Source of the DNA: Spirochaetota bacterium
GTDB taxonomy: Bacteria; Spirochaetota; UBA12135; COTS27
Direction: 5' to 3'
Length of the DNA: 64,000 nt
Assembly: GCA_965249715.1 (NCBI GenBank)
Contig: CBDFMP010000037.1
Coordinates: 711 to 64,710 of the forward strand
Shown here: positions 1 through 64,000 of the stretch, in pieces
Numbering within the stretch: position 1 is the stretch's first letter
How the letters are laid out: every line of letters starts with the position of its first letter
Position numbers and translations under genes: made by a program
Notes under the pieces: model-generated
The model's database searches: none
The model's input: the letters and a program-made list of their open reading frames with translations, nothing else
What the model was told of the DNA's origin: nothing

Positions 1-182
1 GCTTGCAAGCTGAGGCGATGACGGCAATGGCTGCCCGTGAGCAATTGGAGCAAGCTGCTGCCGTATTGCGGGCAGCGTTAAACAGTGGCAATGGAGCTGG
101 AGCGGCGAATGATGCGCCTGAGGCGATAACAATGCCTGTACGCCGCTTTATGGTGGAAACTGCACTTCTGCACGTACAATAA
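1..182 (+). CDS. C-terminal end (~59 codons) of an unidentified protein; the gene continues beyond the left edge
   Basis: Frame is open from the window edge to TAA at 180-182 (...AAREQLEQAAAVLRAALNSG...VETALLHVQ*). No motif recognised. Confidence 0.3.
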   Translation, partial: LQAEAMTAMAAREQLEQAAAVLRAALNSGNGAGAANDAPEAITMPVRRFMVETALLHVQ

Positions 183-237
183 CAAAATGTGGATGCCTGC
201 AATAACCATAAAACTTGTGGGGATTGTGGGATGATGC

Positions 238-1083
238 ATGGCTATGGGTTATAAGGCGATTGAGGCGGTTGGATTTTTTATGTTGAGAGCAATTTTTATT
301 AGTCTGCGGCTGAGCTTGTTGGCTGTGTTTGTAATGAGTTTAAGTGGATGTCCCACTAAGGCTGTTATTGCAGAAGCAGGGGATGCGTTGATTGTGTTCA
401 TTACGCAGGAGCCGCTGCTTGATAAAACACTCAATAGCTATGGGCATAGCGAGTACCCGGCAACACGATTTTTTGTGGACGCTTACTTGGGCGCATTGCG
501 TGAGCAATTGGCTGCTGCAAGTGCTGAAACTGGCTTAGCGTTAACGGGTATTTCACTGCCACAGCTTACAGCTGTTCAAAATGTCTGGGAAACAACCGTA
601 CTGCCTCAGTTTGCAGCAGACAGTACCCGCAGTCGCGCGGCTGCCAAGCGCCTGGCAGAAAGTCATAAGGGCAACTATTGGCAATATTGGCCGCAGGCGG
701 GGCTCACGCTTACAGGCATACCAGCAATACAACGGCCTGCTGTAATACAGGCGCTGCATGCGGCATTGGCAGAAAAATTTCAATATTTCATCGCGCTTGA
801 ACTCCGTTATTCATTGGTGGAACAGCGTATTCATAACCGTATAATCATTTATGATGCAGGTGGTGCGGTACTGGCAGCCACGCGCATTAAGGTTGTTGCG
901 AATACCATTATACGTGACAGTGCCTCACCTTATTTGTTAAGCGAGCCTTACCTGGCCATGCAGCCTGCAGCAGGCACACTTTTTACGGAATTGCAACTGG
1001 TGGCTAAGGAATTGGGGAAACAGGCAGCCGCGCAGCTGGTTCTCAAGTTGACTGGAAAAAAACGCGGGCAGACTTCTTCTTAG
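238..1083 (+). CDS. hypothetical exported lipoprotein
   Basis: 281-aa ORF. N-terminal hydrophobic stretch ends in a lipobox-like LSG|C (LLAVFVMSLSGC). The ATG at 280 is a more likely start. No family recognised. Confidence 0.5.
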   Translation: MAMGYKAIEAVGFFMLRAIFISLRLSLLAVFVMSLSGCPTKAVIAEAGDALIVFITQEPLLDKTLNSYGHSEYPATRFFVDAYLGALREQLAAASAETGLALTGISLPQLTAVQNVWETTVLPQFAADSTRSRAAAKRLAESHKGNYWQYWPQAGLTLTGIPAIQRPAVIQALHAALAEKFQYFIALELRYSLVEQRIHNRIIIYDAGGAVLAATRIKVVANTIIRDSASPYLLSEPYLAMQPAAGTLFTELQLVAKELGKQAAAQLVLKLTGKKRGQTSS

Positions 1084-3485
1084 CTTTAGGACTTAGTGGC
1101 GATATTTTTGAGCGCGGCGTTTTAACATGCTGCGTACTAATTTATCAATGCGATCGTTCCACGGATTGGCGCCGTGGTTGCCTGATACTATTGCGTCAAT
1201 GCAGTTTGGCTTTCCATGTTCCCAGTGCTTGCAGGACGGCATGAAGTTCTGCTGCCACATTGGCGGCAGCGTTAGCGGGAAGAAAGCCTAACTCTTCGCC
1301 GATGAGTATTTTATCATCTTGCAATAAAAGCCAACCCCAACCCAACTCATCCCAGTCCTTAATTTTTGAACCGTCTGTATAAATGCTCCAGCGATGCGTA
1401 ACATCCAGCTTGAGCGGTTGCGGCAAGCTTAGCTTTAGGACTTAGTGGCGATATTTTTGAGCGCGGCGTTTTAACATGCTGCGAACTAATTTATCAATGC
1501 GATCATTCCACGGATTGGCACCGTGTGCGTTGACCTTACTGAATTGTAACTTGCTTTTAAACGGCGCCATGGTTGCCTGATACTGTTGCGTCAATGCAGT
1601 TTGGCTTTCCATATGTTTCCAGTGCTTGCAGGATGGCGTGAAGTTCTGCTGCCACATTGGCGGCAGCGTTAGCGGGAAGAAAGCCTAACTCTTCGCCGAT
1701 GAGTATTTTATCATCTTGCAATAAAAGCCAACCCCAACCCAACTCATCCCAGTCCTTAATTTTTGAACCGTCTGTATAAATGCTCCAGCGATGCGTAACA
1801 TCCAGCTTGAGCGGTTGCGGCAAGCTTAGCTTTAGGACTTAGTGGCGATATTTTTGAGCGCGGCGTTTTAACATGCTGCGTACTAATTTATCAATGCGAT
1901 CGTTCCACGGATTGGCGCCGTGTGCATTGACCTTACTGAATTGTAACTTGCTTTTAAACGGCGCCATGGTTGCCTGATACTGTTGCGTCAATGCAGTTTG
2001 GCTTTCCATGTTCCCAGTGCTTGCAGGACGGCGTGAAGTTCTGCTGCCACATTGGCGGCAGCGTTAGCGGGAAGAAAGCCTAACTCTTCGCCGATGAGTA
2101 TTTTATCATCTTGCAATAAAAGCCAACCCCAACCCAACTCATCCCAGTCCTTAATTTTTGAACCGTCTGTATAAATGCTCCAGCGATGCGTAACATCCAG
2201 CTTGAGCGGTTGCGGCAAGCTTAGCTTTAGGACTTAGTGGCGATATTTTTGAGCGCGGCGTTTTAACATGCTGCGAACTAATTTATCAATGCGATCGTTC
2301 CACGGATTGGCGCCGTGGTTGCCTGATACTATTGCGTCAATGCAGTTTGGCTTTCCATGTTCCCAGTGCTTGCAGGTAAAAGCGGGAGTTAATGGCTTGC
2401 AGGACGGTGAAGTTCTGCTGCCACATTGGCGGCAGCGTTAGCGGGAAGAAAGCCTAACTCTTCGCCGATGAGTATTTTATCATCTTGCAATAAAAGCCAA
2501 CCCCAACCCAACTCATCCCAGTCCTTAATTTTTGAACCGTCTGTATAAATGCTCCAGCGATGCGTAACATCCAGCTTGAGCGGTTGCGGCAAGCTTAGCT
2601 TTAGGACTTAGTGGCGATATTTTTGAGCGCGGCGTTTTAACATGCTGCGTACTAATTTATCAATGCGATCGTTAATATTTTTGAGCGCCGTTTGATACAT
2701 GCTGCGAACAATTATCAATGCGCTCGTTCCACGGATTGGCGCCATTGTGCGTTTGACCTTACTGAATTGCAATAAACTTGCTTTTACCGTCTGTATAAAT
2801 GCTCCAGCGATGCGTAACATCCAGCTTGAGCGGTTGCGGCAAGCTTAGTTTTAGGACTTAGTGGTGCGCGGCGTTTTAACATGCGAACTAATTTATCAAT
2901 GCGATCGTTCCACGGATTGACGCCGTGGTTGCCTGATACTATTTTTGGCTTTCCATGTTGAGGATGGCGTGAAGTTCTGCTGCCACATTGGCTGGCAGCG
3001 TTAGCGGGAAGAAAGCCTAACTCTTGCCCATGACTATTTTATCATCTTGCAATAAAAGCCAACCCCAACCCAACTCATCCCAGTCCTTAATTTGAGCGTC
3101 TGGCGTCCAGCGATGCGTAACATCCAGCTTGAGCGGTTGCGGCAAGCTTAGTTTTAGGACTTAGTGGCGATATTTTTGAGCGCGTATGCTGCTACTAATT
3201 TATCAATGCGATCGTTCCACGGATTGGCGCCGTGGTTGCCTGATACTATTGCGTCAATGCAGTTTGGCTTTCCATGTTCCCAGTGCTTGCAGGACGGTGT
3301 GAAGTTCTGCTGCCACATTGGCGGCAGCGTTAGCGGGAAGAAAGCCTAACTCTTCGCCGATGAGTATTTTATCATCTTGCAATAAAAGCCAACCCCAACC
3401 CAACTCATCCCAGTCCTTAATTTTTAAACCGTCTGTATAAATGCTCCAGCGATGCGTAACATCCAGCTTGAGCGGTTGCGGCAAG
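1079..3485 (-). repeat. head-to-tail array of seven truncated copies of the RNase H catalytic-domain segment of the adjacent gene
   Basis: Units start at 1079, 1428, 1825, 2220, 2594, 2844 and 3147 (349, 397, 395, 374, 250, 303, 339 bp). Every junction reads cggcaag|cttagc. Each unit holds the 3' flank, stop codon and RNase H-domain codons of the intact gene (parental unit 3486-3971, 486 bp). Each lacks a 90-bp in-frame segment and 1 nt of a T-run. Confidence 0.9.
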
Positions 3486-3499
3486 CTTAGCTTTAGGAC

Positions 3500-4252
3500 T
3501 TAGTGGCGATATTTTTGAGCGCGGCGTTTTAACATGCTGCGAACTAATTTATCAATGCGATCGTTCCACGGATTGGCGCCATGTGCGTTGACCTTACTGA
3601 ATTGCAACTTGCTTTTAAAGGGCGCCATGGTTGCCTGGTACTGTTGTGTCAATGCAGTTTTGGCTTTCCATGTTCCCAGTGCCCAATGTTCTATGCCCAG
3701 ATAATCGTAATGAATGGTGAGCCTGGAAGTAGCATTCTTTGCTTGTAAAGCGGGAGTTAATGTTTTCAATGCTTGCAGGACGGCATGAAGTTCTGCTGCC
3801 ACATTGGCGGCAGCGTTAGCGGGAAGAAAGCCTAACTCTTCGCCGATGAGTATTTTATCATCTTGCAATAAAAGCCAACCCCAGCCCAATTCATCCCAGT
3901 CCTTAATTTTTGAACCGTCTGTATAAATGCTCCAGCGATGCGTAACATCCAGCTTGAGCGGTTGCGGCAAGGGTTGCCGCTGGTGCGGTGTTGTGTAAGC
4001 ACTTTGTCCCACTGGGAGGTCTGTTGTACGGGTCAGGTTGGCTAAGTATGTTTCTGCTTCTGCACGTGTCTTAAGTTTTTTATAACGTGCATCGGTAACA
4101 CCGTGTACCAGTGCGCGGCAAGCTTCCCAGCTGCGCACCAGTTGTTGATGCCCCTGCCGCGGCAAGTAAATGGCATACCAACTTGCTGCAGCCTTTTTTT
4201 TAGAGCTGGCTGCCGCTGCAGAGTTATTGGGAAAGAGTGTTTGCGCAGGCAT
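3500..4252 (-). CDS. ribonuclease H family protein with N-terminal RNase H1/viroplasmin-type hybrid-binding domain
   Basis: 250-aa ORF. The N-terminus (WYAIYLPRQGHQQLVRSWEACRALVHGVTDARYKKLKTRAEAETYL) resembles the RNase H1 N-terminal (Cauli_VI-like) domain. The C-terminal half has RNase H-fold landmarks (IYTDGS, AAELHAV, IHYDYLGIEHWALGTWKAK, NDRIDKL). Confidence 0.75.
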   Translation of the reverse strand: MPAQTLFPNNSAAAASSKKKAAASWYAIYLPRQGHQQLVRSWEACRALVHGVTDARYKKLKTRAEAETYLANLTRTTDLPVGQSAYTTPHQRQPLPQPLKLDVTHRWSIYTDGSKIKDWDELGWGWLLLQDDKILIGEELGFLPANAAANVAAELHAVLQALKTLTPALQAKNATSRLTIHYDYLGIEHWALGTWKAKTALTQQYQATMAPFKSKLQFSKVNAHGANPWNDRIDKLVRSMLKRRAQKYRH

Positions 4253-4300
4253 TGCAGTGTTGCCTTAGGATAGCAGACGCGCTAATGGAAACTAGCGGCA

Positions 4301-7300
4301 TCAATGCTGCAGCAGTTTGCGGGGCTTAAGCTGCCCGAGTATTTTTAGCTGTCTGCGGCTGCTGTTAGAAATGTTATCTGTTAAAACGTAAATAGCGGGT
4401 AGAAAAATTAAAAGTAGCGGTGTGCTGATAAGCAATCCCCACATGAGTGTAATAGCCATTGGCTCCAGGAAAGGTTCTTTGCCGGCAAATCCGTAGGCCT
4501 GTGGCAGAATGCCAACGATTGTGGTGAGCGATGTCATTAAAATAGGGCGTAATCGGGCTTCTGTGCCTTTTAAAACGGCAATTTTTAAATCCATGTTGGG
4601 ATTTTCAACACGGACTTCATTTAATTTTTTTACAAGAATCAGTGAATCATTGACAATAATGCCGACAAGTGCTAAGCCGCCCATAAATGGCATGAAACCA
4701 AGGGCAGTATTAGTTGTATAAAGCCCGATAAGCGCGCCCACATAGCTTAGGGGAATGATGGAGAGGACTAGCAGCGGTTGTATGTAGCTGCGGAAGATAA
4801 TGGTGAGCAGTAAATAAATGCTGAAACAAATAAGCAACAGTGTTTTTAAAATACCGCGATTGAGTTCATCTTGCCGTTCGCGCTCTCCGCGCATTTTTAA
4901 AGCTATGCCCGTGTAAGCAGCTTGCCATGTTGAAAATTGTTCCTCTATTTTTTTGACTAGTACGTTTTCGTTGTACTGAATGTTTTCAGGATTTTCCAGG
5001 TAGGCACTGACGGAGATGAAAATTTCACCATCGCGTTTGATGATTTGACCGCTGTTTTCTTGTTTTTCGATTGTGGCAACGCGTGTAAGTGGGACAAGCT
5101 GGTATGAGTCCGTGCGCAATGGCAGCTGCTCTAATAATGCATCATCGTTTGTGGAGTTGTTGGTGTACTCAACCACCAGTTCTACTTCGTTGTCATACAA
5201 TGTGTAGCCGTCTGGTCTGCTAAGTTCGTTGAGTGTGACAACGTTGGTTTCACTGAAGCTGTTTTGTAAGGTACCTGCTAGCAGTGGAATATTCACCCCC
5301 AGTAGGTCCGCCAGTTCCGGGTCTGGCAGGACGTTTAATTCTGTTTTACTGGCTTCAGTGTTGATATACACAGAAGTGGTATTGGGAAGTTCCCGCATAA
5401 AGTTTGCAATGGTCTCAGCTGCTTCCGTGAGTGTATCCATATCCTTGCCTGAAATACTCAGGTCAAGCGGACGCTCAGTCTGTGTTCCCCCGTGGTGTTC
5501 TTCCGTAGTGAACGATACAAGTTTTGTCGGCGTTTGAACCTCATCCATGATCTGCGCTACTTTTTTGTTCATCTCGTACTCTGATTCTTCGCGCGCGGGA
5601 TCAAAATAAATTGTGACATATCCAAGATAGCTCTGTATGGTTGCAAACCTTCCTGAGCTTTGCCCAATGGTTGAAATGAGCTCCACTACGGACTTGCTGG
5701 GAAGCTCCGCCCGTAAAGCTGCTTCCACAGTGTCTGCAACCGCAGACATTTGTTTTAAGCTGCTTTCCGATGGAATTTCCAAACTGACAGTTAGTTTGTC
5801 GGGACTCTCGGGAAAATAAATCACCGGCAATCTAGGTAATATAAACGCCACCAAGCCAATCATGATCAGTACAAAACTGCTAAGGGTTATTTTAGGGTAA
5901 CGGATGGCTACCCTAAGCGTAAAACAATGGACCCAGGCGATGTAGTAAAACAAGGCATGAAATTTTGAACTCAGTGTAGAAAACCTAGCCAGGAGAGACG
6001 AACGTACGTCGGAGTCTTTTTTAGCGGATGTTGTTGTATCTTTTAAGTGTGCCAAATGTCCAGGTAAGATCAGCAGACATTCAAACAATGAACAGAATAG
6101 TGTAATGATCATTGCTTGCGCAAGAATTTGGATCATCTCTCCGTAAAAACCCGGTAGGTTGGAAGTCTGCATGAAACCAAGAATAGTGGTTAAGACAATA
6201 CCCAAAATGGGAACGACCATTTCCTGTGTCCCCATAATGGCAGCTTTATAATAACTGTACCCTTGTTCACGATAAAAATATATATTTTCCGCAACAATAA
6301 TGGTATCGTCGACTAACATGCCGACCACAACAATAAAACCAAACATTGTCATCATATTGAGGGTCAGGCCCATTTGATACATGATGATAATGGCCATGCA
6401 AAATGAAAAAGGAATACCGAGGATTGTTAAAAGTGTGACGCGCAAGTTGAAAAACAAGACCATACACAAAAAAACGAGTCCAAGGCCAATGGTGGCATTG
6501 GAAGACAAGATACTCAGTCGGCGTTTGACGTAAAAGGAATTGTCATCGGTTGTGAGTGTTTGCACACCGGCTGGCAGCAGCTTGCGCGTTTCGTAGTCTG
6601 CCAGAAGTTGTTTGACATTTTTAGAAATAGTGATGATATCGCCATCGGGTTTCTTATAAATGCGTACCCATACGCCTTGTTTGCCTTCAACGCGCCGCTG
6701 TACCGCTATTTCCTGATATTCCCATTGCACGGTTGCCACGTCGCGTAGCTGAACGTGTTGACCCTTGTCATTACCTCTAATAATAGTATTACGAATTTCA
6801 TCCAAGGACTGATAGCTCGTTTTTGTTTTAATGAAGAATTCCTTGTTATCAACGGTAACTTTACCGGCGGGAACATTAAAGTTGCGAGTCTTAATGCGCG
6901 TAATAATTTCCGGGAGTGTGAGTTCATGGTGTTTGAGCGCTGCTGCATCCACCTTTACTTTAACGCTGATTTGGGGTTCATTGATAAGCTCCACCCGGCC
7001 TACGCCGTGGATTTCTTTTACGTCATCGGAAAAGCGATCGGCAAGTCCTTTGAGGACATCATTATCCACATCGCCTACAAAGCCAGCAACAATGTTGACA
7101 ATCCATGTTCCAAAGCGCAGCTCTTGAACAATAGGTTCTTCTGCCAGTGCCGGCAATTTTACATTCTTGACGGCTGCCTGTATGTCCCTTAAAAGGCTGC
7201 TTATAGGAATACCGCTATCGTCGTCTACTTCAAAAACAATAATGGAGTGTCCTGCGCTGGTGTGCGAATGGATGGACTCCGCTCCGTCGATTGGAAGTAT

Positions 7301-7504
7301 GGCATCTTCAATGGGTTTTGTGACCAGCTGCTCCATTGAATCGGAGGAGGCGCCCACATAGATTGTATCAATTCTTATAGCGTCCAGCCCCACAGCTGGA
7401 TATCCTTCTTTTTGTCCAGTAATAAAGGTTAGGGTACCTAAGACTAAAACTAGAACGACAATAAGGTTTAATGCCTTGTGTTGATTGACAAAGAATTGCA
7501 GCAT
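4301..7504 (-). CDS. RND-family efflux transporter permease (AcrB/HAE-like)
   Basis: 1067 aa, a typical RND length, with two large periplasmic loops between hydrophobic blocks. Collinear paralogy with the split gene at 7589-10815 (for example GHLAHLKD vs GHLAHLRD, IIVNDSLILV vs IIVNDSLVMV). Confidence 0.85.
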   Translation of the reverse strand: MLQFFVNQHKALNLIVVLVLVLGTLTFITGQKEGYPAVGLDAIRIDTIYVGASSDSMEQLVTKPIEDAILPIDGAESIHSHTSAGHSIIVFEVDDDSGIPISSLLRDIQAAVKNVKLPALAEEPIVQELRFGTWIVNIVAGFVGDVDNDVLKGLADRFSDDVKEIHGVGRVELINEPQISVKVKVDAAALKHHELTLPEIITRIKTRNFNVPAGKVTVDNKEFFIKTKTSYQSLDEIRNTIIRGNDKGQHVQLRDVATVQWEYQEIAVQRRVEGKQGVWVRIYKKPDGDIITISKNVKQLLADYETRKLLPAGVQTLTTDDNSFYVKRRLSILSSNATIGLGLVFLCMVLFFNLRVTLLTILGIPFSFCMAIIIMYQMGLTLNMMTMFGFIVVVGMLVDDTIIVAENIYFYREQGYSYYKAAIMGTQEMVVPILGIVLTTILGFMQTSNLPGFYGEMIQILAQAMIITLFCSLFECLLILPGHLAHLKDTTTSAKKDSDVRSSLLARFSTLSSKFHALFYYIAWVHCFTLRVAIRYPKITLSSFVLIMIGLVAFILPRLPVIYFPESPDKLTVSLEIPSESSLKQMSAVADTVEAALRAELPSKSVVELISTIGQSSGRFATIQSYLGYVTIYFDPAREESEYEMNKKVAQIMDEVQTPTKLVSFTTEEHHGGTQTERPLDLSISGKDMDTLTEAAETIANFMRELPNTTSVYINTEASKTELNVLPDPELADLLGVNIPLLAGTLQNSFSETNVVTLNELSRPDGYTLYDNEVELVVEYTNNSTNDDALLEQLPLRTDSYQLVPLTRVATIEKQENSGQIIKRDGEIFISVSAYLENPENIQYNENVLVKKIEEQFSTWQAAYTGIALKMRGERERQDELNRGILKTLLLICFSIYLLLTIIFRSYIQPLLVLSIIPLSYVGALIGLYTTNTALGFMPFMGGLALVGIIVNDSLILVKKLNEVRVENPNMDLKIAVLKGTEARLRPILMTSLTTIVGILPQAYGFAGKEPFLEPMAITLMWGLLISTPLLLIFLPAIYVLTDNISNSSRRQLKILGQLKPRKLLQH

Positions 7505-7588
7505 GGGTTTATAGAAGTTGGATAGCCGATCACTCCATGCGCAGCTGGCTTTTTATGATGTTATTAAACAGCAAGCATTGTGTTTAAG

Positions 7589-10500
7589 TTAAAAAGTTTT
7601 GTGGTGTACTGAGTTGCCGATACTGTATTCACGTTTGAAGAGACGATAAATGAATTTCATGAAACGATCAATAAGCAGATAAAACGCAGGCAATAAAATA
7701 AGCAGCAGCAATGTACTGATCATCAATCCCCACATGAGCGCAATGGCCATCGGTGCAAGAAAAGGTTCTTCACCCAGCAGCCCATAAGCCAATGGCGCGA
7801 TACCAACAACTGTAGTGATCGACGTCATCAGAATAGGACGTATGCGCGATTTGGCACCTGTTACGACGGCATCAAAAACATTCAACTTTTTTTCACGTTG
7901 TAAGCGATTGATCTTATCCACCATGACAAGCGAATCGTTGACAATAATTCCCATGAGCGCGACACCGCCTAAAAACGGCATAAGACCGATGGGCGTTCCC
8001 GTAATAAAGAGACCAATGACAATGCCCACAAAACCAAGCGGAATAATGGACATGACAATGAGCGGCTGCACGTAACTTTTAAAAATGACGGTCAGGACAA
8101 AATAAATGCCGAAGATGGCAAGCAGCAGTGCCCTAATGGTGCCGATGATAAGCTCTTGTTGTTCTTCTTGCTCGCCTTTAAGCTCGAAGTCAACAGCTGG
8201 ATGAGCAGCTTGCCATAGTGGAATTTGCTCTTTTATTTGTGCAACAAGGGCAGTTGCGCTGTTTTGGCGATCGTTTTGATCTTTGAGCAATGCCGAAACA
8301 GAAATGTAAAGTTTGCCGTCTTCTTTGATAAGGCGTCCACTGTTGGTGGTATAATCCAGTTTAGCAATGCTTTCCAAAGGAATCATGAAGCCGCGTTGGT
8401 TGGGGATGGGGGTATTGTTAATGTCATTCAGTGTTTTGGTTTCATTGGTAATGTACTTGACAATGAGTTCGACTTCGTCGTCATTGGTGCTGAACGATGA
8501 GAGCGATGTAATACTCAGCGACGATTCATTTGCAAAAGCATTGCTCACCGCGGTTGCAATGTCGCGAAGATTCACGTTCACAATGGATGCGAGTGTTTCA
8601 TCGGGAAGCACAGAGATCCCCTGTTTGCCGTCTTTATAACCGGTGGAGACCGATGCTGTATTGGGCAGTTTTGTGATAAAAACATTGACCTCTTTTGCGG
8701 CAGCAAGGATCGTTGAAATATTTTTACCGGTCACGTAAACGTCAATGGGTTTACCTGCAGGGGGGCCGCCTTTAAGGGGTTTGACGCTATAGCTAACCAT
8801 ACCGGGGGTAGCTTTAATGCTGTCTTCAATGAGTGCTGTGAGCTCATCATCGCTTTCGTCGCGACTGGTATCAAGAAAAACACGAATATAACCAAGGTAG
8901 CTCTGAAAGTCAGGTACGTTATCAAAAGTACTATCCTGTCCAACAGTAGAAACTATATCCACAACATAGTCCCCTGTGTTGGCAGCAATACTGGCTTCCG
9001 CCTTGTCTAAAACTTTTGCCGTTGCTGCTAAGTTATTATAAGTAGGCGTTTCTATGTCCACTATGATGCTTTCTGCTTCACCGGGAAAGAAGACAAAGGG
9101 CACTTGCGAGCCTAAACCAAACGCCAATCCAAAATAGTGTGCCGAGGAAAGAGGGTCGTGGTAAGGATAGGTTTGCGCAACCACTTCATCAGCACTTTTT
9201 TCATAAGCATTGCTGACGACACGGAACCAACGGCGTTGGTCGCGTGGTGATTTTTTTGGTTTGTTTTAGACGTGGAAGCGGTTGTTACAGCCGAGCTGTC
9301 AGCTGTTATTGCCAGCTCGTCATCAGCTTGCGGCAATGGAGCAGCATTGTCGCGTAGGTGAGCCAGATGCCCAGGCAAAACAAAAACACATTCCACCAAT
9401 GAGCAAAGCAAGGTGATGATCACAATTTTCGGGATAATGCCAAGCACATCGCCGAAGATGCCGGGGAGGGTGGCTAAGGGGAGGAAGGCTAAGGTGGTGG
9501 TCGCAATAATGGCAATGACAGGTATTAACATTTCCTGCGTCCCTTCAAGCGCCGCTTGCCGAAAGGGCATGCCGCGTTCTACGCGTGTGTAAATGCTCTC
9601 AGCAATGATAATGGCATCGTCGACAATCATGCCCACCACAATGATCAGACCAAACATGGTCATCAGGTTCAGTGTGAGCCCTATGGCATAAGCAATGATA
9701 ATAGCCAGACAGAACGAAAAGGGGATGCCAAGCATTGTCCACAAGGTCACACGCAGGTTGAAAAAAACAATCATGCACAAAAACACAAGGAGCAGACCAA
9801 CAGTTGCATTGGTTGAAAGAACGCTCAAGCGGCGTTCTACATAAAATGCCAGATCATCCACTGTGGCAGTACGCCCGCCCGCGGGCAGGTAGCCTTTGGC
9901 TTCATATTCTGCTAACAGTGTTTTGACGCCCTTTGAGACCTTGATGGTATCGCCATTGGGTGTTTTAAAAACATTGAGCCAAATGCCCTGATTGCCGCCT
10001 GAACGCAAGAACGTTGTCAGTTCTTCATGTGCCCAGCGCACATTGGCAAGATCTTTGAGCAGGACACGAAATCCTTTGTCATTGACGCGAATGATGGTGT
10101 TTTCAATTTCCGCTAACGATGAATATTCCTTACTGGTTTTAATAAAAAACTCTTTATTTTTGACAGTGATCTTACCTGCGGGTACATTAATATTGCGGGC
10201 ATTCAGCGCGGCAATGATCGTATTCAGTTCCGTGTCATAAGCTTGTAATTTTTCAGGGATGACATCGACCCATATTTCCAGCTTAGGATAGTTGTGCAGC
10301 GTCACTTTCCCCACACCGGGGACGCTTTTGACATCTTCTTTGAAACGCCTGGTGATACGTTTGAGCTCCTCAGTATCAATATTGCCAAGAAACCCGACGC
10401 GTAGGTTGGGATTGACTGTTGAAAAAGCTAACTCGCGAATAATTGGATCCGAGACACCATCAGGAAAACTTAGTTTATCAACTGCGCTTTCTAGCTCATC

Positions 10501-10815
10501 CATGATCTCACTATTGGCGCGGCCGATAGCATTGTCAATTTCAAAACTGATAACGGCACGCCCCTCACTGGAAAAAGAGGTGATCTTATTGGCACCCTCA
10601 ACAGTCTCAATTTCGTCCTCAATTTTTTTAGTAACAAGTGCTTCCACATCATCTGCTGATGCACCTCTGTAGGCTACAGAGATGGTGATAATGTCAAAGC
10701 CGATATTCGGAAACCCTTCTTTGCGTCCCTGAATAAAGGTCAGCGTACCAATGGTAATGACAAGGATAACGACAAGATTGACAGCTTTATATTGATTGAT
10801 GAAGAATTGAATCAT
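7589..10815 (-). pseudogene. second RND efflux permease, split into two overlapping ORFs (9112-10815 N-half, 7589-9184 C-half) by one frame change
   Basis: The two ORFs together are collinear with the 1067-aa paralog. The frame switch must lie in the ~9,110-9,200 overlap. This could be a true frameshift or a sequence error. Confidence 0.7.
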
Positions 10816-10898
10816 AATGAAATCCTTGGAAATTTTTTAAGAAGCCCCGCTCATGAAAATTTCAGCTGTGGTGGCTGCTTGGAAGGTCGCTTAAAATA

Positions 10899-12491
10899 CT
10901 ACTCACCAAGGGCGGGATGACTCAGTGCATTTATATTATAAAGTTTATTGAGTTCACCTGTAAGATATTGATAATTTAGAAGATTGCTTTCGTAGCTGAA
11001 TTTACTATTCAGGTAAGCCGTGCGCGCACGAAAAAGCTCGCGTTTAACGGCTACATTGATCTCAAAGTCAACACGTCCATCTTTGTAATCTTTACTGACT
11101 GCGGCATAACGTTTACGCGTAAGCTCAAGGATCTCGCGGCTGCTTGTCAGGAGTTGCCGACTTTCACTGAGTGCAATGAGATTATTTTGCAATTCCTGAA
11201 GAATATTCAGCTGCAGCTCCTGCAGCTGACTTTCCAGTTGCTTGACACTAAGCGCGGCTGTTTGGGTTTGTGCTTTGTACCATTTGCTGTCTGTGTAGGC
11301 GCTGAACTCTAGCCCCACTGTCACGTTGTAATGATTGATGTCACTGGGAGCAATGTTGTTGTAGCTAGCTGTAAACGTATCACCGGAGCCTATGAGGGTG
11401 GCGGAAAGCGAGAGGTCTAAGCTGGGCAGGCGTGCAAGCCTAGCAACGGTTAATTCATTTTGTGCGCTTATAAGACTGGTTTGCAATGCTTGATAATCTT
11501 CGCGCGCAGCCAATGCTGCAGGAAGCAAAACCTCTGCCGCAGTCTTCCTGTGCTGCAATGGAAGGGTTTCTGTGAAGACAAGTGTAGCGGCAGCGGCATT
11601 TGTCTTTGGTTTCATGCCCATATAAACAAACAAAGCTGTTCGCAACTGTGCCAAAGTGTTTTTTGTGCTGGTAAGTGTGCGTTTGGTTTCCTGCGTTAAA
11701 ATCTCAGATGACAGCAGATCACGTTCATTAAGGGTGCCCAGGCGTGATTTGCGTCTGTTGAAGCGAAATAGTTCAGTTACGTCTTTCAGATCTCTTTCAT
11801 AAAGTGTAATAAGAGCTTGCGTATTCATGTAACGATGATAAGTGATGAGCGCACTAAGCAGGGTAGCGGCTACTTCCAGTTTATAGCGGGCATCCTCTGC
11901 GCGTGCGGTGTAGAGCAGTGTGTCTAAGACTTTGCTGTTGTAGCCTTTGATGAAACCGCCATTGAGCAGTTTTTGTGAGATTGTAATACTGGGGATGCCG
12001 ACGCTCCAGATGGTGTTAGTACTAGTGGTGGTGGCTGTGAGACTGGCGAGGGAGACAGTTTCATTGACTTGATTATTCATGCCAATGCTTAGTGTGGTGC
12101 CGCTGATGAAATTGGTATTCCAGCTCAGGTTAAAACTGCTTAGCTGACCGCCAATGTCCCCGCTGATGAGTGGATTATATTGATAATCACCGCTGATGAG
12201 GCTTGGATAGCTGCTGGCACGCTGTTGTTCATAGGCAGCGTACGTGATGGAAGAATTTTGCCGCGCGGCCTGCAATTGTAAATTATTAGCAATCACTGCC
12301 TGACTGAAGCTTTTAAGATTTAGCTTAAGTGTTTCTGCTGCGGCAAGTGGTGTTTCACTGACAAATGCCAACAATATTAACAATATTAGCAATGGGTACA
12401 GCCTTATGCTCTGCCGGTAATATTTGAGCAGACGTTTAAACAATATGGCAAGTGAAAATTGATGTGGCAATGCCAGTAGCGTATAAGACAT
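10899..12491 (-). CDS. outer-membrane efflux factor (TolC/OprM family)
   Basis: 530 aa with a signal-like N-terminus (LLILLILLAFVSETPLAAAE). Family-typical segments: SFSQAVIANNLQLQAARQN near the N-terminus and LPSLDLSLSATL at the second repeat. Lies immediately upstream of two RND genes on the same strand. Confidence 0.75.
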   Translation of the reverse strand: MSYTLLALPHQFSLAILFKRLLKYYRQSIRLYPLLILLILLAFVSETPLAAAETLKLNLKSFSQAVIANNLQLQAARQNSSITYAAYEQQRASSYPSLISGDYQYNPLISGDIGGQLSSFNLSWNTNFISGTTLSIGMNNQVNETVSLASLTATTTSTNTIWSVGIPSITISQKLLNGGFIKGYNSKVLDTLLYTARAEDARYKLEVAATLLSALITYHRYMNTQALITLYERDLKDVTELFRFNRRKSRLGTLNERDLLSSEILTQETKRTLTSTKNTLAQLRTALFVYMGMKPKTNAAAATLVFTETLPLQHRKTAAEVLLPAALAAREDYQALQTSLISAQNELTVARLARLPSLDLSLSATLIGSGDTFTASYNNIAPSDINHYNVTVGLEFSAYTDSKWYKAQTQTAALSVKQLESQLQELQLNILQELQNNLIALSESRQLLTSSREILELTRKRYAAVSKDYKDGRVDFEINVAVKRELFRARTAYLNSKFSYESNLLNYQYLTGELNKLYNINALSHPALGE

Positions 12492-12822
12492 TATTTTTAG
12501 TGGATATAAAAAAGCTTAATGATTATTTAGAATGGAGTGGGGGGATGTTTGGGCATTCCACTTTGCCCATAATCTTTACTAACCTTTTACATCAGTAGAG
12601 TCAAGAATTTTCCCCAATTATAAGGGTTAATGATGATCGTTTTAATGCTGCAAAAAAAAGCAACTGGAGTCAGCTTATTATAAAAATTATGACTCTTAAT
12701 GTTAAAATTGATAGTGGAAAATGTTAAGTGCCAATTTTGCTTGTTAAGCAGCAAATGCTGTTGTGGTCTTAATGGTGGTAACGAACATTTAGTTGTTAAT
12801 TATAATATATTGTTAGTTATAA

Positions 12823-13617
12823 GTGGTAAGTGGTGTATGTTTTGTGAGACGCAAGCTTAAAACTTTACGACAGCTCGCACTTACCGGGGATCCTGGAAGT
12901 GGAAAAAGTGCAGTAGGGAAAGCTTTATCCAAGGCCTTGGGTATTCCTTATTATTCTGTGGGTGCTATTCAACGCGAAATGGCAGCGGCGCGCGGGATGA
13001 ATACATTGGAATTTAATCGTTTTGCTGAGGGCGATTTTAATATTGATCAGCAAGTTGACAGTTTTTCACGGGAATTGATGCGTAAATCAACAGATTTTGT
13101 CTTAGATGCACGCATGGGATGGTTTTTTATCCCTAGTGCTTATAAAGTTTATTTATCCGTGCAAAATAACATAGCGGGCAAGCGTACTTATGCTGATCGT
13201 AAACGCAATAATGAGCTATATGCTTCAATTGAAGAGGCAGCAAAGGCATTGAAACTGCGTCAACAATCTGAGCAAGCGCGCTTTCACAACATTTATGATG
13301 TGGAGCTTACGGCATTGGCACAGTACGATTTGTGGATTGATACTTCTTATGTATCGCCAATGGAAGTATTGCGTGTGATCAAGCAGGAACAGTTCAAACG
13401 CTCCGTAAGTTCAGCGCGCACACTTACACTTGCGGTACCACTATTTTTGCAGGCATCATTGGCAGACCACCATGTATTAAAGCGGATTAGGAAGGTCAAT
13501 CATGTGCACGCGCTTTATAAACAATTTAGCGGCTTATATGCTGCCCATGCTGTTGCTGCAGCGGATGTGCCTGTGAAGCTTTCCACTGTGGAAGTACCTT
13601 TGACAGCTGATGAGTAG
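12823..13617 (+). CDS. P-loop NTPase, cytidylate-kinase-like family protein
   Basis: Walker A LTGDPGSGKSAVGKAL, followed by a layout like small nucleotide/cytidylate-kinase-like proteins, plus a ~80-aa C-terminal extension. The start could be GTG 12823 or GTG 12844. Confidence 0.55.
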   Translation: MVSGVCFVRRKLKTLRQLALTGDPGSGKSAVGKALSKALGIPYYSVGAIQREMAAARGMNTLEFNRFAEGDFNIDQQVDSFSRELMRKSTDFVLDARMGWFFIPSAYKVYLSVQNNIAGKRTYADRKRNNELYASIEEAAKALKLRQQSEQARFHNIYDVELTALAQYDLWIDTSYVSPMEVLRVIKQEQFKRSVSSARTLTLAVPLFLQASLADHHVLKRIRKVNHVHALYKQFSGLYAAHAVAAADVPVKLSTVEVPLTADE

Positions 13618-13686
13618 GCAATGCTGTAATGTTGGCTTGCTGAGCTGAAATTCTTGCTGTAAGTGTATTAGGCAAGCGGATTTAGC

Positions 13687-13715
13687 TTGCATGAAATGGT
13701 GCAAGATAGTATAAT
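13687..13715 (+). promoter_or_regulatory. sigma-70-type promoter candidate upstream of speH
   Basis: TTGCAT (13687-13692), exactly 17 nt of spacer, then TATAAT (13710-13715). Lies ~100 nt upstream of the speH ATG. Confidence 0.5.
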
Positions 13716-13817
13716 ATAAACTTGTTAATCATCGATTCCTAAGTGCTAAGCGACTGTTGTGGGGAAATGTACGCCCTAATGTGCGGGGGGCTTAGCAGGT
13801 GACAAGAGGGCACGATC

Positions 13818-14294
13818 ATGCACGTTCAAGATTCACAATATACCATGCCAGCTGAACCAGGGCGACACGCTGCTTCAGCACGGATAGCGGAAACTGCAGC
13901 CACTGCTGCGCGCGCACGTAAGACACTTTTTGGACAGCATATTATGTTGGACTTGCGTTTCTGTTCACAGCAGCGGCTTGGTGATTTGGAACGATGTTTT
14001 GCCATTCTGGACACTTTGCCCACTAAGATAGGCATGAAGAAACTGGCACCGCCTTATGTATTTCATTATAAGGCAACAGCTCCAAATGAAAGCGGGATTA
14101 CTGGTGTGACGATCATTGCTGAAAGTCATATCACCTTACACACATTTCCGCATAAGGGTTATGCTTTCGCCGATGTTTTTTCTTGTAAGCCGTTTCACTC
14201 AGCCCCTGTGGTGACGTTATTCAAGGAGGCCTTGGACTGTAAGGAATGCCATGTCTTCACGCAAGAGCGCGGGCGTCATTTTGTTAGCTCTTGA
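13818..14294 (+). CDS. speH: S-adenosylmethionine decarboxylase proenzyme, small (class 1B, SpeH-type)
   Basis: FGQHIMLDLRFC and the self-cleavage/active-site context TIIAESHITLHTFP...YAFADVFSC match the SpeH family. Shine-Dalgarno AGAGGG lies 7 nt before the ATG. Carries a ~38-aa N-terminal extension relative to typical members. Confidence 0.8.
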   Translation: MHVQDSQYTMPAEPGRHAASARIAETAATAARARKTLFGQHIMLDLRFCSQQRLGDLERCFAILDTLPTKIGMKKLAPPYVFHYKATAPNESGITGVTIIAESHITLHTFPHKGYAFADVFSCKPFHSAPVVTLFKEALDCKECHVFTQERGRHFVSS

Positions 14295-14302
14295 ACGCTT
14301 GT

Positions 14303-15925
14303 TTATTCACCCACTTGTGATGCTTTGCGTGCGAAACTGGGAGGGATATTCATGCGTTGGCGGTACTTGGTGACGGTGCGGCGCGCCAGTTTGTAGCCGC
14401 GTAAGCTGAGCATTTCCATCAGTTGCTGGTCGCTGAGTTTTTTGTCAGGGTAGGCCGCTATCAATTCTTTGAGCAGTACTTGAATTTTATGTACGGAAAC
14501 AGGCGCTGTTTTTGCAGTGGGGTTCTCTTTGTTCAGGTTATTTTGGACTTGGATTTTTGTGGCAGAAAAGAGCTTGCGCAGGGATAGCAGCCCCCAGGAA
14601 GTGGCAAGATATTTCTGTGTCACCAAACGACTTGCTGTACCAATGTCCATTTTTAACTCTCGTGCCAGTTCGGAAAGCGAATATGGACGCAGGCTTGCAA
14701 AACCTTCGCGAAAAAAGGCTTCTTGAACATTCATGAGCTGGCGTAGGATTTTTTCCAAGTTGCTGGCGCGGTAGTTCAGATTTTCTAAAAATTCTTCCGC
14801 ACGTTGTTGATACCTTTGCAGGTTTGTCCTGAATAGGTTGTCTGAAATGGCTGTAGCGTGTTTTGTAGGCTGCGCTGTACGCTGTTTTGAATAATACTCT
14901 TGATAAACGGGATTGATGCGCAGCCGTTTATGGGGATAATCATTCATGCTGAGTTCTAAGTGACCGTTGTTGTAAAAAATGGCGGCATCGGCTTCACTGT
15001 AGGCATTGACAGGTTCTTGGGAAAGGCTGTAATTGCGCGCGGGTCTGGGCTCCAGCTGGGTTATTTGTTTGAGTGCTGCTGCTATTTTTGTTTGCGAGAC
15101 GCCTAAGTGCTTAGCCAGAGGTTCCAGTCTGTGTGTGCGGATGTGTTTGAAGGCTTTTGTGACTATGCGCATGGCTAGTTGCAACTCCGCTGCTAACGCA
15201 GTATTGGCGGGAGCGCGCGGTGCAGAAGACGCGGTCACTTCTGCAAGCAGCTGTTGCAGCTGAATAAACAAAGCTTCTTGAAGATTAGCCGCAGCAATGC
15301 CCGGCGGCATGAATTGCTTAAGTGTTGCCGCCACCTGAGCCACCCTAACAGCATCGTTGCCTGCATCCGCTTGGACGCTGAGAATGGCAGCAGGCGAGAG
15401 AAACCCGTCTGTGTCAATAAGCGAGCAGAGAATTTCTCCCAGCTTGAATTGCGGGGAGCCGCGTTCATAGACCAATGCTAACTGCAGGAGCAGCTCATCG
15501 CTGAGGGTGGTTTTTGTGCTGGCTGTTTCTTCAATAATGCTTGCAAGCGGTTTTCCATGGCGGGCACCCTGGGGGTGTGGGGGTTCATCGGGAGGCAGGA
15601 AGTTGTCCTGATTGCGATTGCCTGCCGCTGAGCTAATATCATTGTTATCACTGTCAGCTGAGGCGTCAGCAGCAGCAGTAGCAGCAGCTTCCAGTTCATT
15701 CTCAATGCTGAGTGGGATTTCTGTAGGAGGAGGTTCCAGTTCTTCAAGAACGGGGTTTTCGGCAAGCTCCTCAGCCACCTTTTCCCTGAGTGCCGGGAGC
15801 GGCAGTGCCATGAGCTTGAGACCTGTCAATATTTTTGTTTGCAGAACTAGCTTCTGTTCACCTTTGAGTGCGAGTGTGCCGCGTTGGGAAAGCTTGGCAC
15901 GATGATGTGTGGAGGTCGGGCTCAT
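14303..15925 (-). CDS. rpoN: RNA polymerase sigma-54 factor
   Basis: 540 aa. C-terminal RpoN box ARRTVTKYRQRMNIP. Acidic, low-complexity linker after a Leu/Gln-rich N-terminal region. Confidence 0.9.
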   Translation of the reverse strand: MSPTSTHHRAKLSQRGTLALKGEQKLVLQTKILTGLKLMALPLPALREKVAEELAENPVLEELEPPPTEIPLSIENELEAAATAAADASADSDNNDISSAAGNRNQDNFLPPDEPPHPQGARHGKPLASIIEETASTKTTLSDELLLQLALVYERGSPQFKLGEILCSLIDTDGFLSPAAILSVQADAGNDAVRVAQVAATLKQFMPPGIAAANLQEALFIQLQQLLAEVTASSAPRAPANTALAAELQLAMRIVTKAFKHIRTHRLEPLAKHLGVSQTKIAAALKQITQLEPRPARNYSLSQEPVNAYSEADAAIFYNNGHLELSMNDYPHKRLRINPVYQEYYSKQRTAQPTKHATAISDNLFRTNLQRYQQRAEEFLENLNYRASNLEKILRQLMNVQEAFFREGFASLRPYSLSELARELKMDIGTASRLVTQKYLATSWGLLSLRKLFSATKIQVQNNLNKENPTAKTAPVSVHKIQVLLKELIAAYPDKKLSDQQLMEMLSLRGYKLARRTVTKYRQRMNIPPSFARKASQVGE

Positions 15926-16282
15926 TGTCAGCAGTGATGGTGAAAACGAATTACACAGTTGCCTAATTCATACTTGCCTAATTATAACCTTTTATAGGGT
16001 GGTGTTTTGTATAATTTTTACATTTGATATTTGGACTGTTTATTCATCGGCATACATGGGATGTATCAGCTTTGGCAAGTTTAGCTGAGTGGAGTAAAGT
16101 GTCCAGCGGCATTCAGCCTAATGGGAATGGGCTCAGCCAATGCGCCAATGAATTCACCGGCTGATGATGGATGCAGGAAGCTCAGCTAGTGAAGCAGCTT
16201 ATTGGTTTGGCGACAGTATTTTTCCAGCGTAGCGCTTAATTATTGCCAGCAGTGCGGCGACGGGTATTAACGGCTGAGCTTG

Positions 16283-16702
16283 TCAGCACCAGTTATTGAG
16301 TCTTTCTCTTAGCGCAGGCAGCCAAGGCTGCGACGTTATCTCGCCTGTTTCGTGTTTTGTAATAAAAACAAGAATAAACGTGCCTTCAATGACTAGCTGC
16401 TGCTTTTGATTGCTAAAACTGAACTTGCAATGCAGGGAGTTGTTGCCAATTTTAGCAATAACAAGAGACTTAGTCAGAAAGTCGCCCATTTGCGCAGGCG
16501 CGCGGAAATCCACATTTAAATTGACAATGGGGACTCCATGTTTGGGATGCATTTCATGAAATGAAAAACGAACTTCTGTTTCAAAAAAATCTTCCACTAG
16601 GTCGTTCAACATGACCAAGTACTTGGGGTAGAAAACAATGCCAGCCTGGTCGCAATGTTGAAAGCGAACTTTTTGCTGTTTAATAAAACACTTTTCTTTC
16701 AT
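16283..16702 (-). CDS. hot-dog-fold acyl-CoA thioesterase (4HBT/YbgC type)
   Basis: 139 aa. N-terminal signature VRFQHCDQAGIVFYPKYL. Last gene of the minus-strand catabolic operon. Confidence 0.7.
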   Translation of the reverse strand: MKEKCFIKQQKVRFQHCDQAGIVFYPKYLVMLNDLVEDFFETEVRFSFHEMHPKHGVPIVNLNVDFRAPAQMGDFLTKSLVIAKIGNNSLHCKFSFSNQKQQLVIEGTFILVFITKHETGEITSQPWLPALRERLNNWC

Positions 16703-16764
16703 CGGCTTAATAAATGAATATAATGATTTTGCAAACGGGAGCTTGAAACGACTACTGAGACGAC

Positions 16765-18345
16765 TTATTTCTTTTTAAGGCGATTGGCAATATGCACTCC
16801 CGCTGCTCCGCCAAGCCCTGGTCCTGGATGTGTGGAAGCGCCATTGTGGTAAAGGTTTTTAATGGGTGTCTGATGATTGACGGCGGATTTGAATGGACGC
16901 CAAAATAAGTATTGGTCCATATCGCATGCTCCACTGTAAGGATCGCCATGTCTTAGATTGATATTCAGCTGGCTGAGCTCTTTGGGAGAAATAATTTCTT
17001 TGTACACCACCGCAGATTTGATATTGCTGATGTAAGGCTCTATTCTGTCAAGTATTCTATTGGCGTAAGCTGTTTTTAGTTCATCGTTCCATTCCTGTTG
17101 GCACAATGCGTTCAATTTGTTTGCAGCGTCGCCCTTAGGATAATTAGGGCATTCTGGCAATTGAATCCACAATATATGTTTTCCCTTAGCGGCGCGGCTG
17201 GGGTCTAAACTGCTGGGTTGGGCAATGCAGATGGTTGCTTTTTGCGGCAAAAGCTGCCTTTTGGCTTCACCCACAGCTTGTGATACGTCGTCGATGCCGT
17301 TAGACAAATGGACATAAACAATGTTTTTTAGTTGTTCATCGTACCAGGCGGGAGGTTCATTGAGGATAAGGTGTATTTGCATATTGCCCATACCGTATTG
17401 GTAGTTTTCAGCTTCAACTAAGCGTTCCTGAGGCAAATGTTGTTTGTCTTTAAGCAATTTAAGATAAAGCTGTGTTGGATTGACACTGGCGACGACATTT
17501 TTGGCTTCGTAGGTTTCACCATTTTTTAACCGTACGCCTTTAACTGCGCCATTGTTATGGATTAAAATTTCATCAACATGCGCGTGGAGCTTGCATTCTC
17601 CATGCCCCCTTTCAATAATACTTTTAAAGGCTTCTACTATTTTATAACTTCCTCCTTTGACCATAGGGAGCCCGACCATTTCTACTGTCATGGCGACAAT
17701 TTTTGCCATAACAGCTGAGAACGTACTGTCCGGTGATAAACCGGTATGCAAGATCCATGGTGCAAACAAGGCTTGTACTTCAGCGGATTTAAAATGTTTG
17801 GGCAGATCATTGCGCGCACTGGAGAGGTATTGACCGATGTTGTTTAAAATCCCTTTGATTTTATGTTTAAAAAAATATTTAACAAAGAATTTGGCAACTT
17901 TTTTGCTGCGGAGTTCTTCGCCAAGGAGCAGAAAAAACAGCTCTGCATGTTGTCCAACCCATTGCATTTGCTCAGCGAACCTGTCGCCGTCTCCTGCGTG
18001 TTTTTGATTAAACGCTAAGCTGTTCTTTTCCCGATCCGTGGATAAAACAACATATTTTTTGTTTTCCAATACACTGGCAGTCGGGGTATTGTTTGCGACA
18101 AATTCCACACCAAAATGTGTCAAATCCTCTTTGAGTGCAGCATAGGCAGGAGAGGTCACAAACAGCGGGTAAGCTGTTGAAAGTGTGTCAATGGTACAAC
18201 CTTCGACGTGGTGGCTTCGTATACATCCGCCAAGGAAAGCACTGCTCTCCAATAACAAAACTTTTTTGCCTGCTTTTGCCAGCAATGAAGCACAGACTAA
18301 GTTATTGATGCCGCCGCCTACCAGGATAGTGTGAATATTTTTCAT
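16765..18345 (-). CDS. FAD/NAD(P)-dependent oxidoreductase, phytoene-desaturase (CrtI)/amine-oxidase-like
   Basis: 526 aa. Dinucleotide-binding N-terminus ILVGGGINNLVCASLLAKAGKKVLLLE. Substrate not inferable. Confidence 0.65.
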   Translation of the reverse strand: MKNIHTILVGGGINNLVCASLLAKAGKKVLLLESSAFLGGCIRSHHVEGCTIDTLSTAYPLFVTSPAYAALKEDLTHFGVEFVANNTPTASVLENKKYVVLSTDREKNSLAFNQKHAGDGDRFAEQMQWVGQHAELFFLLLGEELRSKKVAKFFVKYFFKHKIKGILNNIGQYLSSARNDLPKHFKSAEVQALFAPWILHTGLSPDSTFSAVMAKIVAMTVEMVGLPMVKGGSYKIVEAFKSIIERGHGECKLHAHVDEILIHNNGAVKGVRLKNGETYEAKNVVASVNPTQLYLKLLKDKQHLPQERLVEAENYQYGMGNMQIHLILNEPPAWYDEQLKNIVYVHLSNGIDDVSQAVGEAKRQLLPQKATICIAQPSSLDPSRAAKGKHILWIQLPECPNYPKGDAANKLNALCQQEWNDELKTAYANRILDRIEPYISNIKSAVVYKEIISPKELSQLNINLRHGDPYSGACDMDQYLFWRPFKSAVNHQTPIKNLYHNGASTHPGPGLGGAAGVHIANRLKKK

Positions 18346-18363
18346 AATATTTTTTGACCCTAA

Positions 18364-19908
18364 TTAAAGTTCTTGTATTTTGTTTTTCAATGCCTTGGTT
18401 TGATGGTTTTGTAAAGCAAAAGCGATTAAAAAATCTATTGTTTGGGCAATGTTTTTTTGCTTTTTATTTTTTAGTGCATAAACATTGATGAGGTGAAATT
18501 TGCTTTCACCGCGTTCGGAAGTACTGCCATAACCCTTTTTCAGGCGATAAGTTTTTGTTATTTGTACTGCCAGCTGATAATTAACTTTCATGGCTTCCGT
18601 TATGTTGGCCAACCACTCAGTCATCAGCTGCATTTCTTTAAAATGCCGTAATGTTTTCAAGCGCCAGCTTTTCATTCCGCCCATTATGTAAAGCAATGTG
18701 AAACCTAGGATCCCGGTGCTTTTCATTCTCCTATCGCGATCGAAGTATTTGGTAAAGCTTTTTTCCATAGTTTTGTTGGCTGCCGCGCGTTGTCCCAATT
18801 TTGCAGGTAAAAAACCGCAAAACTCCTTAAATGAGGGATGCAAATAATCAGTGGTTGTGACGAGGTCATTTTCTTTGGCATTGACTTGTGCATACATTTC
18901 TACAAACCTCTCGCGGCGCGTTTTCATGTCTGCCACATAGACCAAGTCATCGTAGCTCATGGCAATCGCTAAATAACGGGCAAGCTGTTCACTGAGTTGA
19001 AACTGCTGTTTGGGATGTTTTTTTTCCCGTTCCAAAAAAACAGTTAATTTTTTCAAGTACTCTTTTGCCCAATTAATATTTTGCCAATCAGCCAAATGTT
19101 TGGCACCGCAGTACACAATATCATGAAGTTCCAACGGGAAGCGGACTTTTATATCCTGAATAAGCAAGTTCCACTTTTTATGTTTGGAGTACTTGGGAAT
19201 ACTTTTTAGCTCTGCCTGCTTGAGTTCCGATTGAAATGGTTTGGGTTGATGTTTGAAAGTTTTAATGTATTCAAAGGCTTCTTCAAATGCTGCCAAATTG
19301 GCAGGCACTGTAATGCCGCTTTTTTTTATGACTTTTATGAATGATGCTTTTTTAAACGGCAAGGTTTCACTGGCGGCTAAGGCGCCCAAGAGTGTAGCGG
19401 AAATAACACTGTTGTTTTTGTCAGCAATGAATTTGAAATTTCCGTACAAACATGTTTTGGCATGTTTGTTAACCATTTTCAGAATTTTTTCTGAATTAAC
19501 AATGCCATCTCCAGGTTTTTCTTTTTCTTTGATGGCAAGGTTTCTATGTGAAGAGAATATGGCAGTTGTCTTTTTTGAAATAAACTCTCTGGCCAAGGCG
19601 CGTCCTGCTTCCATTAATTCAGTGGCAAGCAACACGTCCACATCTGCTGGTGCGGGCATCTGCGCTAAGACTGGGGTCATTAATTTTTTATTGACGGTTA
19701 TTTCAGCTAAGGGTATCAACTCCATATAATAGACTGTCGCCCCGGTTCTTTGCGCAACGCCAGCTATGGATGTGGCTTGACACCAGTAGCCATTTGTTTC
19801 TGCTAACGCAGTGACCCAGTTAGTGAGTACACTGCCGCCATCGCCGCCGACCGCTAACAAGGCAACTTTATACGGTTGAGCAGCAATCAACTGCACTCGT
19901 TTTGTCAT
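18364..19908 (-). CDS. iorB: indolepyruvate/aryl-2-oxoacid:ferredoxin oxidoreductase, beta subunit family
   Basis: 514 aa. N-terminal POR-gamma-type domain (LLAVGGDGGSVLTNW...GVAQRTGATVYY). Its ATG overlaps the iorA stop as ATGA (19905-19908). Confidence 0.7.
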   Translation of the reverse strand: MTKRVQLIAAQPYKVALLAVGGDGGSVLTNWVTALAETNGYWCQATSIAGVAQRTGATVYYMELIPLAEITVNKKLMTPVLAQMPAPADVDVLLATELMEAGRALAREFISKKTTAIFSSHRNLAIKEKEKPGDGIVNSEKILKMVNKHAKTCLYGNFKFIADKNNSVISATLLGALAASETLPFKKASFIKVIKKSGITVPANLAAFEEAFEYIKTFKHQPKPFQSELKQAELKSIPKYSKHKKWNLLIQDIKVRFPLELHDIVYCGAKHLADWQNINWAKEYLKKLTVFLEREKKHPKQQFQLSEQLARYLAIAMSYDDLVYVADMKTRRERFVEMYAQVNAKENDLVTTTDYLHPSFKEFCGFLPAKLGQRAAANKTMEKSFTKYFDRDRRMKSTGILGFTLLYIMGGMKSWRLKTLRHFKEMQLMTEWLANITEAMKVNYQLAVQITKTYRLKKGYGSTSERGESKFHLINVYALKNKKQKNIAQTIDFLIAFALQNHQTKALKNKIQEL

Positions 19909-22058
19909 TCTAACAGGAAGTCACGAATTCTGCGGTTTTGCAGAATTAGCAAATAGGATTTTTGTATGTTGTGGATCATTTTTTCAAACCAACCTGGATG
20001 GCGAACTACAGCTGCCTTATAAAAAGATGGGCATAAAACCGCTGCTTCAGCCACTTCACCACAGTTGCCGCAGGCTACACAGGAATTATCAATATGCGCA
20101 ATAGGGTCTTCTTTTAAGGGGTTGGGACTGTACGTTAATGTGAGTGAGGGACAGCCCGATAGGCGGATGCACTCGTGGTCGCCCGAACAGATCTTAGCAT
20201 CCACGCCAAAAATTTCTTTGACCACTCTTTGTTTTTGCGCTAAGCTTCGAGTCAATTGTTTTTTGGCCCTTCTTTGTTTAGTGAGCATACATTCAGATTG
20301 CGCAATGATAACCTTGGGGCCTTTTTGGGGTGTCGTCAATGCCCGTGTAAGCACTTTTACCATTTTGGCTACATCGTAAGTATTGTCTAAAAAGTCCACC
20401 CATTGTACACCGACGCCTCTTACCGCTTTTTCAATGGAGTTAAAGGTTTTGCGTATTGTGTTTTTGGATCGTGAGGAAGGAAGGTCTTGCCCTCCCGTTG
20501 CGGCTGCGTAGTTATTGTCGATGATAATAATAACGCCGTCATATTTGTTGAAGACGGCATTTGTAATGCCTGAGTTCAAGCCGTTATGCCAAAAGCCGCC
20601 ATCGCCCATAATGGAAATGGCTCTTTTTTGTTTTTCATTGACGTTAAGCTTATGAGCATTGAAAGCTGAGGCTGAAGACACTCCTAAGCCATAACCCATA
20701 GTGGAGGCGCCGATGTTGAACGGGGGGAGGATTGAAAACAGATGGCAGCCAATATCGCCAGTAATATGATGTTCTCCTAAATTTTCCTGTACCAGCTTCA
20801 ATGCTGCAAAGATGGGTCTTTCAGGACACCCTGTGCAGAAACCGGCGGGACGTACAGGAACGGATTGCTGTAGCAGGGTTTTTTCTTTTTGCGATAAACT
20901 GCTTTGCGGAGTACTTTCAGGTTGACGGACCGCAACAAAAGCACTTAAAAACTTTTTTAGTCCTTTTTCTAGCGCGTCAATGCTATAATCGCCTGCGGTT
21001 GGCAGAACGTTTTTTCCCCAAAGTTCTGTTGCGGATTTATTTTGAAAGAGAATTAAGCTCAGGCTTTGTTCCAAATAATTCGGCTGACCCTCTTCAATGA
21101 GCAATACCGCTTTTTTTCCTTTACAGAACTTCAATACTTCTTCAGGAATGATAGGGTAGGTTACATTCATGACGTATTGCGTAATTTTTGTATGCCCGAG
21201 GATGTCCGCCAAGCCTAGCCGCGATAATGCTCTGTTTAAATTGTTGTATAGTCCGCCCTGGACGATGATGCCAATATCTTTTCTTTCACCTTCATGAAAT
21301 TCATTTAAGCGATTTTTTTGGATATATTGAATGGCCCTGGGCATACGTGAACGTACTTTTTCCTGCTCCTGAATGAAAGACGCAGGGGGAAGCACAATCT
21401 TATTGATATCTCTTTGGGGATTATTCAAGCTTTCCGCTAAAGTATGTTTAGGGCTAACATTAGTTTTTGCTTTAAACTGCCCATATAGATGACAGCTCCT
21501 GACTCTGAGTTGGAGGATAACCGGGGTATTGCTGGCTTCGGATAGCGTAAACGAATGTTCAACAGCGGCAACAATGCTTTCCAAGTTGGGTTTTGGATCC
21601 AGCAGCCACATTTGCGATTTCATGGCAAAGGCATGTGTTCGTTCTTGCATAATGGACGAGCCTTCTCCGTAATCTTCCCCCACAATGATAATGGTGCCGC
21701 CTACAACACCACTGGATGAAAGATTGGACAAGGCATCGGAAGCAACGTTGGTACCAACGGTTGACTTCCAGGTTACCGCTCCGCGTACGGGGTACAGTAC
21801 CGAAGCTGCCAACATAGCGGCAGCGGCAGCTTCGGATGCTGAATTTTCAAAATAAACGCCCAGTTCTTTCAGCAGTGGTTCGGCATCGGCAAAGACGTCC
21901 ATGAGGTGGGAAATGGGGGCGCCTTGGTAGCCCCCCACATAAGCCACGCCGCACTGCAAGAGCGCTTTAGTGACGGCTAAGATGCCTTCACCGTGAAAAG
22001 TTTTACCTTCACCTATCCGTAAGGTTTCAACTTCTTTTTTAAAAGACCTTTCCGCCAT
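19905..22058 (-). CDS. iorA: indolepyruvate/aryl-2-oxoacid:ferredoxin oxidoreductase, alpha subunit (TPP and 4Fe-4S binding)
   Basis: 717 aa. TPP motif GDGGFWHNG...IIIIDNNY. C-terminal ferredoxin-like cysteines CVACGNCGEVAEAAVLCPS. Confidence 0.8.
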   Translation of the reverse strand: MAERSFKKEVETLRIGEGKTFHGEGILAVTKALLQCGVAYVGGYQGAPISHLMDVFADAEPLLKELGVYFENSASEAAAAAMLAASVLYPVRGAVTWKSTVGTNVASDALSNLSSSGVVGGTIIIVGEDYGEGSSIMQERTHAFAMKSQMWLLDPKPNLESIVAAVEHSFTLSEASNTPVILQLRVRSCHLYGQFKAKTNVSPKHTLAESLNNPQRDINKIVLPPASFIQEQEKVRSRMPRAIQYIQKNRLNEFHEGERKDIGIIVQGGLYNNLNRALSRLGLADILGHTKITQYVMNVTYPIIPEEVLKFCKGKKAVLLIEEGQPNYLEQSLSLILFQNKSATELWGKNVLPTAGDYSIDALEKGLKKFLSAFVAVRQPESTPQSSLSQKEKTLLQQSVPVRPAGFCTGCPERPIFAALKLVQENLGEHHITGDIGCHLFSILPPFNIGASTMGYGLGVSSASAFNAHKLNVNEKQKRAISIMGDGGFWHNGLNSGITNAVFNKYDGVIIIIDNNYAAATGGQDLPSSRSKNTIRKTFNSIEKAVRGVGVQWVDFLDNTYDVAKMVKVLTRALTTPQKGPKVIIAQSECMLTKQRRAKKQLTRSLAQKQRVVKEIFGVDAKICSGDHECIRLSGCPSLTLTYSPNPLKEDPIAHIDNSCVACGNCGEVAEAAVLCPSFYKAAVVRHPGWFEKMIHNIQKSYLLILQNRRIRDFLLE

Positions 22059-22099
22059 TTTTTGCCCTTACAGAAAAAGAAAAGTAAATAATGGAAAAG

Positions 22100-23503
22100 C
22101 TATCTTTTAAAAACAAGAAGCCTTAACACAGGATAACCAATAAGCGAAACCCCTAAGCTGGTAAGGAATTCAATCGGGATAACGGACGGTAGTACGTAGT
22201 GTGCTAGAACAGTCGCCAGCACAACGGTAATAACGCCTGCCCAGTTGACAATCTCATTCTTTTGAATTTCTTCCTCTATATTCAGCTGACGTTTTCTTAC
22301 GATATAATAATCCGCAATCATAATGCCTGCAAATGTAGTGGTTAAAACGCCTAAAATATTGATCCAGTCGTTCACCAGCGCTAGGATTTGCCCATAAAGC
22401 ATGAATAAACCAATAATATTGGCAAGGATGACAAACGTGACGCGCCCGGGTTTCCATGAAGTCAGTGCATCAAAGAGGTTGGTTAAGGAGAGCGATGCGC
22501 TGTACGTGTTTAACACCTGAGCCTTGCCCTGTGCCAACACCATTAGGATCGTCCCAAGGAACCCGCCGATAAGGATAAATACTGCCGTTACACCATCAGG
22601 GCTAAGCGCCAGTTGACCAGCAGCTTGCGGATCCATGCCGCGGCCAATGTAGTGATTGACTAACTCAGTACCGCCTGCGTCCATCATAACGCCGCCTACA
22701 AAGACCATCGCAATGCTCATGGCTGCATTGGCAATGAACGCAGCAATGGTAATATCTTTTGTGGATCTGGCGTAACGCCCCATATCGGCATCCACCAAAG
22801 CCAATGCCCCCGCTGAGCCGATCAGCAGGTTGATGCCGAAAATATATTTGCCGGCTACGGTGTGTGCACCCATTGCCAGCAAGTCTTTTTCGGGGAAGCG
22901 CGGTGCAATCGCCCAAATGCTGCCGTCGCCGCCGTATTTATTCACAATCACCCAGGTAACATATACCAGGACAAATAAGAACGCTATCAGCGTGACCGAT
23001 GAAACCTGCGCGACCAACTTAAAGCCATAAGCGGTTAAGAGGATCCAGGTGATGGTTAGGAGACCATAAATAATGATCGCATTGAGGATGGTATCCGGCA
23101 GGTTAAATGCAAAAATAAATCCCTTGTAGAGCAAGGCATTTTCAAGCGCCAAAAAGCCGATGATCATGAATGCGAAGATAAGCGATGCAATAATGGATCC
23201 CTTTTTTCCAAATCCTAAAAAGCGTGCCATGACGGTGCTGGAAAAGCCCGTTTTATACGCCAAGTGTCCGGTAATGGATCCCAGCGTGCCGCCTACAAGC
23301 GTTACCAGCACACCGCAGATAAGCGCAATTTTAATACCTGCAACATAAGTCAGCAGCGCACCAAAAAAGATAATGATGAGCGTTGTACAAATGCCTGCAG
23401 TGTTCCATGTAAGTGCCAGCCAATTTTTGCGTTCACTTTCAGGAACAGGCTCCAGTGCATGATCCTCCATGACCGCTTTAATGTTTTTAGTTTTTTGTTC
23501 CAT
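22100..23503 (-). CDS. NCS1-family permease (purine-cytosine/hydantoin-type)
   Basis: 467 aa, about 12 hydrophobic segments. The N-terminal cytoplasmic tail followed by NWLALTWNTAGICTTLIIIFFG is typical of CodB/NCS1 carriers. Confidence 0.65.
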   Translation of the reverse strand: MEQKTKNIKAVMEDHALEPVPESERKNWLALTWNTAGICTTLIIIFFGALLTYVAGIKIALICGVLVTLVGGTLGSITGHLAYKTGFSSTVMARFLGFGKKGSIIASLIFAFMIIGFLALENALLYKGFIFAFNLPDTILNAIIIYGLLTITWILLTAYGFKLVAQVSSVTLIAFLFVLVYVTWVIVNKYGGDGSIWAIAPRFPEKDLLAMGAHTVAGKYIFGINLLIGSAGALALVDADMGRYARSTKDITIAAFIANAAMSIAMVFVGGVMMDAGGTELVNHYIGRGMDPQAAGQLALSPDGVTAVFILIGGFLGTILMVLAQGKAQVLNTYSASLSLTNLFDALTSWKPGRVTFVILANIIGLFMLYGQILALVNDWINILGVLTTTFAGIMIADYYIVRKRQLNIEEEIQKNEIVNWAGVITVVLATVLAHYVLPSVIPIEFLTSLGVSLIGYPVLRLLVFKR

Positions 23504-23574
23504 TTTTGATAACCTAAATAAAGTTTTAATAAAAAATAAAAAAAGTCCTAAAGTGCAGTATTGCCTTTAGTACG

Positions 23575-24348
23575 TTATTCAACCAAAGCAAGTACTCGCA
23601 ATGGACTGCCTGAACCTTGTTCTATTTTTAACGGTGCAGCAACGATGACTGCGCCCTTAGCGGGCAATTGATCTAAATTTCGCAGACATTGCAAGCCGTA
23701 CTTTCCCGCTCCGTGCATGAGCGTATGACAGGGGAGCTGCATTTCCCAAGTAAAAGACATGCCAGCATCCGTGTTGATGGTTTCAACGCCAAATCCTAAA
23801 ACGTCTTTTTCAATCATGTATTCCACAGCTTCTTTATCGGGACCGGGCGTATGATTAAGTCCATCTGAACCTGTATTTAAAAAGTCGGGACCTAATGATC
23901 TTTTATGCCAATCCGTTCTGAATAACACCCATTCACCAGCTTGCAAAGCTCCATTTGTTTCTTCCCAAGCTTGAATGAATGATTTTGTTAAAATAAAATC
24001 GGGGTTATCAGCAACTTCTTTTGCGGCATTGAGCACGCTGGCACCTGCCAGAAAATGTTTGCTCACTAAGGTGTCAACCGAATTATTGGCATGGTCTTTA
24101 CCTGTGACCCAGTGAATGGGTGCGTCAAAATGCGTGCCCGTGTGTTCTCCGCAAGTAAAATTGTTCCAATACCACCCGGGCCCCTTGTCGTCATATTTGG
24201 ATATTTGTGTCTTTGAAAATGGCACTACTTGACCAAATTCGGGGGGAAGCTGTAAAGCTGGAAATGCCTCATTCAATGTATGAGTCAAATCGACAACCTT
24301 AACTTGGTTGGTTTGAATGGTTTTTGTTAACTCTTGTAAAATCTTCAT
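23575..24348 (-). CDS. cyclase-family metallohydrolase (kynurenine-formamidase/isatin-hydrolase-like)
   Basis: 257 aa. HxGTHxDxPxH motif present as GEHTGTHFDAPIHW. Confidence 0.75.
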   Translation of the reverse strand: MKILQELTKTIQTNQVKVVDLTHTLNEAFPALQLPPEFGQVVPFSKTQISKYDDKGPGWYWNNFTCGEHTGTHFDAPIHWVTGKDHANNSVDTLVSKHFLAGASVLNAAKEVADNPDFILTKSFIQAWEETNGALQAGEWVLFRTDWHKRSLGPDFLNTGSDGLNHTPGPDKEAVEYMIEKDVLGFGVETINTDAGMSFTWEMQLPCHTLMHGAGKYGLQCLRNLDQLPAKGAVIVAAPLKIEQGSGSPLRVLALVE

Positions 24349-24372
24349 GGTCCTGACCTTGTAAATTTTAAT

Positions 24373-26682
24373 TTAATTGTTAAATTGGTGTGATTTTGGT
24401 TTGCACCTAAACTTCATTTCTTCTAATTCTTTTCTTTGCGTTTCCATATAAGGAAACAAATGTGTCATACCGGGATGGTAAGGTTTTGGAATATTGACTT
24501 CATCCTTATGCCCCTCGTAAGCTTGTGCCTTGTGAACAAAAAAAGGATCCAGCAACAAAGGCCTTCCCAATGCTATGATGTCGGCGCGCTCATTGAGTAG
24601 TAAGGTATTGATTTGATCGATGTTTTGAATCTGTCCCGCTGTTATGGTTGGGATGCCGAGTGAAGTTTTAATGGCTTCCGAAAACGGACTTTGCCACATT
24701 CTCCCGGTTAGTGGTTTTTGGTGTTCAACTGTATTGCCAGTGGTCACGTTAATAATATCTGCGCCGTGCTGCATGAATAAGCTTGCAACTGTAAAAGCTT
24801 CTTCCTGCGTAAGGCCGCCTTCTGCCCAATCCGTAACGCTGATGCGTACAGAAATTGTCGCATGGTTTTGGACAATAGCCTTAATGCTTTTCAGCACTTC
24901 AATAGGGAATTTCATTCTGTTTTCAATAACACCGCCAAATTCGTCTGTTCTTTTATTGGTCAAAGGCGAGATGAAAGAAGCGAGTAAAAACCCGCTGTGC
25001 GCCTGCAGTTCAATCAGCTCAAAACCCGCTTCTAGTGCATGCTGAGCGGCAGCTTTAAAGTCTTGGATGATGCGCTGCATTCCCGGTGGCGTCAATTCTT
25101 CAGGCACTGGAAGGTGGGCATTATAAGCGATTGGGGAAGCTGAAAACAATGTTCCCGTAAAGTTTTTAAGCGGCGTTAATTGCCCGCCGCCGATAGACGC
25201 ACAACCTCCTTTCCGTCCACAATGTCCCAGTTGAATGCCAATTTTGCTATGGGTATGCTGATGAATAAAAGCTACAATTTTTTTCCAAGCAACAACCTGT
25301 TCTTTATTCCAGATGCCCGCACAATAGGGTGTAATTCTTCCTGCTGCAGAAACAGCAGTCATTTCTGTAAGTATGAGCCCCACTCCGCCAATGGCTCTAG
25401 TGGTGTAGTGCGTAAAATGCCAATCATTGATTAACCCGGCTTTTGCACAGTACTGCCCCATAGCCGTCATGGCAATGCGGTTTTTCAGGTTGATCGTTCC
25501 TATTTTAACAGCAGTGAAGGCTGGTGAACAATTTTCAGCTTTGACGTGATGTTTTTTATTGAAAGCTTGAATTATGCGGCGAGCATAATTTGGGTCTCTT
25601 CGTGCCTGATTTTCAATCGTTATTTTTTTACTGCGCGACATGAGGCTGAAACTAAAAGCATCAAAGTCCAAGGTCATATGCCTGTCCATGGCTTCAAACC
25701 AGTTGAGCGATACAGTAGCCGCATGTTGTATTTTACCAACTGCTATGCGTCTGGTCTGTTCGTATTCTGCAAAGACTTTATTCAGCTCAGTTGGATTGTT
25801 GACCACTGCATTTGACAATGCTATGGCACAGTCCATTGCTAATTTAGTGCCTGAGCCTATGGAATAATGAGCGGTGGCTTTGGCGTCTCCAAGCAGGACA
25901 ACATTATCAAAGTACCACACTTTGTTCTCAATATGTGGAAACTGCCGCCAATGTGACTTGTTAGTGATTAGCTTATGCCCGTCCAGTTCTTCCTGATAGA
26001 TGCTTTCCAGTCGACTGGCACTGTCTTTTTCGTCCGTGACAGTAAAACCTGCGTTATCGAAAGTTTGTTGGCTACACTCAAAGATCCACGTACTGTGCCC
26101 TTTTTCGTATTGGTAAGTATGGGCACAAAAGGCACCATGTTTTGTGCTTTTAAAAAAATAGGAAAAAGCAGGTAAGGGTTTGGTGGAGCCGCACCATAAA
26201 AAGCGATTGTTTTTCAGCTCTATTGTTGTACCAAACTTCTTTTGATATTTTGTGCGAAGTGTTGAACTGATCCCATCGGCAGCTAAGATCAAATCTTGGT
26301 CTTTTAGCGCGGATAAATCATCAATTTTTGTATTGAAATGTAATTGTACGCCTTCTTCACGGCATCGTTGGTGCAGAAGCAGGAGCAATGTCTTTCTGGA
26401 ACATCCACAGAAACCATTTCCTTTTATTCGTACTTTTTCGCCATTTCTGACGATGTCCAAATTGTCCCAATAAGCAAAGTTATTCCTGATCAAGTCATAA
26501 GACTTTAGGTCATAAGACAAAAACTCGGCTAAGGTTTCATCGGAAAACACGACCCCAAATCCGAAAGCATCATCATGAGCGTTTTGTTCGAAGACCTGTA
26601 TTTCACAGTTGGGCAGTCTTTTTTTAGTGAGTATTGAAAAATACAATCCCCCCGGACCACCACCTATGACTGATATTTTCAT
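24373..26682 (-). CDS. bifunctional aryl-CoA 5-hydroxylase/old-yellow-enzyme reductase (salicylyl-CoA 5-hydroxylase / 2-aminobenzoyl-CoA monooxygenase-reductase family)
   Basis: 769 aa. N-terminal FAD monooxygenase (MKISVIGGGPGGLYFSIL...FGFGVVFSDETL...GFCGCSRKTLL). C-terminal OYE-type domain (LKNRIAMTAM...GGVGLILTEMTAVS..GRITP...QLGHCGRKG). Confidence 0.8.
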   Translation of the reverse strand: MKISVIGGGPGGLYFSILTKKRLPNCEIQVFEQNAHDDAFGFGVVFSDETLAEFLSYDLKSYDLIRNNFAYWDNLDIVRNGEKVRIKGNGFCGCSRKTLLLLLHQRCREEGVQLHFNTKIDDLSALKDQDLILAADGISSTLRTKYQKKFGTTIELKNNRFLWCGSTKPLPAFSYFFKSTKHGAFCAHTYQYEKGHSTWIFECSQQTFDNAGFTVTDEKDSASRLESIYQEELDGHKLITNKSHWRQFPHIENKVWYFDNVVLLGDAKATAHYSIGSGTKLAMDCAIALSNAVVNNPTELNKVFAEYEQTRRIAVGKIQHAATVSLNWFEAMDRHMTLDFDAFSFSLMSRSKKITIENQARRDPNYARRIIQAFNKKHHVKAENCSPAFTAVKIGTINLKNRIAMTAMGQYCAKAGLINDWHFTHYTTRAIGGVGLILTEMTAVSAAGRITPYCAGIWNKEQVVAWKKIVAFIHQHTHSKIGIQLGHCGRKGGCASIGGGQLTPLKNFTGTLFSASPIAYNAHLPVPEELTPPGMQRIIQDFKAAAQHALEAGFELIELQAHSGFLLASFISPLTNKRTDEFGGVIENRMKFPIEVLKSIKAIVQNHATISVRISVTDWAEGGLTQEEAFTVASLFMQHGADIINVTTGNTVEHQKPLTGRMWQSPFSEAIKTSLGIPTITAGQIQNIDQINTLLLNERADIIALGRPLLLDPFFVHKAQAYEGHKDEVNIPKPYHPGMTHLFPYMETQRKELEEMKFRCKPKSHQFNN

Positions 26683-26770
26683 AACAACAGCTCAAAACTT
26701 AAAAGCACTACTGCCACCAAACACCCTGCCTGCATCCTCTGCAACCCGAGCGAGCAGGGTGATGGCAAAA

Positions 26771-28264
26771 TTAACTATGAAAACTAGCTGCCCTTCCCTT
26801 ATGGAAGCGTTTAGCTTTTTTGTTAATAATTTTTTTGTAGTCTTTCGCACTTGCTGGAACATTCCATTGATTGAAAAGCTTAAAGGTGCTTAAATTCATT
26901 TTAAGATCTTCCAGCAACTCATCAACATGATGCATTGAAAAAGGAATAATATTGGTTCCTCTTGCATTTTTCCCAAGTGTCCTAGCTTTTGACCAGGCAA
27001 GTTTCCGTTTGGTTGCCCTTATCATTTCTGCCTGACCAGGTAGTGAAAATCCGCTGGTAAAGTACTCCGCCATCCATAAGGCACCAACTTCTGAACTCAA
27101 GGGGCTGTAGAATGATGAGTTATAACCGTTAAAACCTAAATGCTGTGTTCCAATAGGAAGTTGGTTTTTATATAAGAAAAAATCCTTATTTTCATCAAAA
27201 AGCAGTGTGTCGATTGATTTGTCCAGAAAAGGAACCTCCTGCTTGAAGCCAGTTCCGCAAATAATAATGTCTGCAGGAATTTCTTCTCCGTTTGCTAAAA
27301 CAAGACCCCGGGAATTGAGCTTTTTAATGTCAGTTTTTTTCACGACAACTGACCCGTCACCAACTTTTTCAAAAAAACCGGCTGTAACCTGACTGACATT
27401 TGCCCGCGTGATTGTCTCGAACTTAGTGCCCGGATGGAGGCCGCGTTTCCTCAGTTTCAACTGTTTTTCAATGTGCTTTTCAATAGAATTGACGAGAAAA
27501 TTCCTTACCGGTTTGCCAAGAGTGTGCAGGAATTTAGGAAATCCTTTAAGATCAATATACTTGATCAAGTTTTCTCCCATACGCGTTAAAAACAAGTACT
27601 TGAAATTAAGGAAGCCAAAAAATATTCGCGGCAATTTCCAGATAATTTCGCGCGCGACAACGGTCATAGACTTGGCAATTGGCGCAAGTGCATTGGCGAC
27701 ATCGCATGAAGATTTGCCGAACCCAATGACAACTATATTTTTTCCTTCGGCATCACTTTCATTATGAAATTGCGTGGTGTGGACAATTTTGCCGCCAGAA
27801 CTTTTAAAAGTTTCTGCACCATTAAAATTCGGAATAAAGGGCTTACAAAATATGCCATTGCAAATGATCAGATAATCATAGACATCTACACCATCTTTCT
27901 GATTGGGCGAGCGCCATTTCACTATCCACTTATTTTTTCTTTCCTGATGGGCTGATGTGACCTCAGTGTTAAATCTAATCAACCGCCGTAAATCTTGTTT
28001 ATCTGTGTAGCTTTCAAGGTAATTCTGAACTTGTTTTCCTGAAGGCCATTCGGGATACTGTTTAGGCATTTTTAAATCAGCCAAATAGTAGGTATCCTTA
28101 GTGTTTTGCGTGGATAACCCAGGGTAACGTTGGGACGTAGCCCAAACACCGCCCACTTCTTTATCTTTTTCATACACAGTCACATCAAAGCCATAAAGCT
28201 TGAATATGTTAGCAGTTGATAAACCTGCAAAGCCTGCGCCAATAATCCCAATTTTCTTTTTCAT
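26771..28264 (-). CDS. flavin-containing monooxygenase (class B, FMO-like)
   Basis: 497 aa. FAD motif IGIIGAGFAGL. Second dinucleotide motif VVIGFGKSSCD. Confidence 0.7.
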   Translation of the reverse strand: MKKKIGIIGAGFAGLSTANIFKLYGFDVTVYEKDKEVGGVWATSQRYPGLSTQNTKDTYYLADLKMPKQYPEWPSGKQVQNYLESYTDKQDLRRLIRFNTEVTSAHQERKNKWIVKWRSPNQKDGVDVYDYLIICNGIFCKPFIPNFNGAETFKSSGGKIVHTTQFHNESDAEGKNIVVIGFGKSSCDVANALAPIAKSMTVVAREIIWKLPRIFFGFLNFKYLFLTRMGENLIKYIDLKGFPKFLHTLGKPVRNFLVNSIEKHIEKQLKLRKRGLHPGTKFETITRANVSQVTAGFFEKVGDGSVVVKKTDIKKLNSRGLVLANGEEIPADIIICGTGFKQEVPFLDKSIDTLLFDENKDFFLYKNQLPIGTQHLGFNGYNSSFYSPLSSEVGALWMAEYFTSGFSLPGQAEMIRATKRKLAWSKARTLGKNARGTNIIPFSMHHVDELLEDLKMNLSTFKLFNQWNVPASAKDYKKIINKKAKRFHKGRAASFHS

Positions 28265-28282
28265 GATATATTTCCGTACAAA

Positions 28283-28319
28283 TTTTATGGAGAGCTAATT
28301 TTTTTATGGAGAGCTAATT
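28283..28319. repeat. 18-bp direct repeat x2 (ttttatggagagctaatt) between the SDR stop and the FMO start
   Basis: Copies at 28283-28300 and 28302-28319, identical, with 1-nt spacing. Confidence 0.85.
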
Positions 28320-28362
28320 TTAAACTGATTTGTTATGTTGTTTGGTTGATTGCAGCACCAGC

Positions 28363-29148
28363 TTAATCTTTCTGCAAGATGGGAAATAATGGAGTATGCC
28401 CCTCAGGACCCATGGCTGAGTAGCCCCCGTCAACAGGTATTTCTCCGCCGGTCATGTAAGAAGCCTGGCTGCTTGCAACAAAAGCAGCTACCCTTGCCAC
28501 TTCTACACCATCTGCCACCCGTGACATCAGGTTAAACGGAGAGACTGCTTGATCAGCGTGAGAACGATCGTTTTTGGTTAAACCTTCAAAAGGTGCAGAC
28601 CAGATATGTCCCAATCTTAACAAGTTCACCCTGATCTTATCCTGCGCATATTCTACTGCTTGTGTTTTTGTTAAATGCAATAACGCAGCTTTTGAAATGG
28701 GATAGGCCCACCTGCCAATGTGTGGATAACAACCTGATATTGAGCCAATATTGACGATGCAGCCCTGTGTTTTTTTGAGATGAGGCCTGCATTTCTCGCC
28801 TAAAATAGCAGCTGATACTATGTTGACGTTGAGCGTTGCCAGCCAAGTCTTCCTATCCGTTGCTGCCCCGTCATCACCATAAGAGCACGCATTATTGATT
28901 AAAATATCTATTTTCCCGAACTTAGCCAGAGTTTGCGCTATCAATGCGTCCAGTTCCGCGTCAATGGATATATCCGTACTGAGCAATAATGCCTGCGACA
29001 GTTCCGCTTGCTGTTTAGCCTGTTCAATGGATCCCCTTGCGGCAATGGCAACCTTGCAGCCCCTCTTGATAAATTCTTTTGAAAGCTCACCACCAATGGA
29101 CGCTGCACCCCCGGTAATGATGACTACTTTGTTCGCTAAATCTTCCAT
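28363..29148 (-). CDS. short-chain dehydrogenase/reductase (SDR)
   Basis: 261 aa. Cofactor motif VIITGGAASIGGE. Catalytic YxxxK present as YPISKAAL. Confidence 0.85.
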   Translation of the reverse strand: MEDLANKVVIITGGAASIGGELSKEFIKRGCKVAIAARGSIEQAKQQAELSQALLLSTDISIDAELDALIAQTLAKFGKIDILINNACSYGDDGAATDRKTWLATLNVNIVSAAILGEKCRPHLKKTQGCIVNIGSISGCYPHIGRWAYPISKAALLHLTKTQAVEYAQDKIRVNLLRLGHIWSAPFEGLTKNDRSHADQAVSPFNLMSRVADGVEVARVAAFVASSQASYMTGGEIPVDGGYSAMGPEGHTPLFPILQKD

Positions 29149-29588
29149 AGTTAATCCTCCTGTAACGATAAATGATAATTGTTTTGATTAATTAAAAGTA
29201 TTTCTGTGTGTAAAATCAAATGATACTATTGAAACACTAAGTCTAGAAACTAAAATTTTTAAGCTCATTAAAAAACTTATTTTTAGGTTTAATGAATAAT
29301 ATCATTATATGTTTTTGTTTTTGCCTGAAATTTTTATTGAAAATTAAATTAATGACACAAATGAATAAAATTTTATAGCTAATGTGCAAGTTATCATGCA
29401 AGAAACTAAAATAAATAATACAATTAAAAGTAGTTTGTTACACAAAACAATAAATTTTTACGGCAAATAAGCAAATTAGTGAAAAATCTAGAAAAACAAT
29501 GATACAATTAAAAATAGTTTTTTAGTTTTTTGAAAAAAAATTCTGTATTTTTTATTTTTATTTAAAATTTTTATATAAAAATGAGTGT
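29149..29588. promoter_or_regulatory. 440-bp very AT-rich divergent control region between the two catabolic operons
   Basis: No ORF. Repeated motifs: atacaattaaaaRtagtttKtta at 29418-29440 and 29502-29524 (21/23 identical); tctagaaa(c) at 29242 and 29487; agaaactaaaat at 29245 and 29401. Confidence 0.45.
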
Positions 29589-29618
29589 TTGTTAAATATT
29601 ATAACTTTAATCGTGCAA

Positions 29619-30611
29619 ATGATTCAATTTAAAGCAGCTGTTGTACAGACGTCGTCAGTTTTTTTTAACTCAAAGGCGACAGCAGAAAAAGCTTGTTTGC
29701 TAATGGAAGAAGCCAGTAAAAATGGTGCTGCTATCGTTGCTTTTCCTGAAGTATTTATCTCGGCATACCCATATTGGAATTGGCTGCTGAGCCCAATAGC
29801 TGGCGGTGAATGGTTTGAACGGCTGTATCATTCTGCCATTGAAAGTGACGGCGAAGAGGTTGAAATGCTGAAAACAGCCGCTAAAAAGTTTAACATCAAT
29901 GTTGTTATCGGCTGTAATGAACGGGAAAAAACAAGAAATGGCACTATTTTTAATACAAATCTGCTCATCAGTCACCAGGGAGAGTTGCTGGGCAAACATA
30001 GAAAGTTAGTGCCTACATGGGCAGAAAAATTATCATGGACCGGTGGCGATGGCAGTACACTGAAAGTTTATCAAACTAATATTGGCCCCTTGGGAACGCT
30101 GGCATGTGGGGAAAACACCAATCCTTTGGCAAGATATACCTTGCTTTCACAAGGGGAATTGGTGCATGTTGCCAATTATATTTCATTGCCGGTGGCACCC
30201 GAGGATTACAATATGGCCGAAGCCATTAAAATAAGAGCGGCTGCCCATTCCTTTGAAGGCAAAATGTTTACCCTAGTCGCCTGTTCAATCATTTCCGATG
30301 AGGCACTCACATTGTTAGAGAAGTCTGAGCCAAAAATTAGAGAGCGTTTTGCCAGAAAAAATAGTGCTTTTTCAGGTATCATCGGCCCTGGTGGTGTGCC
30401 AATTTCAGAGCCCTTGATTGACGAAGAAGGCATTGTTTATGCAGACATCGATCTCAATAAGTGCATACAGCCTAAACAGATGCACGATATTTTGGGAGGC
30501 TACAATCGTTTTGATATTTTTGAACTAATAGTCCACACTAAAAAAAACGAGCCAATACATTATGAAGAAAACAAGCGCTCAGCAAAAGCAGAACCAACGA
30601 TAATCGCTTAG
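29619..30611 (+). CDS. nitrilase-branch carbon-nitrogen hydrolase
   Basis: Glu-Lys-Cys triad contexts: IVAFPEVF, HRKLVPT, LACGENTNPL. ATG 29619 (MIQFKAAVVQ) is preferred over the TTG at 29589 used by the ORF track. Confidence 0.8.
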   Translation: MIQFKAAVVQTSSVFFNSKATAEKACLLMEEASKNGAAIVAFPEVFISAYPYWNWLLSPIAGGEWFERLYHSAIESDGEEVEMLKTAAKKFNINVVIGCNEREKTRNGTIFNTNLLISHQGELLGKHRKLVPTWAEKLSWTGGDGSTLKVYQTNIGPLGTLACGENTNPLARYTLLSQGELVHVANYISLPVAPEDYNMAEAIKIRAAAHSFEGKMFTLVACSIISDEALTLLEKSEPKIRERFARKNSAFSGIIGPGGVPISEPLIDEEGIVYADIDLNKCIQPKQMHDILGGYNRFDIFELIVHTKKNEPIHYEENKRSAKAEPTIIA

Positions 30612-30675
30612 TGCAGAAAATAGTGCAGAAAAAAGTGCAGAAAAATAATTTTTAATAGCAGGCAGGTACATTGTT

Positions 30676-31806
30676 ATGAAAAAAGCAAACTCACAACCAT
30701 TTGACGATGCAGCTTACGGCAGATCCAGGGTAACCGATACTGATGAACTGAAAGCATATTATGAGACAGTAAAGGGCTTGGGAACCGAAGCCTTTTGGAC
30801 GGTCGCCAATGAAATTGAACCTTGGGAACCGCATACATTATCTTCTGTCATGTTTTGGGATTTTGAAAAAATCAGACCGCATTTACTCAGAGCTGCAGAA
30901 TTAGTTTCGCCCGGTGAAGCTGGAAGAAGAGTTTTATACTTAGTCAATAAAAAACGTGCTGATATTAAGGCTGCCTGTGGTATGTTGTTTTCCGGCTTAC
31001 AAATTACGCGCCCTGGAGAATTTACCCCGGCGCATAAACATGTAGCTTCTGCTTTACGTTTTATCATGGAAGGCGCGGGCGGTTATACCATTGTCGACGG
31101 ACACAAAATTACGTTGGCACCAAGAGATTTTGTCATAACTCCCAATGGCACCTGGCATGAACACGGAGTGGTGGCAGAAGGTAAAACTTGTATTTGGCAG
31201 GACGGTTTGGATATCCCGATGGCCAATGCTTTTGAAGCAAACGATTATGCAGTATTGCCTGAAGGCAAGCAGCAAAAAGTTCTTTATCCATTGAATTATT
31301 CGCCAATGACCTTTGGCGGCAGCGGTTTATTGATGGCCGATAAGGAATGGGATAAACCATACTCTCCGCTTTTTAGGTATTCCTGGGAGCCTACTTATGA
31401 AACATTGCTGGCGGCTGAGAAAGTTAATGATGGTTCGCCCTTTGACGGCATTTTAATGGAGTATACAAATCCGATGACAGGAGGCCCAGTAATGGCGACT
31501 ATGGGTGCAGCCATGCAACTATTGCGTGCGGGTGAGCATACAAAAGCACATAAACATACCGGCTCCACCATTTATCAATGTGCTAAGGGCAAAGGTTATT
31601 CTGTTATTGAGGGAAAAAGATACGATTGGAAAGAAAAAGATATTTTCTGTGTTCCTTCATGGACATGGCATGAGCATTGCAATCTTTCCAATAGCGATAA
31701 CGCTTGTCTTTTCCAATTTAATGATTTGCCTACTGTGAAAAAGTTGTGTTATTATCAGGAAAAAGTTTATGCCGATAACGATGGTTATCAACCCATAAAA
31801 GCATAG
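30676..31806 (+). CDS. gentisate 1,2-dioxygenase-type bicupin ring-cleavage dioxygenase
   Basis: 376 aa. Two cupin modules: PAHKHVASALRFIMEG...GTWHEH and KAHKHTGSTIYQCAKG...WTWHEH. Confidence 0.8.
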   Translation: MKKANSQPFDDAAYGRSRVTDTDELKAYYETVKGLGTEAFWTVANEIEPWEPHTLSSVMFWDFEKIRPHLLRAAELVSPGEAGRRVLYLVNKKRADIKAACGMLFSGLQITRPGEFTPAHKHVASALRFIMEGAGGYTIVDGHKITLAPRDFVITPNGTWHEHGVVAEGKTCIWQDGLDIPMANAFEANDYAVLPEGKQQKVLYPLNYSPMTFGGSGLLMADKEWDKPYSPLFRYSWEPTYETLLAAEKVNDGSPFDGILMEYTNPMTGGPVMATMGAAMQLLRAGEHTKAHKHTGSTIYQCAKGKGYSVIEGKRYDWKEKDIFCVPSWTWHEHCNLSNSDNACLFQFNDLPTVKKLCYYQEKVYADNDGYQPIKA

Positions 31807-31900
31807 TTTAAACAGAATGTTGATGCCTGAAGAAGCTTTTTTCAGGCTGTTATGACAGCTGTGTCGAAAGTATTTTTACAATAAGGTTAGTATATTTTTT

Positions 31901-32824
31901 ATGAAATTAGTTAGTTATCAAGCTCAATCCAACCCGGAAAGTCGTTTGGCTTTTCAATTAAAAGCTGGAGCGATCAGCGATTATAGCCAGCTTGGAAAAA
32001 TCCTCAATCAAACGCTCCCAGCAACTATGTTAGCATTGATTGACAAAGGTGCGGCTTATATTGATGACTTAGAAAAAGCCATCGCCGCGCTTCCAGCAGA
32101 AGCTTATGAGCAGACGCTTATTGCTATGGACAGTGTGCAGATTTTAGCGCCTATCCCCAAGCTGCGAAAAAATATTTTTGGAATTGGCCTCAATTATACT
32201 GAACACATTGCAGAATCGGCTAGGGCCTTAGATACGGCAAAAGAATTGCCGCAAAAATGTGTTATTTTTACTAAGCCGCCAACTGCTGTTATCGCAAGTG
32301 GCGACCAGATAAGACTCAATAAAAATGTAACCCAACAGTTGGATTTCGAAGGCGAATTAGCAGTTGTCATTGGGAAAACGGGATTTAGAATTAAAACTGA
32401 AACGGCAATGGATCACGTTTGGGGTTATACCATCATTAACGATGTTAGTGCAAGGGATTGCAGGAGAAGCGGACAATGGATAGTCTCCAAGGGACAGGAT
32501 ACATTTGCACCTATGGGGCCTGTTTTAGTCACTAAGGCAAGTATCACAACTCCACACAATTTACAAATTGTGACCAAGGTCAATAACGTAGAAAAACAAA
32601 ATGGCAATACCCGCAACATGCTGTTTAACATACCCGCTATTATTGCAGATATTAGTGCGGTCATGACGCTTGAACCGGGAGACATCATTGCTACTGGAAC
32701 ACCGGCGGGGGTTGGAGCTGGACGGAAGCCGCAAGAGTGGTTGTCGCCTGGCGATACTATTGAAATTTCTATTTCTGAAATTGGAACGTTGAAAAATACC
32801 GTAGTGGACGACACCCACGCATAA
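31901..32824 (+). CDS. fumarylacetoacetate-hydrolase-family hydrolase (maleyl-/fumarylpyruvate hydrolase candidate)
   Basis: 307 aa. FAH-domain landmarks FEGELAVVIGK, GYTIINDVSARD, DIIATGTPAGVG. Confidence 0.8.
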   Translation: MKLVSYQAQSNPESRLAFQLKAGAISDYSQLGKILNQTLPATMLALIDKGAAYIDDLEKAIAALPAEAYEQTLIAMDSVQILAPIPKLRKNIFGIGLNYTEHIAESARALDTAKELPQKCVIFTKPPTAVIASGDQIRLNKNVTQQLDFEGELAVVIGKTGFRIKTETAMDHVWGYTIINDVSARDCRRSGQWIVSKGQDTFAPMGPVLVTKASITTPHNLQIVTKVNNVEKQNGNTRNMLFNIPAIIADISAVMTLEPGDIIATGTPAGVGAGRKPQEWLSPGDTIEISISEIGTLKNTVVDDTHA

Positions 32825-32841
32825 TTGCTTATTGCTAAACG

Positions 32842-33594
32842 ATGAAAAAAACATACAGAATAGGGCAAATAGTGCCCAGCTCAAATGTCACGATGGAAAC
32901 TGAAATTCCAGCTATTTTTAGGGAGCGGGAAAAACACTTCCCCGAAAGCTTTACGTTCCATTCTGCCAGAATGAGAATGAAACAGGTAACCGTAAAGGAG
33001 TTGGCTTCAATGGATGCCTTGTCCGATAAATGTGCTGAAGAATTATCCGATGCGGCAGTCGACGTTATGGGTTACGCTTGTTTGGTCGCTATTATGGCAA
33101 TGGGGAAAGGTTATCATTGCATCGCTCAGGAAAGATTACATAAGTTGACCCATAACAATGGACATCCCGCGCCTGTTGTCACAAGTGCAGGTGCCTTAGT
33201 GGAAGGGCTGGCTGTTATCGGTGCTAAAAAAGTTGCACTGGTGACTCCTTATATGAAGCCTTTAACACAGAAAGTGAGCGATTATATCGAGGATCAAGGC
33301 TTCGCTGTCTTAGACAGCGTATCTTTGGAAATCTCCGATAATTTACAAGTAGCCGTGCAGGATCCAATGAACCTGCTGCAGCATTATAAAAAACTTAAGT
33401 TAAACAATGTGGATACACTTATTTTATCGGCTTGCGTTCAGATGCCATCCTTAGCAGCTGTGCAGAAAGTGGAAACAGAATGCGGCATACAAACGGTAAC
33501 TGCTTCTGTCTGTACCGCTTATCAGATGATGAAAGAACTGGGCTTAAAAGCAGAGGTTCCTAATTGTGGTGCCTTATTGTCGGGAAAATATTAA
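32842..33594 (+). CDS. maiA: maleate cis-trans isomerase (Asp/Glu-racemase superfamily)
   Basis: 250 aa. IVPSSNVTMETE, plus the two Cys contexts GYACLVAIM and LSACVQMPSL typical of maleate isomerases. Confidence 0.75.
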   Translation: MKKTYRIGQIVPSSNVTMETEIPAIFREREKHFPESFTFHSARMRMKQVTVKELASMDALSDKCAEELSDAAVDVMGYACLVAIMAMGKGYHCIAQERLHKLTHNNGHPAPVVTSAGALVEGLAVIGAKKVALVTPYMKPLTQKVSDYIEDQGFAVLDSVSLEISDNLQVAVQDPMNLLQHYKKLKLNNVDTLILSACVQMPSLAAVQKVETECGIQTVTASVCTAYQMMKELGLKAEVPNCGALLSGKY

Positions 33595-33650
33595 TCAATT
33601 TACAGGAAGCTTTTTTTGTTGTGCCAAACACAGCTGCTTGTACAATTGAT

Positions 33651-34376
33651 TTAAAATTTAAAGTTCTTGCCTAGGTAAATGCGTTTGGCTTCACGGCTTT
33701 TGCTCAGTTGTTTGGCGGTGCCCTCCATGAGGATCTTGCCTTTTTCCATGATGTAGGCGCGTGAGACAATTCGCAGTGTCTCGCGTACGTTGTGATCGGT
33801 AATGAGAATGCCGATATTCAATTTTTGAATTTCGCGGATGACCGTCTGAATATCCGCAACGGCAATAGGGTCCACACCGGCAAAGGGCTCGTCTAAGAAG
33901 ATCAATTTGGGGTTGGCGGCGAGGGCGCGGGCAATTTCTGTGCGGCGGCGTTCACCCCCGGAAAGCGTATAACCGTATTGACTGGCAACGTGGTGAATCT
34001 TAAAGCGTTCCAATAGTTGCTTGCAGATTAGCTCACGATTAGAACGCGTGAGGCGCCTGCCTTCCAGCACTGCAAGAATATTATCGCGCACGGTTAATTT
34101 TCTGAAGATCGAAGCCTCTTGTGGAAGGTAGCCGATGCCAAGTTGCGCGCGTTTATGCATGGGCATGGATGTAATTTCCGTCTCGTGATTGAGGATGACC
34201 TTGCCTTTTGAGGGACGGATGAGACCCACCGAAATGTAGAAACTGGTCGTTTTGCCCGCGCCATTGGGACCCAGCAATCCGACAATTTCTCCCTGTTGTA
34301 CGTTAAATGAAACGTCGTTGACAACAGCGTTGCCGCGGTAAACTTTTTTTATATTTTCTACGCTGAGTTTAAACAT
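33651..34376 (-). CDS. lptB: LPS export ABC transporter ATP-binding protein
   Basis: 241 aa, near-collinear with remembered E. coli LptB (GLLGPNGAGKTT, GIGYLPQEASIFRKLTV, LSGGERRRTEIARALAANPK, LDEPFAGVDP, ITDHNVRETL). Confidence 0.9.
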   Translation of the reverse strand: MFKLSVENIKKVYRGNAVVNDVSFNVQQGEIVGLLGPNGAGKTTSFYISVGLIRPSKGKVILNHETEITSMPMHKRAQLGIGYLPQEASIFRKLTVRDNILAVLEGRRLTRSNRELICKQLLERFKIHHVASQYGYTLSGGERRRTEIARALAANPKLIFLDEPFAGVDPIAVADIQTVIREIQKLNIGILITDHNVRETLRIVSRAYIMEKGKILMEGTAKQLSKSREAKRIYLGKNFKF

Positions 34377-34391
34377 CTAAATTGAGCCAAG

Positions 34392-37169
34392 CTACTTTTC
34401 AAGGAGAATGGAACCGGTGACCTCAGACTCTAAGACCATTTCGTTATTTTCTAGATCAAAGGAAACTTGGTCAGAGATAAACTCATCGCCAGTATTAAGG
34501 TCACGAATTTGCGGTGATCCTAACAGGGTGATGGTTTTGGTATCCGGTTTGTAAATGCCCAAGGTTGAGAATGCTTCATTGGTGCCGTTGTTGACATGGA
34601 CATTGCCTTTGGCGTACATAATGTTTTCGTTGTCGAACTTTTCCATGACCTCGGCTTTGACCTTGGTTAGATTAGTTTCCTGTTTCCAAGTAAAAATGGG
34701 CGAGCCGGTGATAATGGTATAAGCGTCAGCTAAGCGGTGTTCCAGTACGTCACCAATGATCTCAGTGTGGTCGCGTAGATCAATGACTTTCACGTTTTCT
34801 TTACAATGAAAAGTTTCATTATCCGGGATGTTAAAATTATAACGTCCGTGGACACATGACAATTTACTGGTAAGTGTACCGCTGTGGGTGAATTCTTCCA
34901 TCCGTACATTACTTTCAAAGAAGCTTTGTGAAAGTTTATTTTCTAGAATCATGGTTTTGGAACGTATATGGCGAATAACGTCTGTCGTGGTGATCTCCAG
35001 CCGCGGCTTGTCTTTGAGGATGGAACGGTCGTTTGCAAAGTCGTGCAGGACGTACTGACTGAAGCTTTTGAGGTTGTCGCGCGGCATGGTAATGACGACA
35101 TTTGTATAACATTCAAAACGCGAGCTGTTGCCGCTTGCAGTTTGTTTTGTAAAATAGTAGGTGCCTTCTTCGCAGGTCAAGTAGTTGTAATCTTGACGCT
35201 TAAAGCTTTGCAAATTAAAAATTTCATTTTCTGGTTCACCGTAAGCCACTTCAATGATACGCACATCTTTATGCAGCTTGGTATGGGATTGACTGAGCAG
35301 TACTTCCATTTCCTGGGCGTAGGCAAGCATTTTGGTGTGACGTTCGGTAATATTCACAAAAAGCGGCTGCTTATACACGATGGAACGCTCTTCTGCTATG
35401 TAATAGAGGACGTGGTTGCCTTTGAGGATAGAGTTCCTAAATGGCTTTTTAATGCGTGTGTGTTTAAATCCTTCAAAATAGCGCTCATTGCTGTAATGGT
35501 AAATAAATTGTTCACCCGTTAAAATGGAAACAGCTTGCTCATTGGTATTGAATTCTTTAACAATCACGTTGTCTTGAAAAAAAAGTTGACGGTTGTGATT
35601 GTCGCGTGTGATCTGCTTGGCGGTGCCGCGTATTATTTTGGTTGGCGCGTTTTTTTCGCTGATAAAATTGACATTGCCGCTGATAACGCTTTGACCATTA
35701 TCAAAACGATGGACTAATCTATCAGAGAAAAGTTGTGCTTGCTCTAGGACATCGTTTAGGATAACGTCGCCTCTGCATTCAAAGATGTGATGAGCTGGGC
35801 GGCTATAGTTGTACATGGCATTTTTGCAACTGATCCATTCGGGAATGTCAGTAGCGTCTTCGGCGCTGCGCGGCCCCGGGGGCCGTTCGCCGCTTAGCAA
35901 TTGCATTGCCGCATCAGCTTCCAATTCATAAACAAAAATATCTTTTTTAAAATAAATCACGCGCTCTTTTTGGGCAATTTCCATGCGCAGCGAGCTGATG
36001 CGCGAATAATTGCTGTTGGTACCGCTCTTCACCAACATGACAGGTGTTCGTTCTGCATAGCCCGTCTCCTCAGTGAAGTCGTAGTGAATAAAATCTGCTG
36101 TGATGGTCGAATCTTCTATGAAGTTGCTGAGGATAGCATTTTCATAACAATTTAAGTAACTGGGATCCCCGTAATAATTGGTTGCATGGTCGCAGGCAAG
36201 TGAGGTCAGCGTTTCACCAGCTGCATTAGTCTCAAAGATCATCACATCGTCATGCAGTGTCGTGCGTTCTTCATCCTTATAAAGGACCATTTCATCGGCA
36301 AGCGTCACCAATGTTTTTTTATCGCTGGCCTGTTCAAAACGCGCATGTCCCTTTGCTGTGCCTTTATTGAGAAGTTTCTCCAGAAAGAGATAATCGCTAA
36401 TGAGGATAGATTCGCTTTCTATATTCTCTGCTTTAACGTTTTCAAAACATTCCATGTTGTTATTACTGATGACGTAATAACTGCGATTGCAGGTGATGAC
36501 GTAATTATCTTCTATCGGTTTATCATCCTGCCCCAGCTCGTTAATTTCCACATTCGTTTCCACTTCCAGTGTTTGTGCACCGGTGTTGTAGATGGACGTC
36601 TCACCGGTGATGCGTGTTAAACCGTCACTTTTATGGGTGATGGTGATGCGTGTATTGCCACTGGTGGTGATGAGATTGCGCTGCATATAGCCAATGAACG
36701 TATCCGCTTCTATGTACACTTGTTCTATTTGATTGTCAATAGCGGGATTGCCCTCTGCGTAGATAATTTCTTTTGCCATATCATAGCGCAGGCGGTCACC
36801 TTTGTAAAAAATGCCCTGAGCTTTATTGAGGAAAGTGACATTGCCATAAGCTTCAGCCAACTGCGTCCTATTATTCATAATAATTTTATCTGCTTTGAGC
36901 CCCTGTTGTTTTTTACGAATGAAGGCACGCCCTGTGAGAATAGCTTGATCCAGCTTCGGCTTGAGCACAATATTATCAGCTTGATAATGAATATTTTGTC
37001 CCCATAACACGGCTGCCTGAAAACTGAGGCTGAAGACAACCCCCAACAGGCTGCTGAGTTTGAGCGCACGTTTAGTATTGTGAACGAAACTGCCGCTTAA
37101 CCCCACGCTGGTGACCGCCAATAGGACGTTGGCACGCGTACGCACGTACGGCGATAGCTTGGTGAACAT
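34392..37169 (-). CDS. giant LptA/OstA-like periplasmic protein (926 aa from ATG 37169)
   Basis: Sits between lptC and lptB. The ATG lies 1 nt after the lptC stop. LptA-like segments occur near the N-terminus (IHYQADNIVLKPKLDQAILTGRAFIRKKQQGLKADKIIMN..AEAYGNVTF) and at the C-terminus (MYAKGNVHVNNGTNEAFSTLGIYKPDTKTITLLGSP). The interior was not verified. Confidence 0.6.
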   Translation of the reverse strand: MFTKLSPYVRTRANVLLAVTSVGLSGSFVHNTKRALKLSSLLGVVFSLSFQAAVLWGQNIHYQADNIVLKPKLDQAILTGRAFIRKKQQGLKADKIIMNNRTQLAEAYGNVTFLNKAQGIFYKGDRLRYDMAKEIIYAEGNPAIDNQIEQVYIEADTFIGYMQRNLITTSGNTRITITHKSDGLTRITGETSIYNTGAQTLEVETNVEINELGQDDKPIEDNYVITCNRSYYVISNNNMECFENVKAENIESESILISDYLFLEKLLNKGTAKGHARFEQASDKKTLVTLADEMVLYKDEERTTLHDDVMIFETNAAGETLTSLACDHATNYYGDPSYLNCYENAILSNFIEDSTITADFIHYDFTEETGYAERTPVMLVKSGTNSNYSRISSLRMEIAQKERVIYFKKDIFVYELEADAAMQLLSGERPPGPRSAEDATDIPEWISCKNAMYNYSRPAHHIFECRGDVILNDVLEQAQLFSDRLVHRFDNGQSVISGNVNFISEKNAPTKIIRGTAKQITRDNHNRQLFFQDNVIVKEFNTNEQAVSILTGEQFIYHYSNERYFEGFKHTRIKKPFRNSILKGNHVLYYIAEERSIVYKQPLFVNITERHTKMLAYAQEMEVLLSQSHTKLHKDVRIIEVAYGEPENEIFNLQSFKRQDYNYLTCEEGTYYFTKQTASGNSSRFECYTNVVITMPRDNLKSFSQYVLHDFANDRSILKDKPRLEITTTDVIRHIRSKTMILENKLSQSFFESNVRMEEFTHSGTLTSKLSCVHGRYNFNIPDNETFHCKENVKVIDLRDHTEIIGDVLEHRLADAYTIITGSPIFTWKQETNLTKVKAEVMEKFDNENIMYAKGNVHVNNGTNEAFSTLGIYKPDTKTITLLGSPQIRDLNTGDEFISDQVSFDLENNEMVLESEVTGSILLEK

Positions 37170-37170
37170 T

Positions 37171-37794
37171 TTAAAATTCAATATCAAAAAAATCCTTTTC
37201 AGTCGCACCTTGTTCTTGCACATTGCCAGAAACGGTTGAAGTGAAGACTACGGCGTTAAGCTCTTTATCGGCACTGAACCCGCTGCCGCTAATGGTGAAC
37301 CCGTTTGGCTTACGCAGGTTCACCAGCTTAGGCGACGTTAATTTCTCAGTGCTGTTGTTCCAATAAAAATATGGCCCTGAGACCGCTGTGCCTTTAACAT
37401 TGCGGATGGATACATTACCGCTTAGGGCAATGTTTTGTGTATCGCTTTCCAATACAGCTTGCTCCGCCACCACATACGAGGTTGGTTGACGAGTTGGGTC
37501 ATAAAACGTTAAATGCACTGTTTTTAAATATGTACGCTCTTTTTTTTTAAAGACGGCGGCGGTTTTGGATGTAAGTGTCCATTTGAGCTCGTTGGCATTG
37601 AAAGAGACGGTTTTAAAACTACTAATGCTGGCATCGCTGACTTCTTCTTTTGCGATGTCTGTTTCTGCAGCGGTGGGATTAAGGCGCGGATCAAATTGAC
37701 CACACCCAAGCGTACTGAAAAGTACTGCCATGGTGATAATTCCCACACCAATGACTGTAAACCGCACCCAGATGCGGAAATGTTTTACGGTCAC
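37171..37794 (-). CDS. lptC: LPS export system protein LptC
   Basis: 207 aa. Single N-terminal membrane anchor (FTVIGVGIITMAVLF) followed by a beta-rich domain. Lies immediately upstream of the lptA-like gene and lptB. Confidence 0.65.
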   Translation of the reverse strand: MTVKHFRIWVRFTVIGVGIITMAVLFSTLGCGQFDPRLNPTAAETDIAKEEVSDASISSFKTVSFNANELKWTLTSKTAAVFKKKERTYLKTVHLTFYDPTRQPTSYVVAEQAVLESDTQNIALSGNVSIRNVKGTAVSGPYFYWNNSTEKLTSPKLVNLRKPNGFTISGSGFSADKELNAVVFTSTVSGNVQEQGATEKDFFDIEF

Positions 37795-38196
37795 TACTTT
37801 AGTCCTTTCAGCTATTGCCCGGTTGTCTGCTTATTAAACGCAAGCTTATCCGCAAAACTACGCAATTTTATCAAGGACTTGTTAACATATTACGCACTCC
37901 CTAAGACCTTACCTAATTATACCATTTTTAGAGCATAACCTCCAAGACTTTTGGAATGACAGCACTTAGCTTGCATGATAGGTGTTTTTTGGGTTTTTAT
38001 AGCCCAGTTAAGTCTTACAGCACCTGCTAATGTTTGCAAGCAATTTATAAGAAATCGTTATAAATTTCCTATTACTTAAAATAACTGCGCGCTCCACGCA
38101 TATTTGCTGTTGTTCGTGTTTGACAGCTGCTGCAAGGCAGGCTGTGGTTCTATTTTAACACTACTTGAACGACTGGCTGATAGCCACACATATACA

Positions 38197-39519
38197 CTAG
38201 GACTGAGTTTGCATGAGTGTCTGACAAGCTGCGTAAAGGCGGTCAAAGACATGGCGGATATGCTCACGCTCCAGACAGGAAAAAGCAATGCGGATATCGC
38301 TTTCACTAGTGGCAATAACGCCAATGCCATCCTTATGCAGGAGGTGTTGGCGCAAAGTTTCGGCGTTGAGGCCTTCCGCTAATTTAACCAGCATGAAATA
38401 CCCTGAATTGAAAGGGTAGGGTTTGAACATGGTGGCATACTTGCTGTCTGAGAGTACGCGTTTAACCTCAGTGATGCGTGTTTGCAAGAGCTCATAGTTG
38501 GCTTTAAAATCATCGTCACTCTCTCCGCTTATAAGGGCTTTGAGAATAATATTCTGAGCGGGGGTGGAGCAATTGGAAATGCTGCCGCGTAGCGCCCCCA
38601 TGGCTTTTTGTTCTAATGCATTGTAAAATTCAGCCGTCGCCGACTGGGTGGCGAAAGTGATAAACCCTATGCGGAAGCCCCAAACAAAAAGCTCTTTGGT
38701 CGCACCACAGATCTTAATACTGAGAATGTTTTTATGCGCATCAGCCAGCATAGAGAATAGTGAGTATTGATAGACATTGTTTTCAAAAAAGAGTCCAAAA
38801 TACGCTTCGTCTAAAATGACAAGAATTTGTATGCCCTGCTCAGCCAGCTCGTTGAGTACGGAGACAATGCCTTCAGCTTCATTTTGCGTGGGAGCGTAAC
38901 CGGTAGGATTATTCGGGAAGTTCAAAATAGTGCGTACACTGCCCGTGCTTTCGCCTTCTTTACGCAGAGCTTCGCGATAGGCACTGAGATTAAAACCTTC
39001 AGCTTTAAAAAATGGGAAATAACGCAGTTGCGCGTTGGTCAGAACGTTCATCATCAGGCGATAGTTGCCCCAAAGCTGGTCAGGCAGGACAATCGCTTGC
39101 CCTTCGTCAATAAAGAGCTGAGCCGCTAAATAAAGCGCTTGTGTGAGACCTGCGGTGACGATGGGAAGAGAAATGGGCTTCTCTTTCAATAACGGGTTCA
39201 GCCGCACAATGCGCTCCTGCCAGACACGTCTGAGCGCAGGATTGCCGCCAGAACCAGTGTAACTGAAGAGCTCTTTGTTTTCCAACTCTTCACTGAAGTA
39301 CTTTCTGATGGATGGAAAGCCGATGGGACGACCATCCTTGAGGGCAATGCCAATAGTGGCATTGTAACGCTGATCGGCATGCTGAGTGGCTTCTGCGGAT
39401 TGGCTGACAATGCCCTTGCTGGGGAAAAAGAGTTTTTTGCCCGTGCGTGAGAGCAGGTTGTAAGCAGTGGGGCTTAGGTTTTGAATGGTGCGATTGAGGG
39501 TTTGTGCTTGCGGGTTCAT
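38197..39519 (-). CDS. PLP-dependent aminotransferase, class I/II
   Basis: 440 aa. FPNNPTGY. Lys-containing segment KICGATKELFVWGFRIGF. Substrate not assignable. Confidence 0.7.
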   Translation of the reverse strand: MNPQAQTLNRTIQNLSPTAYNLLSRTGKKLFFPSKGIVSQSAEATQHADQRYNATIGIALKDGRPIGFPSIRKYFSEELENKELFSYTGSGGNPALRRVWQERIVRLNPLLKEKPISLPIVTAGLTQALYLAAQLFIDEGQAIVLPDQLWGNYRLMMNVLTNAQLRYFPFFKAEGFNLSAYREALRKEGESTGSVRTILNFPNNPTGYAPTQNEAEGIVSVLNELAEQGIQILVILDEAYFGLFFENNVYQYSLFSMLADAHKNILSIKICGATKELFVWGFRIGFITFATQSATAEFYNALEQKAMGALRGSISNCSTPAQNIILKALISGESDDDFKANYELLQTRITEVKRVLSDSKYATMFKPYPFNSGYFMLVKLAEGLNAETLRQHLLHKDGIGVIATSESDIRIAFSCLEREHIRHVFDRLYAACQTLMQTQS

Positions 39520-39567
39520 TGTACTGAATTCCTTTACTTGTATGATACTGTTTATGGCGGCAACGAC

Positions 39568-42500
39568 TTAGCTGGATGGGGTGGCGACAGGAGTGTGTTT
39601 GTTGAGCTTGACCATGAAACGATGCCCCAGTAATGTTACCGTACTCAGCTCCTTTGTGGCAGTGGAGGGCAGTGGATGGAACTGCAGGGTGTGGGCAAGC
39701 GTTTGTTCGCTTATGGTTTGTTTATGGTTGGCTAAGGCGGTAACAAGGGCTTCGTTGCAATATAAACTCAGCTCAATGCTGTCATTGTATTCCAATGCGT
39801 TTTCTTTGCGTAGGTTTTGGATGGTATGGATCACTTCGCGTGCCAGTCCCTCCAGTTCCAGCTGAGGACTGAGCGCCGTATGCAGAATGCAGCTGAGCTC
39901 GCCATGATTATGCAGTGAACTGTCTTTGGCTAACGAGCGGTGGACGCGCACAGCCGTTGCCGGGAGCTCATAGCTTTTGCCGGCAATGCTGAGTGTGAAA
40001 TGTCCAAGCTCGCGTGCTTTCACAATTTCTTTGCTGCTGAGCGCCATCAATGCAACATTGATAGCTTTGATCGTCTTATTGTACTGTTTACCAAGGATTT
40101 TAAAATCGGCTTTGGCGCTGTACGAGAGGTAGCGGTTTTCATCGCTGCTAAACGAGAGTATTTTGACGTTGAGCTCCTCGCGGATCATTGAACTGTAGCG
40201 CTTCAATAGCGGCTCCACTTGCCGGTTGCTGCTGATAAATGTCAGTTCGCCCACCGGTTGACGGATGCGGAGTTTTGCGGCAATGCGCGCATTGCGCCCC
40301 AAGGTAATAAGTTCATTGACCAATGTCAAAGCTTGCTCGAGTGTTTTGTCACGCAAGGCAGGATGAGGAGTGGGGTAGTCTTCCAAATGTACAGAGCTTT
40401 TATCGGCGGGAGTTTTGAGCGCGTCGTAAATGGCTTCCGCTAGAAATGGCATAAACGGCGCTAAGATGACGGAAAAGTGTTTGAGCGTGCTGTAAAGCGT
40501 TTGGTACGCCGCTGCTTTTTCAATGTCCGTCTGATGCTGTGAGCGTTTCCAGAAACGCTCACGTGAACGTCTGATGTAAATGTTGGTGAGCTTATCGATA
40601 AAATTGCTGAGCGGCGGAACGGCCTTATAAAGCTCGTAACTATCCATGGCAGTTTTAAGCTCGTCAAGCAGCGTCTCACGCGTGGAGAGGATCCAGCGAT
40701 CCAAAGGATGCACCAGCTTGGCGGGGTCATCGCGCAGCCAACTGCGATCGGCAGGCGCTTGCCAATTATCCATATTGGCATAGGTGCAGAAAAAAGAAAG
40801 TGCATTCCAAAGCGGAAGCATCAGGTTGCGCATGACGCGGAGAATGCCCTGCTCAGAAAATCGCAATGTTTCGCCTTTGAGGACAGCGGATGAAATAAGA
40901 TAAGCGCGCAAGGCATCGGCACCGTATTGATCGAGGATGGCAGCAGGAGCGGGATAATTCTTGAGGCGTTTGGACATTTTTTTGCCGTCTTTAGCTAAGA
41001 TAAGACCGCTAACCACTACATTTTTGAACGAACTTTTCCCAAAGAGACTGGTGGCAATAACCAACAGCGTATAAAACCAGCCACGTGTTTGATCTAAGCC
41101 CTCAGCTATAAAATCCGCAGGAAACCCAGCTTCAAAAGCTTTTTTGTTTTCAAAAGGATAATGTTTATGGGCATAGGGCATGCTGCCAGATTCAAACCAG
41201 CAGTCCAGTACTTCACTGACGCGCCTAAATATTTTACCGTTGCGGGTGATGGTAAGTTCATCAATACCCGGTTTATGCAAATCCTCAGGCGCTGTCCCAC
41301 TCAGCTCTCTCAGTTCTTCAATAGAGCCCACGCAAATGCGTTCGCCGTCAGCCGCTTCCCATATAGGAATAGGCGTACCCCAGTAGCGATTGCGGCTGAT
41401 CGCCCAGTCCTTGGCTTCGCTGAGCCAGCTGCCGAAACGTCCAGTTTTTATATGCCCGGGCACCCAATGAATACTCTCATTGTTTGCACAGAGCTGATCC
41501 TTAATGGCTTCTACATTCACAAACCATGTGGAAATTGCCTTGTAAATGAGCGGTGTATCGGTGCGCCAGCAATAAGGGTAACTGTGCTTAATTGTGCGGT
41601 GTTGAAATAGACGCCCGCGTTGCTTAAGCTCCTTAATAATAGCTGGAACTGCCGCGTTAAAAAGGCTTTTGCGGGCAACGGCAATGTCCTCACTAAAGAA
41701 CCCATCGGCGTCAATGGGATCGTAATGCGGCAATTCATGTTTTTGGCAGAGCTCAAAGTCGTCCTCGCCATAAGCAGGCGCACAATGGACAATGCCAACA
41801 CCTTCCGTCGCACCCACAAAATCTGCAGGCAGTACTTGAAATGCGTTTTTCAGCTTAACATCGGCGGCGAGGGCGGTGGCTGCATAAGAAAAAGGAGCTT
41901 CATATCGCATGCCGCTAAGCTTGCTGCCGGGGAATGTGCTGACGACTTTATATGTTTTGTCACCAAAAGCATGTTGCAAACAACTTTCGGCAAGGATATA
42001 GGTTTCATTATTGAATTGGGCTTTGACGTAACAGAGGTCGGGATTGACGGCAATCGCCAAATTGCCAACAAGCGTCCACGGCGTAGTCGTCCATGCAAGA
42101 ATACTTTCCTTGTGTTTTCCACTGACCGGGAATTTGACGATGATAGCAGGATCCTGAACGGTTTGGTAGTTGAGCTTGGCTTCAAAGTTAGAGAGAATGG
42201 TGGTGGCTTTCCATGAATAAGGCACCACCTTAAAACCTTTATAAATGAGACCCTTATCGTAGATCTGCTTGAATACCCACCAAATGCTTTCCATGAAGTT
42301 TCTGTCCATGGTTTTATAATCGTTTTTAAAGTCCACCCAGCGCCCAATGCGTTCAACAGTCTCCTGCCATTGTGCAGTGTACCGCAGGACAATGCTTTTG
42401 CATTCCCGGTTAAACTCAGCAATGCCGAAAGCTTGGATGTCTTTACTAGTTTTAAGCTTGAGCTGTTTTTGCATTTCCATTTCCACAGGGAGACCATGAC

Positions 42501-42765
42501 AATCCCAGCCAAACCTGCGTTCCACATATTTGCCCTGCATGGCATGGTAACGCGGAACAATGTCTTTGATAATACCCGCCAGCAGGTGTCCGTAATGCGG
42601 AAGTCCAGTGGCAAATGGGGGGCCATCGTAAAAAACATAACGCGGCTTATCCTTGCGCGCATTTAACGATGCTTCAAAAATATTCTGTTCTTGCCAGAAT
42701 TTAAGAATGGTTTTTTCTTGTTCTGGAAACGAGATTTTATTAGGAATGCGCTTGAATTGGGGCAT
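39568..42765 (-). CDS. ileS: isoleucine--tRNA ligase, type 2 (eukaryote-like)
   Basis: 1065 aa. HIGH variant PHYGHLLAG, WDCHGLP, and KMSKRLKNYP (the KMSKS context typical of type-2 IleRS). Confidence 0.9.
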   Translation of the reverse strand: MPQFKRIPNKISFPEQEKTILKFWQEQNIFEASLNARKDKPRYVFYDGPPFATGLPHYGHLLAGIIKDIVPRYHAMQGKYVERRFGWDCHGLPVEMEMQKQLKLKTSKDIQAFGIAEFNRECKSIVLRYTAQWQETVERIGRWVDFKNDYKTMDRNFMESIWWVFKQIYDKGLIYKGFKVVPYSWKATTILSNFEAKLNYQTVQDPAIIVKFPVSGKHKESILAWTTTPWTLVGNLAIAVNPDLCYVKAQFNNETYILAESCLQHAFGDKTYKVVSTFPGSKLSGMRYEAPFSYAATALAADVKLKNAFQVLPADFVGATEGVGIVHCAPAYGEDDFELCQKHELPHYDPIDADGFFSEDIAVARKSLFNAAVPAIIKELKQRGRLFQHRTIKHSYPYCWRTDTPLIYKAISTWFVNVEAIKDQLCANNESIHWVPGHIKTGRFGSWLSEAKDWAISRNRYWGTPIPIWEAADGERICVGSIEELRELSGTAPEDLHKPGIDELTITRNGKIFRRVSEVLDCWFESGSMPYAHKHYPFENKKAFEAGFPADFIAEGLDQTRGWFYTLLVIATSLFGKSSFKNVVVSGLILAKDGKKMSKRLKNYPAPAAILDQYGADALRAYLISSAVLKGETLRFSEQGILRVMRNLMLPLWNALSFFCTYANMDNWQAPADRSWLRDDPAKLVHPLDRWILSTRETLLDELKTAMDSYELYKAVPPLSNFIDKLTNIYIRRSRERFWKRSQHQTDIEKAAAYQTLYSTLKHFSVILAPFMPFLAEAIYDALKTPADKSSVHLEDYPTPHPALRDKTLEQALTLVNELITLGRNARIAAKLRIRQPVGELTFISSNRQVEPLLKRYSSMIREELNVKILSFSSDENRYLSYSAKADFKILGKQYNKTIKAINVALMALSSKEIVKARELGHFTLSIAGKSYELPATAVRVHRSLAKDSSLHNHGELSCILHTALSPQLELEGLAREVIHTIQNLRKENALEYNDSIELSLYCNEALVTALANHKQTISEQTLAHTLQFHPLPSTATKELSTVTLLGHRFMVKLNKHTPVATPSS

Positions 42766-43002
42766 AAGGAAGACTCAGCTTGTGAACATTTTACAGCTGT
42801 GTAAGAGAAATTTTAAAATAAATTACATGTTTTGTCAAATTTTAAACTAACAACTGCTGAAAATAGGACTTTAATTTGAATTTAAACGGCAAACTTTGTT
42901 GTTTGATTGCATGGTTTTATATTTTTTTTGATTTATTGAAAATATGTGATTGTATTAACCCAAATATGCGTATAATTTATGTGTTTGGCAGGTAATAAAT
43001 TT

Positions 43003-43036
43003 ATGAAATTAACGAAATTATGAAATTAACGAAACG
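43003..43036 (+). promoter_or_regulatory. 17-bp tandem duplication of the msrB start, creating a 6-codon uORF (MKLTKL*) whose TGA overlaps the msrB ATG
   Basis: atgaaattaacgaaatt (43003-43019) is followed by atgaaattaacgaaacg (43020-43036). uORF runs 43003-23; ATGA overlap at 43020-43023. Confidence 0.6.
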
Positions 43037-43631
43037 TGGTTTTATCAGACGATTTGTAGTGCTGGGTATCGGTGTAGGTGCAGCGTTTAGCACTTGGGGT
43101 ATATGGAGACGTAGCACCCATCGTTCTCAGCCGCTTAGCTCTAGTGGCGATGGTATAATGAAGGCTGAACTTGTGGCTGTGACTGATAAAAAGGAACAAA
43201 AAAGCGGAAAAAAAGTGATGATTGAAAAATTGGATTTGAGCAATGCTGAGTGGAAACGCCGATTGACGCCCGAACAATACTATATTCTCCGTAAAGAAGG
43301 CACAGAACGCGCTTTCACTTCGGAACTTAATGATGAAAAACGTGAAGGCGTTTTTCAGTGTGCAGGCTGCGACCTTGAACTCTTCACCAGCAAAATGAAA
43401 TACGATAGCGGTACCGGGTGGCCTAGTTTTTTTACCCATATTGAAGGACGTTTTGAAACCAAAGACGATTACAAACTGTTCGGTAAACGTACAGAATACC
43501 ATTGCGCACGCTGCGGTGGTCACCATGGACATGTTTTTAACGATGGTCCCCAACCCACTTACGAACGCTGGTGCAATAATGGCATTGCCTTGAAGTTTGT
43601 TTTTAATGCTGAAGAAAAGCAAAAGGGCTAG
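43020..43631 (+). CDS. msrB: peptide-methionine (R)-S-oxide reductase with Tat-like signal
   Basis: SelR landmarks CAGCDLELF, CARCGGHHGHVFNDGP, RWCNNG. The N-terminus KRGFIRRFVVLGIGVGAAF resembles a twin-arginine signal. Confidence 0.85.
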   Translation: MKLTKRGFIRRFVVLGIGVGAAFSTWGIWRRSTHRSQPLSSSGDGIMKAELVAVTDKKEQKSGKKVMIEKLDLSNAEWKRRLTPEQYYILRKEGTERAFTSELNDEKREGVFQCAGCDLELFTSKMKYDSGTGWPSFFTHIEGRFETKDDYKLFGKRTEYHCARCGGHHGHVFNDGPQPTYERWCNNGIALKFVFNAEEKQKG

Positions 43632-43643
43632 GGGTATGGATCA

Positions 43644-44360
43644 GTGGTTGTGACACATGTATATCGGTATTGTTTATGGGCGTTTATATTTGCCTGTTAT
43701 GGAGCAGGTTTGGGATTATGGGCTATGACAAATACACAAATCAATGCACAATTGGATGATGCTGCCGCACTGAAAGCACTCAATGAGCCCAACTCCAAGC
43801 TCAAGAGCGCCACATTTGCCGGTGGCTGTTTTTGGTGCATGGAGCCGCCTTATGATAAACTCAAAGGCGTAACGGCTACTATTTCCGGTTATACAGGCGG
43901 TGATAAAAAAGATCCCAGCTATCAACAAGTAGTAGCGGGAGGGACGGGACATCGTGAAGCATTGCAGGTGATTTACGACCCCGCGGAAGTTAGCTACAAA
44001 GAACTCTTAGCGGTGTTTTGGCACAATGTTGACCCACTGGATGATCACGGGCAATTTTGCGATAAAGGCTTCCAATACACCACTGCTATTTTCGCTCACA
44101 ATGTCTTACAGCGAAAGGCTGCAATTGCTTCTAAACAGACGGCATTGCAGGAGCTAGCCGCACACAATGCCCAACAGCAAGCTGCGCACATCGTGACAGA
44201 AATTCTTCCCGCCAGTACTTTTTACGTGGCTGAAGGTTATCATCAGGACTATTACAGAAAAAGCGCGGTGCGTTACAAGTTTTATCGTTATTCCTGCGGA
44301 CGTGATAAACGGCTTACGCAACTATGGGGAAGCTTGGCAGGGAAAGGCTCAGGCACTTAG
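43644..44360 (+). CDS. msrA: peptide-methionine (S)-S-oxide reductase
   Basis: Active-site motif GGCFWCME. A GTG start at 43644 would add a hydrophobic N-terminal segment (YCLWAFIFACYGAGLGLWA). An internal Met start is the alternative. Confidence 0.85.
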   Translation: MVVTHVYRYCLWAFIFACYGAGLGLWAMTNTQINAQLDDAAALKALNEPNSKLKSATFAGGCFWCMEPPYDKLKGVTATISGYTGGDKKDPSYQQVVAGGTGHREALQVIYDPAEVSYKELLAVFWHNVDPLDDHGQFCDKGFQYTTAIFAHNVLQRKAAIASKQTALQELAAHNAQQQAAHIVTEILPASTFYVAEGYHQDYYRKSAVRYKFYRYSCGRDKRLTQLWGSLAGKGSGT

Positions 44361-44382
44361 ACAGGGCTTTCCTACAGCAAGC

Positions 44383-45099
44383 TTAACTGTTGGACATGTT
44401 TTGTTCAATTTCAGTAAACTGCTTGACTGTAGTTTTTCTAATTTCATCTGAATGTTCAATGATACTTTTATGAGCTTTATAATTTTTTTCAGGGTTGGAA
44501 GTATTGTCATATACTGGAATGATAACTTGCACTCCATTTCTTCTAGCCTCTTTTATTGCAGGTATAAGGTCTGTATCATTAGTGATTAAAATTATTTTAT
44601 CAACTAGCTTGTTTAAAGAATAATGTGCAATATCAAGTCCTATTTTTATATCAACGCCTTTTTGAACAAAATCTTCGTAGAAGATTTTATCACTTAATGT
44701 TAATGTTATTTGCGGTTGATGGGACTGGCTTTTTATTTGCTCAATTATCTTCTTTTTTAAATTAAGACCTCTGAAAGCTAGTCGCCCCATGCGGAGTGCG
44801 ACCCCAGGCTGTTCTCCCAGATATCTGAATAACATGGAGAATTTTTCAGATTTTTTACTAGCAATTTTGTCTTTGGAAATAGGTTCGTTTGGTGGAGCTT
44901 CCCAGCGGTGTGGGTAACAGTCATAATAAAGAATACGAAATAGTTCCTCATGTTTAGCTTCATCAATTGTTGATTTAATATTTTCAATAAGAAACTTACT
45001 GTATTGTTCGGGAGATATGTATTGATTTTTTTGTTCCTTTATTTTAGGGAGTATCATCCTTAAGAAGCCCCCATCCACCATTACAACAACTTTTTTCAT
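44383..45099 (-). CDS. NYN-domain (LabA-like, PIN-related) protein
   Basis: MKKVVVMVDGGFL at the N-terminus and KIILITNDTDLIPAIKEARRNGVQVII later. The ORF track extends to 45144, but that ATG lies inside a palindrome, so I prefer ATG 45099. Confidence 0.65.
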   Translation of the reverse strand: MKKVVVMVDGGFLRMILPKIKEQKNQYISPEQYSKFLIENIKSTIDEAKHEELFRILYYDCYPHRWEAPPNEPISKDKIASKKSEKFSMLFRYLGEQPGVALRMGRLAFRGLNLKKKIIEQIKSQSHQPQITLTLSDKIFYEDFVQKGVDIKIGLDIAHYSLNKLVDKIILITNDTDLIPAIKEARRNGVQVIIPVYDNTSNPEKNYKAHKSIIEHSDEIRKTTVKQFTEIEQNMSNS

Positions 45100-45117
45100 T
45101 TGGATATGGAAATAAGA

Positions 45118-45144
45118 ATGGTCCAACCTCAAAGGTTGGACCAT
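45118..45144 (-). promoter_or_regulatory. perfect 11-bp-arm palindrome in the NYN leader (copy 1)
   Basis: atggtccaacc-tcaaa-ggttggaccat, ~20 nt upstream of ATG 45099. On the coding strand it is followed by ttcttatttcc. Confidence 0.6.
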
Positions 45145-45174
45145 GGATATAAGCAGCCTTACGGCCGTAAAACT

Positions 45175-45183
45175 ATTATAACA
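45175..45183 (-). promoter_or_regulatory. extended -10 promoter candidate (TGTTATAAT) for the NYN gene; duplicate at 45718-45726
   Basis: The minus strand reads ...aaagtaTGtTATAATagtt... ~75 nt upstream of ATG 45099. No good -35. Confidence 0.4.
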
Positions 45184-45270
45184 TACTTTAAAAAAAAACT
45201 TTGAAAATTTTTAGTAAAACTTTTCTTAATATAGGCTTGAAAACAGGAGAATAGCAGGCGCGATTATCAA

Positions 45271-45642
45271 TTAACAATTTATTTGCTCAATTATCTCTTT
45301 TTTTAAATTAAGACCTCTGAAAGCTAGTCGCCCCATGCGGAGTGCGACCCCAGGCTGTTCTCCCAGATATCTGAATAACATGGAGAATTTTTCAGATTTT
45401 TTACTAGCAATTTTGTCTTTGGAAATAGGTTCGTTTGGTGGAGCTTCCCAGCGGTGTGGGTAACAGTCATAATAAAGAATACGAAATAGTTCCTCATGTT
45501 TAGCTTCATCAATTGTTGATTTAATATTTTCAATAAGAAACTTACTGTATTGTTCGGGAGATATGTATTGATTTTGTTCCTTTATTTTAGGGAGTATCAT
45601 CCTTAAGAAGTCCCCATCCACCATTACAACAACTTTTTTCAT
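45271..45642 (-). pseudogene. truncated duplicate of the NYN gene (first ~120 codons, ends at the duplication junction)
   Basis: MKKVVVMVDGDFL...LKKEIIEQINC*. Differs from the full copy by G->D, a one-codon deletion and a few changes near the junction. Confidence 0.7.
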
Positions 45643-45660
45643 TTGGATATGGAAATAAGA

Positions 45661-45687
45661 ATGGTCCAACCTCAAAGGTTGGACCAT
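45661..45687 (-). promoter_or_regulatory. same 11-bp-arm palindrome (copy 2, in the duplicated unit)
   Basis: Identical sequence 543 bp from copy 1. Confidence 0.6.
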
Positions 45688-45837
45688 GGATATAAGCAGC
45701 CTTACGGCCGTAAAACTATTATAACATACTTTAAAAAAAACTTTGAAAATTTTTAGTAAAACTTTTCTTAATATAGGCTTGAAAACAGGAGAATAGCAGG
45801 CGCGATTATCAATTAACAATTAACGCTTCCGCAATGA

Positions 45838-45846
45838 TGTTATAAT
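45838..45846 (+). promoter_or_regulatory. extended -10 promoter candidate (TGTTATAAT) upstream of folD
   Basis: gaTGtTATAATatc, ~110 nt before the folD ATG. Confidence 0.3.
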
Positions 45847-45957
45847 ATCATTGAACTGCAGCTCATGAAATGCTTGACATCAGCTTTCATGATTAGGGTT
45901 AGCTAAATCGTTCTGAGTCAAGCTGTTTGACGCGGGCAAGCTGCTGATTACTCATCG

Positions 45958-46848
45958 ATGTTAGCGCATAAAACCAACACCGCTCGGCTTATTGACGGGA
46001 AGGCTCACGCAGCGGCATGGCTTGCTGCTGTTAAAGTAGAAACTGCCGCCCTCAGCGCAGCACACGGACGCTGCCCTGGCCTCGCTACTATTCTTGTTGG
46101 CGATGCTCCCGCATCAGCTGTTTATGTGTCCATGAAACGTAAAAAGGCACAGGCACTCGGATTTCACGATCAACATATTGCCCTGCCCGCCACACTCAGC
46201 CAAGCCGCTCTCAATGCAGAACTTACGGCACTCAATGCCAACCCCGCCATCGACGCCATCCTCGTACAATTACCCCTGCCTGCGCACTTGGACATCGAAC
46301 AGATGATTGATGTGCTGGGCCCGCAGAAAGATGTCGACGGCTTTCACAGCACCACACTCGGTAAATGTTTCCGTGCCTATCATTCAGACCTCATTGCTCC
46401 CTGTACGCCATTTGGCATTATGAAACTGCTGCAATGTGAAAATATTACATTAGCAGGCAAACATGTCGTCATTGTCGGACGTTCCAATCTTGTCGGTAAA
46501 CCGCTGGCTGCTATGCTCATGCAAAAAAACGGCGGTAATGCCACAGTTACGGTTGTTCACAGCGGAACCATTGCATTGACGCAGCATACACAATCAGCTG
46601 ATGTGCTGATTGCAGCAGCTGGGCAACCCCAGCTTATCACTGCTGAACATGTTAAAACGGGCGCTGTCGTTATTGATGTGGGGACAAATAAACTTGCCAA
46701 TGGACGCCTGGTCGGCGATGTGGATTTCCCAGCCGTTAGCCAAAAAGCCGCATTGTTGACACCCGTACCAGGCGGAGTGGGGCCCATGACTATCGCCGCG
46801 CTGATGGCAAATACCCTTAAACTTTTTAAACAGCATACAACTGCTTGA
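45958..46848 (+). CDS. folD: bifunctional methylenetetrahydrofolate dehydrogenase/methenyl-THF cyclohydrolase
   Basis: 296 aa. ILVQLPLP, DVDGFH, VVIVGRSNLVGKPLA, PVPGGVGPMTIA. Confidence 0.9.
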   Translation: MLAHKTNTARLIDGKAHAAAWLAAVKVETAALSAAHGRCPGLATILVGDAPASAVYVSMKRKKAQALGFHDQHIALPATLSQAALNAELTALNANPAIDAILVQLPLPAHLDIEQMIDVLGPQKDVDGFHSTTLGKCFRAYHSDLIAPCTPFGIMKLLQCENITLAGKHVVIVGRSNLVGKPLAAMLMQKNGGNATVTVVHSGTIALTQHTQSADVLIAAAGQPQLITAEHVKTGAVVIDVGTNKLANGRLVGDVDFPAVSQKAALLTPVPGGVGPMTIAALMANTLKLFKQHTTA

Positions 46849-46874
46849 AAAGCAATAGGCGGCTTAATCAGCTG

Positions 46875-47483
46875 ATGAAAATGAAAGTTATCAAAACCTC
46901 AGCAATCATGATTTGCTTGCAGAAAGTGTTATGGCTAAGCTTGGCTGTGCTGCTGCTAACCGGTTGCGCCTCTCGGAAGGTCAAACGCTCGTTGGCGGGG
47001 GCTAGCACCAGCTCAGCAGAATTGCAGCAACTGGCTCAGCAGTTTGCTCAGGGCCTCGCTGAACATTTTGCCGCTAATCTCAATGCCGGCGATGAAATCC
47101 TCGTTGCATTGTACCCTGCACGCAATCACACAATAGATGAATTGCCATTGGATTTATTAGAACGCAGTCTTGTCCGCGAATTATTAACACACAAGCTTTA
47201 TACCGTGCGTGTGGAAGATAGGCAGCGGGCATTGGACGAACTGGAGTTCCAACTCAGCGGACTGGGTGAAGGTACCCTCAGTGCTGGAAAATTAAAAATC
47301 CCCAACTATTTTCTGCAACTGACCATCGATGAAAATCGCTATTTACTGGACGCAAAGACGCGGCGCATTGAGCGCAGCTTCAGTCTTGAATTGCGCAGCG
47401 TGCAGACGCAGTTAGTAGAATTTAGCAAATTGCTTCAGCTGCAAAACAATGTGCCGGTGCTTAATCGCCATTACAGCTTTTAA
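46875..47483 (+). CDS. small lipoprotein of unknown function (weak LpoB/TolB-N-like resemblance, unverified)
   Basis: Signal peptide plus lipobox LLLTG|CAS. ATG 46875 is preferred over the TTG at 46845 that overlaps the folD stop. Confidence 0.5.
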   Translation: MKMKVIKTSAIMICLQKVLWLSLAVLLLTGCASRKVKRSLAGASTSSAELQQLAQQFAQGLAEHFAANLNAGDEILVALYPARNHTIDELPLDLLERSLVRELLTHKLYTVRVEDRQRALDELEFQLSGLGEGTLSAGKLKIPNYFLQLTIDENRYLLDAKTRRIERSFSLELRSVQTQLVEFSKLLQLQNNVPVLNRHYSF

Positions 47484-47512
47484 GCAGCTCAAACAAAAAC
47501 ATTCAGCAGCCC

Positions 47513-47541
47513 TTGACAAACAACACATTTGATAGTATACT
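47513..47541 (+). promoter_or_regulatory. near-consensus sigma-70 promoter for the initiator tRNA
   Basis: TTGACA (47513-18), 17 nt of spacer, then TATACT (47536-41). The tRNA starts 20 nt downstream. Confidence 0.6.
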
Positions 47542-47560
47542 AACTATGCAGCTTTAATAG

Positions 47561-47634
47561 TGCGGGATAGAGAAGTTTGGTATCTCATCGGGCTCATAAC
47601 CCGAAGGTCTCAGGTTCAAATCCTGATCCCGCCA
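47561..47634 (+). tRNA. tRNA-fMet (initiator), anticodon CAU
   Basis: 74-nt cloverleaf built by hand. U1:C72 mismatch, A11:U24, three G:C pairs closing the anticodon stem (tcGGG-ctCATaa-CCCga). Near-collinear with remembered E. coli tRNA-fMet. CCA is not encoded. Confidence 0.85.
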
Positions 47635-47753
47635 TTTTTCGCTCATTGTCAATGAGCGGGATGATGTTGCTTATCCCATTAACAATGTTTTCATTGTAGG
47701 GTGGGGTTTCCTGTATGTGAGTACTGTAATGTCTTAACAGTACGTGCAAGCTA

Positions 47754-47762
47754 TGATATAAT
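47754..47762 (+). promoter_or_regulatory. extended -10 promoter candidate (TGATATAAT) for the second tRNA
   Basis: ctaTGaTATAATtaac, 40 nt upstream of the tRNA 5' end. Confidence 0.35.
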
Positions 47763-47802
47763 TAACAGTAACGCTAATGTTTGTTTAGCGTCCAATCATT
47801 AT

Positions 47803-47876
47803 GGCGAAGTAGCTCAGTTGGTTAGAGCAGCGGAATCATAATCCGCGTGTCCAGGGTTCGAGTCCCTGCTTCGCTA
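47803..47876 (+). tRNA. tRNA with CAU anticodon, elongator type (tRNA-Met; lysidine-modified tRNA-Ile2 not excluded)
   Basis: 74-nt cloverleaf. ggcgaag/cttcgct acceptor (G1:U72), GTAGCTCAGTTGGTTAGAGC D-arm, anticodon loop atCATaa, T-arm caggg-ttcgagt-ccctg. Confidence 0.85.
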
Positions 47877-48274
47877 GCTGAAAAATCATCAGCCCCCCAG
47901 CATTTAAACTGTCTTTGATGAGCATTGCATGACACGGCTCGTCTATTATTAAGAGTTGCCCATACTTGCGCAGCCAGCCCATCGCCAACAATTCCATTGA
48001 TGATTAAGCCCCGCGCCTTAGCGGTTCGCAGCGATGGCACGGTGTTTATTCATTGCCTGTGGGGTAGCGCCAATGGTTATGCTTAGCGCCTTCGCTTTTT
48101 CAAACTGAGGGTATAATTGAGAGTTATAGGATGGGAGCATAACGAGTGTTCTCGGTTTTTATAAACTTGAAAAATTAGAACATTGCCGTGGGATAGGTTA
48201 CACGCCAAAAACTTAATGATGATACGCTGTGCGTAACAAAAGCAAGCTTGTATGACGAAATTAAGAGGATTGAG

Positions 48275-49396
48275 ATGAAAGAACAGAAAGAAGAGCTGGT
48301 GGGATGGAGAAAAAAGCTGAAGGAATGTAAAAAAAATCTGGTGGGATGGAGAAAAAAGCTGAAGGAATGTAAAAAAAATCTGGTGGGATGGATAAAAAAT
48401 CTGAAGAAATGGTTTACTGTAACTATACTGATACGCTTTCTAATTCTCCTACTGCTGGGGGGGGTTGGCTCTAGGCTAAATTGGTGGTTCAGTACCACTA
48501 ATGCACTGCATTGTATATTTCCCGGTGTTAGCGGTGTTAGCGATGGTAGCGGTGGTAGCGGTGTTCGTGACTACATACTGATACTTGCTATTGGCTTGCC
48601 TGCGTTTTTGGGGCTGTGGTGGTTCAGGACGATTGATACGCGGGAGAATATTAGAATAGGGCAAGAGCAGATTAGCAGAGGAATATTAGCCGCTGCACAG
48701 GAGGCGATTTTCTCACAAAACCCCGCAAGGATGCGGTTTGGATTTACGCAGCTTTTGAACTTGCGGGAGAAAAAGCTGTTTGTGGAGGATGTGGAGCATG
48801 TTTTACAAAGCAAGAAAGAGGGAAAGATTGATTTAAGCGGAATTGATTTAAGCGGGAAAGACTTAAGGGGGTTCTATTTAGCAAATGCTGACCTGCAAGA
48901 TGCTCAGTTTGATAAGGGTACCGACCTGAAAGATGCTGACCTTACAAATGCTGATTTACAAAATACTATTGGTTTTAAGTTAGCAAAAAATATAAAAAAT
49001 GCCATACTGATACAGGCTAAGCTGCAAGAGCTTGACTTGCAAGAGTTAGACTTGCAGGGTGCTAAGCTACAAGGTGCTCAGTTGCGAGATGCTCAGCTGC
49101 AAAGTGCTCAGCTGCAAAGTGCTCAGTTGCGAGGTGCTAAGCTGCAAGATGCTCAGCTGCAAGGCGCTCAGTTTGATAAGGGTACCGACCTGGAAGATGC
49201 TGACCTTACAAATACTGATTTACAAAATACTATTGGTTTTAAGTTAGCAAAAAACATAAAAAGTGCTATACTGATACAGGCTAAGCTGCAAGATCTTGAC
49301 TTGCAAAAGTTAGACTTGCAGGGTGCTAACCTGCAACGGGCTCAGCTGCTCAGCTGCAAAGTGCTCAGCTGCAAGGTGCTAAGCTGCAAGAGCTAA
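48275..49396 (+). CDS. membrane-anchored pentapeptide-repeat protein (intact part of a longer, frame-broken gene)
   Basis: Shine-Dalgarno AAGAGG (48263-68) precedes ATG 48275. N-terminal 14-aa repeats LVGWRKKLKECKKN, two hydrophobic segments, then A(D/N)LxX-type pentapeptide repeats (DLSGKDLRGFYLANADLQDAQF...). The frame is lost after ~49,340. Confidence 0.65.
   Translation: MKEQKEELVGWRKKLKECKKNLVGWRKKLKECKKNLVGWIKNLKKWFTVTILIRFLILLLLGGVGSRLNWWFSTTNALHCIFPGVSGVSDGSGGSGVRDYILILAIGLPAFLGLWWFRTIDTRENIRIGQEQISRGILAAAQEAIFSQNPARMRFGFTQLLNLREKKLFVEDVEHVLQSKKEGKIDLSGIDLSGKDLRGFYLANADLQDAQFDKGTDLKDADLTNADLQNTIGFKLAKNIKNAILIQAKLQELDLQELDLQGAKLQGAQLRDAQLQSAQLQSAQLRGAKLQDAQLQGAQFDKGTDLEDADLTNTDLQNTIGFKLAKNIKSAILIQAKLQDLDLQKLDLQGANLQRAQLLSCKVLSCKVLSCKS
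48296..48412 (+). repeat. 42-bp (14-codon) tandem repeat, 2.8 copies
   Basis: ctggtgggatggagaaaaaagctgaaggaatgtaaaaaaaat at 48296-48337 and 48338-48379, plus a diverged partial copy. Confidence 0.9.
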
Positions 49397-51011
49397 GCTG
49401 CTAAGCTGCGAGATGCTCAGCTACAAGGTGCTCAGTTTGATAAGGGTACCGACCTGAAAGATGCTGACCTTACAAATGCTGATTTACAAAATACTGTTGG
49501 TTTTAAGTTAGCAAAAAACATAAAAAGTGTCACACTGGGACGAGCTAAGCTGCAAGGGCTTGACTTGCAAGGGTTAGATTTGCAGGGTGCTAAGCTTACA
49601 AAAGCTAAGCTGCAAAGTGCTGAGCTGCAAAGTGCTCAGTTTGATAAGGGTACCGACCTGGAAGATGCTGACCTTACAAATGCTGATTTACAAAATACTA
49701 TTGGTTTTAAGTTACATAAAAAGTGCTATACTGATACAGGCTAAGCTGCAAGATCTTGACTTGCAAGAGTTAGACTTGCAGGGTGCTAATCTGCTGCTGA
49801 CCTGCGAAAGGCTAAGCTGCTAAGCTGCAGAATGCTAAGCTGCAAGAGTGCTAAGCTGCGAGGTGCTAAGCTGCAAGAAGCTAAGCTGCAAGGCGCTCAG
49901 TTTGATAAGGGTACCGACCTGGAAGATGCTGACCTTACAAATGCTGATTTACAAAATACTATTGGTTTTAAGTTAGCAAAAAACATAAAAAGTGCACATA
50001 CTGATACAGGCTAAGCTGCAAGATCTTGACTTGCAAAAGTTAGACTTGCAGGGTGCTAACCTGCAAAAAGCTAAGCTGCTAAAGGCTAAGCTGCAAGATG
50101 CTCAGCTGCAAGGTGCTCCTGCGAAGGTGCTGACCTGCAAAGTAAGCTGCAGAATGCTAACCTGCGAGGCTGCTAAGCTGCAAGATGCTGCAGCTGCAAG
50201 GCGCTCAGTTTGATAAGGGTACCGACCTGGAAGATGCTGACCTTACAAATACTGATTTACAAAATACTATTGGTTTTAAGTTAGCAAAAAACATAAAAAG
50301 TGCCATACTGATACGGCTAAGCTGCAAGAGCTTGACTTGCAAGAGTTAGATTTGCAGGGTGCTAAGCCTTAAGATGCTAAGCTGGTGCTGAGCTGCAAGA
50401 TGCTCAGCTGCAAGGTGCTGACCTGCAAGAAGCTGACCTAAGCTGCAAGATGCTAAGCTGCATGCTAAGCTGCGAGAAGCTAAGCTACAAGGTGCTCAGT
50501 TTGATAAGGGTACCGACCTGCAAGACGCTGACCTTACAAATGCTGATTTACAAAATACAGCTGGTTTTAAGTTAGCAAAAAACATAAAAAGTGCTCACAC
50601 TGATAGGGACGAGCTAAGCTGCAAGGGCTTACAGCACTTGCAAGAGGTTAGATTTGCAAGGTGCTAAAAGGTGCTCAGTTGCGAGATGCTCAGCTGCAAA
50701 GTGCTCACACTGCGAGGTGCTAAGCTCAAGGTGCTGACCTTCAAGGGCTTAGTTTGATGCGACCTGGTGCTGACCTACAAGGTGCTGACCTGCAAGGTGC
50801 TGAGATCCATTGCAAGGTGCTGACCTTGCTCAGCTGCGAAGCTCAGCTGCGAGGTGCTTCAGCTACAAGGTGCTGACCTACAAGGTGCTGAGGTGCTGAC
50901 CTTTGCTAACTGCAAGGTGCTAAAGTAAAAAAAGCTCTAAAAGTAAATGGTGGCAGGATAGCGGGTACTATTGGTAATTATAATACTGGTGACATTGACT
51001 GGCAACCCTAA
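49397..51011 (+). pseudogene. frame-broken continuation of the pentapeptide-repeat gene (higher-order repeats; plausible original stop TAA 51009-51011)
   Basis: The marker cagtttgataagggtacc recurs at 48904, 49169, 49433, 49637, 49898, 50206 and 50497 (spacings 265, 264, 204, 261, 308, 291 bp), with a degenerate eighth copy near 50748. Many small deletions; only short ORFs in shifting frames. Confidence 0.7.
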
Positions 51012-51233
51012 ACCTCCGCATGGTACTTGACGGGCTGAAGTAATGGCAGCAGCAGCTTTTTAGCCGCTAAGAAAATAGCTGCTGAAAAATAACGGGATTA
51101 AGAAAAAATCGCAGGAAAGGCTCACCAACCCTTCCTGCAACTATTTAGTTAGGATTAGGTTACCCCCGCACAATTTAATACGCGGGGGAAAATCTGTTAC
51201 GGTGATAGCGCGCTGGTGGCGGCATTGCGCTGC

Positions 51234-53820
51234 TCAGTAAGTACAGCCTATGGTAGTACTTCGGATGGTATTGATAGCTTCGCACTGCTCAGCTGCTGTG
51301 ACCGGCAGACCCTTCAGCACAGGATATTGTGATGTTGTGCCGAAATTCCAATCGTCAGTACTCCAGCCAGCAAATATGCCGGGGTCGGTGCGGAGCGCCT
51401 TTAGCTCAGTGGTGGTTTTCCCTACACCCTCACCATCGGTGGTGCTGTTGAGGGTGCTGTCCCAGTAGCTGTTAGTGACATCTGCACCGTCGGGGGCTAA
51501 ACCGGTAAAGCTAGCGGTATTTGCTGCGGTTACTGTTGCCGCTACGTACACATTGCTCAGTGTTACTGGATTGAGACTCACACCGCCGCTTGTATAACCA
51601 GTAGCAGTACCAGTGGTTTCAACGCTTCCAACAAAGTAGCTGTTATGAATGGTACCAATAGAAGAACCTACCAGTCCGCTGCCGAATTCACCTGCAGATA
51701 TGCTAGCCGTAGCAAAACTATTATTGATAGTGCTGCCACTAGCTGCATTCCCCACTAGTGCACCTACTCTGCTGCCGCCATGATGAACAGTAAGATTGAT
51801 AACTGCACTATGACCGATGTTGCCGCCGCCGGCCATAGATCCCACGAGTCCGCCTACATAAACACCTCCAGTTATATTGGCATTTACCAATGTGCAGTTG
51901 GTGATGAGCAGCGTTCCCATCAAGGTGAAAGCAAAGAGTCCGATTGTAATATCCGTCATTATTCGGACTGCCGTTATTAGTATTGCTGATGGTGAGGTTG
52001 GAAATGGTGTTTGAGGCGCAGTCCAGTGTTCCCGTGAAGCTTCTACCTTTTTGATAAGTACTGTCGCTACTGGTTGAATTCGTTCTTTTGCCGATAGGCA
52101 CAAAGCCGTTACCTGTGGTGATATTCGTCCAAGGTGCGTCAGTAAGCCCGAGGTCAATGTCAGCGGTGAGTGTGTAATGTTTATCCCTGTAAGTGGTGCC
52201 GTCAGAAGTGTCGTCGCCATTTACCAGCCGGCTCATGAGGTCTAAACGCAGGTCATTATCAATGAGGTAGGGGTTGTCAGCATCCGCGCCAGTGCCGCCA
52301 GCGAATGAGTCGCACTCTTGCACGGTGATAGTGGCACTGCTGTAGTTAATTAGCGAACCATTTTCGGGAGTGGCAGAGGATGCGGTCAAGCTGCGATCAT
52401 TAATATTCGCTGTACCGCTGTTGTCAAAGTAGGGGGAGTGGCTGCCGGGAGTAGTGCCGAACGTGGCACTCACTGTGGTTTTATCACCAGCTTCATCAAT
52501 GGTGAACAGCGAGTAAGTGAATATTTCGCAGGGGTCAAGGTTTTTGCTGATGCTGCTTTCTCCCTCAGCAATGGTGGTGGTGCTGGCGTCACCGCCAATT
52601 CTAACATTATAAGAGGGTGCAAGTACTAAGCTGACGGTGTAGTCTGCTGTAATGCCACTATTTGTAACGGTGAACGTTCCCAGGCTGAGCGTTTGGGTTT
52701 GAGTGCCAGCTTGGTCGGTGAATGTCAGTGTTGTTTCGTCCATTGTTATGGTGGATCCGCTGGTTGCTGCTGCGATGGTGACAGAACCAGTATCAGTATC
52801 GGTTAAGCCAAGATTGGTGCTGTCAAGGTTGCGGACATGCCGGCGGCGGCTGTCGATGGTAACGATAGTTCCCGAAATATCGATGTCGCTGATACTGGAG
52901 ACGATGTCAGAGTTAAGGGTATTGGTAACGGAGATGTTAATGTCGCTGGCACTGATGCTAACATCGGGAAGTTCAGACAGCACCACGACTAAATCATAAG
53001 AAGCTTGATTGGTAGTGTCGTCTTCAGTGATGCTGAAGTTACTGCTGATGGTTTCTTCAGCAGTGCCATCGGAGTCAGTGAATGAAACGGGGCTGGGACT
53101 GAGGGTGTAACCTGCTGGAAGACTGATACCACTGGCAAGATTAAGGGTGACAGAGCCTTCTGTACCACTGCCAGTGGGATTGAAAAGCCCGGTGATGGTA
53201 AGGGTAGGGGTATTGCCAGTGGTATCCCAGCTGACGTTGGCACTTTGACTATCAAAAGTAACGGTTGCATCGGTAGCAGGGATGAGCGCGTCAATGCCGC
53301 CGGCAGCGGCGACAATATTACTAACAGGCTGTCCGCTGTACTCTACGATGATGTCAATAGGAATAATGCTATCATCCGCAAGGCTGGTGATGGTGAGGGC
53401 GTTGGGGTTGGTGTCGGTGGTGGTTTTGGCGCCGTCAGACATCGACGGTGATATTGAAAGTGAAAGGTGAAGCAGCAAAAGTGAAAGCAGTAGCATCTTC
53501 AGTAATGGTGAGGGTGGCTAAGGTGCCAGTGGTAGTCAGTACATTATCGCAGGGTCAGACCGGGGCAGGCATTGGTGAGCAGCTTGCCAGTAATGGTGAT
53601 GGTGCCTGTGGCGGGGTCGGTGGTGCTGTCGATGGAAACGGTAGTCGCGAGCTCTAGGTTGCTGGACGTTATTGGACAGATCAATGGTAACGGCGTCAGT
53701 GAGCGCCTGTTCCAATGGGCTGAGACGCGTAGAGTCTTCCGTAGCGGCGCAGCTGGAAAGGATGAGTGTGAATGCGCTAACACTAAGTATGAGCGCAAAA
53801 AGCTTATAGGATGATTTCAT
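51234..53820 (-). pseudogene. large GLUG-motif surface lipoprotein/adhesin-like gene broken into at least 4 frames
   Basis: Signal plus lipobox (FTLILSS|CAA) at 53820. Thr/Ser-rich beta-type repeats. The C-terminal part carries GLUG-like repeats (YVGGLVGSMAGG, SRVGALVGNA, GSGLVGSS) and SYWD...TELKAL...FAGW...WNFG..QYPVLKGL. Frame changes near 53,660, 53,545-53,445 and 51,960. Confidence 0.65.
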
Positions 53821-53833
53821 GATAAATTCCTTG

Positions 53834-54021
53834 AAATTTTTAATTGTGCGGCATAACGCCTGTTAAACATTGTTAGTATAACATGAAAAGTATGACTAAG
53901 CTTGCCATATTAACGGGGAATTCATTAAAATTTTTAATTGTGCGGCATAACGCCTGTTAAACATTGTTAGTATAACATGAAAAGTATGACTAAGCTTGCC
54001 ATATTAACGGGGAATTCATTA
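53834..54021. repeat. 94-bp tandem duplication (2 copies) immediately upstream of the GLUG lipoprotein gene
   Basis: taattgtgcggcataacgcctgttaaacattgttagtataacatgaaaagtatgactaagcttgccatattaacggggaattcatt starts at 53841 and again at 53935. Confidence 0.9.
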
Positions 54022-54101
54022 GGCAAGCTAAGAAGCTGGCTGAGCAGCTTCAGTGATGGTGGTGTGAGCGCCGCTTAGCGCGGCACTTAATGGAAAATAT
54101 G

Positions 54102-54144
54102 CCCCCCCAAGTTTAGGTGTTCACCAAACAAAAAGGGGGGGGGG
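54102..54144 (-). terminator. possible aceA terminator: C10/G7 homopolymer stem with a large loop
   Basis: The minus strand after the aceA stop reads C10 (54144-54135), 26 nt, G7 (54108-54102), then catattttcc. The loop is long, so this is weak. Confidence 0.3.
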
Positions 54145-54152
54145 TGCTGTAC

Positions 54153-55430
54153 TTAAAATTGTTCAGCTTCAGTGGAACCTGCAAGAGCTTGTGTTGAGGA
54201 AGTACCGCCAGTAATGGCCGTATTCACAGCATCGAAATAACTTGCGCCCACCTCACGTTGATGTTTGGTGGCAGTGTAGCCGTGTGCCTCATCGGCAAAC
54301 TCGCGTTCTTGCAATGTAACATATGCTTGCATACCCATTGTTTTGTAACGCCGCGCCAGATCAAACATACCGTGATTAAGGGCATGAAATCCCGCTAAGG
54401 TGATGAATTGAAACTTATAACCCATCGCGCCCAGCTCACGCTGAAATTTAGCAATGGTGGCATTGTCTAAGTGCCGCTTCCAGTTAAACGATGGCGAACA
54501 GTTATAAGCCAACATTTTATCGGGGAATTGTTTATGCACAGCTTCAGCAAACTGTTTGGCTGTGTCCAGGTTAGGCGTATTGGTTTCCACCCATAAAAGA
54601 TCGGAAACCGGGGCGTAGGCAAGCGCGCGCGCGATGCCTTGCTGGATGCCCGGACGGAGACGATAAAAGCCCTCAGCTGTGCGAGCACCCTTTTCAATAA
54701 AAGCATGGTCGCGTTCGTCAATGTCACTAGTGATAAGCGCAGCCGATTGGGCATCTGTACGCGCAATAATGAGCGTTGGTACATCCATGGTGTCGCTCGC
54801 AAGGCGCACAGCCATTAGCTTTTGAATCGCTTCCTGTGTGGGAACAAGTACTTTGCCGCCCATATGACCGCATTTTTTAGCGGAGGAGAGCTGATCTTCA
54901 AAATGTACCGCACTGGCACCCGCTACAATAAGCGCCTTGGTGAGTTCAAACGCGTTGAGATTGCCGCCAAAACCTGATTCAGCATCGGCAACAATAGGAA
55001 CGAACCAGTCAGTGTCATGATTGCCTTCTGCGGAGGTAATTTCATCAGCACGTTTAAACGCGTTGTTAATTTTTCGCACAACAGCAGGCACACTGTCGAC
55101 GGGATAAAGACTTTGATCGGGGTACATGGTCTCGGCGGTATTGGCATCGGCTGCCACCTGCCATCCGCTGAGATAAATGGCTTTCAACCCCACACGCGCC
55201 ATTTGCATGGCTTGATTGCCGCTGAGTGCACCCAATGCATTAATGTAGGCATTGTCCTGCAATGCCCGCCATAATTTTTGCGCACCCTGCTCCGCTAAGG
55301 TATGAGCAATGGGAAGTGTGCCACGCAGCTTCACCACCTTGGCGGCGGTGTAGTGACGCGTGACACCTTGCCAACGCGGGTTATTCTTCCATTCCTGGAT
55401 AAGTGTTTCACTGGACTTAAATGTTTTCAT
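54153..55430 (-). CDS. aceA: isocitrate lyase
   Basis: 425 aa. Signature KKCGHMGGK. Adjacent to malate synthase. Confidence 0.9.
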
Positions 55431-55524
55431 GGAATTGTATTTGGATATCCTCCATAAAATTGAATTGTTGGGTTAAGTTTTATGATTGATCATAAACCGT
55501 TAATAAACACGTTAACCATTCAGG

Positions 55525-57126
55525 TTAATGATGGTTAAGCTCAGCATAAGCTGCCAATGTCAGAAAGTCCGCAAAAGTTGGTTGCGTGACAATCTTACGC
55601 AGAATAACAAAGGCACGCGTGTAATAAGTGCCAGCTGCCACAAGCGCTGCCTTAGCAGCTTGTGTTTCGCTTTCAATGTTTTTAAAACAGCTTTCGATGA
55701 ACGTTGCATCTACCAGTGCATGGGTATCGGCAGTGGTTTTGTTGGGGATGCCGTAATGGGACCATTGCCAGAGCTGGGCACGCGCAATTTCAGCAGTTGC
55801 CATGTCTTCCATCAGGTGATTAATAGGCACACAGCCCGTACCGCTAAGCCATGCCGCCAAATAATGCACGGCAGCACGAATATTGTTCTCGATGCCCGCT
55901 TGGGTGACCGTGCCCTTCGGGACAGCCAGGAGATCTTGTGCGGTGATGGTGACATCGCTGAGGAGTTTTGATTTTTGATTGGCCTGCGGCATCACCTGCT
56001 TAAAAATGTCCATGGCTATCGGAACAAGCCCCGGGTGCGCTACCCAAGTGCCGTCGTGACCATTTTTAGCTTCACGTTCTTTATCGGCACGTACCTTGGC
56101 GATAGCTTCATCATTGGCGGCGGTGTCGGTTTTAATGGGGATTTGTGCAGCCATCCCGCCCATGGCGTGTGCGCCGCGCAAGTGACATGTTTGGATCAGC
56201 AGCTTGGAATAACTGCTGAGGAAATGTGTACTCATGCCCACCTGTTCACGATTCGGTAAAACAAAACTCTTATGGTTGGCAAACTTCTTAATGAATGAAA
56301 AAATATAATCCCAACGCCCACAATTCAGCCCCACACAATAATCGCGCAATTCGTGGAGAATTTCGTGCATTTCAAAAACAGCGGTGATGGTCTCAATGAG
56401 TACTGTTACACGAATGCTGCTGGCAGGAAGCTGCAATTGCGTTTCTGCTTGTTTGATGAGTTTCGCCCAAAGGCGCGCCTCTTCATGACTTTCCAACTTG
56501 GGAAGATAAAGGTAGGGGCCGCTCCCGTGCTCAAGTGCGGCTTTGGCATTGTGAAAGATGTGTAAGGCAAAATCAACAAAAGCACCGGGGACGGCTTTAC
56601 CGTTAAGTGTGATATTGGTTTCAGGCAAATGCAGTCCGCGCGGACGGACAATAAGAATAGCCAGCTCCGCCGGCGCTTTCAAGCGATATTCCTTGCCTGC
56701 AGGATTTGTAAAGGTGATGGACTGACGCACGGCATCGTAAATATTCTGCTGCCCTGCCATGAGGCCATCCCAGGTAGGACTTTGCGAGTCCTCAAAATCT
56801 GCCATATAAACCTTTGCGCCAGAATTGAGACCATTGATGATCATTTTTCTGTCAACGGGACCGGTGATCTCTACACGTCTGTCCTCCAAGTGCGCAGGGG
56901 GTGGTTTTACGCGCCAACTTTTATCCTCGCGGATGGCGTGCGTGGCAGGTAGAAAATCAGGGAAGACACCAGCATCAAACTGCGCCTGACGCGCCTTGCG
57001 TTTATGCAAAAGCTCCTCTACTGTCTGAGCATGTTTGTTGACCAATGTTTCCAAAAAGCTAAGCGCTTCTTGACTAAGGATTTTTGCATATTTCTGCTGC
57101 TGAACGGGGTTAATGCTTAAAGTCAT
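55525..57126 (-). CDS. aceB: malate synthase A
   Basis: 533 aa. GPYLYLPKLESHEEARLW, GLNCGRWDYIFS, HDGTWVAHPGLV. Confidence 0.9.
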   Translation of the reverse strand: MTLSINPVQQQKYAKILSQEALSFLETLVNKHAQTVEELLHKRKARQAQFDAGVFPDFLPATHAIREDKSWRVKPPPAHLEDRRVEITGPVDRKMIINGLNSGAKVYMADFEDSQSPTWDGLMAGQQNIYDAVRQSITFTNPAGKEYRLKAPAELAILIVRPRGLHLPETNITLNGKAVPGAFVDFALHIFHNAKAALEHGSGPYLYLPKLESHEEARLWAKLIKQAETQLQLPASSIRVTVLIETITAVFEMHEILHELRDYCVGLNCGRWDYIFSFIKKFANHKSFVLPNREQVGMSTHFLSSYSKLLIQTCHLRGAHAMGGMAAQIPIKTDTAANDEAIAKVRADKEREAKNGHDGTWVAHPGLVPIAMDIFKQVMPQANQKSKLLSDVTITAQDLLAVPKGTVTQAGIENNIRAAVHYLAAWLSGTGCVPINHLMEDMATAEIARAQLWQWSHYGIPNKTTADTHALVDATFIESCFKNIESETQAAKAALVAAGTYYTRAFVILRKIVTQPTFADFLTLAAYAELNHH

Positions 57127-57130
57127 ATTG

Positions 57131-57448
57131 TTATCCTTCAGAATGTTTGCCGCTTGTTTGAGTGTTATTGACTACGGTAGTATCTTGTAGCTTGATCTCG
57201 CCAAATTTGTTTTCGTATTTTGTTATATTGTCATTGAGCGTGAGGAAAAACTTTTTCAAATCCATTGGCGTCATCACGATGCGTGAACAGATAATGCCTT
57301 TATTGCTCCCAGGCGGTAGAAAAGCGAAATCAATCAGAAAGTTCGCGGCATTGTGATTTAAAATAGTGATATTAGCGAAGTTTCCTTTCGCTACTTCAGC
57401 AGAGCCTTGCAACTGAAGTTTGTTGTCTGTGTTGGGAACTAAATTCAT
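57131..57448 (-). CDS. DUF3467-like small protein
   Basis: 105 aa. FANITILNHNAANFLIDFAFLPP...SRIVMTP...YENKFGEI matches my recollection of DUF3467. There is a 4-nt gap to aceB. Confidence 0.55.
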   Translation of the reverse strand: MNLVPNTDNKLQLQGSAEVAKGNFANITILNHNAANFLIDFAFLPPGSNKGIICSRIVMTPMDLKKFFLTLNDNITKYENKFGEIKLQDTTVVNNTQTSGKHSEG

Positions 57449-57720
57449 AGTGGTTTAATAATAGTTGATTTTATAAAAAATAAGCGATATTTAAAGATAA
57501 TATTGATATTCTAACACGCACATTGAATTGTGTTGGCGAATTGTGTCAATTATTGCTTGTTATTGTAATGAAAGCTAAAATGTGTTGGCAAATTATTAAA
57601 ATTTTAGCACTTTTGAAATGGTTGCTGAAGTTTTAGGGTCTTATTTTGATGAAAAGTGGGCTGAATTTGTAAATTTTTTATCGCTTTTCCTAAAATGCGT
57701 CAAATAACAAGCTAGGAACT

Positions 57721-57755
57721 GGTTGCGCCAGCCCGCATTGCGGGCTGGCGCAACC
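57721..57755 (+). terminator. perfect 16-bp GC-rich hairpin (orphan terminator-like or REP-like element) in a divergent intergenic region
   Basis: ggttgcgccagcccgc-att-gcgggctggcgcaacc, followed by gtttat. No annotated upstream gene on this strand. Confidence 0.45.
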
Positions 57756-57832
57756 GTTTATGAAGCTGTTTATACGTGCTGACTGTATAATATTGGTAGT
57801 ATCGTTAGCTATTTACGAAAAATATACCTGAG

Positions 57833-59693
57833 ATGAAACAAATTGTGCCAGCTGCCGTTATGCAGGCAATTGATAAGGCGGCTCAGCAGGACGGGCTTAG
57901 CGGCGAGGCACTCATGGAGAGTGCCGGCAGGGCTGCCTGGCTGATACTCAGACAGCAGCTGCTATTGCGACTGCTACGCCGCAGGAAATTGCGGCTTGTG
58001 ACGACATTACGCCTTATTATCGTCTGCGGCAAGGGCAATAATGGCGGCGATGGTCTGGTATTGGCGCGTTACGCATTGCTGGATACGCTTTTTGCTGCAG
58101 CTCCCCAACAGGGATTCCGTTTGCAGCTGTACGTAGGCCTGCTGAGTGAAAGTGCTGCTGAACTCAGCAGCGCCAATTATGCCAACTTTCGCAAATTGCG
58201 CGCCTGCCAATCCGCTAGCGCCGCCGAAACACCCGCACCGCTGCTGCAAATACAAACACCCGCAGCTGCCCTGGCAATGGCGCAGGATGCCGATATTGAA
58301 AAATGCTGCAAGACCTGCAGTGTTCACCATTATTGTCGATGCGCTGCTGGGAACGGGCAGTCATGGTGTTTTGCGGCAGCCGTATCGTGACATTGTGACG
58401 CGCATCATGCAACTGCGTGCGGACTTGCCATTGCGTGCTGTTAGGGTGGTGGCATTGGATGCGCCTACGGGGGCATTGAGTTTTAGTGATGCAGCTGAAC
58501 AAACACCTGCTGAGCTGGCAGCAGCGCCCTGTCTGCGTGCAGATTTGACAATCGTCTTTGAATGGGTGAAGTTGGAACTCTTAGCTCCCGCTGTGCGGCG
58601 TATGGCGGGACAGCTTTGCTGCGCGCGCGTGGGATTTCCGCCTGCATTGCTGCATTTATACAATACTCAGCAACGGTCTCAGTTCACTCAGCCGCGTTTA
58701 TTGGAATGGTCAGATGCAGCAGCGGCATTGCCGCCGTATAGACAGGATGATTACAAAAAAACACGCGGACGTGTGGGGGTGATTGCCGGGACAACGGGAT
58801 TATTGGGAGCGGGTGTTTTGGCAGTGCGCGCTGCCAGTGCTGCGGGCGCAGGACTGGTCACGCTCTTCTCGCAAGCTGAAGCTTTGCCGCTTCAAGCAGC
58901 GCGCCTTGTGGAGCAAATGGTGTATCCATTGAGCAGCTTGCTGCAAGCTGAGGCTGAACCTGCCGCCATGGGTTATGCACGTCCCGTACGTCCTGCCATT
59001 GAACCTGCCGCCGCGGCACTCAGCGCTTTTGATGCCATGCTCATAGGCCCTGGTTTAGGGGCTGGCGCATTGGAACTGCCTTATATGCGCGAGAGCTTAG
59101 CTGCGGTATTGACGTCTCAGCTGCCATTGTGTTTCGATGCCAATGGCATCGACTGTGTCCGTTCATTACATGCCGCGGGGGTTTGGGATAGTTGCACGCA
59201 AGCCGCACATGCTAAGGGCGCTAAGGATGCTAAGGGTGCTAAGGACGCGCCGCCACTGCGTTATTGTTTGACCCCGCATATTGGTGAACTGGCGCGCCTC
59301 TTGGATGTCAGTACGCAGCGCATAGCCGCCAATCCATTGCCATACCTGCAAACGGCATGTCAACGTTTTCACGCGGTGATAGTGCTGAAGGGGCAGTGCA
59401 GCATCATTGCCGCGCCAAGCGGACAGCTGGCATACATTGACGGGAATAATCCCTTCTTAGGCACTGGCGGCAGCGGCGATGTGCTGGCGGGCGTGATTAC
59501 CGCTTTCATGGCTTATCTGCAGCAACACGCTCGCGGTGGTGACAGCCACCACAGCGTCTTTCGGGCGGCATGGCTGGGGGTGCTGCTGCACGCAGAAGCA
59601 GGACGGCGGGCATTGAAACGTTATGGCGTCTTCACTGCATCGCAGCTTTTAGCGCCATTGGCACGGGTTGCGGCTGCATGTTTGAAATATTAA
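57833..59693 (+). pseudogene. nnr: bifunctional NAD(P)H-hydrate repair enzyme (epimerase + ADP-dependent dehydratase) with one frame change
   Basis: YjeF-N landmarks: CGKGNNGGDG (frame of 57833) and TIIVDALLGTG (frame of 58146). C-terminal kinase-like domain YKKTRGRVGVIAGTTGLLGAG...GTGGSGDVLAG. The frame switch maps to ~58,296-58,320, next to an A5 run. Confidence 0.8.
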
Positions 59694-60197
59694 AACAAAC
59701 ATGCTCTCCCTGTGCATACGCCCGCTTCTAATCTATTTTATACGTAACATCATCTTGTTTGTAACGAGTTGGGGGTACTATGTTAACTTGCATTGTCCCT
59801 ATCAAATAAACAATATAAATAAATAAATACATTTTATTCTTGCTCAAATGCAACTATGCAAAATCCCCGTTTCAACATGCCCCGTGTGGGTTTGTGCTCT
59901 GGTCTCCCCTACCATTTTTGCTTGAAAGCGGTATCTTATTAGTACCAAAATAGAACATTATTGTACTTTCATATGTTTCATATTGTACATATGGGAAATG
60001 TGTTCCTTAAGGAACAAATATGTAGCTTCAATGTACCATTATTTCTGAGAGTGTTGCTGTTGTTGATGTTAATTACACTGGTGGTTTGACATTTTGTGAG
60101 TATGTTCGCTATAATTCCGTGACCCGTATTTAGCCAGTATTTAGTCACAGGCTGCGCGTACAAATGCGTAAACAGGGATTCCTAGGAGGCAGGAAGA

Positions 60198-60217
60198 GGG
60201 GGGGGGGGGGGGGGGGG
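60198..60217. repeat. G20 homopolymer
   Basis: Counted directly: 60198-60217. Confidence 0.95.
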
Positions 60218-62281
60218 TAAAAAGCGGCATCACGAATCGTTCGTGCCGAAGAAAAGCCGCGCACGATAGAGGACATCCGATCGAATTGTGCTGTGTGGAC
60301 TCGTATACCTTCCTCTGTGCATCCGCAGCACGACTCGTGCTTTTCCCCGCAATGCAGTAGGCTACCAATTAGTTTTCATATTCCATGAATAAGAATGTAA
60401 CCCACTAAGTTCAGTTGTAAATCGCTCTACTTCATATTTAGTAGGCTACTGCTTCTCTGCAAATGTAGCCTATTAATCCTGATAAATAACCCACATAAAA
60501 CAACAAATATGAAAATAAATGTTGCTGATATCAACGCGGAATGAACTATAATTGAATAAAATGTGCATCCACACATGCATGCACATTTTACGTTTGGATG
60601 TTTGCGACCCAGTACATCGTGACTAAGCGCCTAAAGGATATATATATATAAGATAGGCTATCTTAAACCCGGAGAGTAAATGGTACTCTTTAAAAACACG
60701 TGAAGGTTGTCGTGCCTTTCGTGTGTAGGCTACCTCTTGGAAAATTGATTCAGTCAGACACACTGGCCAGACTGTCGTCTAACCTCTTCCCAAGTGCGGC
60801 AGTTGCGTGACTGACCTGGTCTTGCCTCATTTTGCGTTGCGTGAGAAGTTATTAATGTGAGCTCCCACTCGCAAGAATATCCGACGCGGTATCAGGCAGA
60901 GCCAGATAAAACGCTGCGTATTACGCTGCAACCGGAGAGACAGCAAGGTGGCCGGACCAGCAGTAAGGTGTGTTCTGTGTTTCAAATCCAGTCTAGGATT
61001 AACTGGTCCTAACTGTGTAAGAAAAAAACATTGAAATACTCCTTATTAAAAGCGCGTTGTATCGTCAATACTGGGATGGATATTAGGATAATCATGTTTG
61101 GTATGAAAATGTGATACATTTAATAAAGGCTAGATCACATATATTCAATGTTAGGACAGTTTGTTTGTGGCTGTGTTCGAAACCGCATACTAGTAGTGGT
61201 CTACTAAATTTCAGCCTGATTCTCATTTAAATGTAGTACGAGTAGTTTGCTAAATATGCAGTTTCGACCAGAGCCTGTGTTTGTCAAGGAGTTGGAAGAG
61301 CGTGAAAAGTCAGTGGAGAGACGTCACGACACGTCATCGCAGTAGTAGTAGTCACATAGAGCGCATGTACCTCGCACGGAACTCACAGATCTGACACGTC
61401 ACGAAGGCAGTCACTCAGGAAGTATTCATCGCATTATCACGATGCCGTGCCTCTCCTCTCCCTCACCCCCTGGGCATCACTGTGCCTTCCATGGAAATCG
61501 TTCTAAAAAGGAGCAATTAAAAGAGCCAACTCGCTAAGCTGTTTCCTGCTGAACTCTTGATAGTGGAAGCATTACGTTATTTCTAATTTATATTTTATTA
61601 AGAAAAAAACAGCTCAGGCTAGGTTTTGAAATAGCTAGTAGCAAGTATTTCAAGCTATCCATAGCTGAATTTTACACCAGTGTTGTATTATTTCTAGCCA
61701 CATTAAACAAATTTTGCAAGATCCACATCTGTACCCTGCCCCGCGAACAGAATGCCCCAGTCCAATACACAGAATGCCTCCGTTTTAAAGAGCTAGATGC
61801 AAGAGGCAGTAAGCACTATTTTTGAAGGTTTAGTGTAGCATGGCTGTTGGGGGTGGGGGTGTCCTTCTGGAAGCTCTTACAACATGAAACCAAAACTGGT
61901 GATAAGTTTACAATGTCAGGAATTCACTGACAGCATCAAACCCGAGTACTAACAAGCCCAAGCACTGATAAGTGTGTGTTGAGGTCGGGCCGGTCCAGCA
62001 TGACTAGTGGGTGAGTCCAACATCACACTGCAGAGAAGATTTACTTTACATGACATTTTATTTAGCAGATGCTTTATTCTAAAGCGACATACAAAACAGT
62101 AGACGTCAAGGTCATAGAACAAACAACCCACAGCTCAGATACGGTACAATTCATATATGATTGGTTGTAAGGCCATGCATTTAAGTCCAGTACGCAAGGT
62201 AGATAGGCCGAGCATGAAAGGACCATGGCGAGACATCTTCAGGAACTAAAGTGCTGAGACATACAAATTCAAAAGATCTTA

Positions 62282-62455
62282 TTGTGGCTACACCAAGACT
62301 TGTGCCACCAACCGTCATGCACCTTAGCCACTAGCTACAGCTGCCCCCCAAGATGCTCAAGGGTACAACAGCAGTGTCACGGCGAGGAATCAAACTCACA
62401 ACCCTCCTGTGACAAGTCCAGCTCACAAGCCATTACTGCTCCAGGGAGGATTGCA
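62282..62455 (-). mobile_element. tRNA-derived SINE-like sequence (teleost-style), tentative
   Basis: The minus strand contains tRNA-like modules: ggcagctgTAGCTAGTGGctaagg (A-box-like) and gggttgtGAGTTTGATTCCtcgcc (B-box-like). These resemble vertebrate/fish tRNA-SINE heads as I remember them. Confidence 0.3.
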
Positions 62456-62472
62456 CCCCCCCCCCCCCCCCC
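62456..62472. repeat. C17 homopolymer
   Basis: Counted directly: 62456-62472. Confidence 0.95.
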
Positions 62473-63325
62473 AATATTATTTAACAGTCCTTTCATTTCC
62501 ACCGGAAAAAAACCCAAGTCCCCTCCTACCACTGTATCCGAGCTCAAGCATTCCTTTTCTGTGACAAACACGCACACTCCGGATGCATTCTTGAACCTGT
62601 GGAATCTCGCAAACTGCCCAGGCTCCGATTGGGTAAATCGTCATCATGCAAATCATCCAATCAGCAAGGGCGCTGAGAGGGGAACGAGCCTCAGGGATCC
62701 GTTGTCAGAAGTGTAGCCGGGTAACGACGTATTCTTGCGGACAGGCCTGATCCCTGATATAACTGTTAATTTTTCAGCTGCACAATGCTTTCTATGTGCC
62801 TGTGTGCTGTACTTCAACACCAATGTTATCTGTGGTGCTTATCTGTGTCTAGGTGGAGCCCGGGAAGGGAAGATTACAACTCCAGTATTTCCTGGGGCAC
62901 CCTATATTTACACAAAAAAGAGTCCTAAAGTCATTGCCCGGCATTGTCACGTGACAGCTGTTTTTTTTATTTATTCATATCTGGTGAAGGCTGTTGGTGA
63001 AGGGTCACAGAATGAGTAAGCACCTATTTCAAGAGAGCTAACCTTTACAAATAATCTGGAGATGTTGGTACACCCGGTACACTATATTAAGTGTATTTTT
63101 TATAATGCGCCCATGTTATATGCAATATATACGTATGTAACTGTACATGTGGTTTAGTACGGATTCCCCTCCACCCTTTGTATGGTACCTGTAACCCTGG
63201 CAGGATTTCTGAACAGGCAGGATTAGTTTCTGTTAACTGGAGTAGGCAGGGTTTCCCGCCCGAATTTGCTTGGTTTCGGGGACAATGTCATTGAGTGCAA
63301 AGTCTTCTCTCTGGATGTGTTTTGT

Positions 63326-63755
63326 ACGGTGGCCCTGAGAGCTCAACGCACTGCGACTTAAGAAAACATATGCAAGTAGACAAAAACACAACCAAATTAA
63401 GAAAACATTTTCATTTAAAAAAAAACACTTTTTCACCCAGTAGTTTTAGTTCATTTTCCAACAGCATTGACGGGTAGCCGATTTTAATAACTTACAACCA
63501 TAGACACATATACAACAACGTCATATCCAGCTGTGTTCATCACTTTTTATTGTCCCCTGGAAACATTTCCTTTGTGTTTTTTGTGAATTTGCAACGTTTT
63601 ACTTTTGCAGCGCGTTTGTGTATCTGCATCGCGTCTTCTAAATGCTGCGCATGTGTCGTCAACTTGATGAAAATACTTTCTTCATTTTGTTGTGTTTTGT
63701 CTATTTGCATGTGTTTTCTTAAGTTGCAGTGCGTTGAGCTCACAGGTACACCGCA
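63326..63755. repeat. inverted repeat, ~90-bp arms (63326-63414 and 63666-63755), ~250-bp spacer
   Basis: Arm A reads ...gagctcaacgcactgcgacttaagaaaacatatgcaagtagacaaaaacaca.... The reverse complement of arm B reads ...gagctcaacgcactgcaacttaagaaaacacatgcaaatagacaaaacaca.... Confidence 0.8.
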
Positions 63756-64000
63756 GATTTGAGTGAGTGAGTGCTGCCACCCGAACCTACACCCCTCTCA
63801 CCCTACATCCAAACCTACACCCCTCTCAACCTACACCCAACCCTACACACCTGTCAGCAACACTCTGTCAACCCCAAGCCTCAAGCTTACACCCCGCTAC
63901 CTATTCCACTCTCACGTTTGTTTTTTTGTTTTTTTTCAAAGATTGTGATCTGTTACAGGGAAGGGATGATTCCCCACACAAGACTGGTTATCTGTGACAG

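What the first reader, a model, noticed from the sequence alone, without database searches (positions are those of the whole stretch)
1079..4252. Intact HBD-RNase H gene followed by seven head-to-tail, internally deleted copies of its own catalytic domain
Seen in the sequence:
- The parental unit is 3486-3971 (486 bp): 3' flank, stop codon, and codons back to the inter-domain linker LPQPL.
- It is repeated 7 times downstream of the gene, always through the same junction cggcaag|cttagc.
- All copies lack the same 90-bp in-frame block (3683-3772, encoding KTLTPALQAKNATSRLTIHYDYLGIEHWAL). All except the degenerate unit 5, which lacks this segment entirely, carry the same 1-nt T-run contraction that shifts the frame.
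- Three copies also lack a 46-bp block bounded by ggcgcc(a/g)tgg direct repeats.
- The arithmetic fits: 486-90-1=395 and 395-46=349.
- Units 5 and 6 are riddled with extra small deletions.

Inference:
- A single already-inactivated unit was amplified, since the shared derived changes argue against random noise.
- The layout superficially recalls an expression locus plus silent cassettes.
- The deleted block includes the HYDY region, where this family is expected to carry a catalytic Asp.
- Mis-assembly of a smaller repeat remains possible.
Basis: partly seen in the sequence, partly recalled or inferred. Interest (0 to 1): 0.65.

Follow-up and report, generated by a model that had tools for sequence, protein, structure and literature searches.

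The report
Dead RNase H fragment tandem array
An intact RNase H gene in an uncultured marine spirochaete-like bacterium is followed by a head-to-tail run of broken copies of its own 3' half. This is an ordinary by-product of duplication and unequal recombination, and the copy number and two "decayed" copies could not be confirmed in the reads.

Summary
The repeat is in the sequence as described. An intact 250-aa HBD + RNase H gene (3500..4252, minus strand) is followed by seven head-to-tail copies of its last 486 bp (1079-3485). All are joined through the same novel junction GGCAAG|CTTAGC.

- **Shared changes:** five copies carry the identical 90-bp deletion junction. The deletion removes the conserved YDY motif holding the probable third catalytic Asp (D183). 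Six of the seven also carry the 1-nt run contraction.
- **Read support:** short-read contigs from four public runs contain the junction, the deletion, the contraction and both the +46 and -46 bp subtypes. Depth is 3.3-4.8 times single copy, so at least about four extra copies are real.
- **Not supported:** none of the private features of units A-D appears in those contigs, including the two "degenerate" units. These anomalies form one contiguous, indel-dominated patch (2674-3193). Unit composition in the reads also differs from the assembly. Seven units and the decayed copies are therefore unverified.
- **Comparison:** the nearest relative, starfish symbiont COTS27, has the same gene order with 12 nt between the convergent genes and no array.

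Best reading: a lineage-specific, non-functional tandem amplification of a gene fragment. The silent-cassette idea is not supported. Interest is low.

The parts
3500..4252 (-). Intact RNase H1-type gene (250 aa): one N-terminal hybrid-binding domain, a linker, then the RNase H domain. Putative DEDD residues are D112, E154, D183, D234.
   Evidence: ORF list. Pfam PF01693 and PF00075 both above cut-off. PDB 2kq2 at 1e-18. 42% identical syntenic orthologue in COTS27. Alignment.
4046..4180 (-). Hybrid-binding domain (Cauli_VI), residues 25-69. It lies outside the repeated unit.
   Evidence: Pfam.
3486..3971 (-). First ('parental') unit, 486 bp: linker codons LPQPL to the stop codon plus 14 nt of 3' flank. 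It is the only unit with both the 90-bp and 46-bp blocks, and it carries 7 private substitutions.
   Evidence: A parent-specific 265-nt short-read contig (3551-3815) sits at single-copy depth 3.7.
3683..3772 (-). 90-bp in-frame block present only in the first unit. It encodes ALKTLTPALQAKNATSRLTIHYDYLGIEHW, including D183. The boundary is ambiguous by the 3-nt microhomology GCA.
3584..3629 (-). 46-bp block bounded by GGCGCC(A/G)TG direct repeats. Present in the parent, E and F (partly in C); absent from G, D, B and A.
   Evidence: Both forms are seen in short-read contigs.
3964..3980 (.). Perfect 7-bp hairpin GCGGCAA-GGG-TTGCCGC. The upstream end of the duplicated unit (3971|3972) falls in its loop.
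   Evidence: Sequence and fold. Its role in the first duplication is inferred.
3147..3485 (-). Unit A (339 bp), -46 type. 3194-3485 is clean; 3152-3193 carries 3 deletions (10 nt) and belongs to the anomalous patch.
   Evidence: Its private segments are not seen in reads.
2844..3146 (-). Unit B (303 bp), -46 type. It has 12 indel events and 8 substitutions relative to G and is unverified. Its underlying type (-46 with caggaTggcGtg) is present in the reads at about 2.2x.
2594..2843 (-). Unit C (250 bp), a composite. It consists of a clean unit end (2594-2673), a noisy parent-like partial restart (2674-2786) and a clean 58-nt unit start (2787-2843). Unverified.
2220..2593 (-). Unit D (374 bp), -46 type. 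It is identical to G apart from one substitution (2276, the A/T site in ctgcgAact that also varies among the other units) and a 25-nt insertion at about 2378-2406 that holds about 17 nt of the 90-bp block.
   Evidence: The short-read contig lacks the 25 nt.
1825..2219 (-). Unit E (395 bp), +46 type.
   Evidence: An E-private contig (1893-1956) has depth 3.0 in X1.
1428..1824 (-). Unit F (397 bp), +46 type with a 2-nt AT insertion at 1611-1612.
   Evidence: The X4 151-nt contig matches 1472-1622 exactly. X1 has the same unit type without the AT.
1079..1427 (-). Unit G (349 bp), -46 type and the last unit. Its final 5 nt (CTTAG) overlap the stop codon of the convergent gene.
   Evidence: The X1 4.2-kb contig runs from the flank 30 nt into it.
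2674..3193 (.). Contiguous anomalous patch: indel-dominated and not bounded by unit ends. None of its private 31-mers was found in the four runs.
238..1083 (+). Convergent neighbour: 281-aa protein of unknown function with a hydrophobic N-terminus. It is the orthologue of the gene that lies 12 nt from the RNase H gene in COTS27.

Best explanation
This is a lineage-specific, non-functional tandem amplification of a gene fragment.

**Proposed history (inferred)**
1. A 486-bp segment was duplicated in tandem. It covered the RNase H catalytic domain, the stop codon and 14 nt of 3' flank. The join was illegitimate, with no microhomology, and one end lies in the loop of a 7-bp hairpin.
2. The first unit stays fused to the promoter, start codon and hybrid-binding domain, so the gene remains intact and under selection. 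Downstream units have no start signals and are free to decay.
3. One downstream unit lost 90 bp through a 3-nt microhomology, which removed the probable catalytic Asp183. It also lost 1 nt in an A/T run, which shifted the frame.
4. That dead unit was then multiplied or homogenised by unequal homologous recombination between sister chromosomes.
5. Slippage between GGCGCC(A/G)TG direct repeats produced the -46 bp subtype.

**Status of each part**
- Shown: the array exists in the organism with at least about 4 extra copies.
- Not shown: the exact number of 7, and the private features of units A-D, including the two 'decayed' units. These are most likely assembly noise or a minor or variant allele of an unstable array.
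- Inferred: the order of events and the lack of function.
For: - **Same origin:** the identical novel junction occurs 7 times with 0 expected. The identical 90-bp deletion junction is in 5 units. The shared 1-nt contraction is seen.
- **Young array:** the clean units differ from each other by 1-6 substitutions (F vs E: 6 substitutions, 1 indel). The first unit has 7 private substitutions.
- **Read depth:** the X1 single-copy flank depth is 3.3-3.7. Against this, the unit-start 56-mer is at 16.3, the 186-mer at 15.1, the junction 60-mer at 11.1, the -46 105-mer at 7.55, E- and F-private contigs at 2.1-3.6, and the parent-private 265-mer at 3.7.
- **Graph behaviour:** flanking contigs stop 30 nt inside the array on both sides, as expected at a repeat.
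- **Ancestral state:** the syntenic COTS27 locus has RND-RND-RNase H and a convergent gene 12 nt away, with no tandem repeat.
- **No expression signals:** no promoter-like site was found on the array's coding strand. The copies' only ORFs are 67-88-aa TTG-start fragments. That these lack a Shine-Dalgarno sequence is my own reading of the sequence.
- **Unverified units:** runs hold only 17-26% of B+C words, equal to the 25.8% shared with other units, although X1 holds 99% of flank words. B shows 12 indel events against 8 substitutions, and the anomalies form one contiguous patch at 2674-3193.
Against: - The public runs are available only as contigs, which drop rare variants. Absence of the A-D private features is therefore suggestive, not proof.
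- Depth is low (about 3.4x), so copy number is known only to about +/-1.
- One apparent assembly oddity, the AT at 1611, turned out to be present in a read-length contig of run X4. The assembly is therefore not simply noisy there.
- C's noisy segment carries parent-like states at two diagnostic sites. An old, genuine copy would show the same.
- No transcription data exist, so lack of function is inferred, not shown.
Confidence: 0.75

Rival explanations
1. The array is exactly as assembled. It has seven units, of which B, C and parts of A and D are genuinely older, decaying copies that escaped homogenisation.
For: - B's substitution divergence (8 in about 300 nt) is of the same order as the parent-copy divergence (7 in 395).
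- C's noisy part is parent-like at two diagnostic sites.
- F's odd AT insertion is confirmed by an X4 contig.
- Total k-mer mass over the region in X1 is compatible with either 4 clean units or 7 partly private ones.
Against: - None of 13 private segments of A-D is seen in X1 or X2 contigs, against 7-8 of 10 for P, E, F and G.
- Indel events outnumber substitutions (12:8 in B).
- In C's 55-nt local duplication, one copy is 100% clean and the other 86% identical.
- The anomalies are contiguous across unit boundaries.
- Elsewhere the assembly carries a 5-letter indel cluster that breaks an RND gene which is intact in the short-read contig.
Confidence: 0.25
2. The whole array is an assembly artefact. 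Only one or at most two units exist in the genome.
For: Tandem repeats are a classic place for assembler errors. Part of the array (2674-3193) is unsupported by reads.
Against: - Junction-spanning contigs sit at 3.3x single-copy depth in X1 and about 2.2x in X2.
- The unit body is at 4.4-4.8x.
- At least three distinct truncated unit types (E-like, F-like and -46) are present alongside the single-copy parent form.
Confidence: 0.05
3. The array is functional. It could be a reservoir of silent cassettes for gene conversion into the RNase H gene, a long structured 3' UTR or antisense source regulating the convergent genes, or a source of catalytically dead 76-aa RNase H fragments.
For: - The layout is gene plus promoterless partial copies.
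- Each clean unit has a TTG-start ORF of 76-88 aa that keeps D112 and E154.
- The array lies between two convergent genes.
Against: - The copies are near-identical and offer no diversity.
- The first unit shows no conversion tracts: it keeps 7 private substitutions and both blocks.
- There is no Shine-Dalgarno sequence before the TTG (my own reading of the sequence) and no excess of promoter- or terminator-like sites.
- The array is absent in the only syntenic relative.
- Unit composition differs between the reads and the assembly, as expected for an unstable neutral array.
Confidence: 0.04

Closest known systems
Bacterial tandem duplication-amplification arrays (join-point duplication followed by RecA-dependent unequal crossing-over, as described for Salmonella and E. 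coli gene amplification; from my own knowledge of Reams & Roth and Sandegren & Andersson)
   Same: The copies are head to tail and every one shares a single novel join point. Copy number is raised in read depth, unit composition varies between data sets, small slippage deletions occur between direct repeats, and the array is absent from the relative's syntenic site.
   Different: The unit is only 349-486 bp and is a promoterless fragment of a gene, not one or more whole selectable genes. The amplified form is already inactivated, so dosage selection is not an obvious driver.
Type 1 RNase H with N-terminal hybrid-binding domain (Pfam PF01693 + PF00075; closest solved relative 2kq2 'Ribonuclease H-related protein')
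   Same: The intact gene has both domains above Pfam cut-offs. The motifs YTDGS, AAEL, YDY and NDRID correspond to the DEDD positions.
   Different: It is only 42% identical to its nearest known relative, COTS27, which has two HBD copies. The position of E. coli His124 is Asn. Activity is untested.
Expression site plus silent cassette systems (Neisseria pilE/pilS, Borrelia vlsE/vls; from my own knowledge)
   Same: One intact expressed gene lies next to promoterless partial copies arranged head to tail.
   Different: Cassettes in those systems are diverse and are copied into a surface antigen gene. Here the copies are near-identical, all carry the same inactivating lesions, the product is a cytoplasmic nuclease, and the gene shows no conversion tracts.

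Membership tests
HBD-containing type 1 RNase H | RNase_H (PF00075) domain above the curated cut-off | tested here: met
   39.2 bits against a cut-off of 25.8, residues 108-239. PDB 2kq2 at 1.1e-18.
HBD-containing type 1 RNase H | N-terminal hybrid-binding domain (Cauli_VI, PF01693) | tested here: met
   32.5 bits against a cut-off of 21, residues 25-69.
HBD-containing type 1 RNase H | Four carboxylate active-site residues (E. coli D10, E48, D70, D134) | tested here: inconclusive
   D112, E154 and D234 align with D10, E48 and D134. D183 in the conserved (I/L)xYDY strand end lies 2 columns from D70 in the MAFFT alignment, but it is invariant in the three closest relatives.
HBD-containing type 1 RNase H | Cleavage of RNA in RNA:DNA hybrids | not testable with these tools
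   Needs an enzyme assay.
Tandem duplication-amplification array | Head-to-tail copies that all share one novel join point | tested here: met
   7 identical junction 21-mers, 0 expected. Junction-spanning short-read contigs are present.
Tandem duplication-amplification array | Read depth of the unit is a multiple of the flanks | tested here: met
   15.1-16.3 against 3.3-3.7 in X1, and about 7 against 3.2 in X2.
Tandem duplication-amplification array | Derived state: absent at the orthologous site of relatives | tested here: met
   At the COTS27 syntenic locus the convergent genes are 12 nt apart and there is no repeat. Only one relative is available.
Tandem duplication-amplification array | Copy-number or composition instability within the population | tested here: inconclusive
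   Unit types in the reads differ from the assembly: -46 units carry gaTggcG, there is an E/F hybrid, and F occurs with and without AT. Contigs cannot separate polymorphism from assembly path error.
Expression site + silent cassettes | Cassettes differ from each other and from the expressed copy in variable segments | tested here: not met
   Clean units differ at 1-6 positions and all carry the same lesions.
Expression site + silent cassettes | Segmental conversion from the cassettes into the expressed gene | tested here: not met
   The first unit keeps 7 private substitutions and both blocks. The parent-specific contig is at single-copy depth.

The most novel reading that the evidence does not exclude
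The array is a stably maintained, expressed element. It could be a long 3' extension of the RNase H mRNA, or a set of translated, catalytically dead RNase H fragments that bind hybrids or titrate a partner. It could also serve as donor DNA that reversibly switches the RNase H gene off by recombination with the first unit, acting as a recombinational on/off switch for R-loop processing in a symbiont.
Probability: 0.04. Interest if true: 0.6.

Novelty: new member of a known kind. Interest (0 to 1): 0.18.

Why it matters
As biology it matters little. It is a clean textbook example of how a small tandem duplication with a blunt join point can expand into an array while the first, gene-fused unit stays intact. 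It also shows deletion and slippage acting on unselected DNA in a poorly known marine spirochaete-like lineage related to the starfish symbiont COTS27.

Practically, it flags that this contig has locally unreliable stretches: 2674-3193, and 9135-9264 where an RND efflux gene is split only in the assembly. Annotators should call units A-G pseudogene fragments, not genes. If the array proved to be expressed or to switch the gene off by recombination, it would be a new kind of control for RNase H. Nothing found here points that way.

Tried and rejected
1. **Closer relatives to date the array.** The word-index protein search gave only COTS27 at 42%. The genome-contig scan gave one Peptococcaceae hit at 34% and the metagenome-contig scan gave none. 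Exact-protein look-ups of three window proteins found nothing. COTS27 is therefore the only syntenic comparison.
2. **Long-read or RNA runs.** No Nanopore-labelled run could be listed. The RNA request returned only the same DNA-type runs. Spanning reads and transcription could not be tested.
3. **'The assembly is simply a noisy long-read consensus'.** I first took F's AT insertion as an error because X1 lacks it. An X4 contig contains it exactly, so that argument was dropped. The claim now rests on the RND indel cluster and on the pattern of the 2674-3193 patch.
4. **Copy number from total k-mer mass.** Four clean units and seven partly private units predict similar totals at 3.4x depth, so this does not discriminate between them.
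5. **Promoter and terminator scan of 1-4500.** Counts were at or below the shuffled expectation.
6. **Silent-cassette reading.** Rejected for lack of diversity and of conversion tracts.
7. **Diversity-generating retroelement reading.** Unit differences are not adenine-specific, and no reverse transcriptase was seen among the ORFs scanned.
Full report
**What is in the sequence**

The minus strand carries an intact 250-aa ORF at 3500..4252. It has a Cauli_VI hybrid-binding domain (residues 25-69, 32.5 bits) and an RNase_H domain (residues 108-239, 39.2 bits), both above Pfam cut-offs.

Its closest solved relative is the 'RNase H-related protein' 2kq2 (E = 1e-18). In alignments, YTD112GS, AAE154L and NDRID234 match E. 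coli D10, E48 and D134. The strand-end motif HYD183Y is invariant in the three closest relatives and lies within two alignment columns of D70.

Downstream of the gene (lower coordinates), the last 486 bp of the gene region (3486-3971) recur seven times head to tail, down to 1079. This unit runs from the linker codons LPQPL through the stop codon plus 14 nt. The units are:

| Unit | Coordinates | Length (bp) |
|---|---|---|
| A | 3147-3485 | 339 |
| B | 2844-3146 | 303 |
| C | 2594-2843 | 250 |
| D | 2220-2593 | 374 |
| E | 1825-2219 | 395 |
| F | 1428-1824 | 397 |
| G | 1079-1427 | 349 |

The 21-mer across the join, GAGCGGTTGCGGCAAG|CTTAG, occurs 7 times against 0 expected in shuffles.

Relative to the copies, the first unit alone has:
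- a 90-bp block (3683-3772, ALKTLTPALQAKNATSRLTIHYDYLGIEHW);
- one extra base in an A/T run (3661);
- 7 private substitutions.

The first unit shares a 46-bp block (3584-3629) with E and F only.

**Is it real or an assembly product?**

Four public runs of one sample hold this sequence, as assembled short-read contigs only. X1 holds 99% of the single-copy flank words at depth 3.3-3.7.

The flanking contigs stop 30 nt inside the array on each side (1108 and 3942). This is the expected behaviour of a de Bruijn graph at a repeat.

Depths inside the array in X1:

| Segment | Depth | Multiple of single copy |
|---|---|---|
| Unit-start 56-mer | 16.3 | 4.8x |
| 186-mer of the unit body | 15.1 | 4.4x |
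| Junction-spanning 60-mer | 11.1 | 3.3x |
| 105-mer spanning both the 46-bp and 90-bp deletion junctions | 7.55 | 2.2x |
| E-private and F-private contigs | 2.1-3.6 | about 1x |
| Parent-private 265-mer containing the 90-bp block | 3.7 | 1x |

X2 gives about 2.2x for junction and body contigs. The join point, the 90-bp deletion, the 1-nt contraction and both subtypes therefore exist in the organism. About four truncated copies sit beside one intact unit. The 'pure artefact' reading is rejected.

**What is not verified**

- Of the 31-mers in units B+C, 25.8% are shared with other units. The runs hold 17-26% of B+C words, which means essentially none of the private ones.
- Across X1 and X2, none of the 13 private segments of A, B, C and D is seen. 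By contrast, 7-8 of the 10 private segments of the parent, E, F and G are seen.
- The anomalies form one contiguous patch at 2674-3193, plus a 25-nt insertion in D near 2378-2406. They do not form two discrete old units.
- B differs from G by 12 indel events but only 8 substitutions, whereas F and E differ by 6 substitutions and 1 indel.
- C is a composite. It has a perfectly clean unit end, then a noisy parent-like partial restart, then a jump to a clean 58-nt unit start. Its internal 55-nt duplication has one perfect copy and one 86% copy.
- Elsewhere the assembly has five extra letters and four substitutions at 9135-9264 relative to the X2 contig. Removing them fuses two overlapping ORFs into one 1080-aa RND transporter. 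So locally unreliable stretches do occur. A 9.3-kb stretch at 34.5-43.8 kb, in contrast, has no indel difference from X1.

Against a simple 'noise' story:
- Contigs drop rare variants.
- F's odd AT insertion, absent from X1, is matched exactly by a 151-nt X4 contig.
- C's noisy part is parent-like at two diagnostic sites.

Unit composition in the reads also differs from the assembly:
- The -46 units at 2.2x carry caggaTggcGtg, a combination that only B has in the assembly.
- X2's E-like contig has an F-like right half.

I conclude that the array is real, and that it is either polymorphic or threaded arbitrarily by the assembler. Seven units, and the decayed units in particular, remain unproven.

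**Context and origin**

The window is ordinary chromosome. It carries RND efflux genes, an outer-membrane factor, sigma-54, IleRS, LptD-like, glyoxylate-shunt and other metabolic genes.

The nearest relative for both IleRS (62%) and the RNase H (42%) is the 'Spirochaetota bacterium' COTS27. [quoted passage not shown]

Its genome has the same gene order: RND, RND, RNase H (357 aa, two HBDs), then a convergent gene that is 31% identical to window ORF 238..1083. Only 12 nt lie between the convergent genes, and there is no tandem repeat.

In the window, the last unit ends inside the neighbour's stop codon (CTTAG, 1079-1083). Deleting the array would therefore restore the COTS27-like arrangement. 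The array is a derived, lineage-specific insertion produced by duplication in place.

**Mechanism (inferred)**

- The join GGCAAG|CTTAGC has no microhomology with either original flank. The upstream end of the unit lies in the loop of a perfect 7-bp hairpin, GCGGCAA-GGG-TTGCCGC, at 3964-3980. This suggests a stalled-fork or template-switch origin for the first duplication.
- In a tandem duplication, only the first unit remains fused to the promoter, start codon and HBD, so it stays under selection. Later units are unexpressed. No promoter-like sites exceed expectation, and by my own reading of the sequence there is no Shine-Dalgarno sequence before the TTG at the unit start.
- One later unit lost 90 bp between GCA microhomologies and 1 nt in a homopolymer. 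That dead unit was then multiplied or homogenised by unequal recombination. Slippage between GGCGCC(A/G)TG repeats made the -46 form.
- The first unit's 7 private substitutions (about 1.8%) show no recent exchange with the array. This fits selection against recombinants that would import the deletion.

**Comparison with known systems**

This works like the classical bacterial duplication-amplification arrays, and I file it there as a new, small, non-selected-looking example. The intact gene is a member of the HBD-type RNase H1 family.

The expression-site/silent-cassette analogy fails its defining tests. The cassettes are not diverse, there are no conversion tracts, and the product is not a surface antigen. 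A diversity-generating retroelement is also excluded, because unit differences are not adenine-specific and no reverse transcriptase was seen among the ORFs scanned.

**Verdict**

The 'dead unit amplified' interpretation is supported, and the cassette analogy is not. Interest is low (0.18). The residual novel possibility, an expressed or switch-like function, gets about 4%.

Noticed in passing
window 7589-10815 (indel cluster at 9135-9264; also 10833): An RND (AcrB-family) transporter is split into two overlapping ORFs (7589..9184 and 9112..10815). The X2 short-read contig lacks 5 letters (9135, 9148, 9196, 9250-9251) and differs at 4 bases (9258-9264). Removing the letters gives one 1080-aa ORF. 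This is either a local assembly error or a strain-specific pseudogene.
   Followed up: yes
window 8669-13000 and 13085-16146: Run X1 has no contigs over about 8.7-13 kb and only depth 2 up to about 16 kb, although it covers both sides at 3.3-4x. X2 covers this stretch at 3.2x. This suggests a strain-variable segment carrying the second RND pump and the outer-membrane factor.
   Followed up: no
window 44751-45299 and 45564-45627: The X2 contig (depth 7) skips 547 bp here, removing part of a NYN-domain ORF (44383..45144) and the start of the next ORF. It also shows about 17 clustered substitutions at 45564-45627. This looks like a second strain or allele in the same sample.
   Followed up: partly
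window 48248-50803: A pentapeptide-repeat protein region has a 15-nt period nested in 261-308-nt higher-order repeats. ORF 48248..49396 hits Pfam Pentapeptide at 1e-28. Short-read contigs show many indel differences and raised depth here.
   Followed up: partly
window 47561-47634 and 47802-47878: Two tRNA-Met (CAT) genes lie 170 nt apart. Contig depth is 80-110x here, presumably from cross-mapping of conserved tRNA sequence from other organisms in the sample.
   Followed up: no
window 53825-54021: A 94-bp intergenic unit is repeated 2.1 times at 98% identity, upstream of the isocitrate lyase / malate synthase pair (54153..57126).
   Followed up: no
L002 6001-7074 (COTS27, AP019861.1): The orthologous RNase H of COTS27 has two tandem hybrid-binding domains (357 aa), against one in the window protein. 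The RND-RND-RNase H-convergent gene order is conserved.
   Followed up: partly
window 51234-53496 and 34392-37794: There are two further pairs of overlapping long ORFs: 51234..52220 / 51808..53496, and 34392..37223 / 37171..37794. The second pair shows no indel difference from the X1 contig, so that overlap is not an assembly error. The first pair lies in a region with several 1-3-nt indel differences from the reads.
   Followed up: partly
window 814, 918, 1017: The X1 contig differs from the assembly by three substitutions within the last 270 bp of ORF 238..1083, next to the array (814 is also different in X3). The 4.3 kb on the other side of the array has only one difference, 7508 T>G, seen in both X1 and X2.
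   Followed up: no

Follow-up and report, generated by a model that had tools for sequence, protein, structure and literature searches.

The 13 genes listed in Table 1 probably encode an aerobic route that takes indole or a related indolic compound via isatin to fumarate and pyruvate, with release of CO2 and ammonia and with the CoA ester formed by IorAB and not by a ligase. This is inferred from sequence and gene context, without assay data. The genes lie in a 64-kb stretch of DNA from a Spirochaetota bacterium, here called the window. A sequence-only reading of the window had proposed such a route, and our analysis supports it: the families hold, the neighbourhoods in other genomes agree, and in relatives the place of the FMO is taken by a StyA/B-type monooxygenase whose Providencia homologue acts on indole.

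Table 1. Genes and intergenic region of the predicted isatin cluster (positions in the window).
Feature	Position	Strand	Length and evidence
4HBT-fold acyl-CoA thioesterase	16283..16702	-	139 aa; Pfam 4HBT_2 1e-10
CrtI/amine-oxidase-like FAD oxidoreductase	16765..18345	-	526 aa; Pfam Amino_oxidase 2e-16
IorB/IadB-type beta subunit	18364..19908	-	514 aa; Pfam POR + DUF6537
IorA/IadA-type alpha subunit, 2-oxoacid:acceptor oxidoreductase (TPP and Fe-S)	19905..22058	-	717 aa; TPP_enzyme_C 1.7e-14
NCS1-family permease	22100..23503	-	467 aa; Pfam Transp_cyt_pur 3e-14, TIGR00800
Isatin hydrolase (Mn-dependent cyclase-family amidohydrolase)	23575..24348	-	257 aa; predicted isatin -> isatinate
Bifunctional FAD monooxygenase/OYE reductase, aryl-CoA 5-hydroxylase family (ACMR/SdgC type)	24373..26682	-	769 aa
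Class B flavin monooxygenase (FMO-like)	26771..28264	-	497 aa; Pfam FMO-like 1e-40
SDR dehydrogenase	28363..29148	-	261 aa; Pfam adh_short_C2 2e-43
Divergent intergenic region	29149..29588	none	440 bp, 19% GC; promoters presumed; imperfect 33-nt direct repeat
Nitrilase-branch CN-hydrolase	29589..30611	+	340 aa; CN_hydrolase 3e-38
Bicupin gentisate-1,2-dioxygenase-type enzyme (GDO)	30676..31806	+	376 aa; PDB 3BU7 E=3e-156
FAH-family acylpyruvate (2,4-diketo acid) hydrolase	31901..32824	+	307 aa; FAA_hydrolase 5e-72
Maleate cis-trans isomerase (Amdase/maleate isomerase)	32842..33594	+	250 aa; PDB 4FQ7 E=4e-88

All 13 predicted ORFs were located exactly at the positions in Table 1, nine on the minus strand and four on the plus strand. 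They, their families, the overlap of IorA and IorB and the absence of a ligase and a regulator from the window were all borne out, and Pfam and NCBIfam profiles back every family that the sequence-only reading had named. Nothing at the sequence level that it had listed as refuting it, such as the 769-aa protein or the cyclase falling into an unrelated family, was found. Four proteins, namely IorA, the hydroxylase, the GDO and the nitrilase, scored under the NCBIfam equivalog cutoffs and may therefore act on other substrates than the named enzymes do.

Neighbouring genes within each strand block are separated by -4 to 98 nt, which together with the 440-bp spacer fits two divergent operons, both promoters presumably being located in the spacer. 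A sigma-70 consensus scan of positions 15800-34500 gave no more sites than expected by chance. When the remaining ORFs of the window with 90 aa or more were searched, phmmer gave no AMP-ligase, and neither an HTH regulator nor a stand-alone ferredoxin was found. The lack of a regulator holds for the window but not as a general trait, since relatives carry IclR, AraC or MarR genes; it is a peculiarity of the window copy. The cluster is located between rpoN and lptB, where it looks inserted, and was probably acquired horizontally. The same gene set is syntenic in Flavobacteriia, Sphingobacteriia, Chitinophagia and Alpha-, Beta- and Gammaproteobacteria, so the arrangement is beyond chance. Among the related loci mapped, an orthologue of the NCS1 permease (61% identity) was present only in L003/L004, and we therefore regard the permease as an accessory gene; it may import the substrate, whose identity is not known.

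The cyclase-family hydrolase is, by strong homology, a putative true isatin hydrolase, a more specific assignment than the family alone. It is 62% identical to the characterised Ralstonia isatin hydrolase (PDB 5NMP, E=1.3e-106) and also matched Labrenzia IH-A (1e-88) and IH-B (2.5e-75), as against only 3e-4 for kynurenine formamidase 4COB. The metal motif EHTGTHFDAPIHW is kept. The enzyme would open isatin to isatinate (2-aminophenylglyoxylate).

From isatinate, the Fe-S/TPP enzyme IorAB is predicted from its context to form 2-aminobenzoyl-CoA and CO2 by oxidative decarboxylation with CoA, standing in for the ATP-dependent aryl-CoA ligase of sister clusters. IorA scored 296 bits against TIGR03336 (cutoff 651) and has ferredoxin-type Cys motifs (C624/C630/C636-P and C660xxC663xxC666...C676-P, plus C408xxC411), while IorB scored 516 bits against NF006179, over the cutoff of 348. 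The sequence itself shows an ATGA in which the stop codon of IorA and the start codon of IorB overlap, an arrangement of translational coupling. We compared 19 loci around the hydroxylase, 11 IH-type and eight ligase-type. IorA/B lies beside the hydroxylase in 10 of the 11 IH-type loci and isatin hydrolase in nine, each in none of the eight ligase-type loci; the AMP-ligase is beside it in all eight ligase-type loci and in no IH-type locus. For this complementary distribution the Fisher p is 1.3e-5, without correction for relatedness. The thioesterase, nitrilase, GDO, FAH and maleate isomerase genes are common to both types. Such mutual exclusion of isatin hydrolase plus IorAB on the one hand and the AMP-ligase on the other, above a common lower pathway, is what one would expect to see were IorAB the source of the thioester, as the sequence-only reading had inferred. 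A precedent is EdcC, also of the IOR family, which makes an acyl-CoA from a 2-oxoacid within an aerobic pathway, as confirmed genetically. It counts against the proposal that the cluster encodes neither a ferredoxin nor another electron acceptor for IorAB.

In a metagenomic sample of contigs picked solely for encoding an isatin-hydrolase relative, 52 loci had 3 kb or more of flank; 22 of them carried IorA/B, 10 of these within 600 bp. Among loci of at least 12 kb, 18 of 32 had IorAB, which speaks for the proposal; the 14 without it count against the proposal, and the hydroxylase lay within the locus in only 7/32. The coupling is frequent but not obligatory.

In the upper steps, the FMO is inferred to oxygenate the pyrrole ring of indole or a related indolic compound, and the SDR and the CrtI-like FAD oxidoreductase would take its product on to isatin. 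The closest solved structures to the FMO are FMOs (best E=3e-31), to which it is only distantly related, so no sequence tie to any characterised indole-oxidising enzyme exists. Its role as an indole oxidiser, also an inference, is favoured by relatives in which StyA and a flavin reductase take its slot (L001, L003, L085, L087), the Providencia homologue being known to oxidise indole. A 55%-identical FMO is present again in the independent cluster L090. The SDR (278 bits against NF006121, cutoff 294) has orthologues with 57-69% identity in L001, L003, L085 and L090 and shares 40% identity with the Providencia gene of GS-B type in L087; like IifB and GS-B, it may oxidise the indole 2,3-diol or the indoxyl stage.

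The CrtI-like protein scored 180 bits against the CrtO model, far under the cutoff, and had only weak PDB matches. Seven of the 11 IH-type loci have its gene, as against none of the eight ligase-type loci. The gene adjoins that of isatin hydrolase in L086 and L087; in L090 it belongs to the strand block that holds FMO and SDR. The handling of nitrogen formerly suggested for it is unlikely because of this linkage to isatin-forming genes and its absence from all ligase-type clusters. Instead, we infer without assay data that it is part of the isatin-forming upper steps, where it would oxidise dioxindole (or 2-aminomandelate) toward isatin or isatinate. Three upstream modules are attached to one core: FMO, SDR and CrtI-like genes in the window and L090; StyA/B and SDR in L001, L003, L085 and L087 (Sediminicola, Sphingobacterium, Providencia); and Rieske iad-type auxin genes in L089, an Alcaligenaceae genome. 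All three could supply isatin, the metabolite common to these routes, and we count this as support.

Below the thioester, the 769-aa protein belongs over its full length to the aryl-CoA 5-hydroxylase/OYE family. It aligned over positions 1-751 of the 768 in NF006101 (868 bits, cutoff 1078), matched Pfam Oxidored_FMN at 1.6e-65, and has homologues labelled anthraniloyl-CoA monooxygenase or salicylyl-CoA 5-hydroxylase by their sources. From family-level homology it would hydroxylate the 2-aminobenzoyl thioester at C5, and the 4HBT thioesterase, whose gene is beside that of the hydroxylase in 9/11 IH-type and 8/8 ligase-type loci, would free the hydroxylated acid from CoA. The gentisate-type dioxygenase, 59.5% identical to 3BU7 (S. 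pomeroyi GDO), retains HxH...H motifs in both cupins and scored 277 bits against TIGR02272 (cutoff 442) and 242 against the 5-aminosalicylate dioxygenase model. It is predicted to open the ring, and its substrate is not determined.

The nitrilase-family enzyme may release the ring nitrogen as ammonia; its substrate is unresolved, as is how the nitrogen leaves, before or after ring cleavage. In the PDB it is closest to true nitrilases (6ZBY 6e-56, 8UXU, 3WUY) and cyanide dihydratases. It has the Glu/Lys/Cys triad, and 13 cluster orthologues share the motif ACGENTN without variation. The gene is in all eight ligase-type loci and every GDO-bearing IH-type locus except L086, which ends within FAH. 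The FAH hydrolase would split pyruvate off the ring-cleavage product. Its best PDB match was 8SKY (1e-67), followed by weaker matches to diketo-deoxyrhamnonate hydrolase 8GSR (2e-42), FAHD1 acylpyruvase and fumarylpyruvate hydrolase 4MAQ. The earlier suggestion of an HbzF-type maleylpyruvate hydrolase holds for the FAA_hydrolase family, but the protein is distant from the solved maleylpyruvate hydrolase (6JVV, 1.5e-28). The isomerase is 57.7% identical to 4FQ7 and conserves both the Cys aligned to the Ala of variant entry 4FQ5 (SACVQMPS) and that of the shared GYACLVAIM motif; such strong homology suggests conversion of maleate to fumarate.

The CoA ester could instead be made from free anthranilate. 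Isatinate would then be decarboxylated and oxidised without IorAB, whether spontaneously or through enzymes of the host; a ligase encoded elsewhere would activate the anthranilate, and IorAB would have another role, acting for example on another 2-oxoacid or indolepyruvate. The iad and iif pathways are reported to end in anthranilate, and Variovorax iadC-K2 without iadAB still formed it, so isatinate can reach anthranilate without IorAB, at least on gene overexpression; C7H7NO, a formula that fits 2-aminobenzaldehyde, was also seen there. We nevertheless consider this unlikely: the window has no ligase, ligase and IorAB occur together beside the hydroxylase in 0 of 19 loci, and IorAB lies at most 600 bp from isatin hydrolase in 10 metagenomic loci. 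Moreover, the lower pathway is the same in ligase-type clusters, which lack IorAB; downstream of the thioester IorAB is therefore not needed.

A salicylate/gentisate (Sdg-like) pathway, with the hydroxylase acting on salicylyl-CoA, the dioxygenase on gentisate, and the cyclase, IorAB, FMO and nitrilase unrelated or merely co-located, agrees with the top NCBIfam model for the hydroxylase (salicylyl-CoA 5-hydroxylase) and with the deposition of the GDO homologue as gentisate 1,2-dioxygenase. It is quite improbable, since the hydroxylase misses that equivalog cutoff, the isatin-hydrolase identity and the links to indole/IAA modules point to a 2-amino substituent, and a substrate without nitrogen would hardly account for the nitrilase-family gene that each complete cluster of either type carries. 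A tryptophan/kynurenine route would make the cyclase a kynurenine formamidase, as its homologues are often annotated by their sources, and the CrtI-like protein an amino-acid oxidase; IorAB would convert indolepyruvate, the classic substrate of IOR enzymes, or a kynurenine keto acid to an acyl-CoA. One Variovorax homologue does lie near a kynureninase-like gene (L088). We give this route very little credence. The cyclase matches assayed isatin hydrolases at 1e-106 as against 3e-4 for KynB, and the arylformamidase model gave only 27 bits (cutoff 223). Tryptophan dioxygenase, kynureninase and thiolase were not found in the cluster, and the CrtI-like protein groups with carotenoid-desaturase-type enzymes and matched no L-amino-acid oxidase model. 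In addition, a strain without the whole iad locus, iadAB included, accumulates a C8H7NO3 species on overexpression of iadC-K2; this species, which is placed after the IadI step, is not N-formylanthranilate.

The sequence-only reading knew of no description of this gene combination as a pathway. This stands for the whole route, of which we found no account in the literature, nor any published function for IorAB/IadAB, but parts of the gene combination are already published, namely the Providencia GS indole cluster and iadA/iadB/iadI of the auxin locus. Experiments on homologous genes speak for the proposal. In Providencia, indole is oxidised by GS-C/D, GS-B stops indigo from forming, GS-A (the cyclase) does the same for the isatin-derived isomer, and E. 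coli colonies co-expressing GS-B/C/D/A turn yellow; the GS-O slot is held by a gene of the same family as the CrtI-like enzyme of the window. The authors of the Providencia work, who found salicylate and catechol, suggested a route by way of catechol, which counts against our proposal. In the auxin locus, IAA induces IadA, IadB and IadI, and IadI acts after dioxindole. The module is widespread and, working as proposed here, would give a role to unassigned genes of these known auxin- and indole-degradation loci.

The 13 genes of the cluster lie in two divergent blocks. The larger block encodes an SDR, an FMO, a 769-aa bifunctional hydroxylase, a cyclase-family hydrolase, an NCS1 permease, IorA, IorB, a CrtI-like flavoenzyme and a thioesterase; the smaller encodes a nitrilase, a gentisate-type dioxygenase (GDO), an FAH hydrolase and a maleate isomerase (MaiA). 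Genes of the larger block are separated by gaps of -4 to 98 nt, the IorA stop overlapping the IorB start as ATGA, and the spacer between the blocks is 440 bp with 19% GC. All 13 ORF positions given by the earlier sequence-only reading were recovered, and its family assignments all agreed with Pfam and NCBIfam profile searches. Its statement that CoA ligase and regulator are missing also held beyond the cluster: a survey of the remaining ORFs of the 64-kb window (90 aa or longer) turned up no gene for an AMP-ligase, an HTH regulator or a ferredoxin. Most cluster proteins scored below the NCBIfam equivalog cutoffs and are therefore treated here as family members whose exact substrates are open. 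Coordinates are collected in the following table.

Features of the window and of compared loci (positions refer to the window unless a locus is named)
Feature	Positions	Strand	Remark
AcrB-type pump gene, full length	4301-7504		1067 aa
Almost ORF-free stretch	7505-9111		~1.6 kb
ORF with partial AcrB match	9112-10815		567 aa; match to the AcrB profile confined to positions 1-489 of 1021
rpoN	14303-15925		cluster flank
Whole cluster	16283-33594		17 kb
Nine-gene block (9/13 ORFs)	16283-29148	minus	SDR to thioesterase
33-nt direct repeat, copy one	29408-29440		
33-nt direct repeat, copy two	29492-29524		
Four-gene block (4/13 ORFs)	29589-33594	plus	nitrilase to MaiA
Nitrilase gene	29589-30611	plus	catalytic Cys at residue 173
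lptB	33651-34376		cluster flank
lptA-like gene	34392-37223		943 aa
lptC	37171-37794		normal size
Host IleRS gene	39568-42765		
tRNA-Met (CAT)	47561-47634		
tRNA-Met (CAT)	47802-47878		~170 bp from the other copy
TIR/SIR2-domain gene, L001 (Sediminicola)	18960-20288		
Luciferase-like gene, L001	916-2025		
Luciferase-like gene, L009	20-1111		
Luciferase-like gene, L085 (Sphingobacterium)	8897-9985		
Luciferase-like gene, L157			
Flavin-reductase-like gene, L002	9395-10000		201 aa
Region with isatin-hydrolase homologue, L088 (Variovorax sp. PBL-H6)	6942-10780		homologue 64% identical

In the absence of a ligase, the sequence-only reading had inferred that IorAB makes the aryl-CoA thioester, on a route from indole or another heterocycle through an isatin-like dione and an arylglyoxylate to gentisate-type ring cleavage, and had proposed comparing gene neighbourhoods for IorAB beside the hydroxylase and GDO. 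We scored the neighbourhoods of hydroxylase relatives by tblastn and by an unsupervised census of ORF families at 19 loci of Bacteroidota and Proteobacteria. The loci fell into two exclusive types. The isatin-hydrolase/IorAB type (n=11) comprises the window, Sediminicola, Sphingobacterium, a Chitinophagales MAG, Robiginitomaculum, Vibrio nigripulchritudo, Providencia, an Alcaligenaceae MAG and metagenome contigs, and the ligase type (n=8) seven Flavobacterium loci and one gammaproteobacterial MAG.

Gene families beside the hydroxylase in the two locus types
Family	Isatin-hydrolase/IorAB type	Ligase type
IorA, IorB	10/11	0/8
Isatin hydrolase	9/11	0/8
CrtI-like	7/11	0/8
AMP-ligase	0/11	8/8
Thioesterase	9/11	8/8
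GDO	6/11	8/8
FAH	6/11	8/8
Nitrilase	5/11	8/8
Maleate isomerase	5/11	8/8

Either IorAB or an AMP-ligase accompanied the hydroxylase in 18 of the 19 loci, the exception being L013, and the split in ligase was significant (Fisher p=1.3e-5, although the loci are not phylogenetically independent). The lower counts of GDO, FAH, nitrilase and isomerase in the first type are probably due in part to several loci being cut by contig ends. Such a distribution is the signature of a non-orthologous replacement, in which isatin hydrolase and IorAB take the place of the ligase upstream of the same hydroxylase.

A second sample consisted of metagenomic contigs chosen solely because they encode an isatin-hydrolase relative. 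At least one IorAB subunit was encoded in 18 of the 32 isatin-hydrolase loci of at least 12 kb. Among loci with at least 3 kb of flank, IorA or IorB was found in 22/52, and in 10 of these no more than 600 bp separated it from the hydrolase. The chance expectation for a family with one or two members in each genome is about 1%; this is a rough estimate and was not computed.

Several further features of the compared loci were noted. In 7/8 ligase-type clusters (L002, L005, L006, L008, L022, L025 and L028) the hydroxylase has a 201-aa flavin-reductase-like gene immediately upstream; among the IorAB-type loci this gene was seen in L003 alone. In Sediminicola, a TIR/SIR2-domain gene of the anti-phage-defence type directly follows the thioesterase gene of the cluster. 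Relatives 45-46% identical to the hydroxylase are encoded in Rhizomicrobium and other Alphaproteobacteria (L014-L032), at most loci together with a distant ligase-like gene and at several with an SDR-like one; thioesterase, GDO, FAH and nitrilase are absent, and these loci probably represent the classical non-aromatic 2-aminobenzoyl-CoA route.

The cyclase of the window matches PF04199 (4.6e-35, Pfam). Its HxGTHxDxPxH metal motif, EHTGTHFDAPIHW, aligns with that of the Ralstonia isatin hydrolase 5NMP, and the motif residues are invariant across 10 homologues. Similarity to assayed isatin hydrolases is high (5NMP, 1.3e-106, 62% identity; Labrenzia 5NNA/5NNB, 1e-88; 4J0N, 2.5e-75), and similarity to the kynurenine formamidase 4COB is low (3e-4), which rules out the latter identity. 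The TIGR03035 arylformamidase model gave only 27 bits against a cutoff of 223. We identify the protein by homology as an isatin hydrolase, its conversion of isatin to isatinate being inferred. The hydroxylase (about 770 aa) aligns with NF006101, the salicylyl-CoA 5-hydroxylase equivalog, over positions 1-751 of 768. It has a VioD-like N-terminal half (residues 2-355, FAD monooxygenase) and a C-terminal OYE domain (Oxidored_FMN, 389-720). With 868 bits against a cutoff of 1078 it did not pass the equivalog model; it is a member of the ACMR/SdgC family, but substrate identity is not established. The proposed route would have been refuted had either of these two proteins fallen in an unrelated family, and neither did.

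Not all members of the isatin-hydrolase clade are tied to the module described here. A homologue in Variovorax lies in another context, without IorAB, where genes nearby encode a kynureninase-like protein, a TctC-type binding protein and a RidA-family protein. Several isatin-hydrolase/IorAB clusters also have a gene for a luciferase-like (Bac_luciferase) monooxygenase, which in Sphingobacterium lies between hydroxylase and hydrolase; the window has no such gene.

IorB has a POR gamma-like domain and DUF6537 (Pfam) and passes NF006179 with 516 bits (cutoff 348). IorA has a TPP_enzyme_C domain (1.7e-14, Pfam) and ferredoxin-type [4Fe-4S] motifs (C624/C630/C636-P and C660xxC663xxC666...C676-P, plus C408xxC411). 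It reached 296 bits against the cutoff of 651 of TIGR03336, the indolepyruvate:ferredoxin oxidoreductase equivalog, and is thus a member of the family but not the archaeal-type indolepyruvate enzyme, with its substrate open. That IorAB converts isatinate and CoA to 2-aminobenzoyl-CoA is inferred only from its distribution, complementary to that of the ligase, and its adjacency to isatin hydrolase. We found no literature linking isatinate to a CoA ester or to an IOR enzyme, but most subscription journals were not covered and the absence is no proof. An action of IorAB on a ring-cleavage 2-oxoacid, in the fashion of EdcC, was also considered and rejected, since the lower genes are the same in the ligase-type clusters, which have no IorAB.

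Published work on the iad pathway of indole-3-acetate (IAA) degradation bears on this assignment. IadA, IadB and the cyclase IadI are induced by IAA. According to a 2025 Variovorax preprint, IadI acts after dioxindole, and the C8H7NO3 intermediate that follows the IadI step is not N-formylanthranilate. This compound builds up strongly in Variovorax when iadC-K2 are overexpressed in a deletion of the whole locus, iadAB included. The build-up without iadAB fits consumption of isatinate by IadAB, with the overexpression as a confounder. Anthranilate also forms without iadAB in Variovorax, and this supports the most serious rival, a route through free anthranilate that is activated by an unlinked ligase; it leaves unexplained why ligase and IorAB exclude each other so strictly beside the hydroxylase. 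A nitrogen-free route through salicylate would account for neither the conserved nitrilase nor the isatin hydrolase. A kynurenine route is contradicted, given the identity of the hydrolase and the absence of other kynurenine genes. The central inference of the sequence-only reading, that IorAB makes the aryl-CoA, is the best-supported explanation, though inferred from context.

For the lower pathway, the GDO has two Cupin_2 stretches with HxH...H kept in both and is 59.5% identical to 3BU7 from S. pomeroyi, deposited as gentisate 1,2-dioxygenase. It passed neither TIGR02272 (277 bits, cutoff 442) nor the 5-aminosalicylate dioxygenase model (242 bits against 650); the substrate may be gentisate or else an amino analogue. 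The FAH protein has the FAH fold (5e-72) of the acylpyruvate-hydrolase superfamily. Its best match is the uncharacterised 8SKY, and the solved maleylpyruvate hydrolase 6JVV is distant (1.5e-28). The maleate isomerase matches 4FQ7, presumably the P. putida S16 enzyme, at 4e-88 and 57.7% identity. It keeps the cysteines of the GYAC and SACVQMPS motifs, both of which we take to be catalytic, and that of SACVQMPS aligns with the residue that is Ala in the variant 4FQ5.

The C-N hydrolase has the Glu-Lys-Cys triad (FPE, HRKL and C173). Its closest relatives are true nitrilases (6ZBY, 6e-56; 8UXU; 3WUY), the amidase branches scoring 1e-6 or worse, and TIGR04048 was not passed (213 bits, cutoff 503). 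The sequence A-C-G-E-N-T-N at the catalytic Cys is invariant in 13 cluster orthologues and could serve to find this nitrilase subfamily in databases. The Cys is followed by Gly, where solved relatives have Trp (C-W-E) or, in NitA, Ala (C-A-E). We had read CGE, at a place where CWE was supposed to be invariant, as pointing to a substrate other than a nitrile, and withdrew this because NitA, the best solved relative, has CAE.

How nitrogen is removed can be read in two ways that present evidence does not separate. Nitrogen may be lost after ring cleavage: the thioesterase would release 5-hydroxyanthranilate, the dioxygenase would cleave it between C1 and C2 to an amide or nitrile, and FAH and nitrilase would yield maleate, pyruvate and ammonia. 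This we regard as possible but doubtful. In its favour, the nitrilase is usually co-encoded with GDO, FAH and MaiA, the locus L009 lacks both GDO and nitrilase, and by homology the enzyme belongs with the true nitrilases; in addition, an iad strain, V. boronicumulans, was reported to contain a hydroxyanthranilate of m/z 152, which was assigned there as the 3-isomer by co-elution. Alternatively, the nitrilase-family enzyme hydrolyses an enamine, and re-aromatisation gives gentisyl-CoA and then gentisate, a reading we hold tentatively, at a little under an even chance. It is favoured by the reported gentisate of the Alcaligenes pathway, the deaminated cyclohexanedione-carboxyl-CoA seen in Arthrobacter and the identity of the dioxygenase to a named gentisate dioxygenase. 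The remaining likelihood falls to nitrogen removal by something else. We consider it improbable that two things hold together, namely that IorAB/IadAB is the missing isatinate-consuming enzyme and that the amino nitrogen is kept through ring cleavage, with GDO cleaving 5-hydroxyanthranilate between C1 and the amino-bearing C2 to a nitrile (3-cyanoacryloylpyruvate) or an amide and the nitrilase releasing a maleate-type acid and ammonia. To our knowledge, nitrile-forming cleavage of an aromatic ring has no enzymatic precedent; the nearest chemical analogy is the copper/O2 cleavage of o-phenylenediamines to mucononitriles.

The core, made up of isatin hydrolase, IorAB, hydroxylase, thioesterase and lower genes, comes with any of three front ends. 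One, of FMO, SDR and CrtI-like enzyme, is that of the window; the metagenome locus L090 has it too, differently arranged. Its FMO is 55% identical to that of the window, and the FMO/SDR/CrtI-like unit faces genes in the order isatin hydrolase, IorA, IorB, nitrilase, GDO, FAH, MaiA and hydroxylase. Another, of StyA-type monooxygenase, flavin reductase and SDR, was found in Sediminicola, Sphingobacterium, Providencia and metagenome contigs. The third is of the iad type (Rieske oxygenase, ligase, thiolase and SDR) and occurs in the Alcaligenaceae locus L089. Isatin is the metabolite common to the three routes. The window FMO is a class B flavoprotein whose nearest relatives are eukaryote-type FMOs, and the CrtI-like protein has no close characterised relative. 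The sequence-only reading had given the CrtI-like enzyme a part in nitrogen handling; we correct this and place it with the SDR in the isatin-forming upper steps. A general role in re-aromatising a reduced ring in the lower pathway was rejected because the ligase-type loci L005, L008, L022 and L025 have neither a CrtI-like nor a Glu_synthase-like gene and keep the whole lower pathway.

In the proposed route the FMO would oxidise indole, as inferred from its position and its replacement by an indole monooxygenase elsewhere. The SDR and the CrtI-like FAD enzyme would then give isatin, in an uncertain order; alternatively, the hydrolase would open dioxindole and the FAD enzyme would oxidise the resulting 2-aminomandelate. 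If isatin is formed, the hydrolase is expected to convert it to isatinate, with strong homology to assayed enzymes. The key claim, inferred from context, is that IorAB would convert isatinate and CoA to 2-aminobenzoyl-CoA and CO2. At family level, the hydroxylase is predicted to add a 5-hydroxyl group and the thioesterase to cleave the thioester. The dioxygenase would cleave the ring 1,2 (by homology, substrate open), the FAH enzyme may free pyruvate (superfamily level), the nitrilase-family enzyme may free ammonia (inferred from strict co-occurrence), and strong homology predicts that maleate is turned into fumarate.

The cluster is wedged between rpoN on one side and lptB, lptA-like and lptC genes on the other; rpoN and lptB are often neighbours in genomes. 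The host IleRS shares no more than 62% identity with any protein in the databases; its nearest named match is from a Spirochaetota MAG, and SAR324/'Deltaproteobacteria' come next at about 50%. Proteins of the cluster, by contrast, match those of Sediminicola (Flavobacteriaceae) at 51-81% identity, with 69% for the hydroxylase and 81% for the isatin hydrolase, and GC3 is lower in the cluster (0.42) than in the flanks (0.49). The simplest reading of these data is horizontal acquisition from a Bacteroidota-like donor, and the cluster looks like an acquired island in a deeply branching uncultured bacterium. The acquisition may explain why the IclR/AraC/MarR regulator and outer-membrane channel seen in relatives are missing. 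No exact-sequence match to the window hydroxylase was found among public contigs.

Scans for sigma-70 promoters and terminators were uninformative, the numbers of sites (43 and 18) being close to those expected (37 and 21, respectively). The divergent promoter region has an imperfect 33-nt direct repeat (85% identical, copies 84 nt apart) with the core ATACAATTAAAA[G/A]TAGTTT. It could be an operator for a regulator encoded elsewhere, or the similarity may be due to chance at such low GC. Elsewhere in the window, the partial AcrB ORF may be a truncated or frameshifted second pump gene. The lptA-like product, with weak LptD_N, OstA and LptC-like matches, is unusually large for its kind, and its gene overlaps the start of lptC. 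The two tRNA-Met genes are the sole RNA genes detected.

A 2018 indole review listed as lacking the enzymes that consume isatin or isatic acid and those that lead from anthranilate to gentisate in the 1983 Alcaligenes pathway. The cluster and its relatives offer one testable answer to both gaps. If it is right, isatinate is turned into 2-aminobenzoyl-CoA by an Fe-S 2-oxoacid oxidoreductase evidently working in aerobes, which saves the ATP of the ligase, and the module of hydroxylase, thioesterase and dioxygenase then brings the ring to central metabolism. Indole and IAA are signals in guts and rhizospheres, so that a complete sink pathway matters for the reading of metagenomes. Auxin degradation by iad matters for plant-root development, and iadA and iadB are diagnostic markers without an assigned function. 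Because the module occurs in culturable bacteria (Sphingobacterium, Vibrio nigripulchritudo, Sediminicola and Providencia rettgeri, the last of which has been studied experimentally), the key assays are straightforward. The individual enzyme families are ordinary, and the building parts are known kinds of pathway. What is new is the proposed link from isatinate to CoA, the functional assignment offered for IadAB and GS-O, and a genetic candidate for the orphan indole-to-gentisate route.

The sequence-only reading knew of no description of this gene combination as a pathway. We likewise found no paper on the whole route, but parts of it overlap the published iad and Providencia GS loci. The iad locus (iadR-iadABCDEFGHIJK, beginning iadR-iadA-iadB) is known from Variovorax, Achromobacter, Alcaligenes and Bradyrhizobium. 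Its IOR alpha/beta genes iadA and iadB are 'exclusive markers' of iad loci, no function was assigned to IadAB in the iad literature searched, and the pathway there ends at anthranilate. Like the window, it has IOR alpha/beta and cyclase (iadI) genes, and its route runs via dioxindole, isatin and isatinic acid; in the Alcaligenaceae case, an iad-type locus also encloses genes for thioesterase, hydroxylase, GDO, FAH and nitrilase. Unlike it, the window has no Rieske oxygenase iadCDE, ligase/thiolase iadFG or MarR regulator, genes of the IadA, IadB and IadI types alone being common to both. Rieske iadDE, with iadC, is necessary and sufficient for attack on IAA, and no Rieske or Ring_hydroxyl domains were found in the cluster or the rest of the window. 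The window has an FMO as entry enzyme, which makes indole, and not IAA, the likely substrate.

The Providencia rettgeri GS-2 cluster encodes an SDR (GS-B), a StyA-type oxygenase and reductase (GS-C/D), a cyclase (GS-A), an oxidoreductase (GS-O), GS-E and GS-R. GS-CD oxidise indole, GS-B abolishes indigo and GS-A abolishes the isatin-dependent isomer; E. coli colonies co-expressing GS-B/C/D/A are yellow, and GS-O was left unexplained. The published analysis covered a 7-kb fragment, and its authors proposed degradation by way of catechol. Directly downstream of the GS-type genes, the related Providencia contig L087 has IorAB, thioesterase and hydroxylase; the published cluster is the upper half of a window-type system. 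The window shares with it and with iif of Acinetobacter an SDR after an indole-oxidising flavoenzyme, an activity that is proposed for the window FMO, and with Providencia also the cyclase and the FAD oxidoreductase. In place of the StyA-type IifC/GS-C and reductase, it has a single-component FMO (StyA and reductase from Sediminicola gave no tblastn match in the window), and the outer-membrane MetA-type channel and AraC regulator are lacking. In iif, IifA is reported to convert 3-hydroxyindolin-2-one to anthranilate, whereas the window and its relatives have isatin hydrolase.

The window follows the same logic, with the same hydroxylase family, as the Sdg and Ceh pathways from salicylyl-CoA to gentisate, but has no AMP-forming ligase in 64 kb and has a nitrilase and a maleate isomerase. 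In Sdg (Streptomyces sp. WA46) and Ceh (Rhizobium sp. X9), an AMP-forming ligase activates the free acid, the aryl-CoA passes through the bifunctional 5-hydroxylase, thioester hydrolysis and a gentisate-type 1,2-dioxygenase, and no nitrogen is carried. The 2-aminobenzoyl-CoA pathway of Azoarcus evansii (ACMR) and Arthrobacter sp. Rue61a shares the hydroxylase/reductase family and the likely substrate, 2-aminobenzoyl-CoA; 5-hydroxyanthraniloyl-CoA and the deaminated cyclohexanedione-carboxyl-CoA have been observed in this aerobic pathway. There the thioester is made by a ligase, and breakdown of the non-aromatic product is presumed to proceed at the level of the CoA ester, whereas the window has a thioesterase and an aromatic ring-cleavage dioxygenase. 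EdcC of aerobic estrogen degradation (Novosphingobium, Sphingomonas) is likewise an IOR-family enzyme that turns a 2-oxoacid into an acyl-CoA one carbon shorter in place of a ligase, although no direct sequence comparison was made. Its role is backed by a mutant phenotype and an accumulating metabolite and is a genetic precedent in an aerobic pathway. The substrate of EdcC, in contrast, is a steroid meta-cleavage product. NicF/NicE and Ami/Iso of P. putida S16 carry out the end of nicotinate and nicotine degradation, from maleamate through maleate to fumarate. Like NicF/NicE, the window pairs a C-N hydrolase with a maleate isomerase in the end-game for a nitrogen-bearing C4 fragment, but its C-N hydrolase is of the nitrilase branch, not an isochorismatase-type maleamate amidase, and the ring that is cleaved is carbocyclic.

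Follow-up and report, generated by a model that had tools for sequence, protein, structure and literature searches.

The window analysed here, a single stretch of DNA of 64,000 nt, consists of two parts of different character that meet shortly 3' of the stop codon of a bacterial gene. The left part, positions 1–59693, is an ordinary segment of bacterial chromosome with approximately 35 intact genes and five frame-broken loci, as judged from ORF density, Pfam matches and similarity to Spirochaetes bacterium COTS27 (see below). In most of its 4.3-kb blocks, 84–100% of the sequence belongs to open frames no shorter than 150 aa, and the genes with Pfam support include nnr (YjeF_N plus Carb_kinase), aceB, aceA, folD, ileS, rpoN and acrB, among others. 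ORF density and Pfam matches both uphold the initial annotation, in which bacterial genes were described as running nearly wall-to-wall up to 59,693. Two 4.3-kb blocks are low in ORFs, one being a block of tandem repeats and the other containing a frameshifted pentapeptide-repeat gene. Genes of 1065–1067 aa are unbroken, and the cumulative GC skew rises steadily along the entire left part. The CpG observed/expected ratio (o/e) is 0.8–1.0 and GpC is in excess, with an o/e of 1.3–1.8 in the bacterial blocks. This GpC excess is maintained in non-coding DNA too (o/e 1.46–2.19 in 12 of the 12 non-ORF gaps). Even the decayed or non-coding stretches at 1081–3502 and 49394–51236 (1.8–2.4 kb) consist of recognisable gene fragments with a GpC o/e of 1.7–2.1. 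There are no host-like segments or host transposon insertions inside 1–59693, and no rRNA genes within the 64-kb window.

All five of the frame-broken loci listed by the initial annotation exist. They are an RNase H fragment array, an acrB-like gene, the pentapeptide-repeat gene, a COTS27-type surface gene and nnr, which makes the frame-broken share five of approximately 40 genes. The breaks can be explained equally well by decay of a symbiont genome or by consensus errors, and decay after transfer into another genome fits too. In the bacterial repeat arrays the frequency of indels climbs from 0–3% to 10–17% along the array. Such a gradient would fit a consensus that is error-prone or built at low coverage.

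What is this bacterium? The top match for both aceB (66%) and aceA (70% amino acid identity), among 358 relatives, is COTS27. The aceB-aceA order is the same in COTS27, and a family of surface-protein paralogues is common to both genomes at 30–40% identity. However, the gene order around aceB-aceA is otherwise not the same. Conserved proteins and gene order place the bacterium in the marine spirochete clade of COTS27, and the divergence between the two suggests at least a separate genus. A collection of 5.8 billion proteins contains no close relative. The best nnr match anywhere has 36% identity, the exact products of aceB, aceA, the DUF3467 gene and ileS have no record, and a 34-mer from the end of nnr is absent from the metagenome contigs scanned. 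Therefore, a second assembly of this bacterium is absent from the collections searched. [quoted passage not shown]

The last bacterial gene is nnr (57833–59693, plus strand), encoding a bifunctional NAD(P)H-hydrate repair enzyme and recognised by Pfam, tblastn and C-terminal alignment. It has a single frameshift between 58090 and 58266. YjeF_N profile positions 2–88 are found in the ORF at 57833–58390 and positions 100–167 in the ORF at 58146–59693, followed by Carb_kinase. At the C-terminus, the alignment with a full-length homologue (P0001) stops only a few residues short of the homologue's end, which means that the gene is complete and that the junction is 3' of its stop codon. The switch from bacterial to animal-like DNA was assigned to a zone at 59694–59840 by direct reading, by the drop in GpC and by fit to a third-order Markov model built from the bacterial part. 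Markov fit and GpC both fall between the frames beginning at 59601 and 59701, and an A/T-rich, (AAAT)3-like stretch of low complexity is found at approximately 59806–59836. The breakpoint may be anywhere from 59694 to approximately 59840, a resolution of about 150 nt. No terminator is predicted in the junction zone, there is no N anywhere in the window, and the best alignments of adapter sequences at or near the junction are no better than those in control blocks. The break lies between genes, directly behind one that is complete, and a random break would do so roughly one time in ten, which is uninformative either way. Homopolymers are classic misjoin sites, and a G20 tract at 60198–60217 (plus strand) is a candidate for the primary junction. 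It was rejected because 59694–60198 already lacks the GpC excess kept by every bacterial non-ORF gap (o/e 1.16 versus at least 1.46, although the numbers are small).

The right part, positions 59694–64000, is non-coding, repeat-rich and animal-like. Long open frames cover just 11% of it. No stop-to-stop frame exceeds 152 aa, a length reached by 15% of dinucleotide-preserving shuffles, and none of the open frames down to 20 aa, searched in two sets (at least 55 aa and 20–54 aa), has a homologue among the 5.8 billion proteins. This confirms the earlier impression that there is no credible ORF from 59,694 onward, and it also means that the open-frame protein search found no remnant of bacterial coding sequence beyond the junction. 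The tetranucleotide comparison proposed by the initial annotation separates the two sides. The right part has a signature correlation of 0.43 with the bacterial part, versus 0.78–0.90 for bacterial blocks and 0.53 for the repeat block. The GpC o/e is 1.05 overall (range 0.9–1.4), and the CpG o/e is 0.32–0.6 across most of 61.5–64 kb, with one 500-bp frame at 0.91. The fit to the Markov model is below the bacterial 1st percentile at 59701–60100, the earliest 400-bp frame beyond the stop codon, and under the bacterial 5th percentile in most of the later 400-bp frames. A plasmid or phage origin was rejected because the right part matched neither. Non-coding sequence, loss of the bacterial dinucleotide signature, partial CpG depletion and an L2-clade tail together support the earlier description of this DNA as eukaryote-like.

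That tail is the only positive identification within the right part. It is the 3' tail of an L2-clade (UnaL2-type) retroposon at 62040–62105 on the minus strand, recognised by a match to the Rfam family RF00436 (UnaL2) at 62052–62105 and by its fold. The match scores 36.8 bits, with an E-value of 1.6e-4 in a search of 4.4 kb and of 0.0023 over the entire window. This is significant yet misses the RF00436 gathering score of 55 bits, which indicates a degenerate or divergent copy. The 54-nt match spans the whole model, and the minimum-free-energy fold (-12.7 kcal/mol, z = -1.98) contains a GCUUUA/UAAAGC hairpin whose pairing agrees with the RF00436 structure line. Other points of likeness to UnaL2 and L2 tails are the GCUUU/AAAGC stem, the conserved UCUGCUAAAU segment and a 3' TGTAA. 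However, the loop is AGAAU rather than the GGAUA of UnaL2, and whereas UnaL2-type tails usually have about three copies of TGTAA (n = 3) the 3' end of this one, read on the minus strand, has one TGTAA and then AGTAA. The UnaL2 LINE protein recognises the GGAUA loop, and in zebrafish L2 elements the loop sequence is variable (PMC1636434). The match marks animal retroposon DNA. The Rfam family was curated from eel and zebrafish elements, and L2-type tails are found in molluscs as well (PMC4758252). The vertebrate or teleost origin hinted at in the initial annotation is a guess, and the bacterium's relatives are found on marine invertebrates. A 29-mer from the tail also occurs approximately 100 nt 3' of EN+RT LINE ORFs in contig L081. 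The tail motif is present in 15 metagenome contigs, but the shared stretch is only the 35–60-nt tail, and the body upstream of the window's tail is unlike that of the other contigs. Viral contigs scanned with the motif had no match, and searching full texts of the literature for the SINE and tail sequence strings gave nothing useful as a clue to the host.

The tail is preceded in the same orientation by a putative SINE head or body (62282–62455, minus strand), proposed on account of this arrangement. The initial annotation saw two tRNA-like modules here. Their tRNA-like nature finds no support above chance. The Rfam tRNA model RF00005 has no match in 62030–62480 even at E ≤ 10, and ARAGORN reports nothing at its default or 90% thresholds and only chance-level matches at 80% (two, versus a shuffle mean of 1.8). 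On these grounds tRNA-like heads were set aside as unverified. The other repeats are real, with small corrections. A C17 homopolymer (62456–62472, plus strand) directly abuts the putative SINE at its 5' end, and together with the G20 tract it forms an inverted pair bracketing 2238 bp. A dG/dC-tailing cloning artefact was rejected as the source of this bracket because the flanks are without PstI half-sites or vector sequence. The AT tract is present, but as the microsatellite (AT)6 at 60638–60649 rather than the (AT)7 first described. The inverted repeat with reported 90-bp arms is a foldback (MITE-like) element at 63327–63753, with 88-nt arms (63327–63414 and 63667–63753) that are 87.5% complementary, a 252-nt spacer and no clear target-site duplication. 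It is followed by a C/A-rich minisatellite (63778–63861, plus strand) with approximately three copies of a 28-nt unit. The right 4.3 kb is non-coding DNA of animal type that carries a foldback element and a minisatellite besides its retroposon tail and long homopolymers.

How did the two parts come to be joined? The window is probably a co-assembly artefact, in which a spirochete contig was misjoined to nuclear DNA of a co-sequenced animal. The source would be a live marine spirochete that is related to COTS27 and associated with a host, and the end of its contig would have been wrongly extended into, or joined to, animal DNA. Either the assembler or a chimeric read could have produced the join, possibly via the A/T-rich stretch at about 59.81–59.84 kb, and the G20 and C17 tracts could be further weak joins. 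The CpG and GpC values of the left part, its steady skew, its intact genes and its freedom from insertions give no hint that it has resided in an animal genome. An artefact is also favoured by the lack of any bacterial coding remnant beyond the junction, and by the make-up of the right part, whose repeats and low-complexity DNA are the kind of sequence in which misjoins cluster. The surface-dwelling habit of the relatives and the hologenome origin of the COTS27 genome fit as well, and the indel gradient in the repeat arrays is compatible with it. Like the chimeric contigs of hologenome assemblies, the window has a long, intact, gene-dense bacterial segment adjoining repeat-rich host DNA, and the bacterium comes from an animal-associated marine spirochete clade. 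The difference is that no mark of a join (N gap or adapter) was found here, so that the artefact is deduced indirectly. This gap-free, adapter-free junction counts against a misjoin, as do the frame-broken genes.

Could the spirochete DNA instead be part of an animal chromosome? In this scenario at least 60 kb of a symbiont chromosome has very recently integrated into the nuclear genome of an animal host, be it an echinoderm, another marine invertebrate or a fish, with most genes still intact. The continuity of sequence over the junction is what a real insertion would give. Five frame-broken loci within 59.7 kb would fit one too, as the initial annotation had noted, and nnr, the gene at the junction, is among them. 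Such spirochetes are also physically close to host tissue (PMC7444263). Insects and nematodes provide known cases of such lateral transfer from symbiont to host, with Wolbachia as the donor. Those insertions likewise consist of tens of kb of near-intact symbiont DNA adjoining host DNA, with some genes frame-broken. However, Wolbachia is a germline-resident, intracellular donor whereas the donor here would be an extracellular spirochete, and we know of no such transfer for spirochetes, echinoderms or fish. Only a single flank is visible, and 1–59693 has no host transposon, no CpG decay and a fully kept bacterial dinucleotide signature. Approximately 35 genes are intact, and the frame breaks that would speak for insertion are, as discussed, no better explained by it than by symbiont decay or consensus errors. 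On balance an insertion is unlikely, though it deserves to be taken seriously.

Transfer in the opposite direction, which would put 4.3 kb or more of host DNA inside the bacterial chromosome with bacterial genes resuming beyond the window, is very improbable. One would not expect a bacterial genome of 2–3 Mb to retain so long a stretch of non-coding repeat DNA, and 4.3 kb pass without a bacterial gene. The window's end at 64000 is still inside animal-like DNA, and nothing specific favours this direction of transfer. The initial annotation rightly ranked last the idea that the right part is bacterial DNA after all, of an unusual non-coding or decayed kind, and we give it almost no credence. Although decayed stretches do occur in the bacterial part, these hold their GpC excess, as do all other real bacterial non-coding stretches, and consist of recognisable gene fragments, whereas the right part has neither and combines CpG depletion and a retroposon tail of an eel- and zebrafish-curated family with a lack of plasmid or phage similarity.

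The consequences depend on which reading is correct. A true insertion would be a dated, very young example of transfer and, as far as we know, the first large spirochete symbiont-to-host transfer. It would extend such events beyond the paradigm of Wolbachia in arthropods and nematodes to an extracellular marine symbiont. If, as we favour, the window is instead a chimera of spirochete and animal DNA, then the record should be split at approximately 59.7 kb. The left part would then offer a useful piece of a marine spirochete lineage that has no other sample, one in which glyoxylate-shunt genes are found beside a COTS27-type surface-protein family.

The window consists of two parts that meet at a sharp boundary immediately past the stop codon of nnr (59693), the last bacterial gene. 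The left part (1-59693) is ordinary bacterial chromosome. Open frames of 150 aa or longer cover 84-100% of bases in most of its 4.3-kb blocks. Pfam matches comprise two AcrB-type transporters, an outer-membrane efflux protein, sigma-54, an LptD/LptC-like pair, an aminotransferase, IleRS (1065 aa), FolD, a pentapeptide-repeat protein, isocitrate lyase, malate synthase, a DUF3467 protein and bifunctional Nnr. Two tRNA-Met genes are also present (47561-47634 and 47802-47878). A weak partial match to the tmRNA model RF00023 (8066-8311, plus strand; 21.4 bits, E 1.2e-4, model positions 56-300) lies on the strand opposite a broken acrB-like gene and is probably spurious, because ARAGORN finds no tmRNA. 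The spacer upstream of aceA (53518-54155) contains 2.1 copies of a 94-nt unit, 98% identical (53825-54021), together with C7 (54102-54108) and G10 (54135-54144) runs.

The boundary that the initial annotation placed at the nnr stop codon is borne out by both coding content and composition. The C-terminus of Nnr is complete (its residue 510 of 515 pairs with residue 509 of a 517-residue homologue), and no terminator is predicted after the gene. Two measures of composition shift past 59693. Under an order-3 Markov model trained on 1-57000, the fit falls from 0.046 (59501-59900) through 0.012 (59601-60000) to -0.039 (59701-60100), the last being below the bacterial 1st percentile. Right of 60100 most frames lie below the bacterial 5th percentile, the fit partly recovering at ~61.4-62.0 and 63.2-63.8 kb. 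The cleanest marker is GpC observed/expected. On the bacterial side this is 1.3-1.8 in blocks and 1.46-2.19 in all 12 non-ORF gaps, which include AT-rich intergenic spacers and decayed repeats; on the right it is 1.16 in 59694-60198 and 0.9-1.4 beyond. The breakpoint can be placed only to the interval 59694-~59840. Inside this interval is an (AAAT)3-like A/T-rich stretch (~59806-59836), and the two parts may have been joined through such common low-complexity sequence.

The right part (59694-64000) had been described as lacking any credible ORF, and this holds. Its longest open frame is 152 aa rather than 144 aa, which is at the level of shuffled sequence (126 ± 26, with 15% reaching 152). Neither the frames of at least 55 aa nor those of 20-54 aa have homologues, and therefore there is no bacterial gene remnant, recognisable exon or transposase. 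There is also no similarity to plasmids, phages or the left part. CpG observed/expected is ~0.7-1.05 over 59.75-61.75 kb and 0.32-0.61 in most frames beyond 61.5 kb, except 63251-63750 (0.91). The G20 and C17 tracts and the inverted repeat reported earlier were all found again, the repeat with arms of 88 nt instead of 90; the AT tract exists, as (AT)6 and not (AT)7. A 28-nt minisatellite is likewise confirmed. G20 (60198-60217) and C17 (62456-62472, flush with the 5' end of a putative SINE) form an inverted homopolymer pair enclosing 2238 bp. Neither restriction half-sites nor vector sequence flank them, so nothing points to a tailing-type cloning artefact. They may be true homopolymers of the host, or else scars left by gap filling or weak joins.

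The sole positive identification in the right part, and the sole eukaryotic family match in the whole window, is a UnaL2 LINE 3' element (Rfam RF00436; 62052-62105, minus strand). The alignment spans the whole model and scores 36.8 bits, short of the gathering score of 55, with E 1.6e-4 over the 4.4 kb searched and 0.0023 over the entire window. The hairpin folds as in the model, and one TGTAA follows it. Tails of this type end in (TGTAA)n and are recognised by the LINE machinery on LINEs and partner SINEs (PMC1636434). Independently, metagenome contigs were scanned with a degenerate 29-mer of the tail; the 15 that contained it were all CpG-poor (0.14-0.77) with GpC near 1. One of these (L081, ERZ1023334) carries a LINE at 703-3774 with APE-type endonuclease and reverse-transcriptase ORFs, the tail motif ~100 nt past them and then a second reverse-transcriptase ORF. 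The tail alone is common to the window and these contigs. Parts of 62040-62455 may resemble teleost SINEs, which we take as a lead only. The tRNA-like SINE-type modules proposed earlier gain no support from the tRNA covariance model, and ARAGORN does not score them above chance. The tail argues for animal DNA but not for fish in particular, because L2-type tails have been reported from mollusc SINEs as well (PMC4758252).

What kind of join is this? The initial annotation counted five frame-broken loci; they are real and all lie in the left part. At the first (1084-3499), truncated and internally deleted copies of the 3' part of an RNase H1 gene, ~5-6 in number and ~94% alike, form a 397-nt tandem array directly downstream of the intact gene (3500-4252, minus strand; Cauli_VI and RNase_H domains). 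The second is an AcrB-type gene in two pieces, 9112-10815 (profile positions 1-489) and 7589-9184 (538-1020). The third, a pentapeptide-repeat gene, begins at 48248 and goes out of frame from ~49330. Across its 260-310-nt repeats indels climb from 0-3% to 10-17%; either the gene is decaying or the consensus within the repeat is poor. The block of tandem units (48248-50930) reads in frame for 382 aa before many small deletions, and has the strongest GC skew in the window and low CpG. The fourth (51234-53496) is a surface gene of the type found in COTS27, a subcuticular symbiont of crown-of-thorns starfish; ORFs 51234-52220 and 51808-53496 align to successive stretches of one 1132-aa COTS27 ORF and two paralogues. 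The fifth is nnr, split within its YjeF_N domain between 58090 and 58266. Such breaks are compatible with decay of a symbiont genome, with consensus errors in a genome co-assembled at low coverage and with decay after transfer, and do not tell these apart.

Sequence alone offers no direct test between a chimera and a real insertion. Nevertheless, an assembly chimera of symbiont and host DNA is the reading we hold to be moderately probable. The bacterial part bears no mark of having resided in an animal genome, its clade is routinely sequenced together with hosts, the host-like side is entirely repeats and low complexity, and the repeat arrays resemble imperfect consensus. A very recent insertion of bacterial DNA into the host genome is rather unlikely, although the junction is seamless (neither a gap nor an adapter was found) and broken genes are fairly common. 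The rest of the probability is spread over rarer readings. Bacterial non-coding DNA, ranked lowest from the start, is very unlikely, every bacterial non-ORF gap having GpC of at least 1.46.

A chimera of this kind would still inform on the bacterium. The closest of 358 malate synthase relatives, drawn from 185,579 species genomes, is that of Spirochaetes bacterium COTS27 (66%), followed by a Spirochaetota MAG (57%); for isocitrate lyase, identity to these two genomes is 70% and 69%, respectively. In both genomes aceA directly follows aceB, as in the window. Within 51234-57126 this glyoxylate shunt pair adjoins the COTS27-type repeated surface-protein gene, and in COTS27 at least three paralogues of that family flank aceB-aceA (L001, the COTS27 contig, 5764-13533). 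The COTS27 genome was itself reconstructed out of host hologenome data (PMC7444263). Because the top match to Nnr among 5.8 billion proteins is only 36% identical, and the exact aceB, aceA, DUF3467 and ileS products have no record anywhere, the bacterium of the window is an unsampled one.
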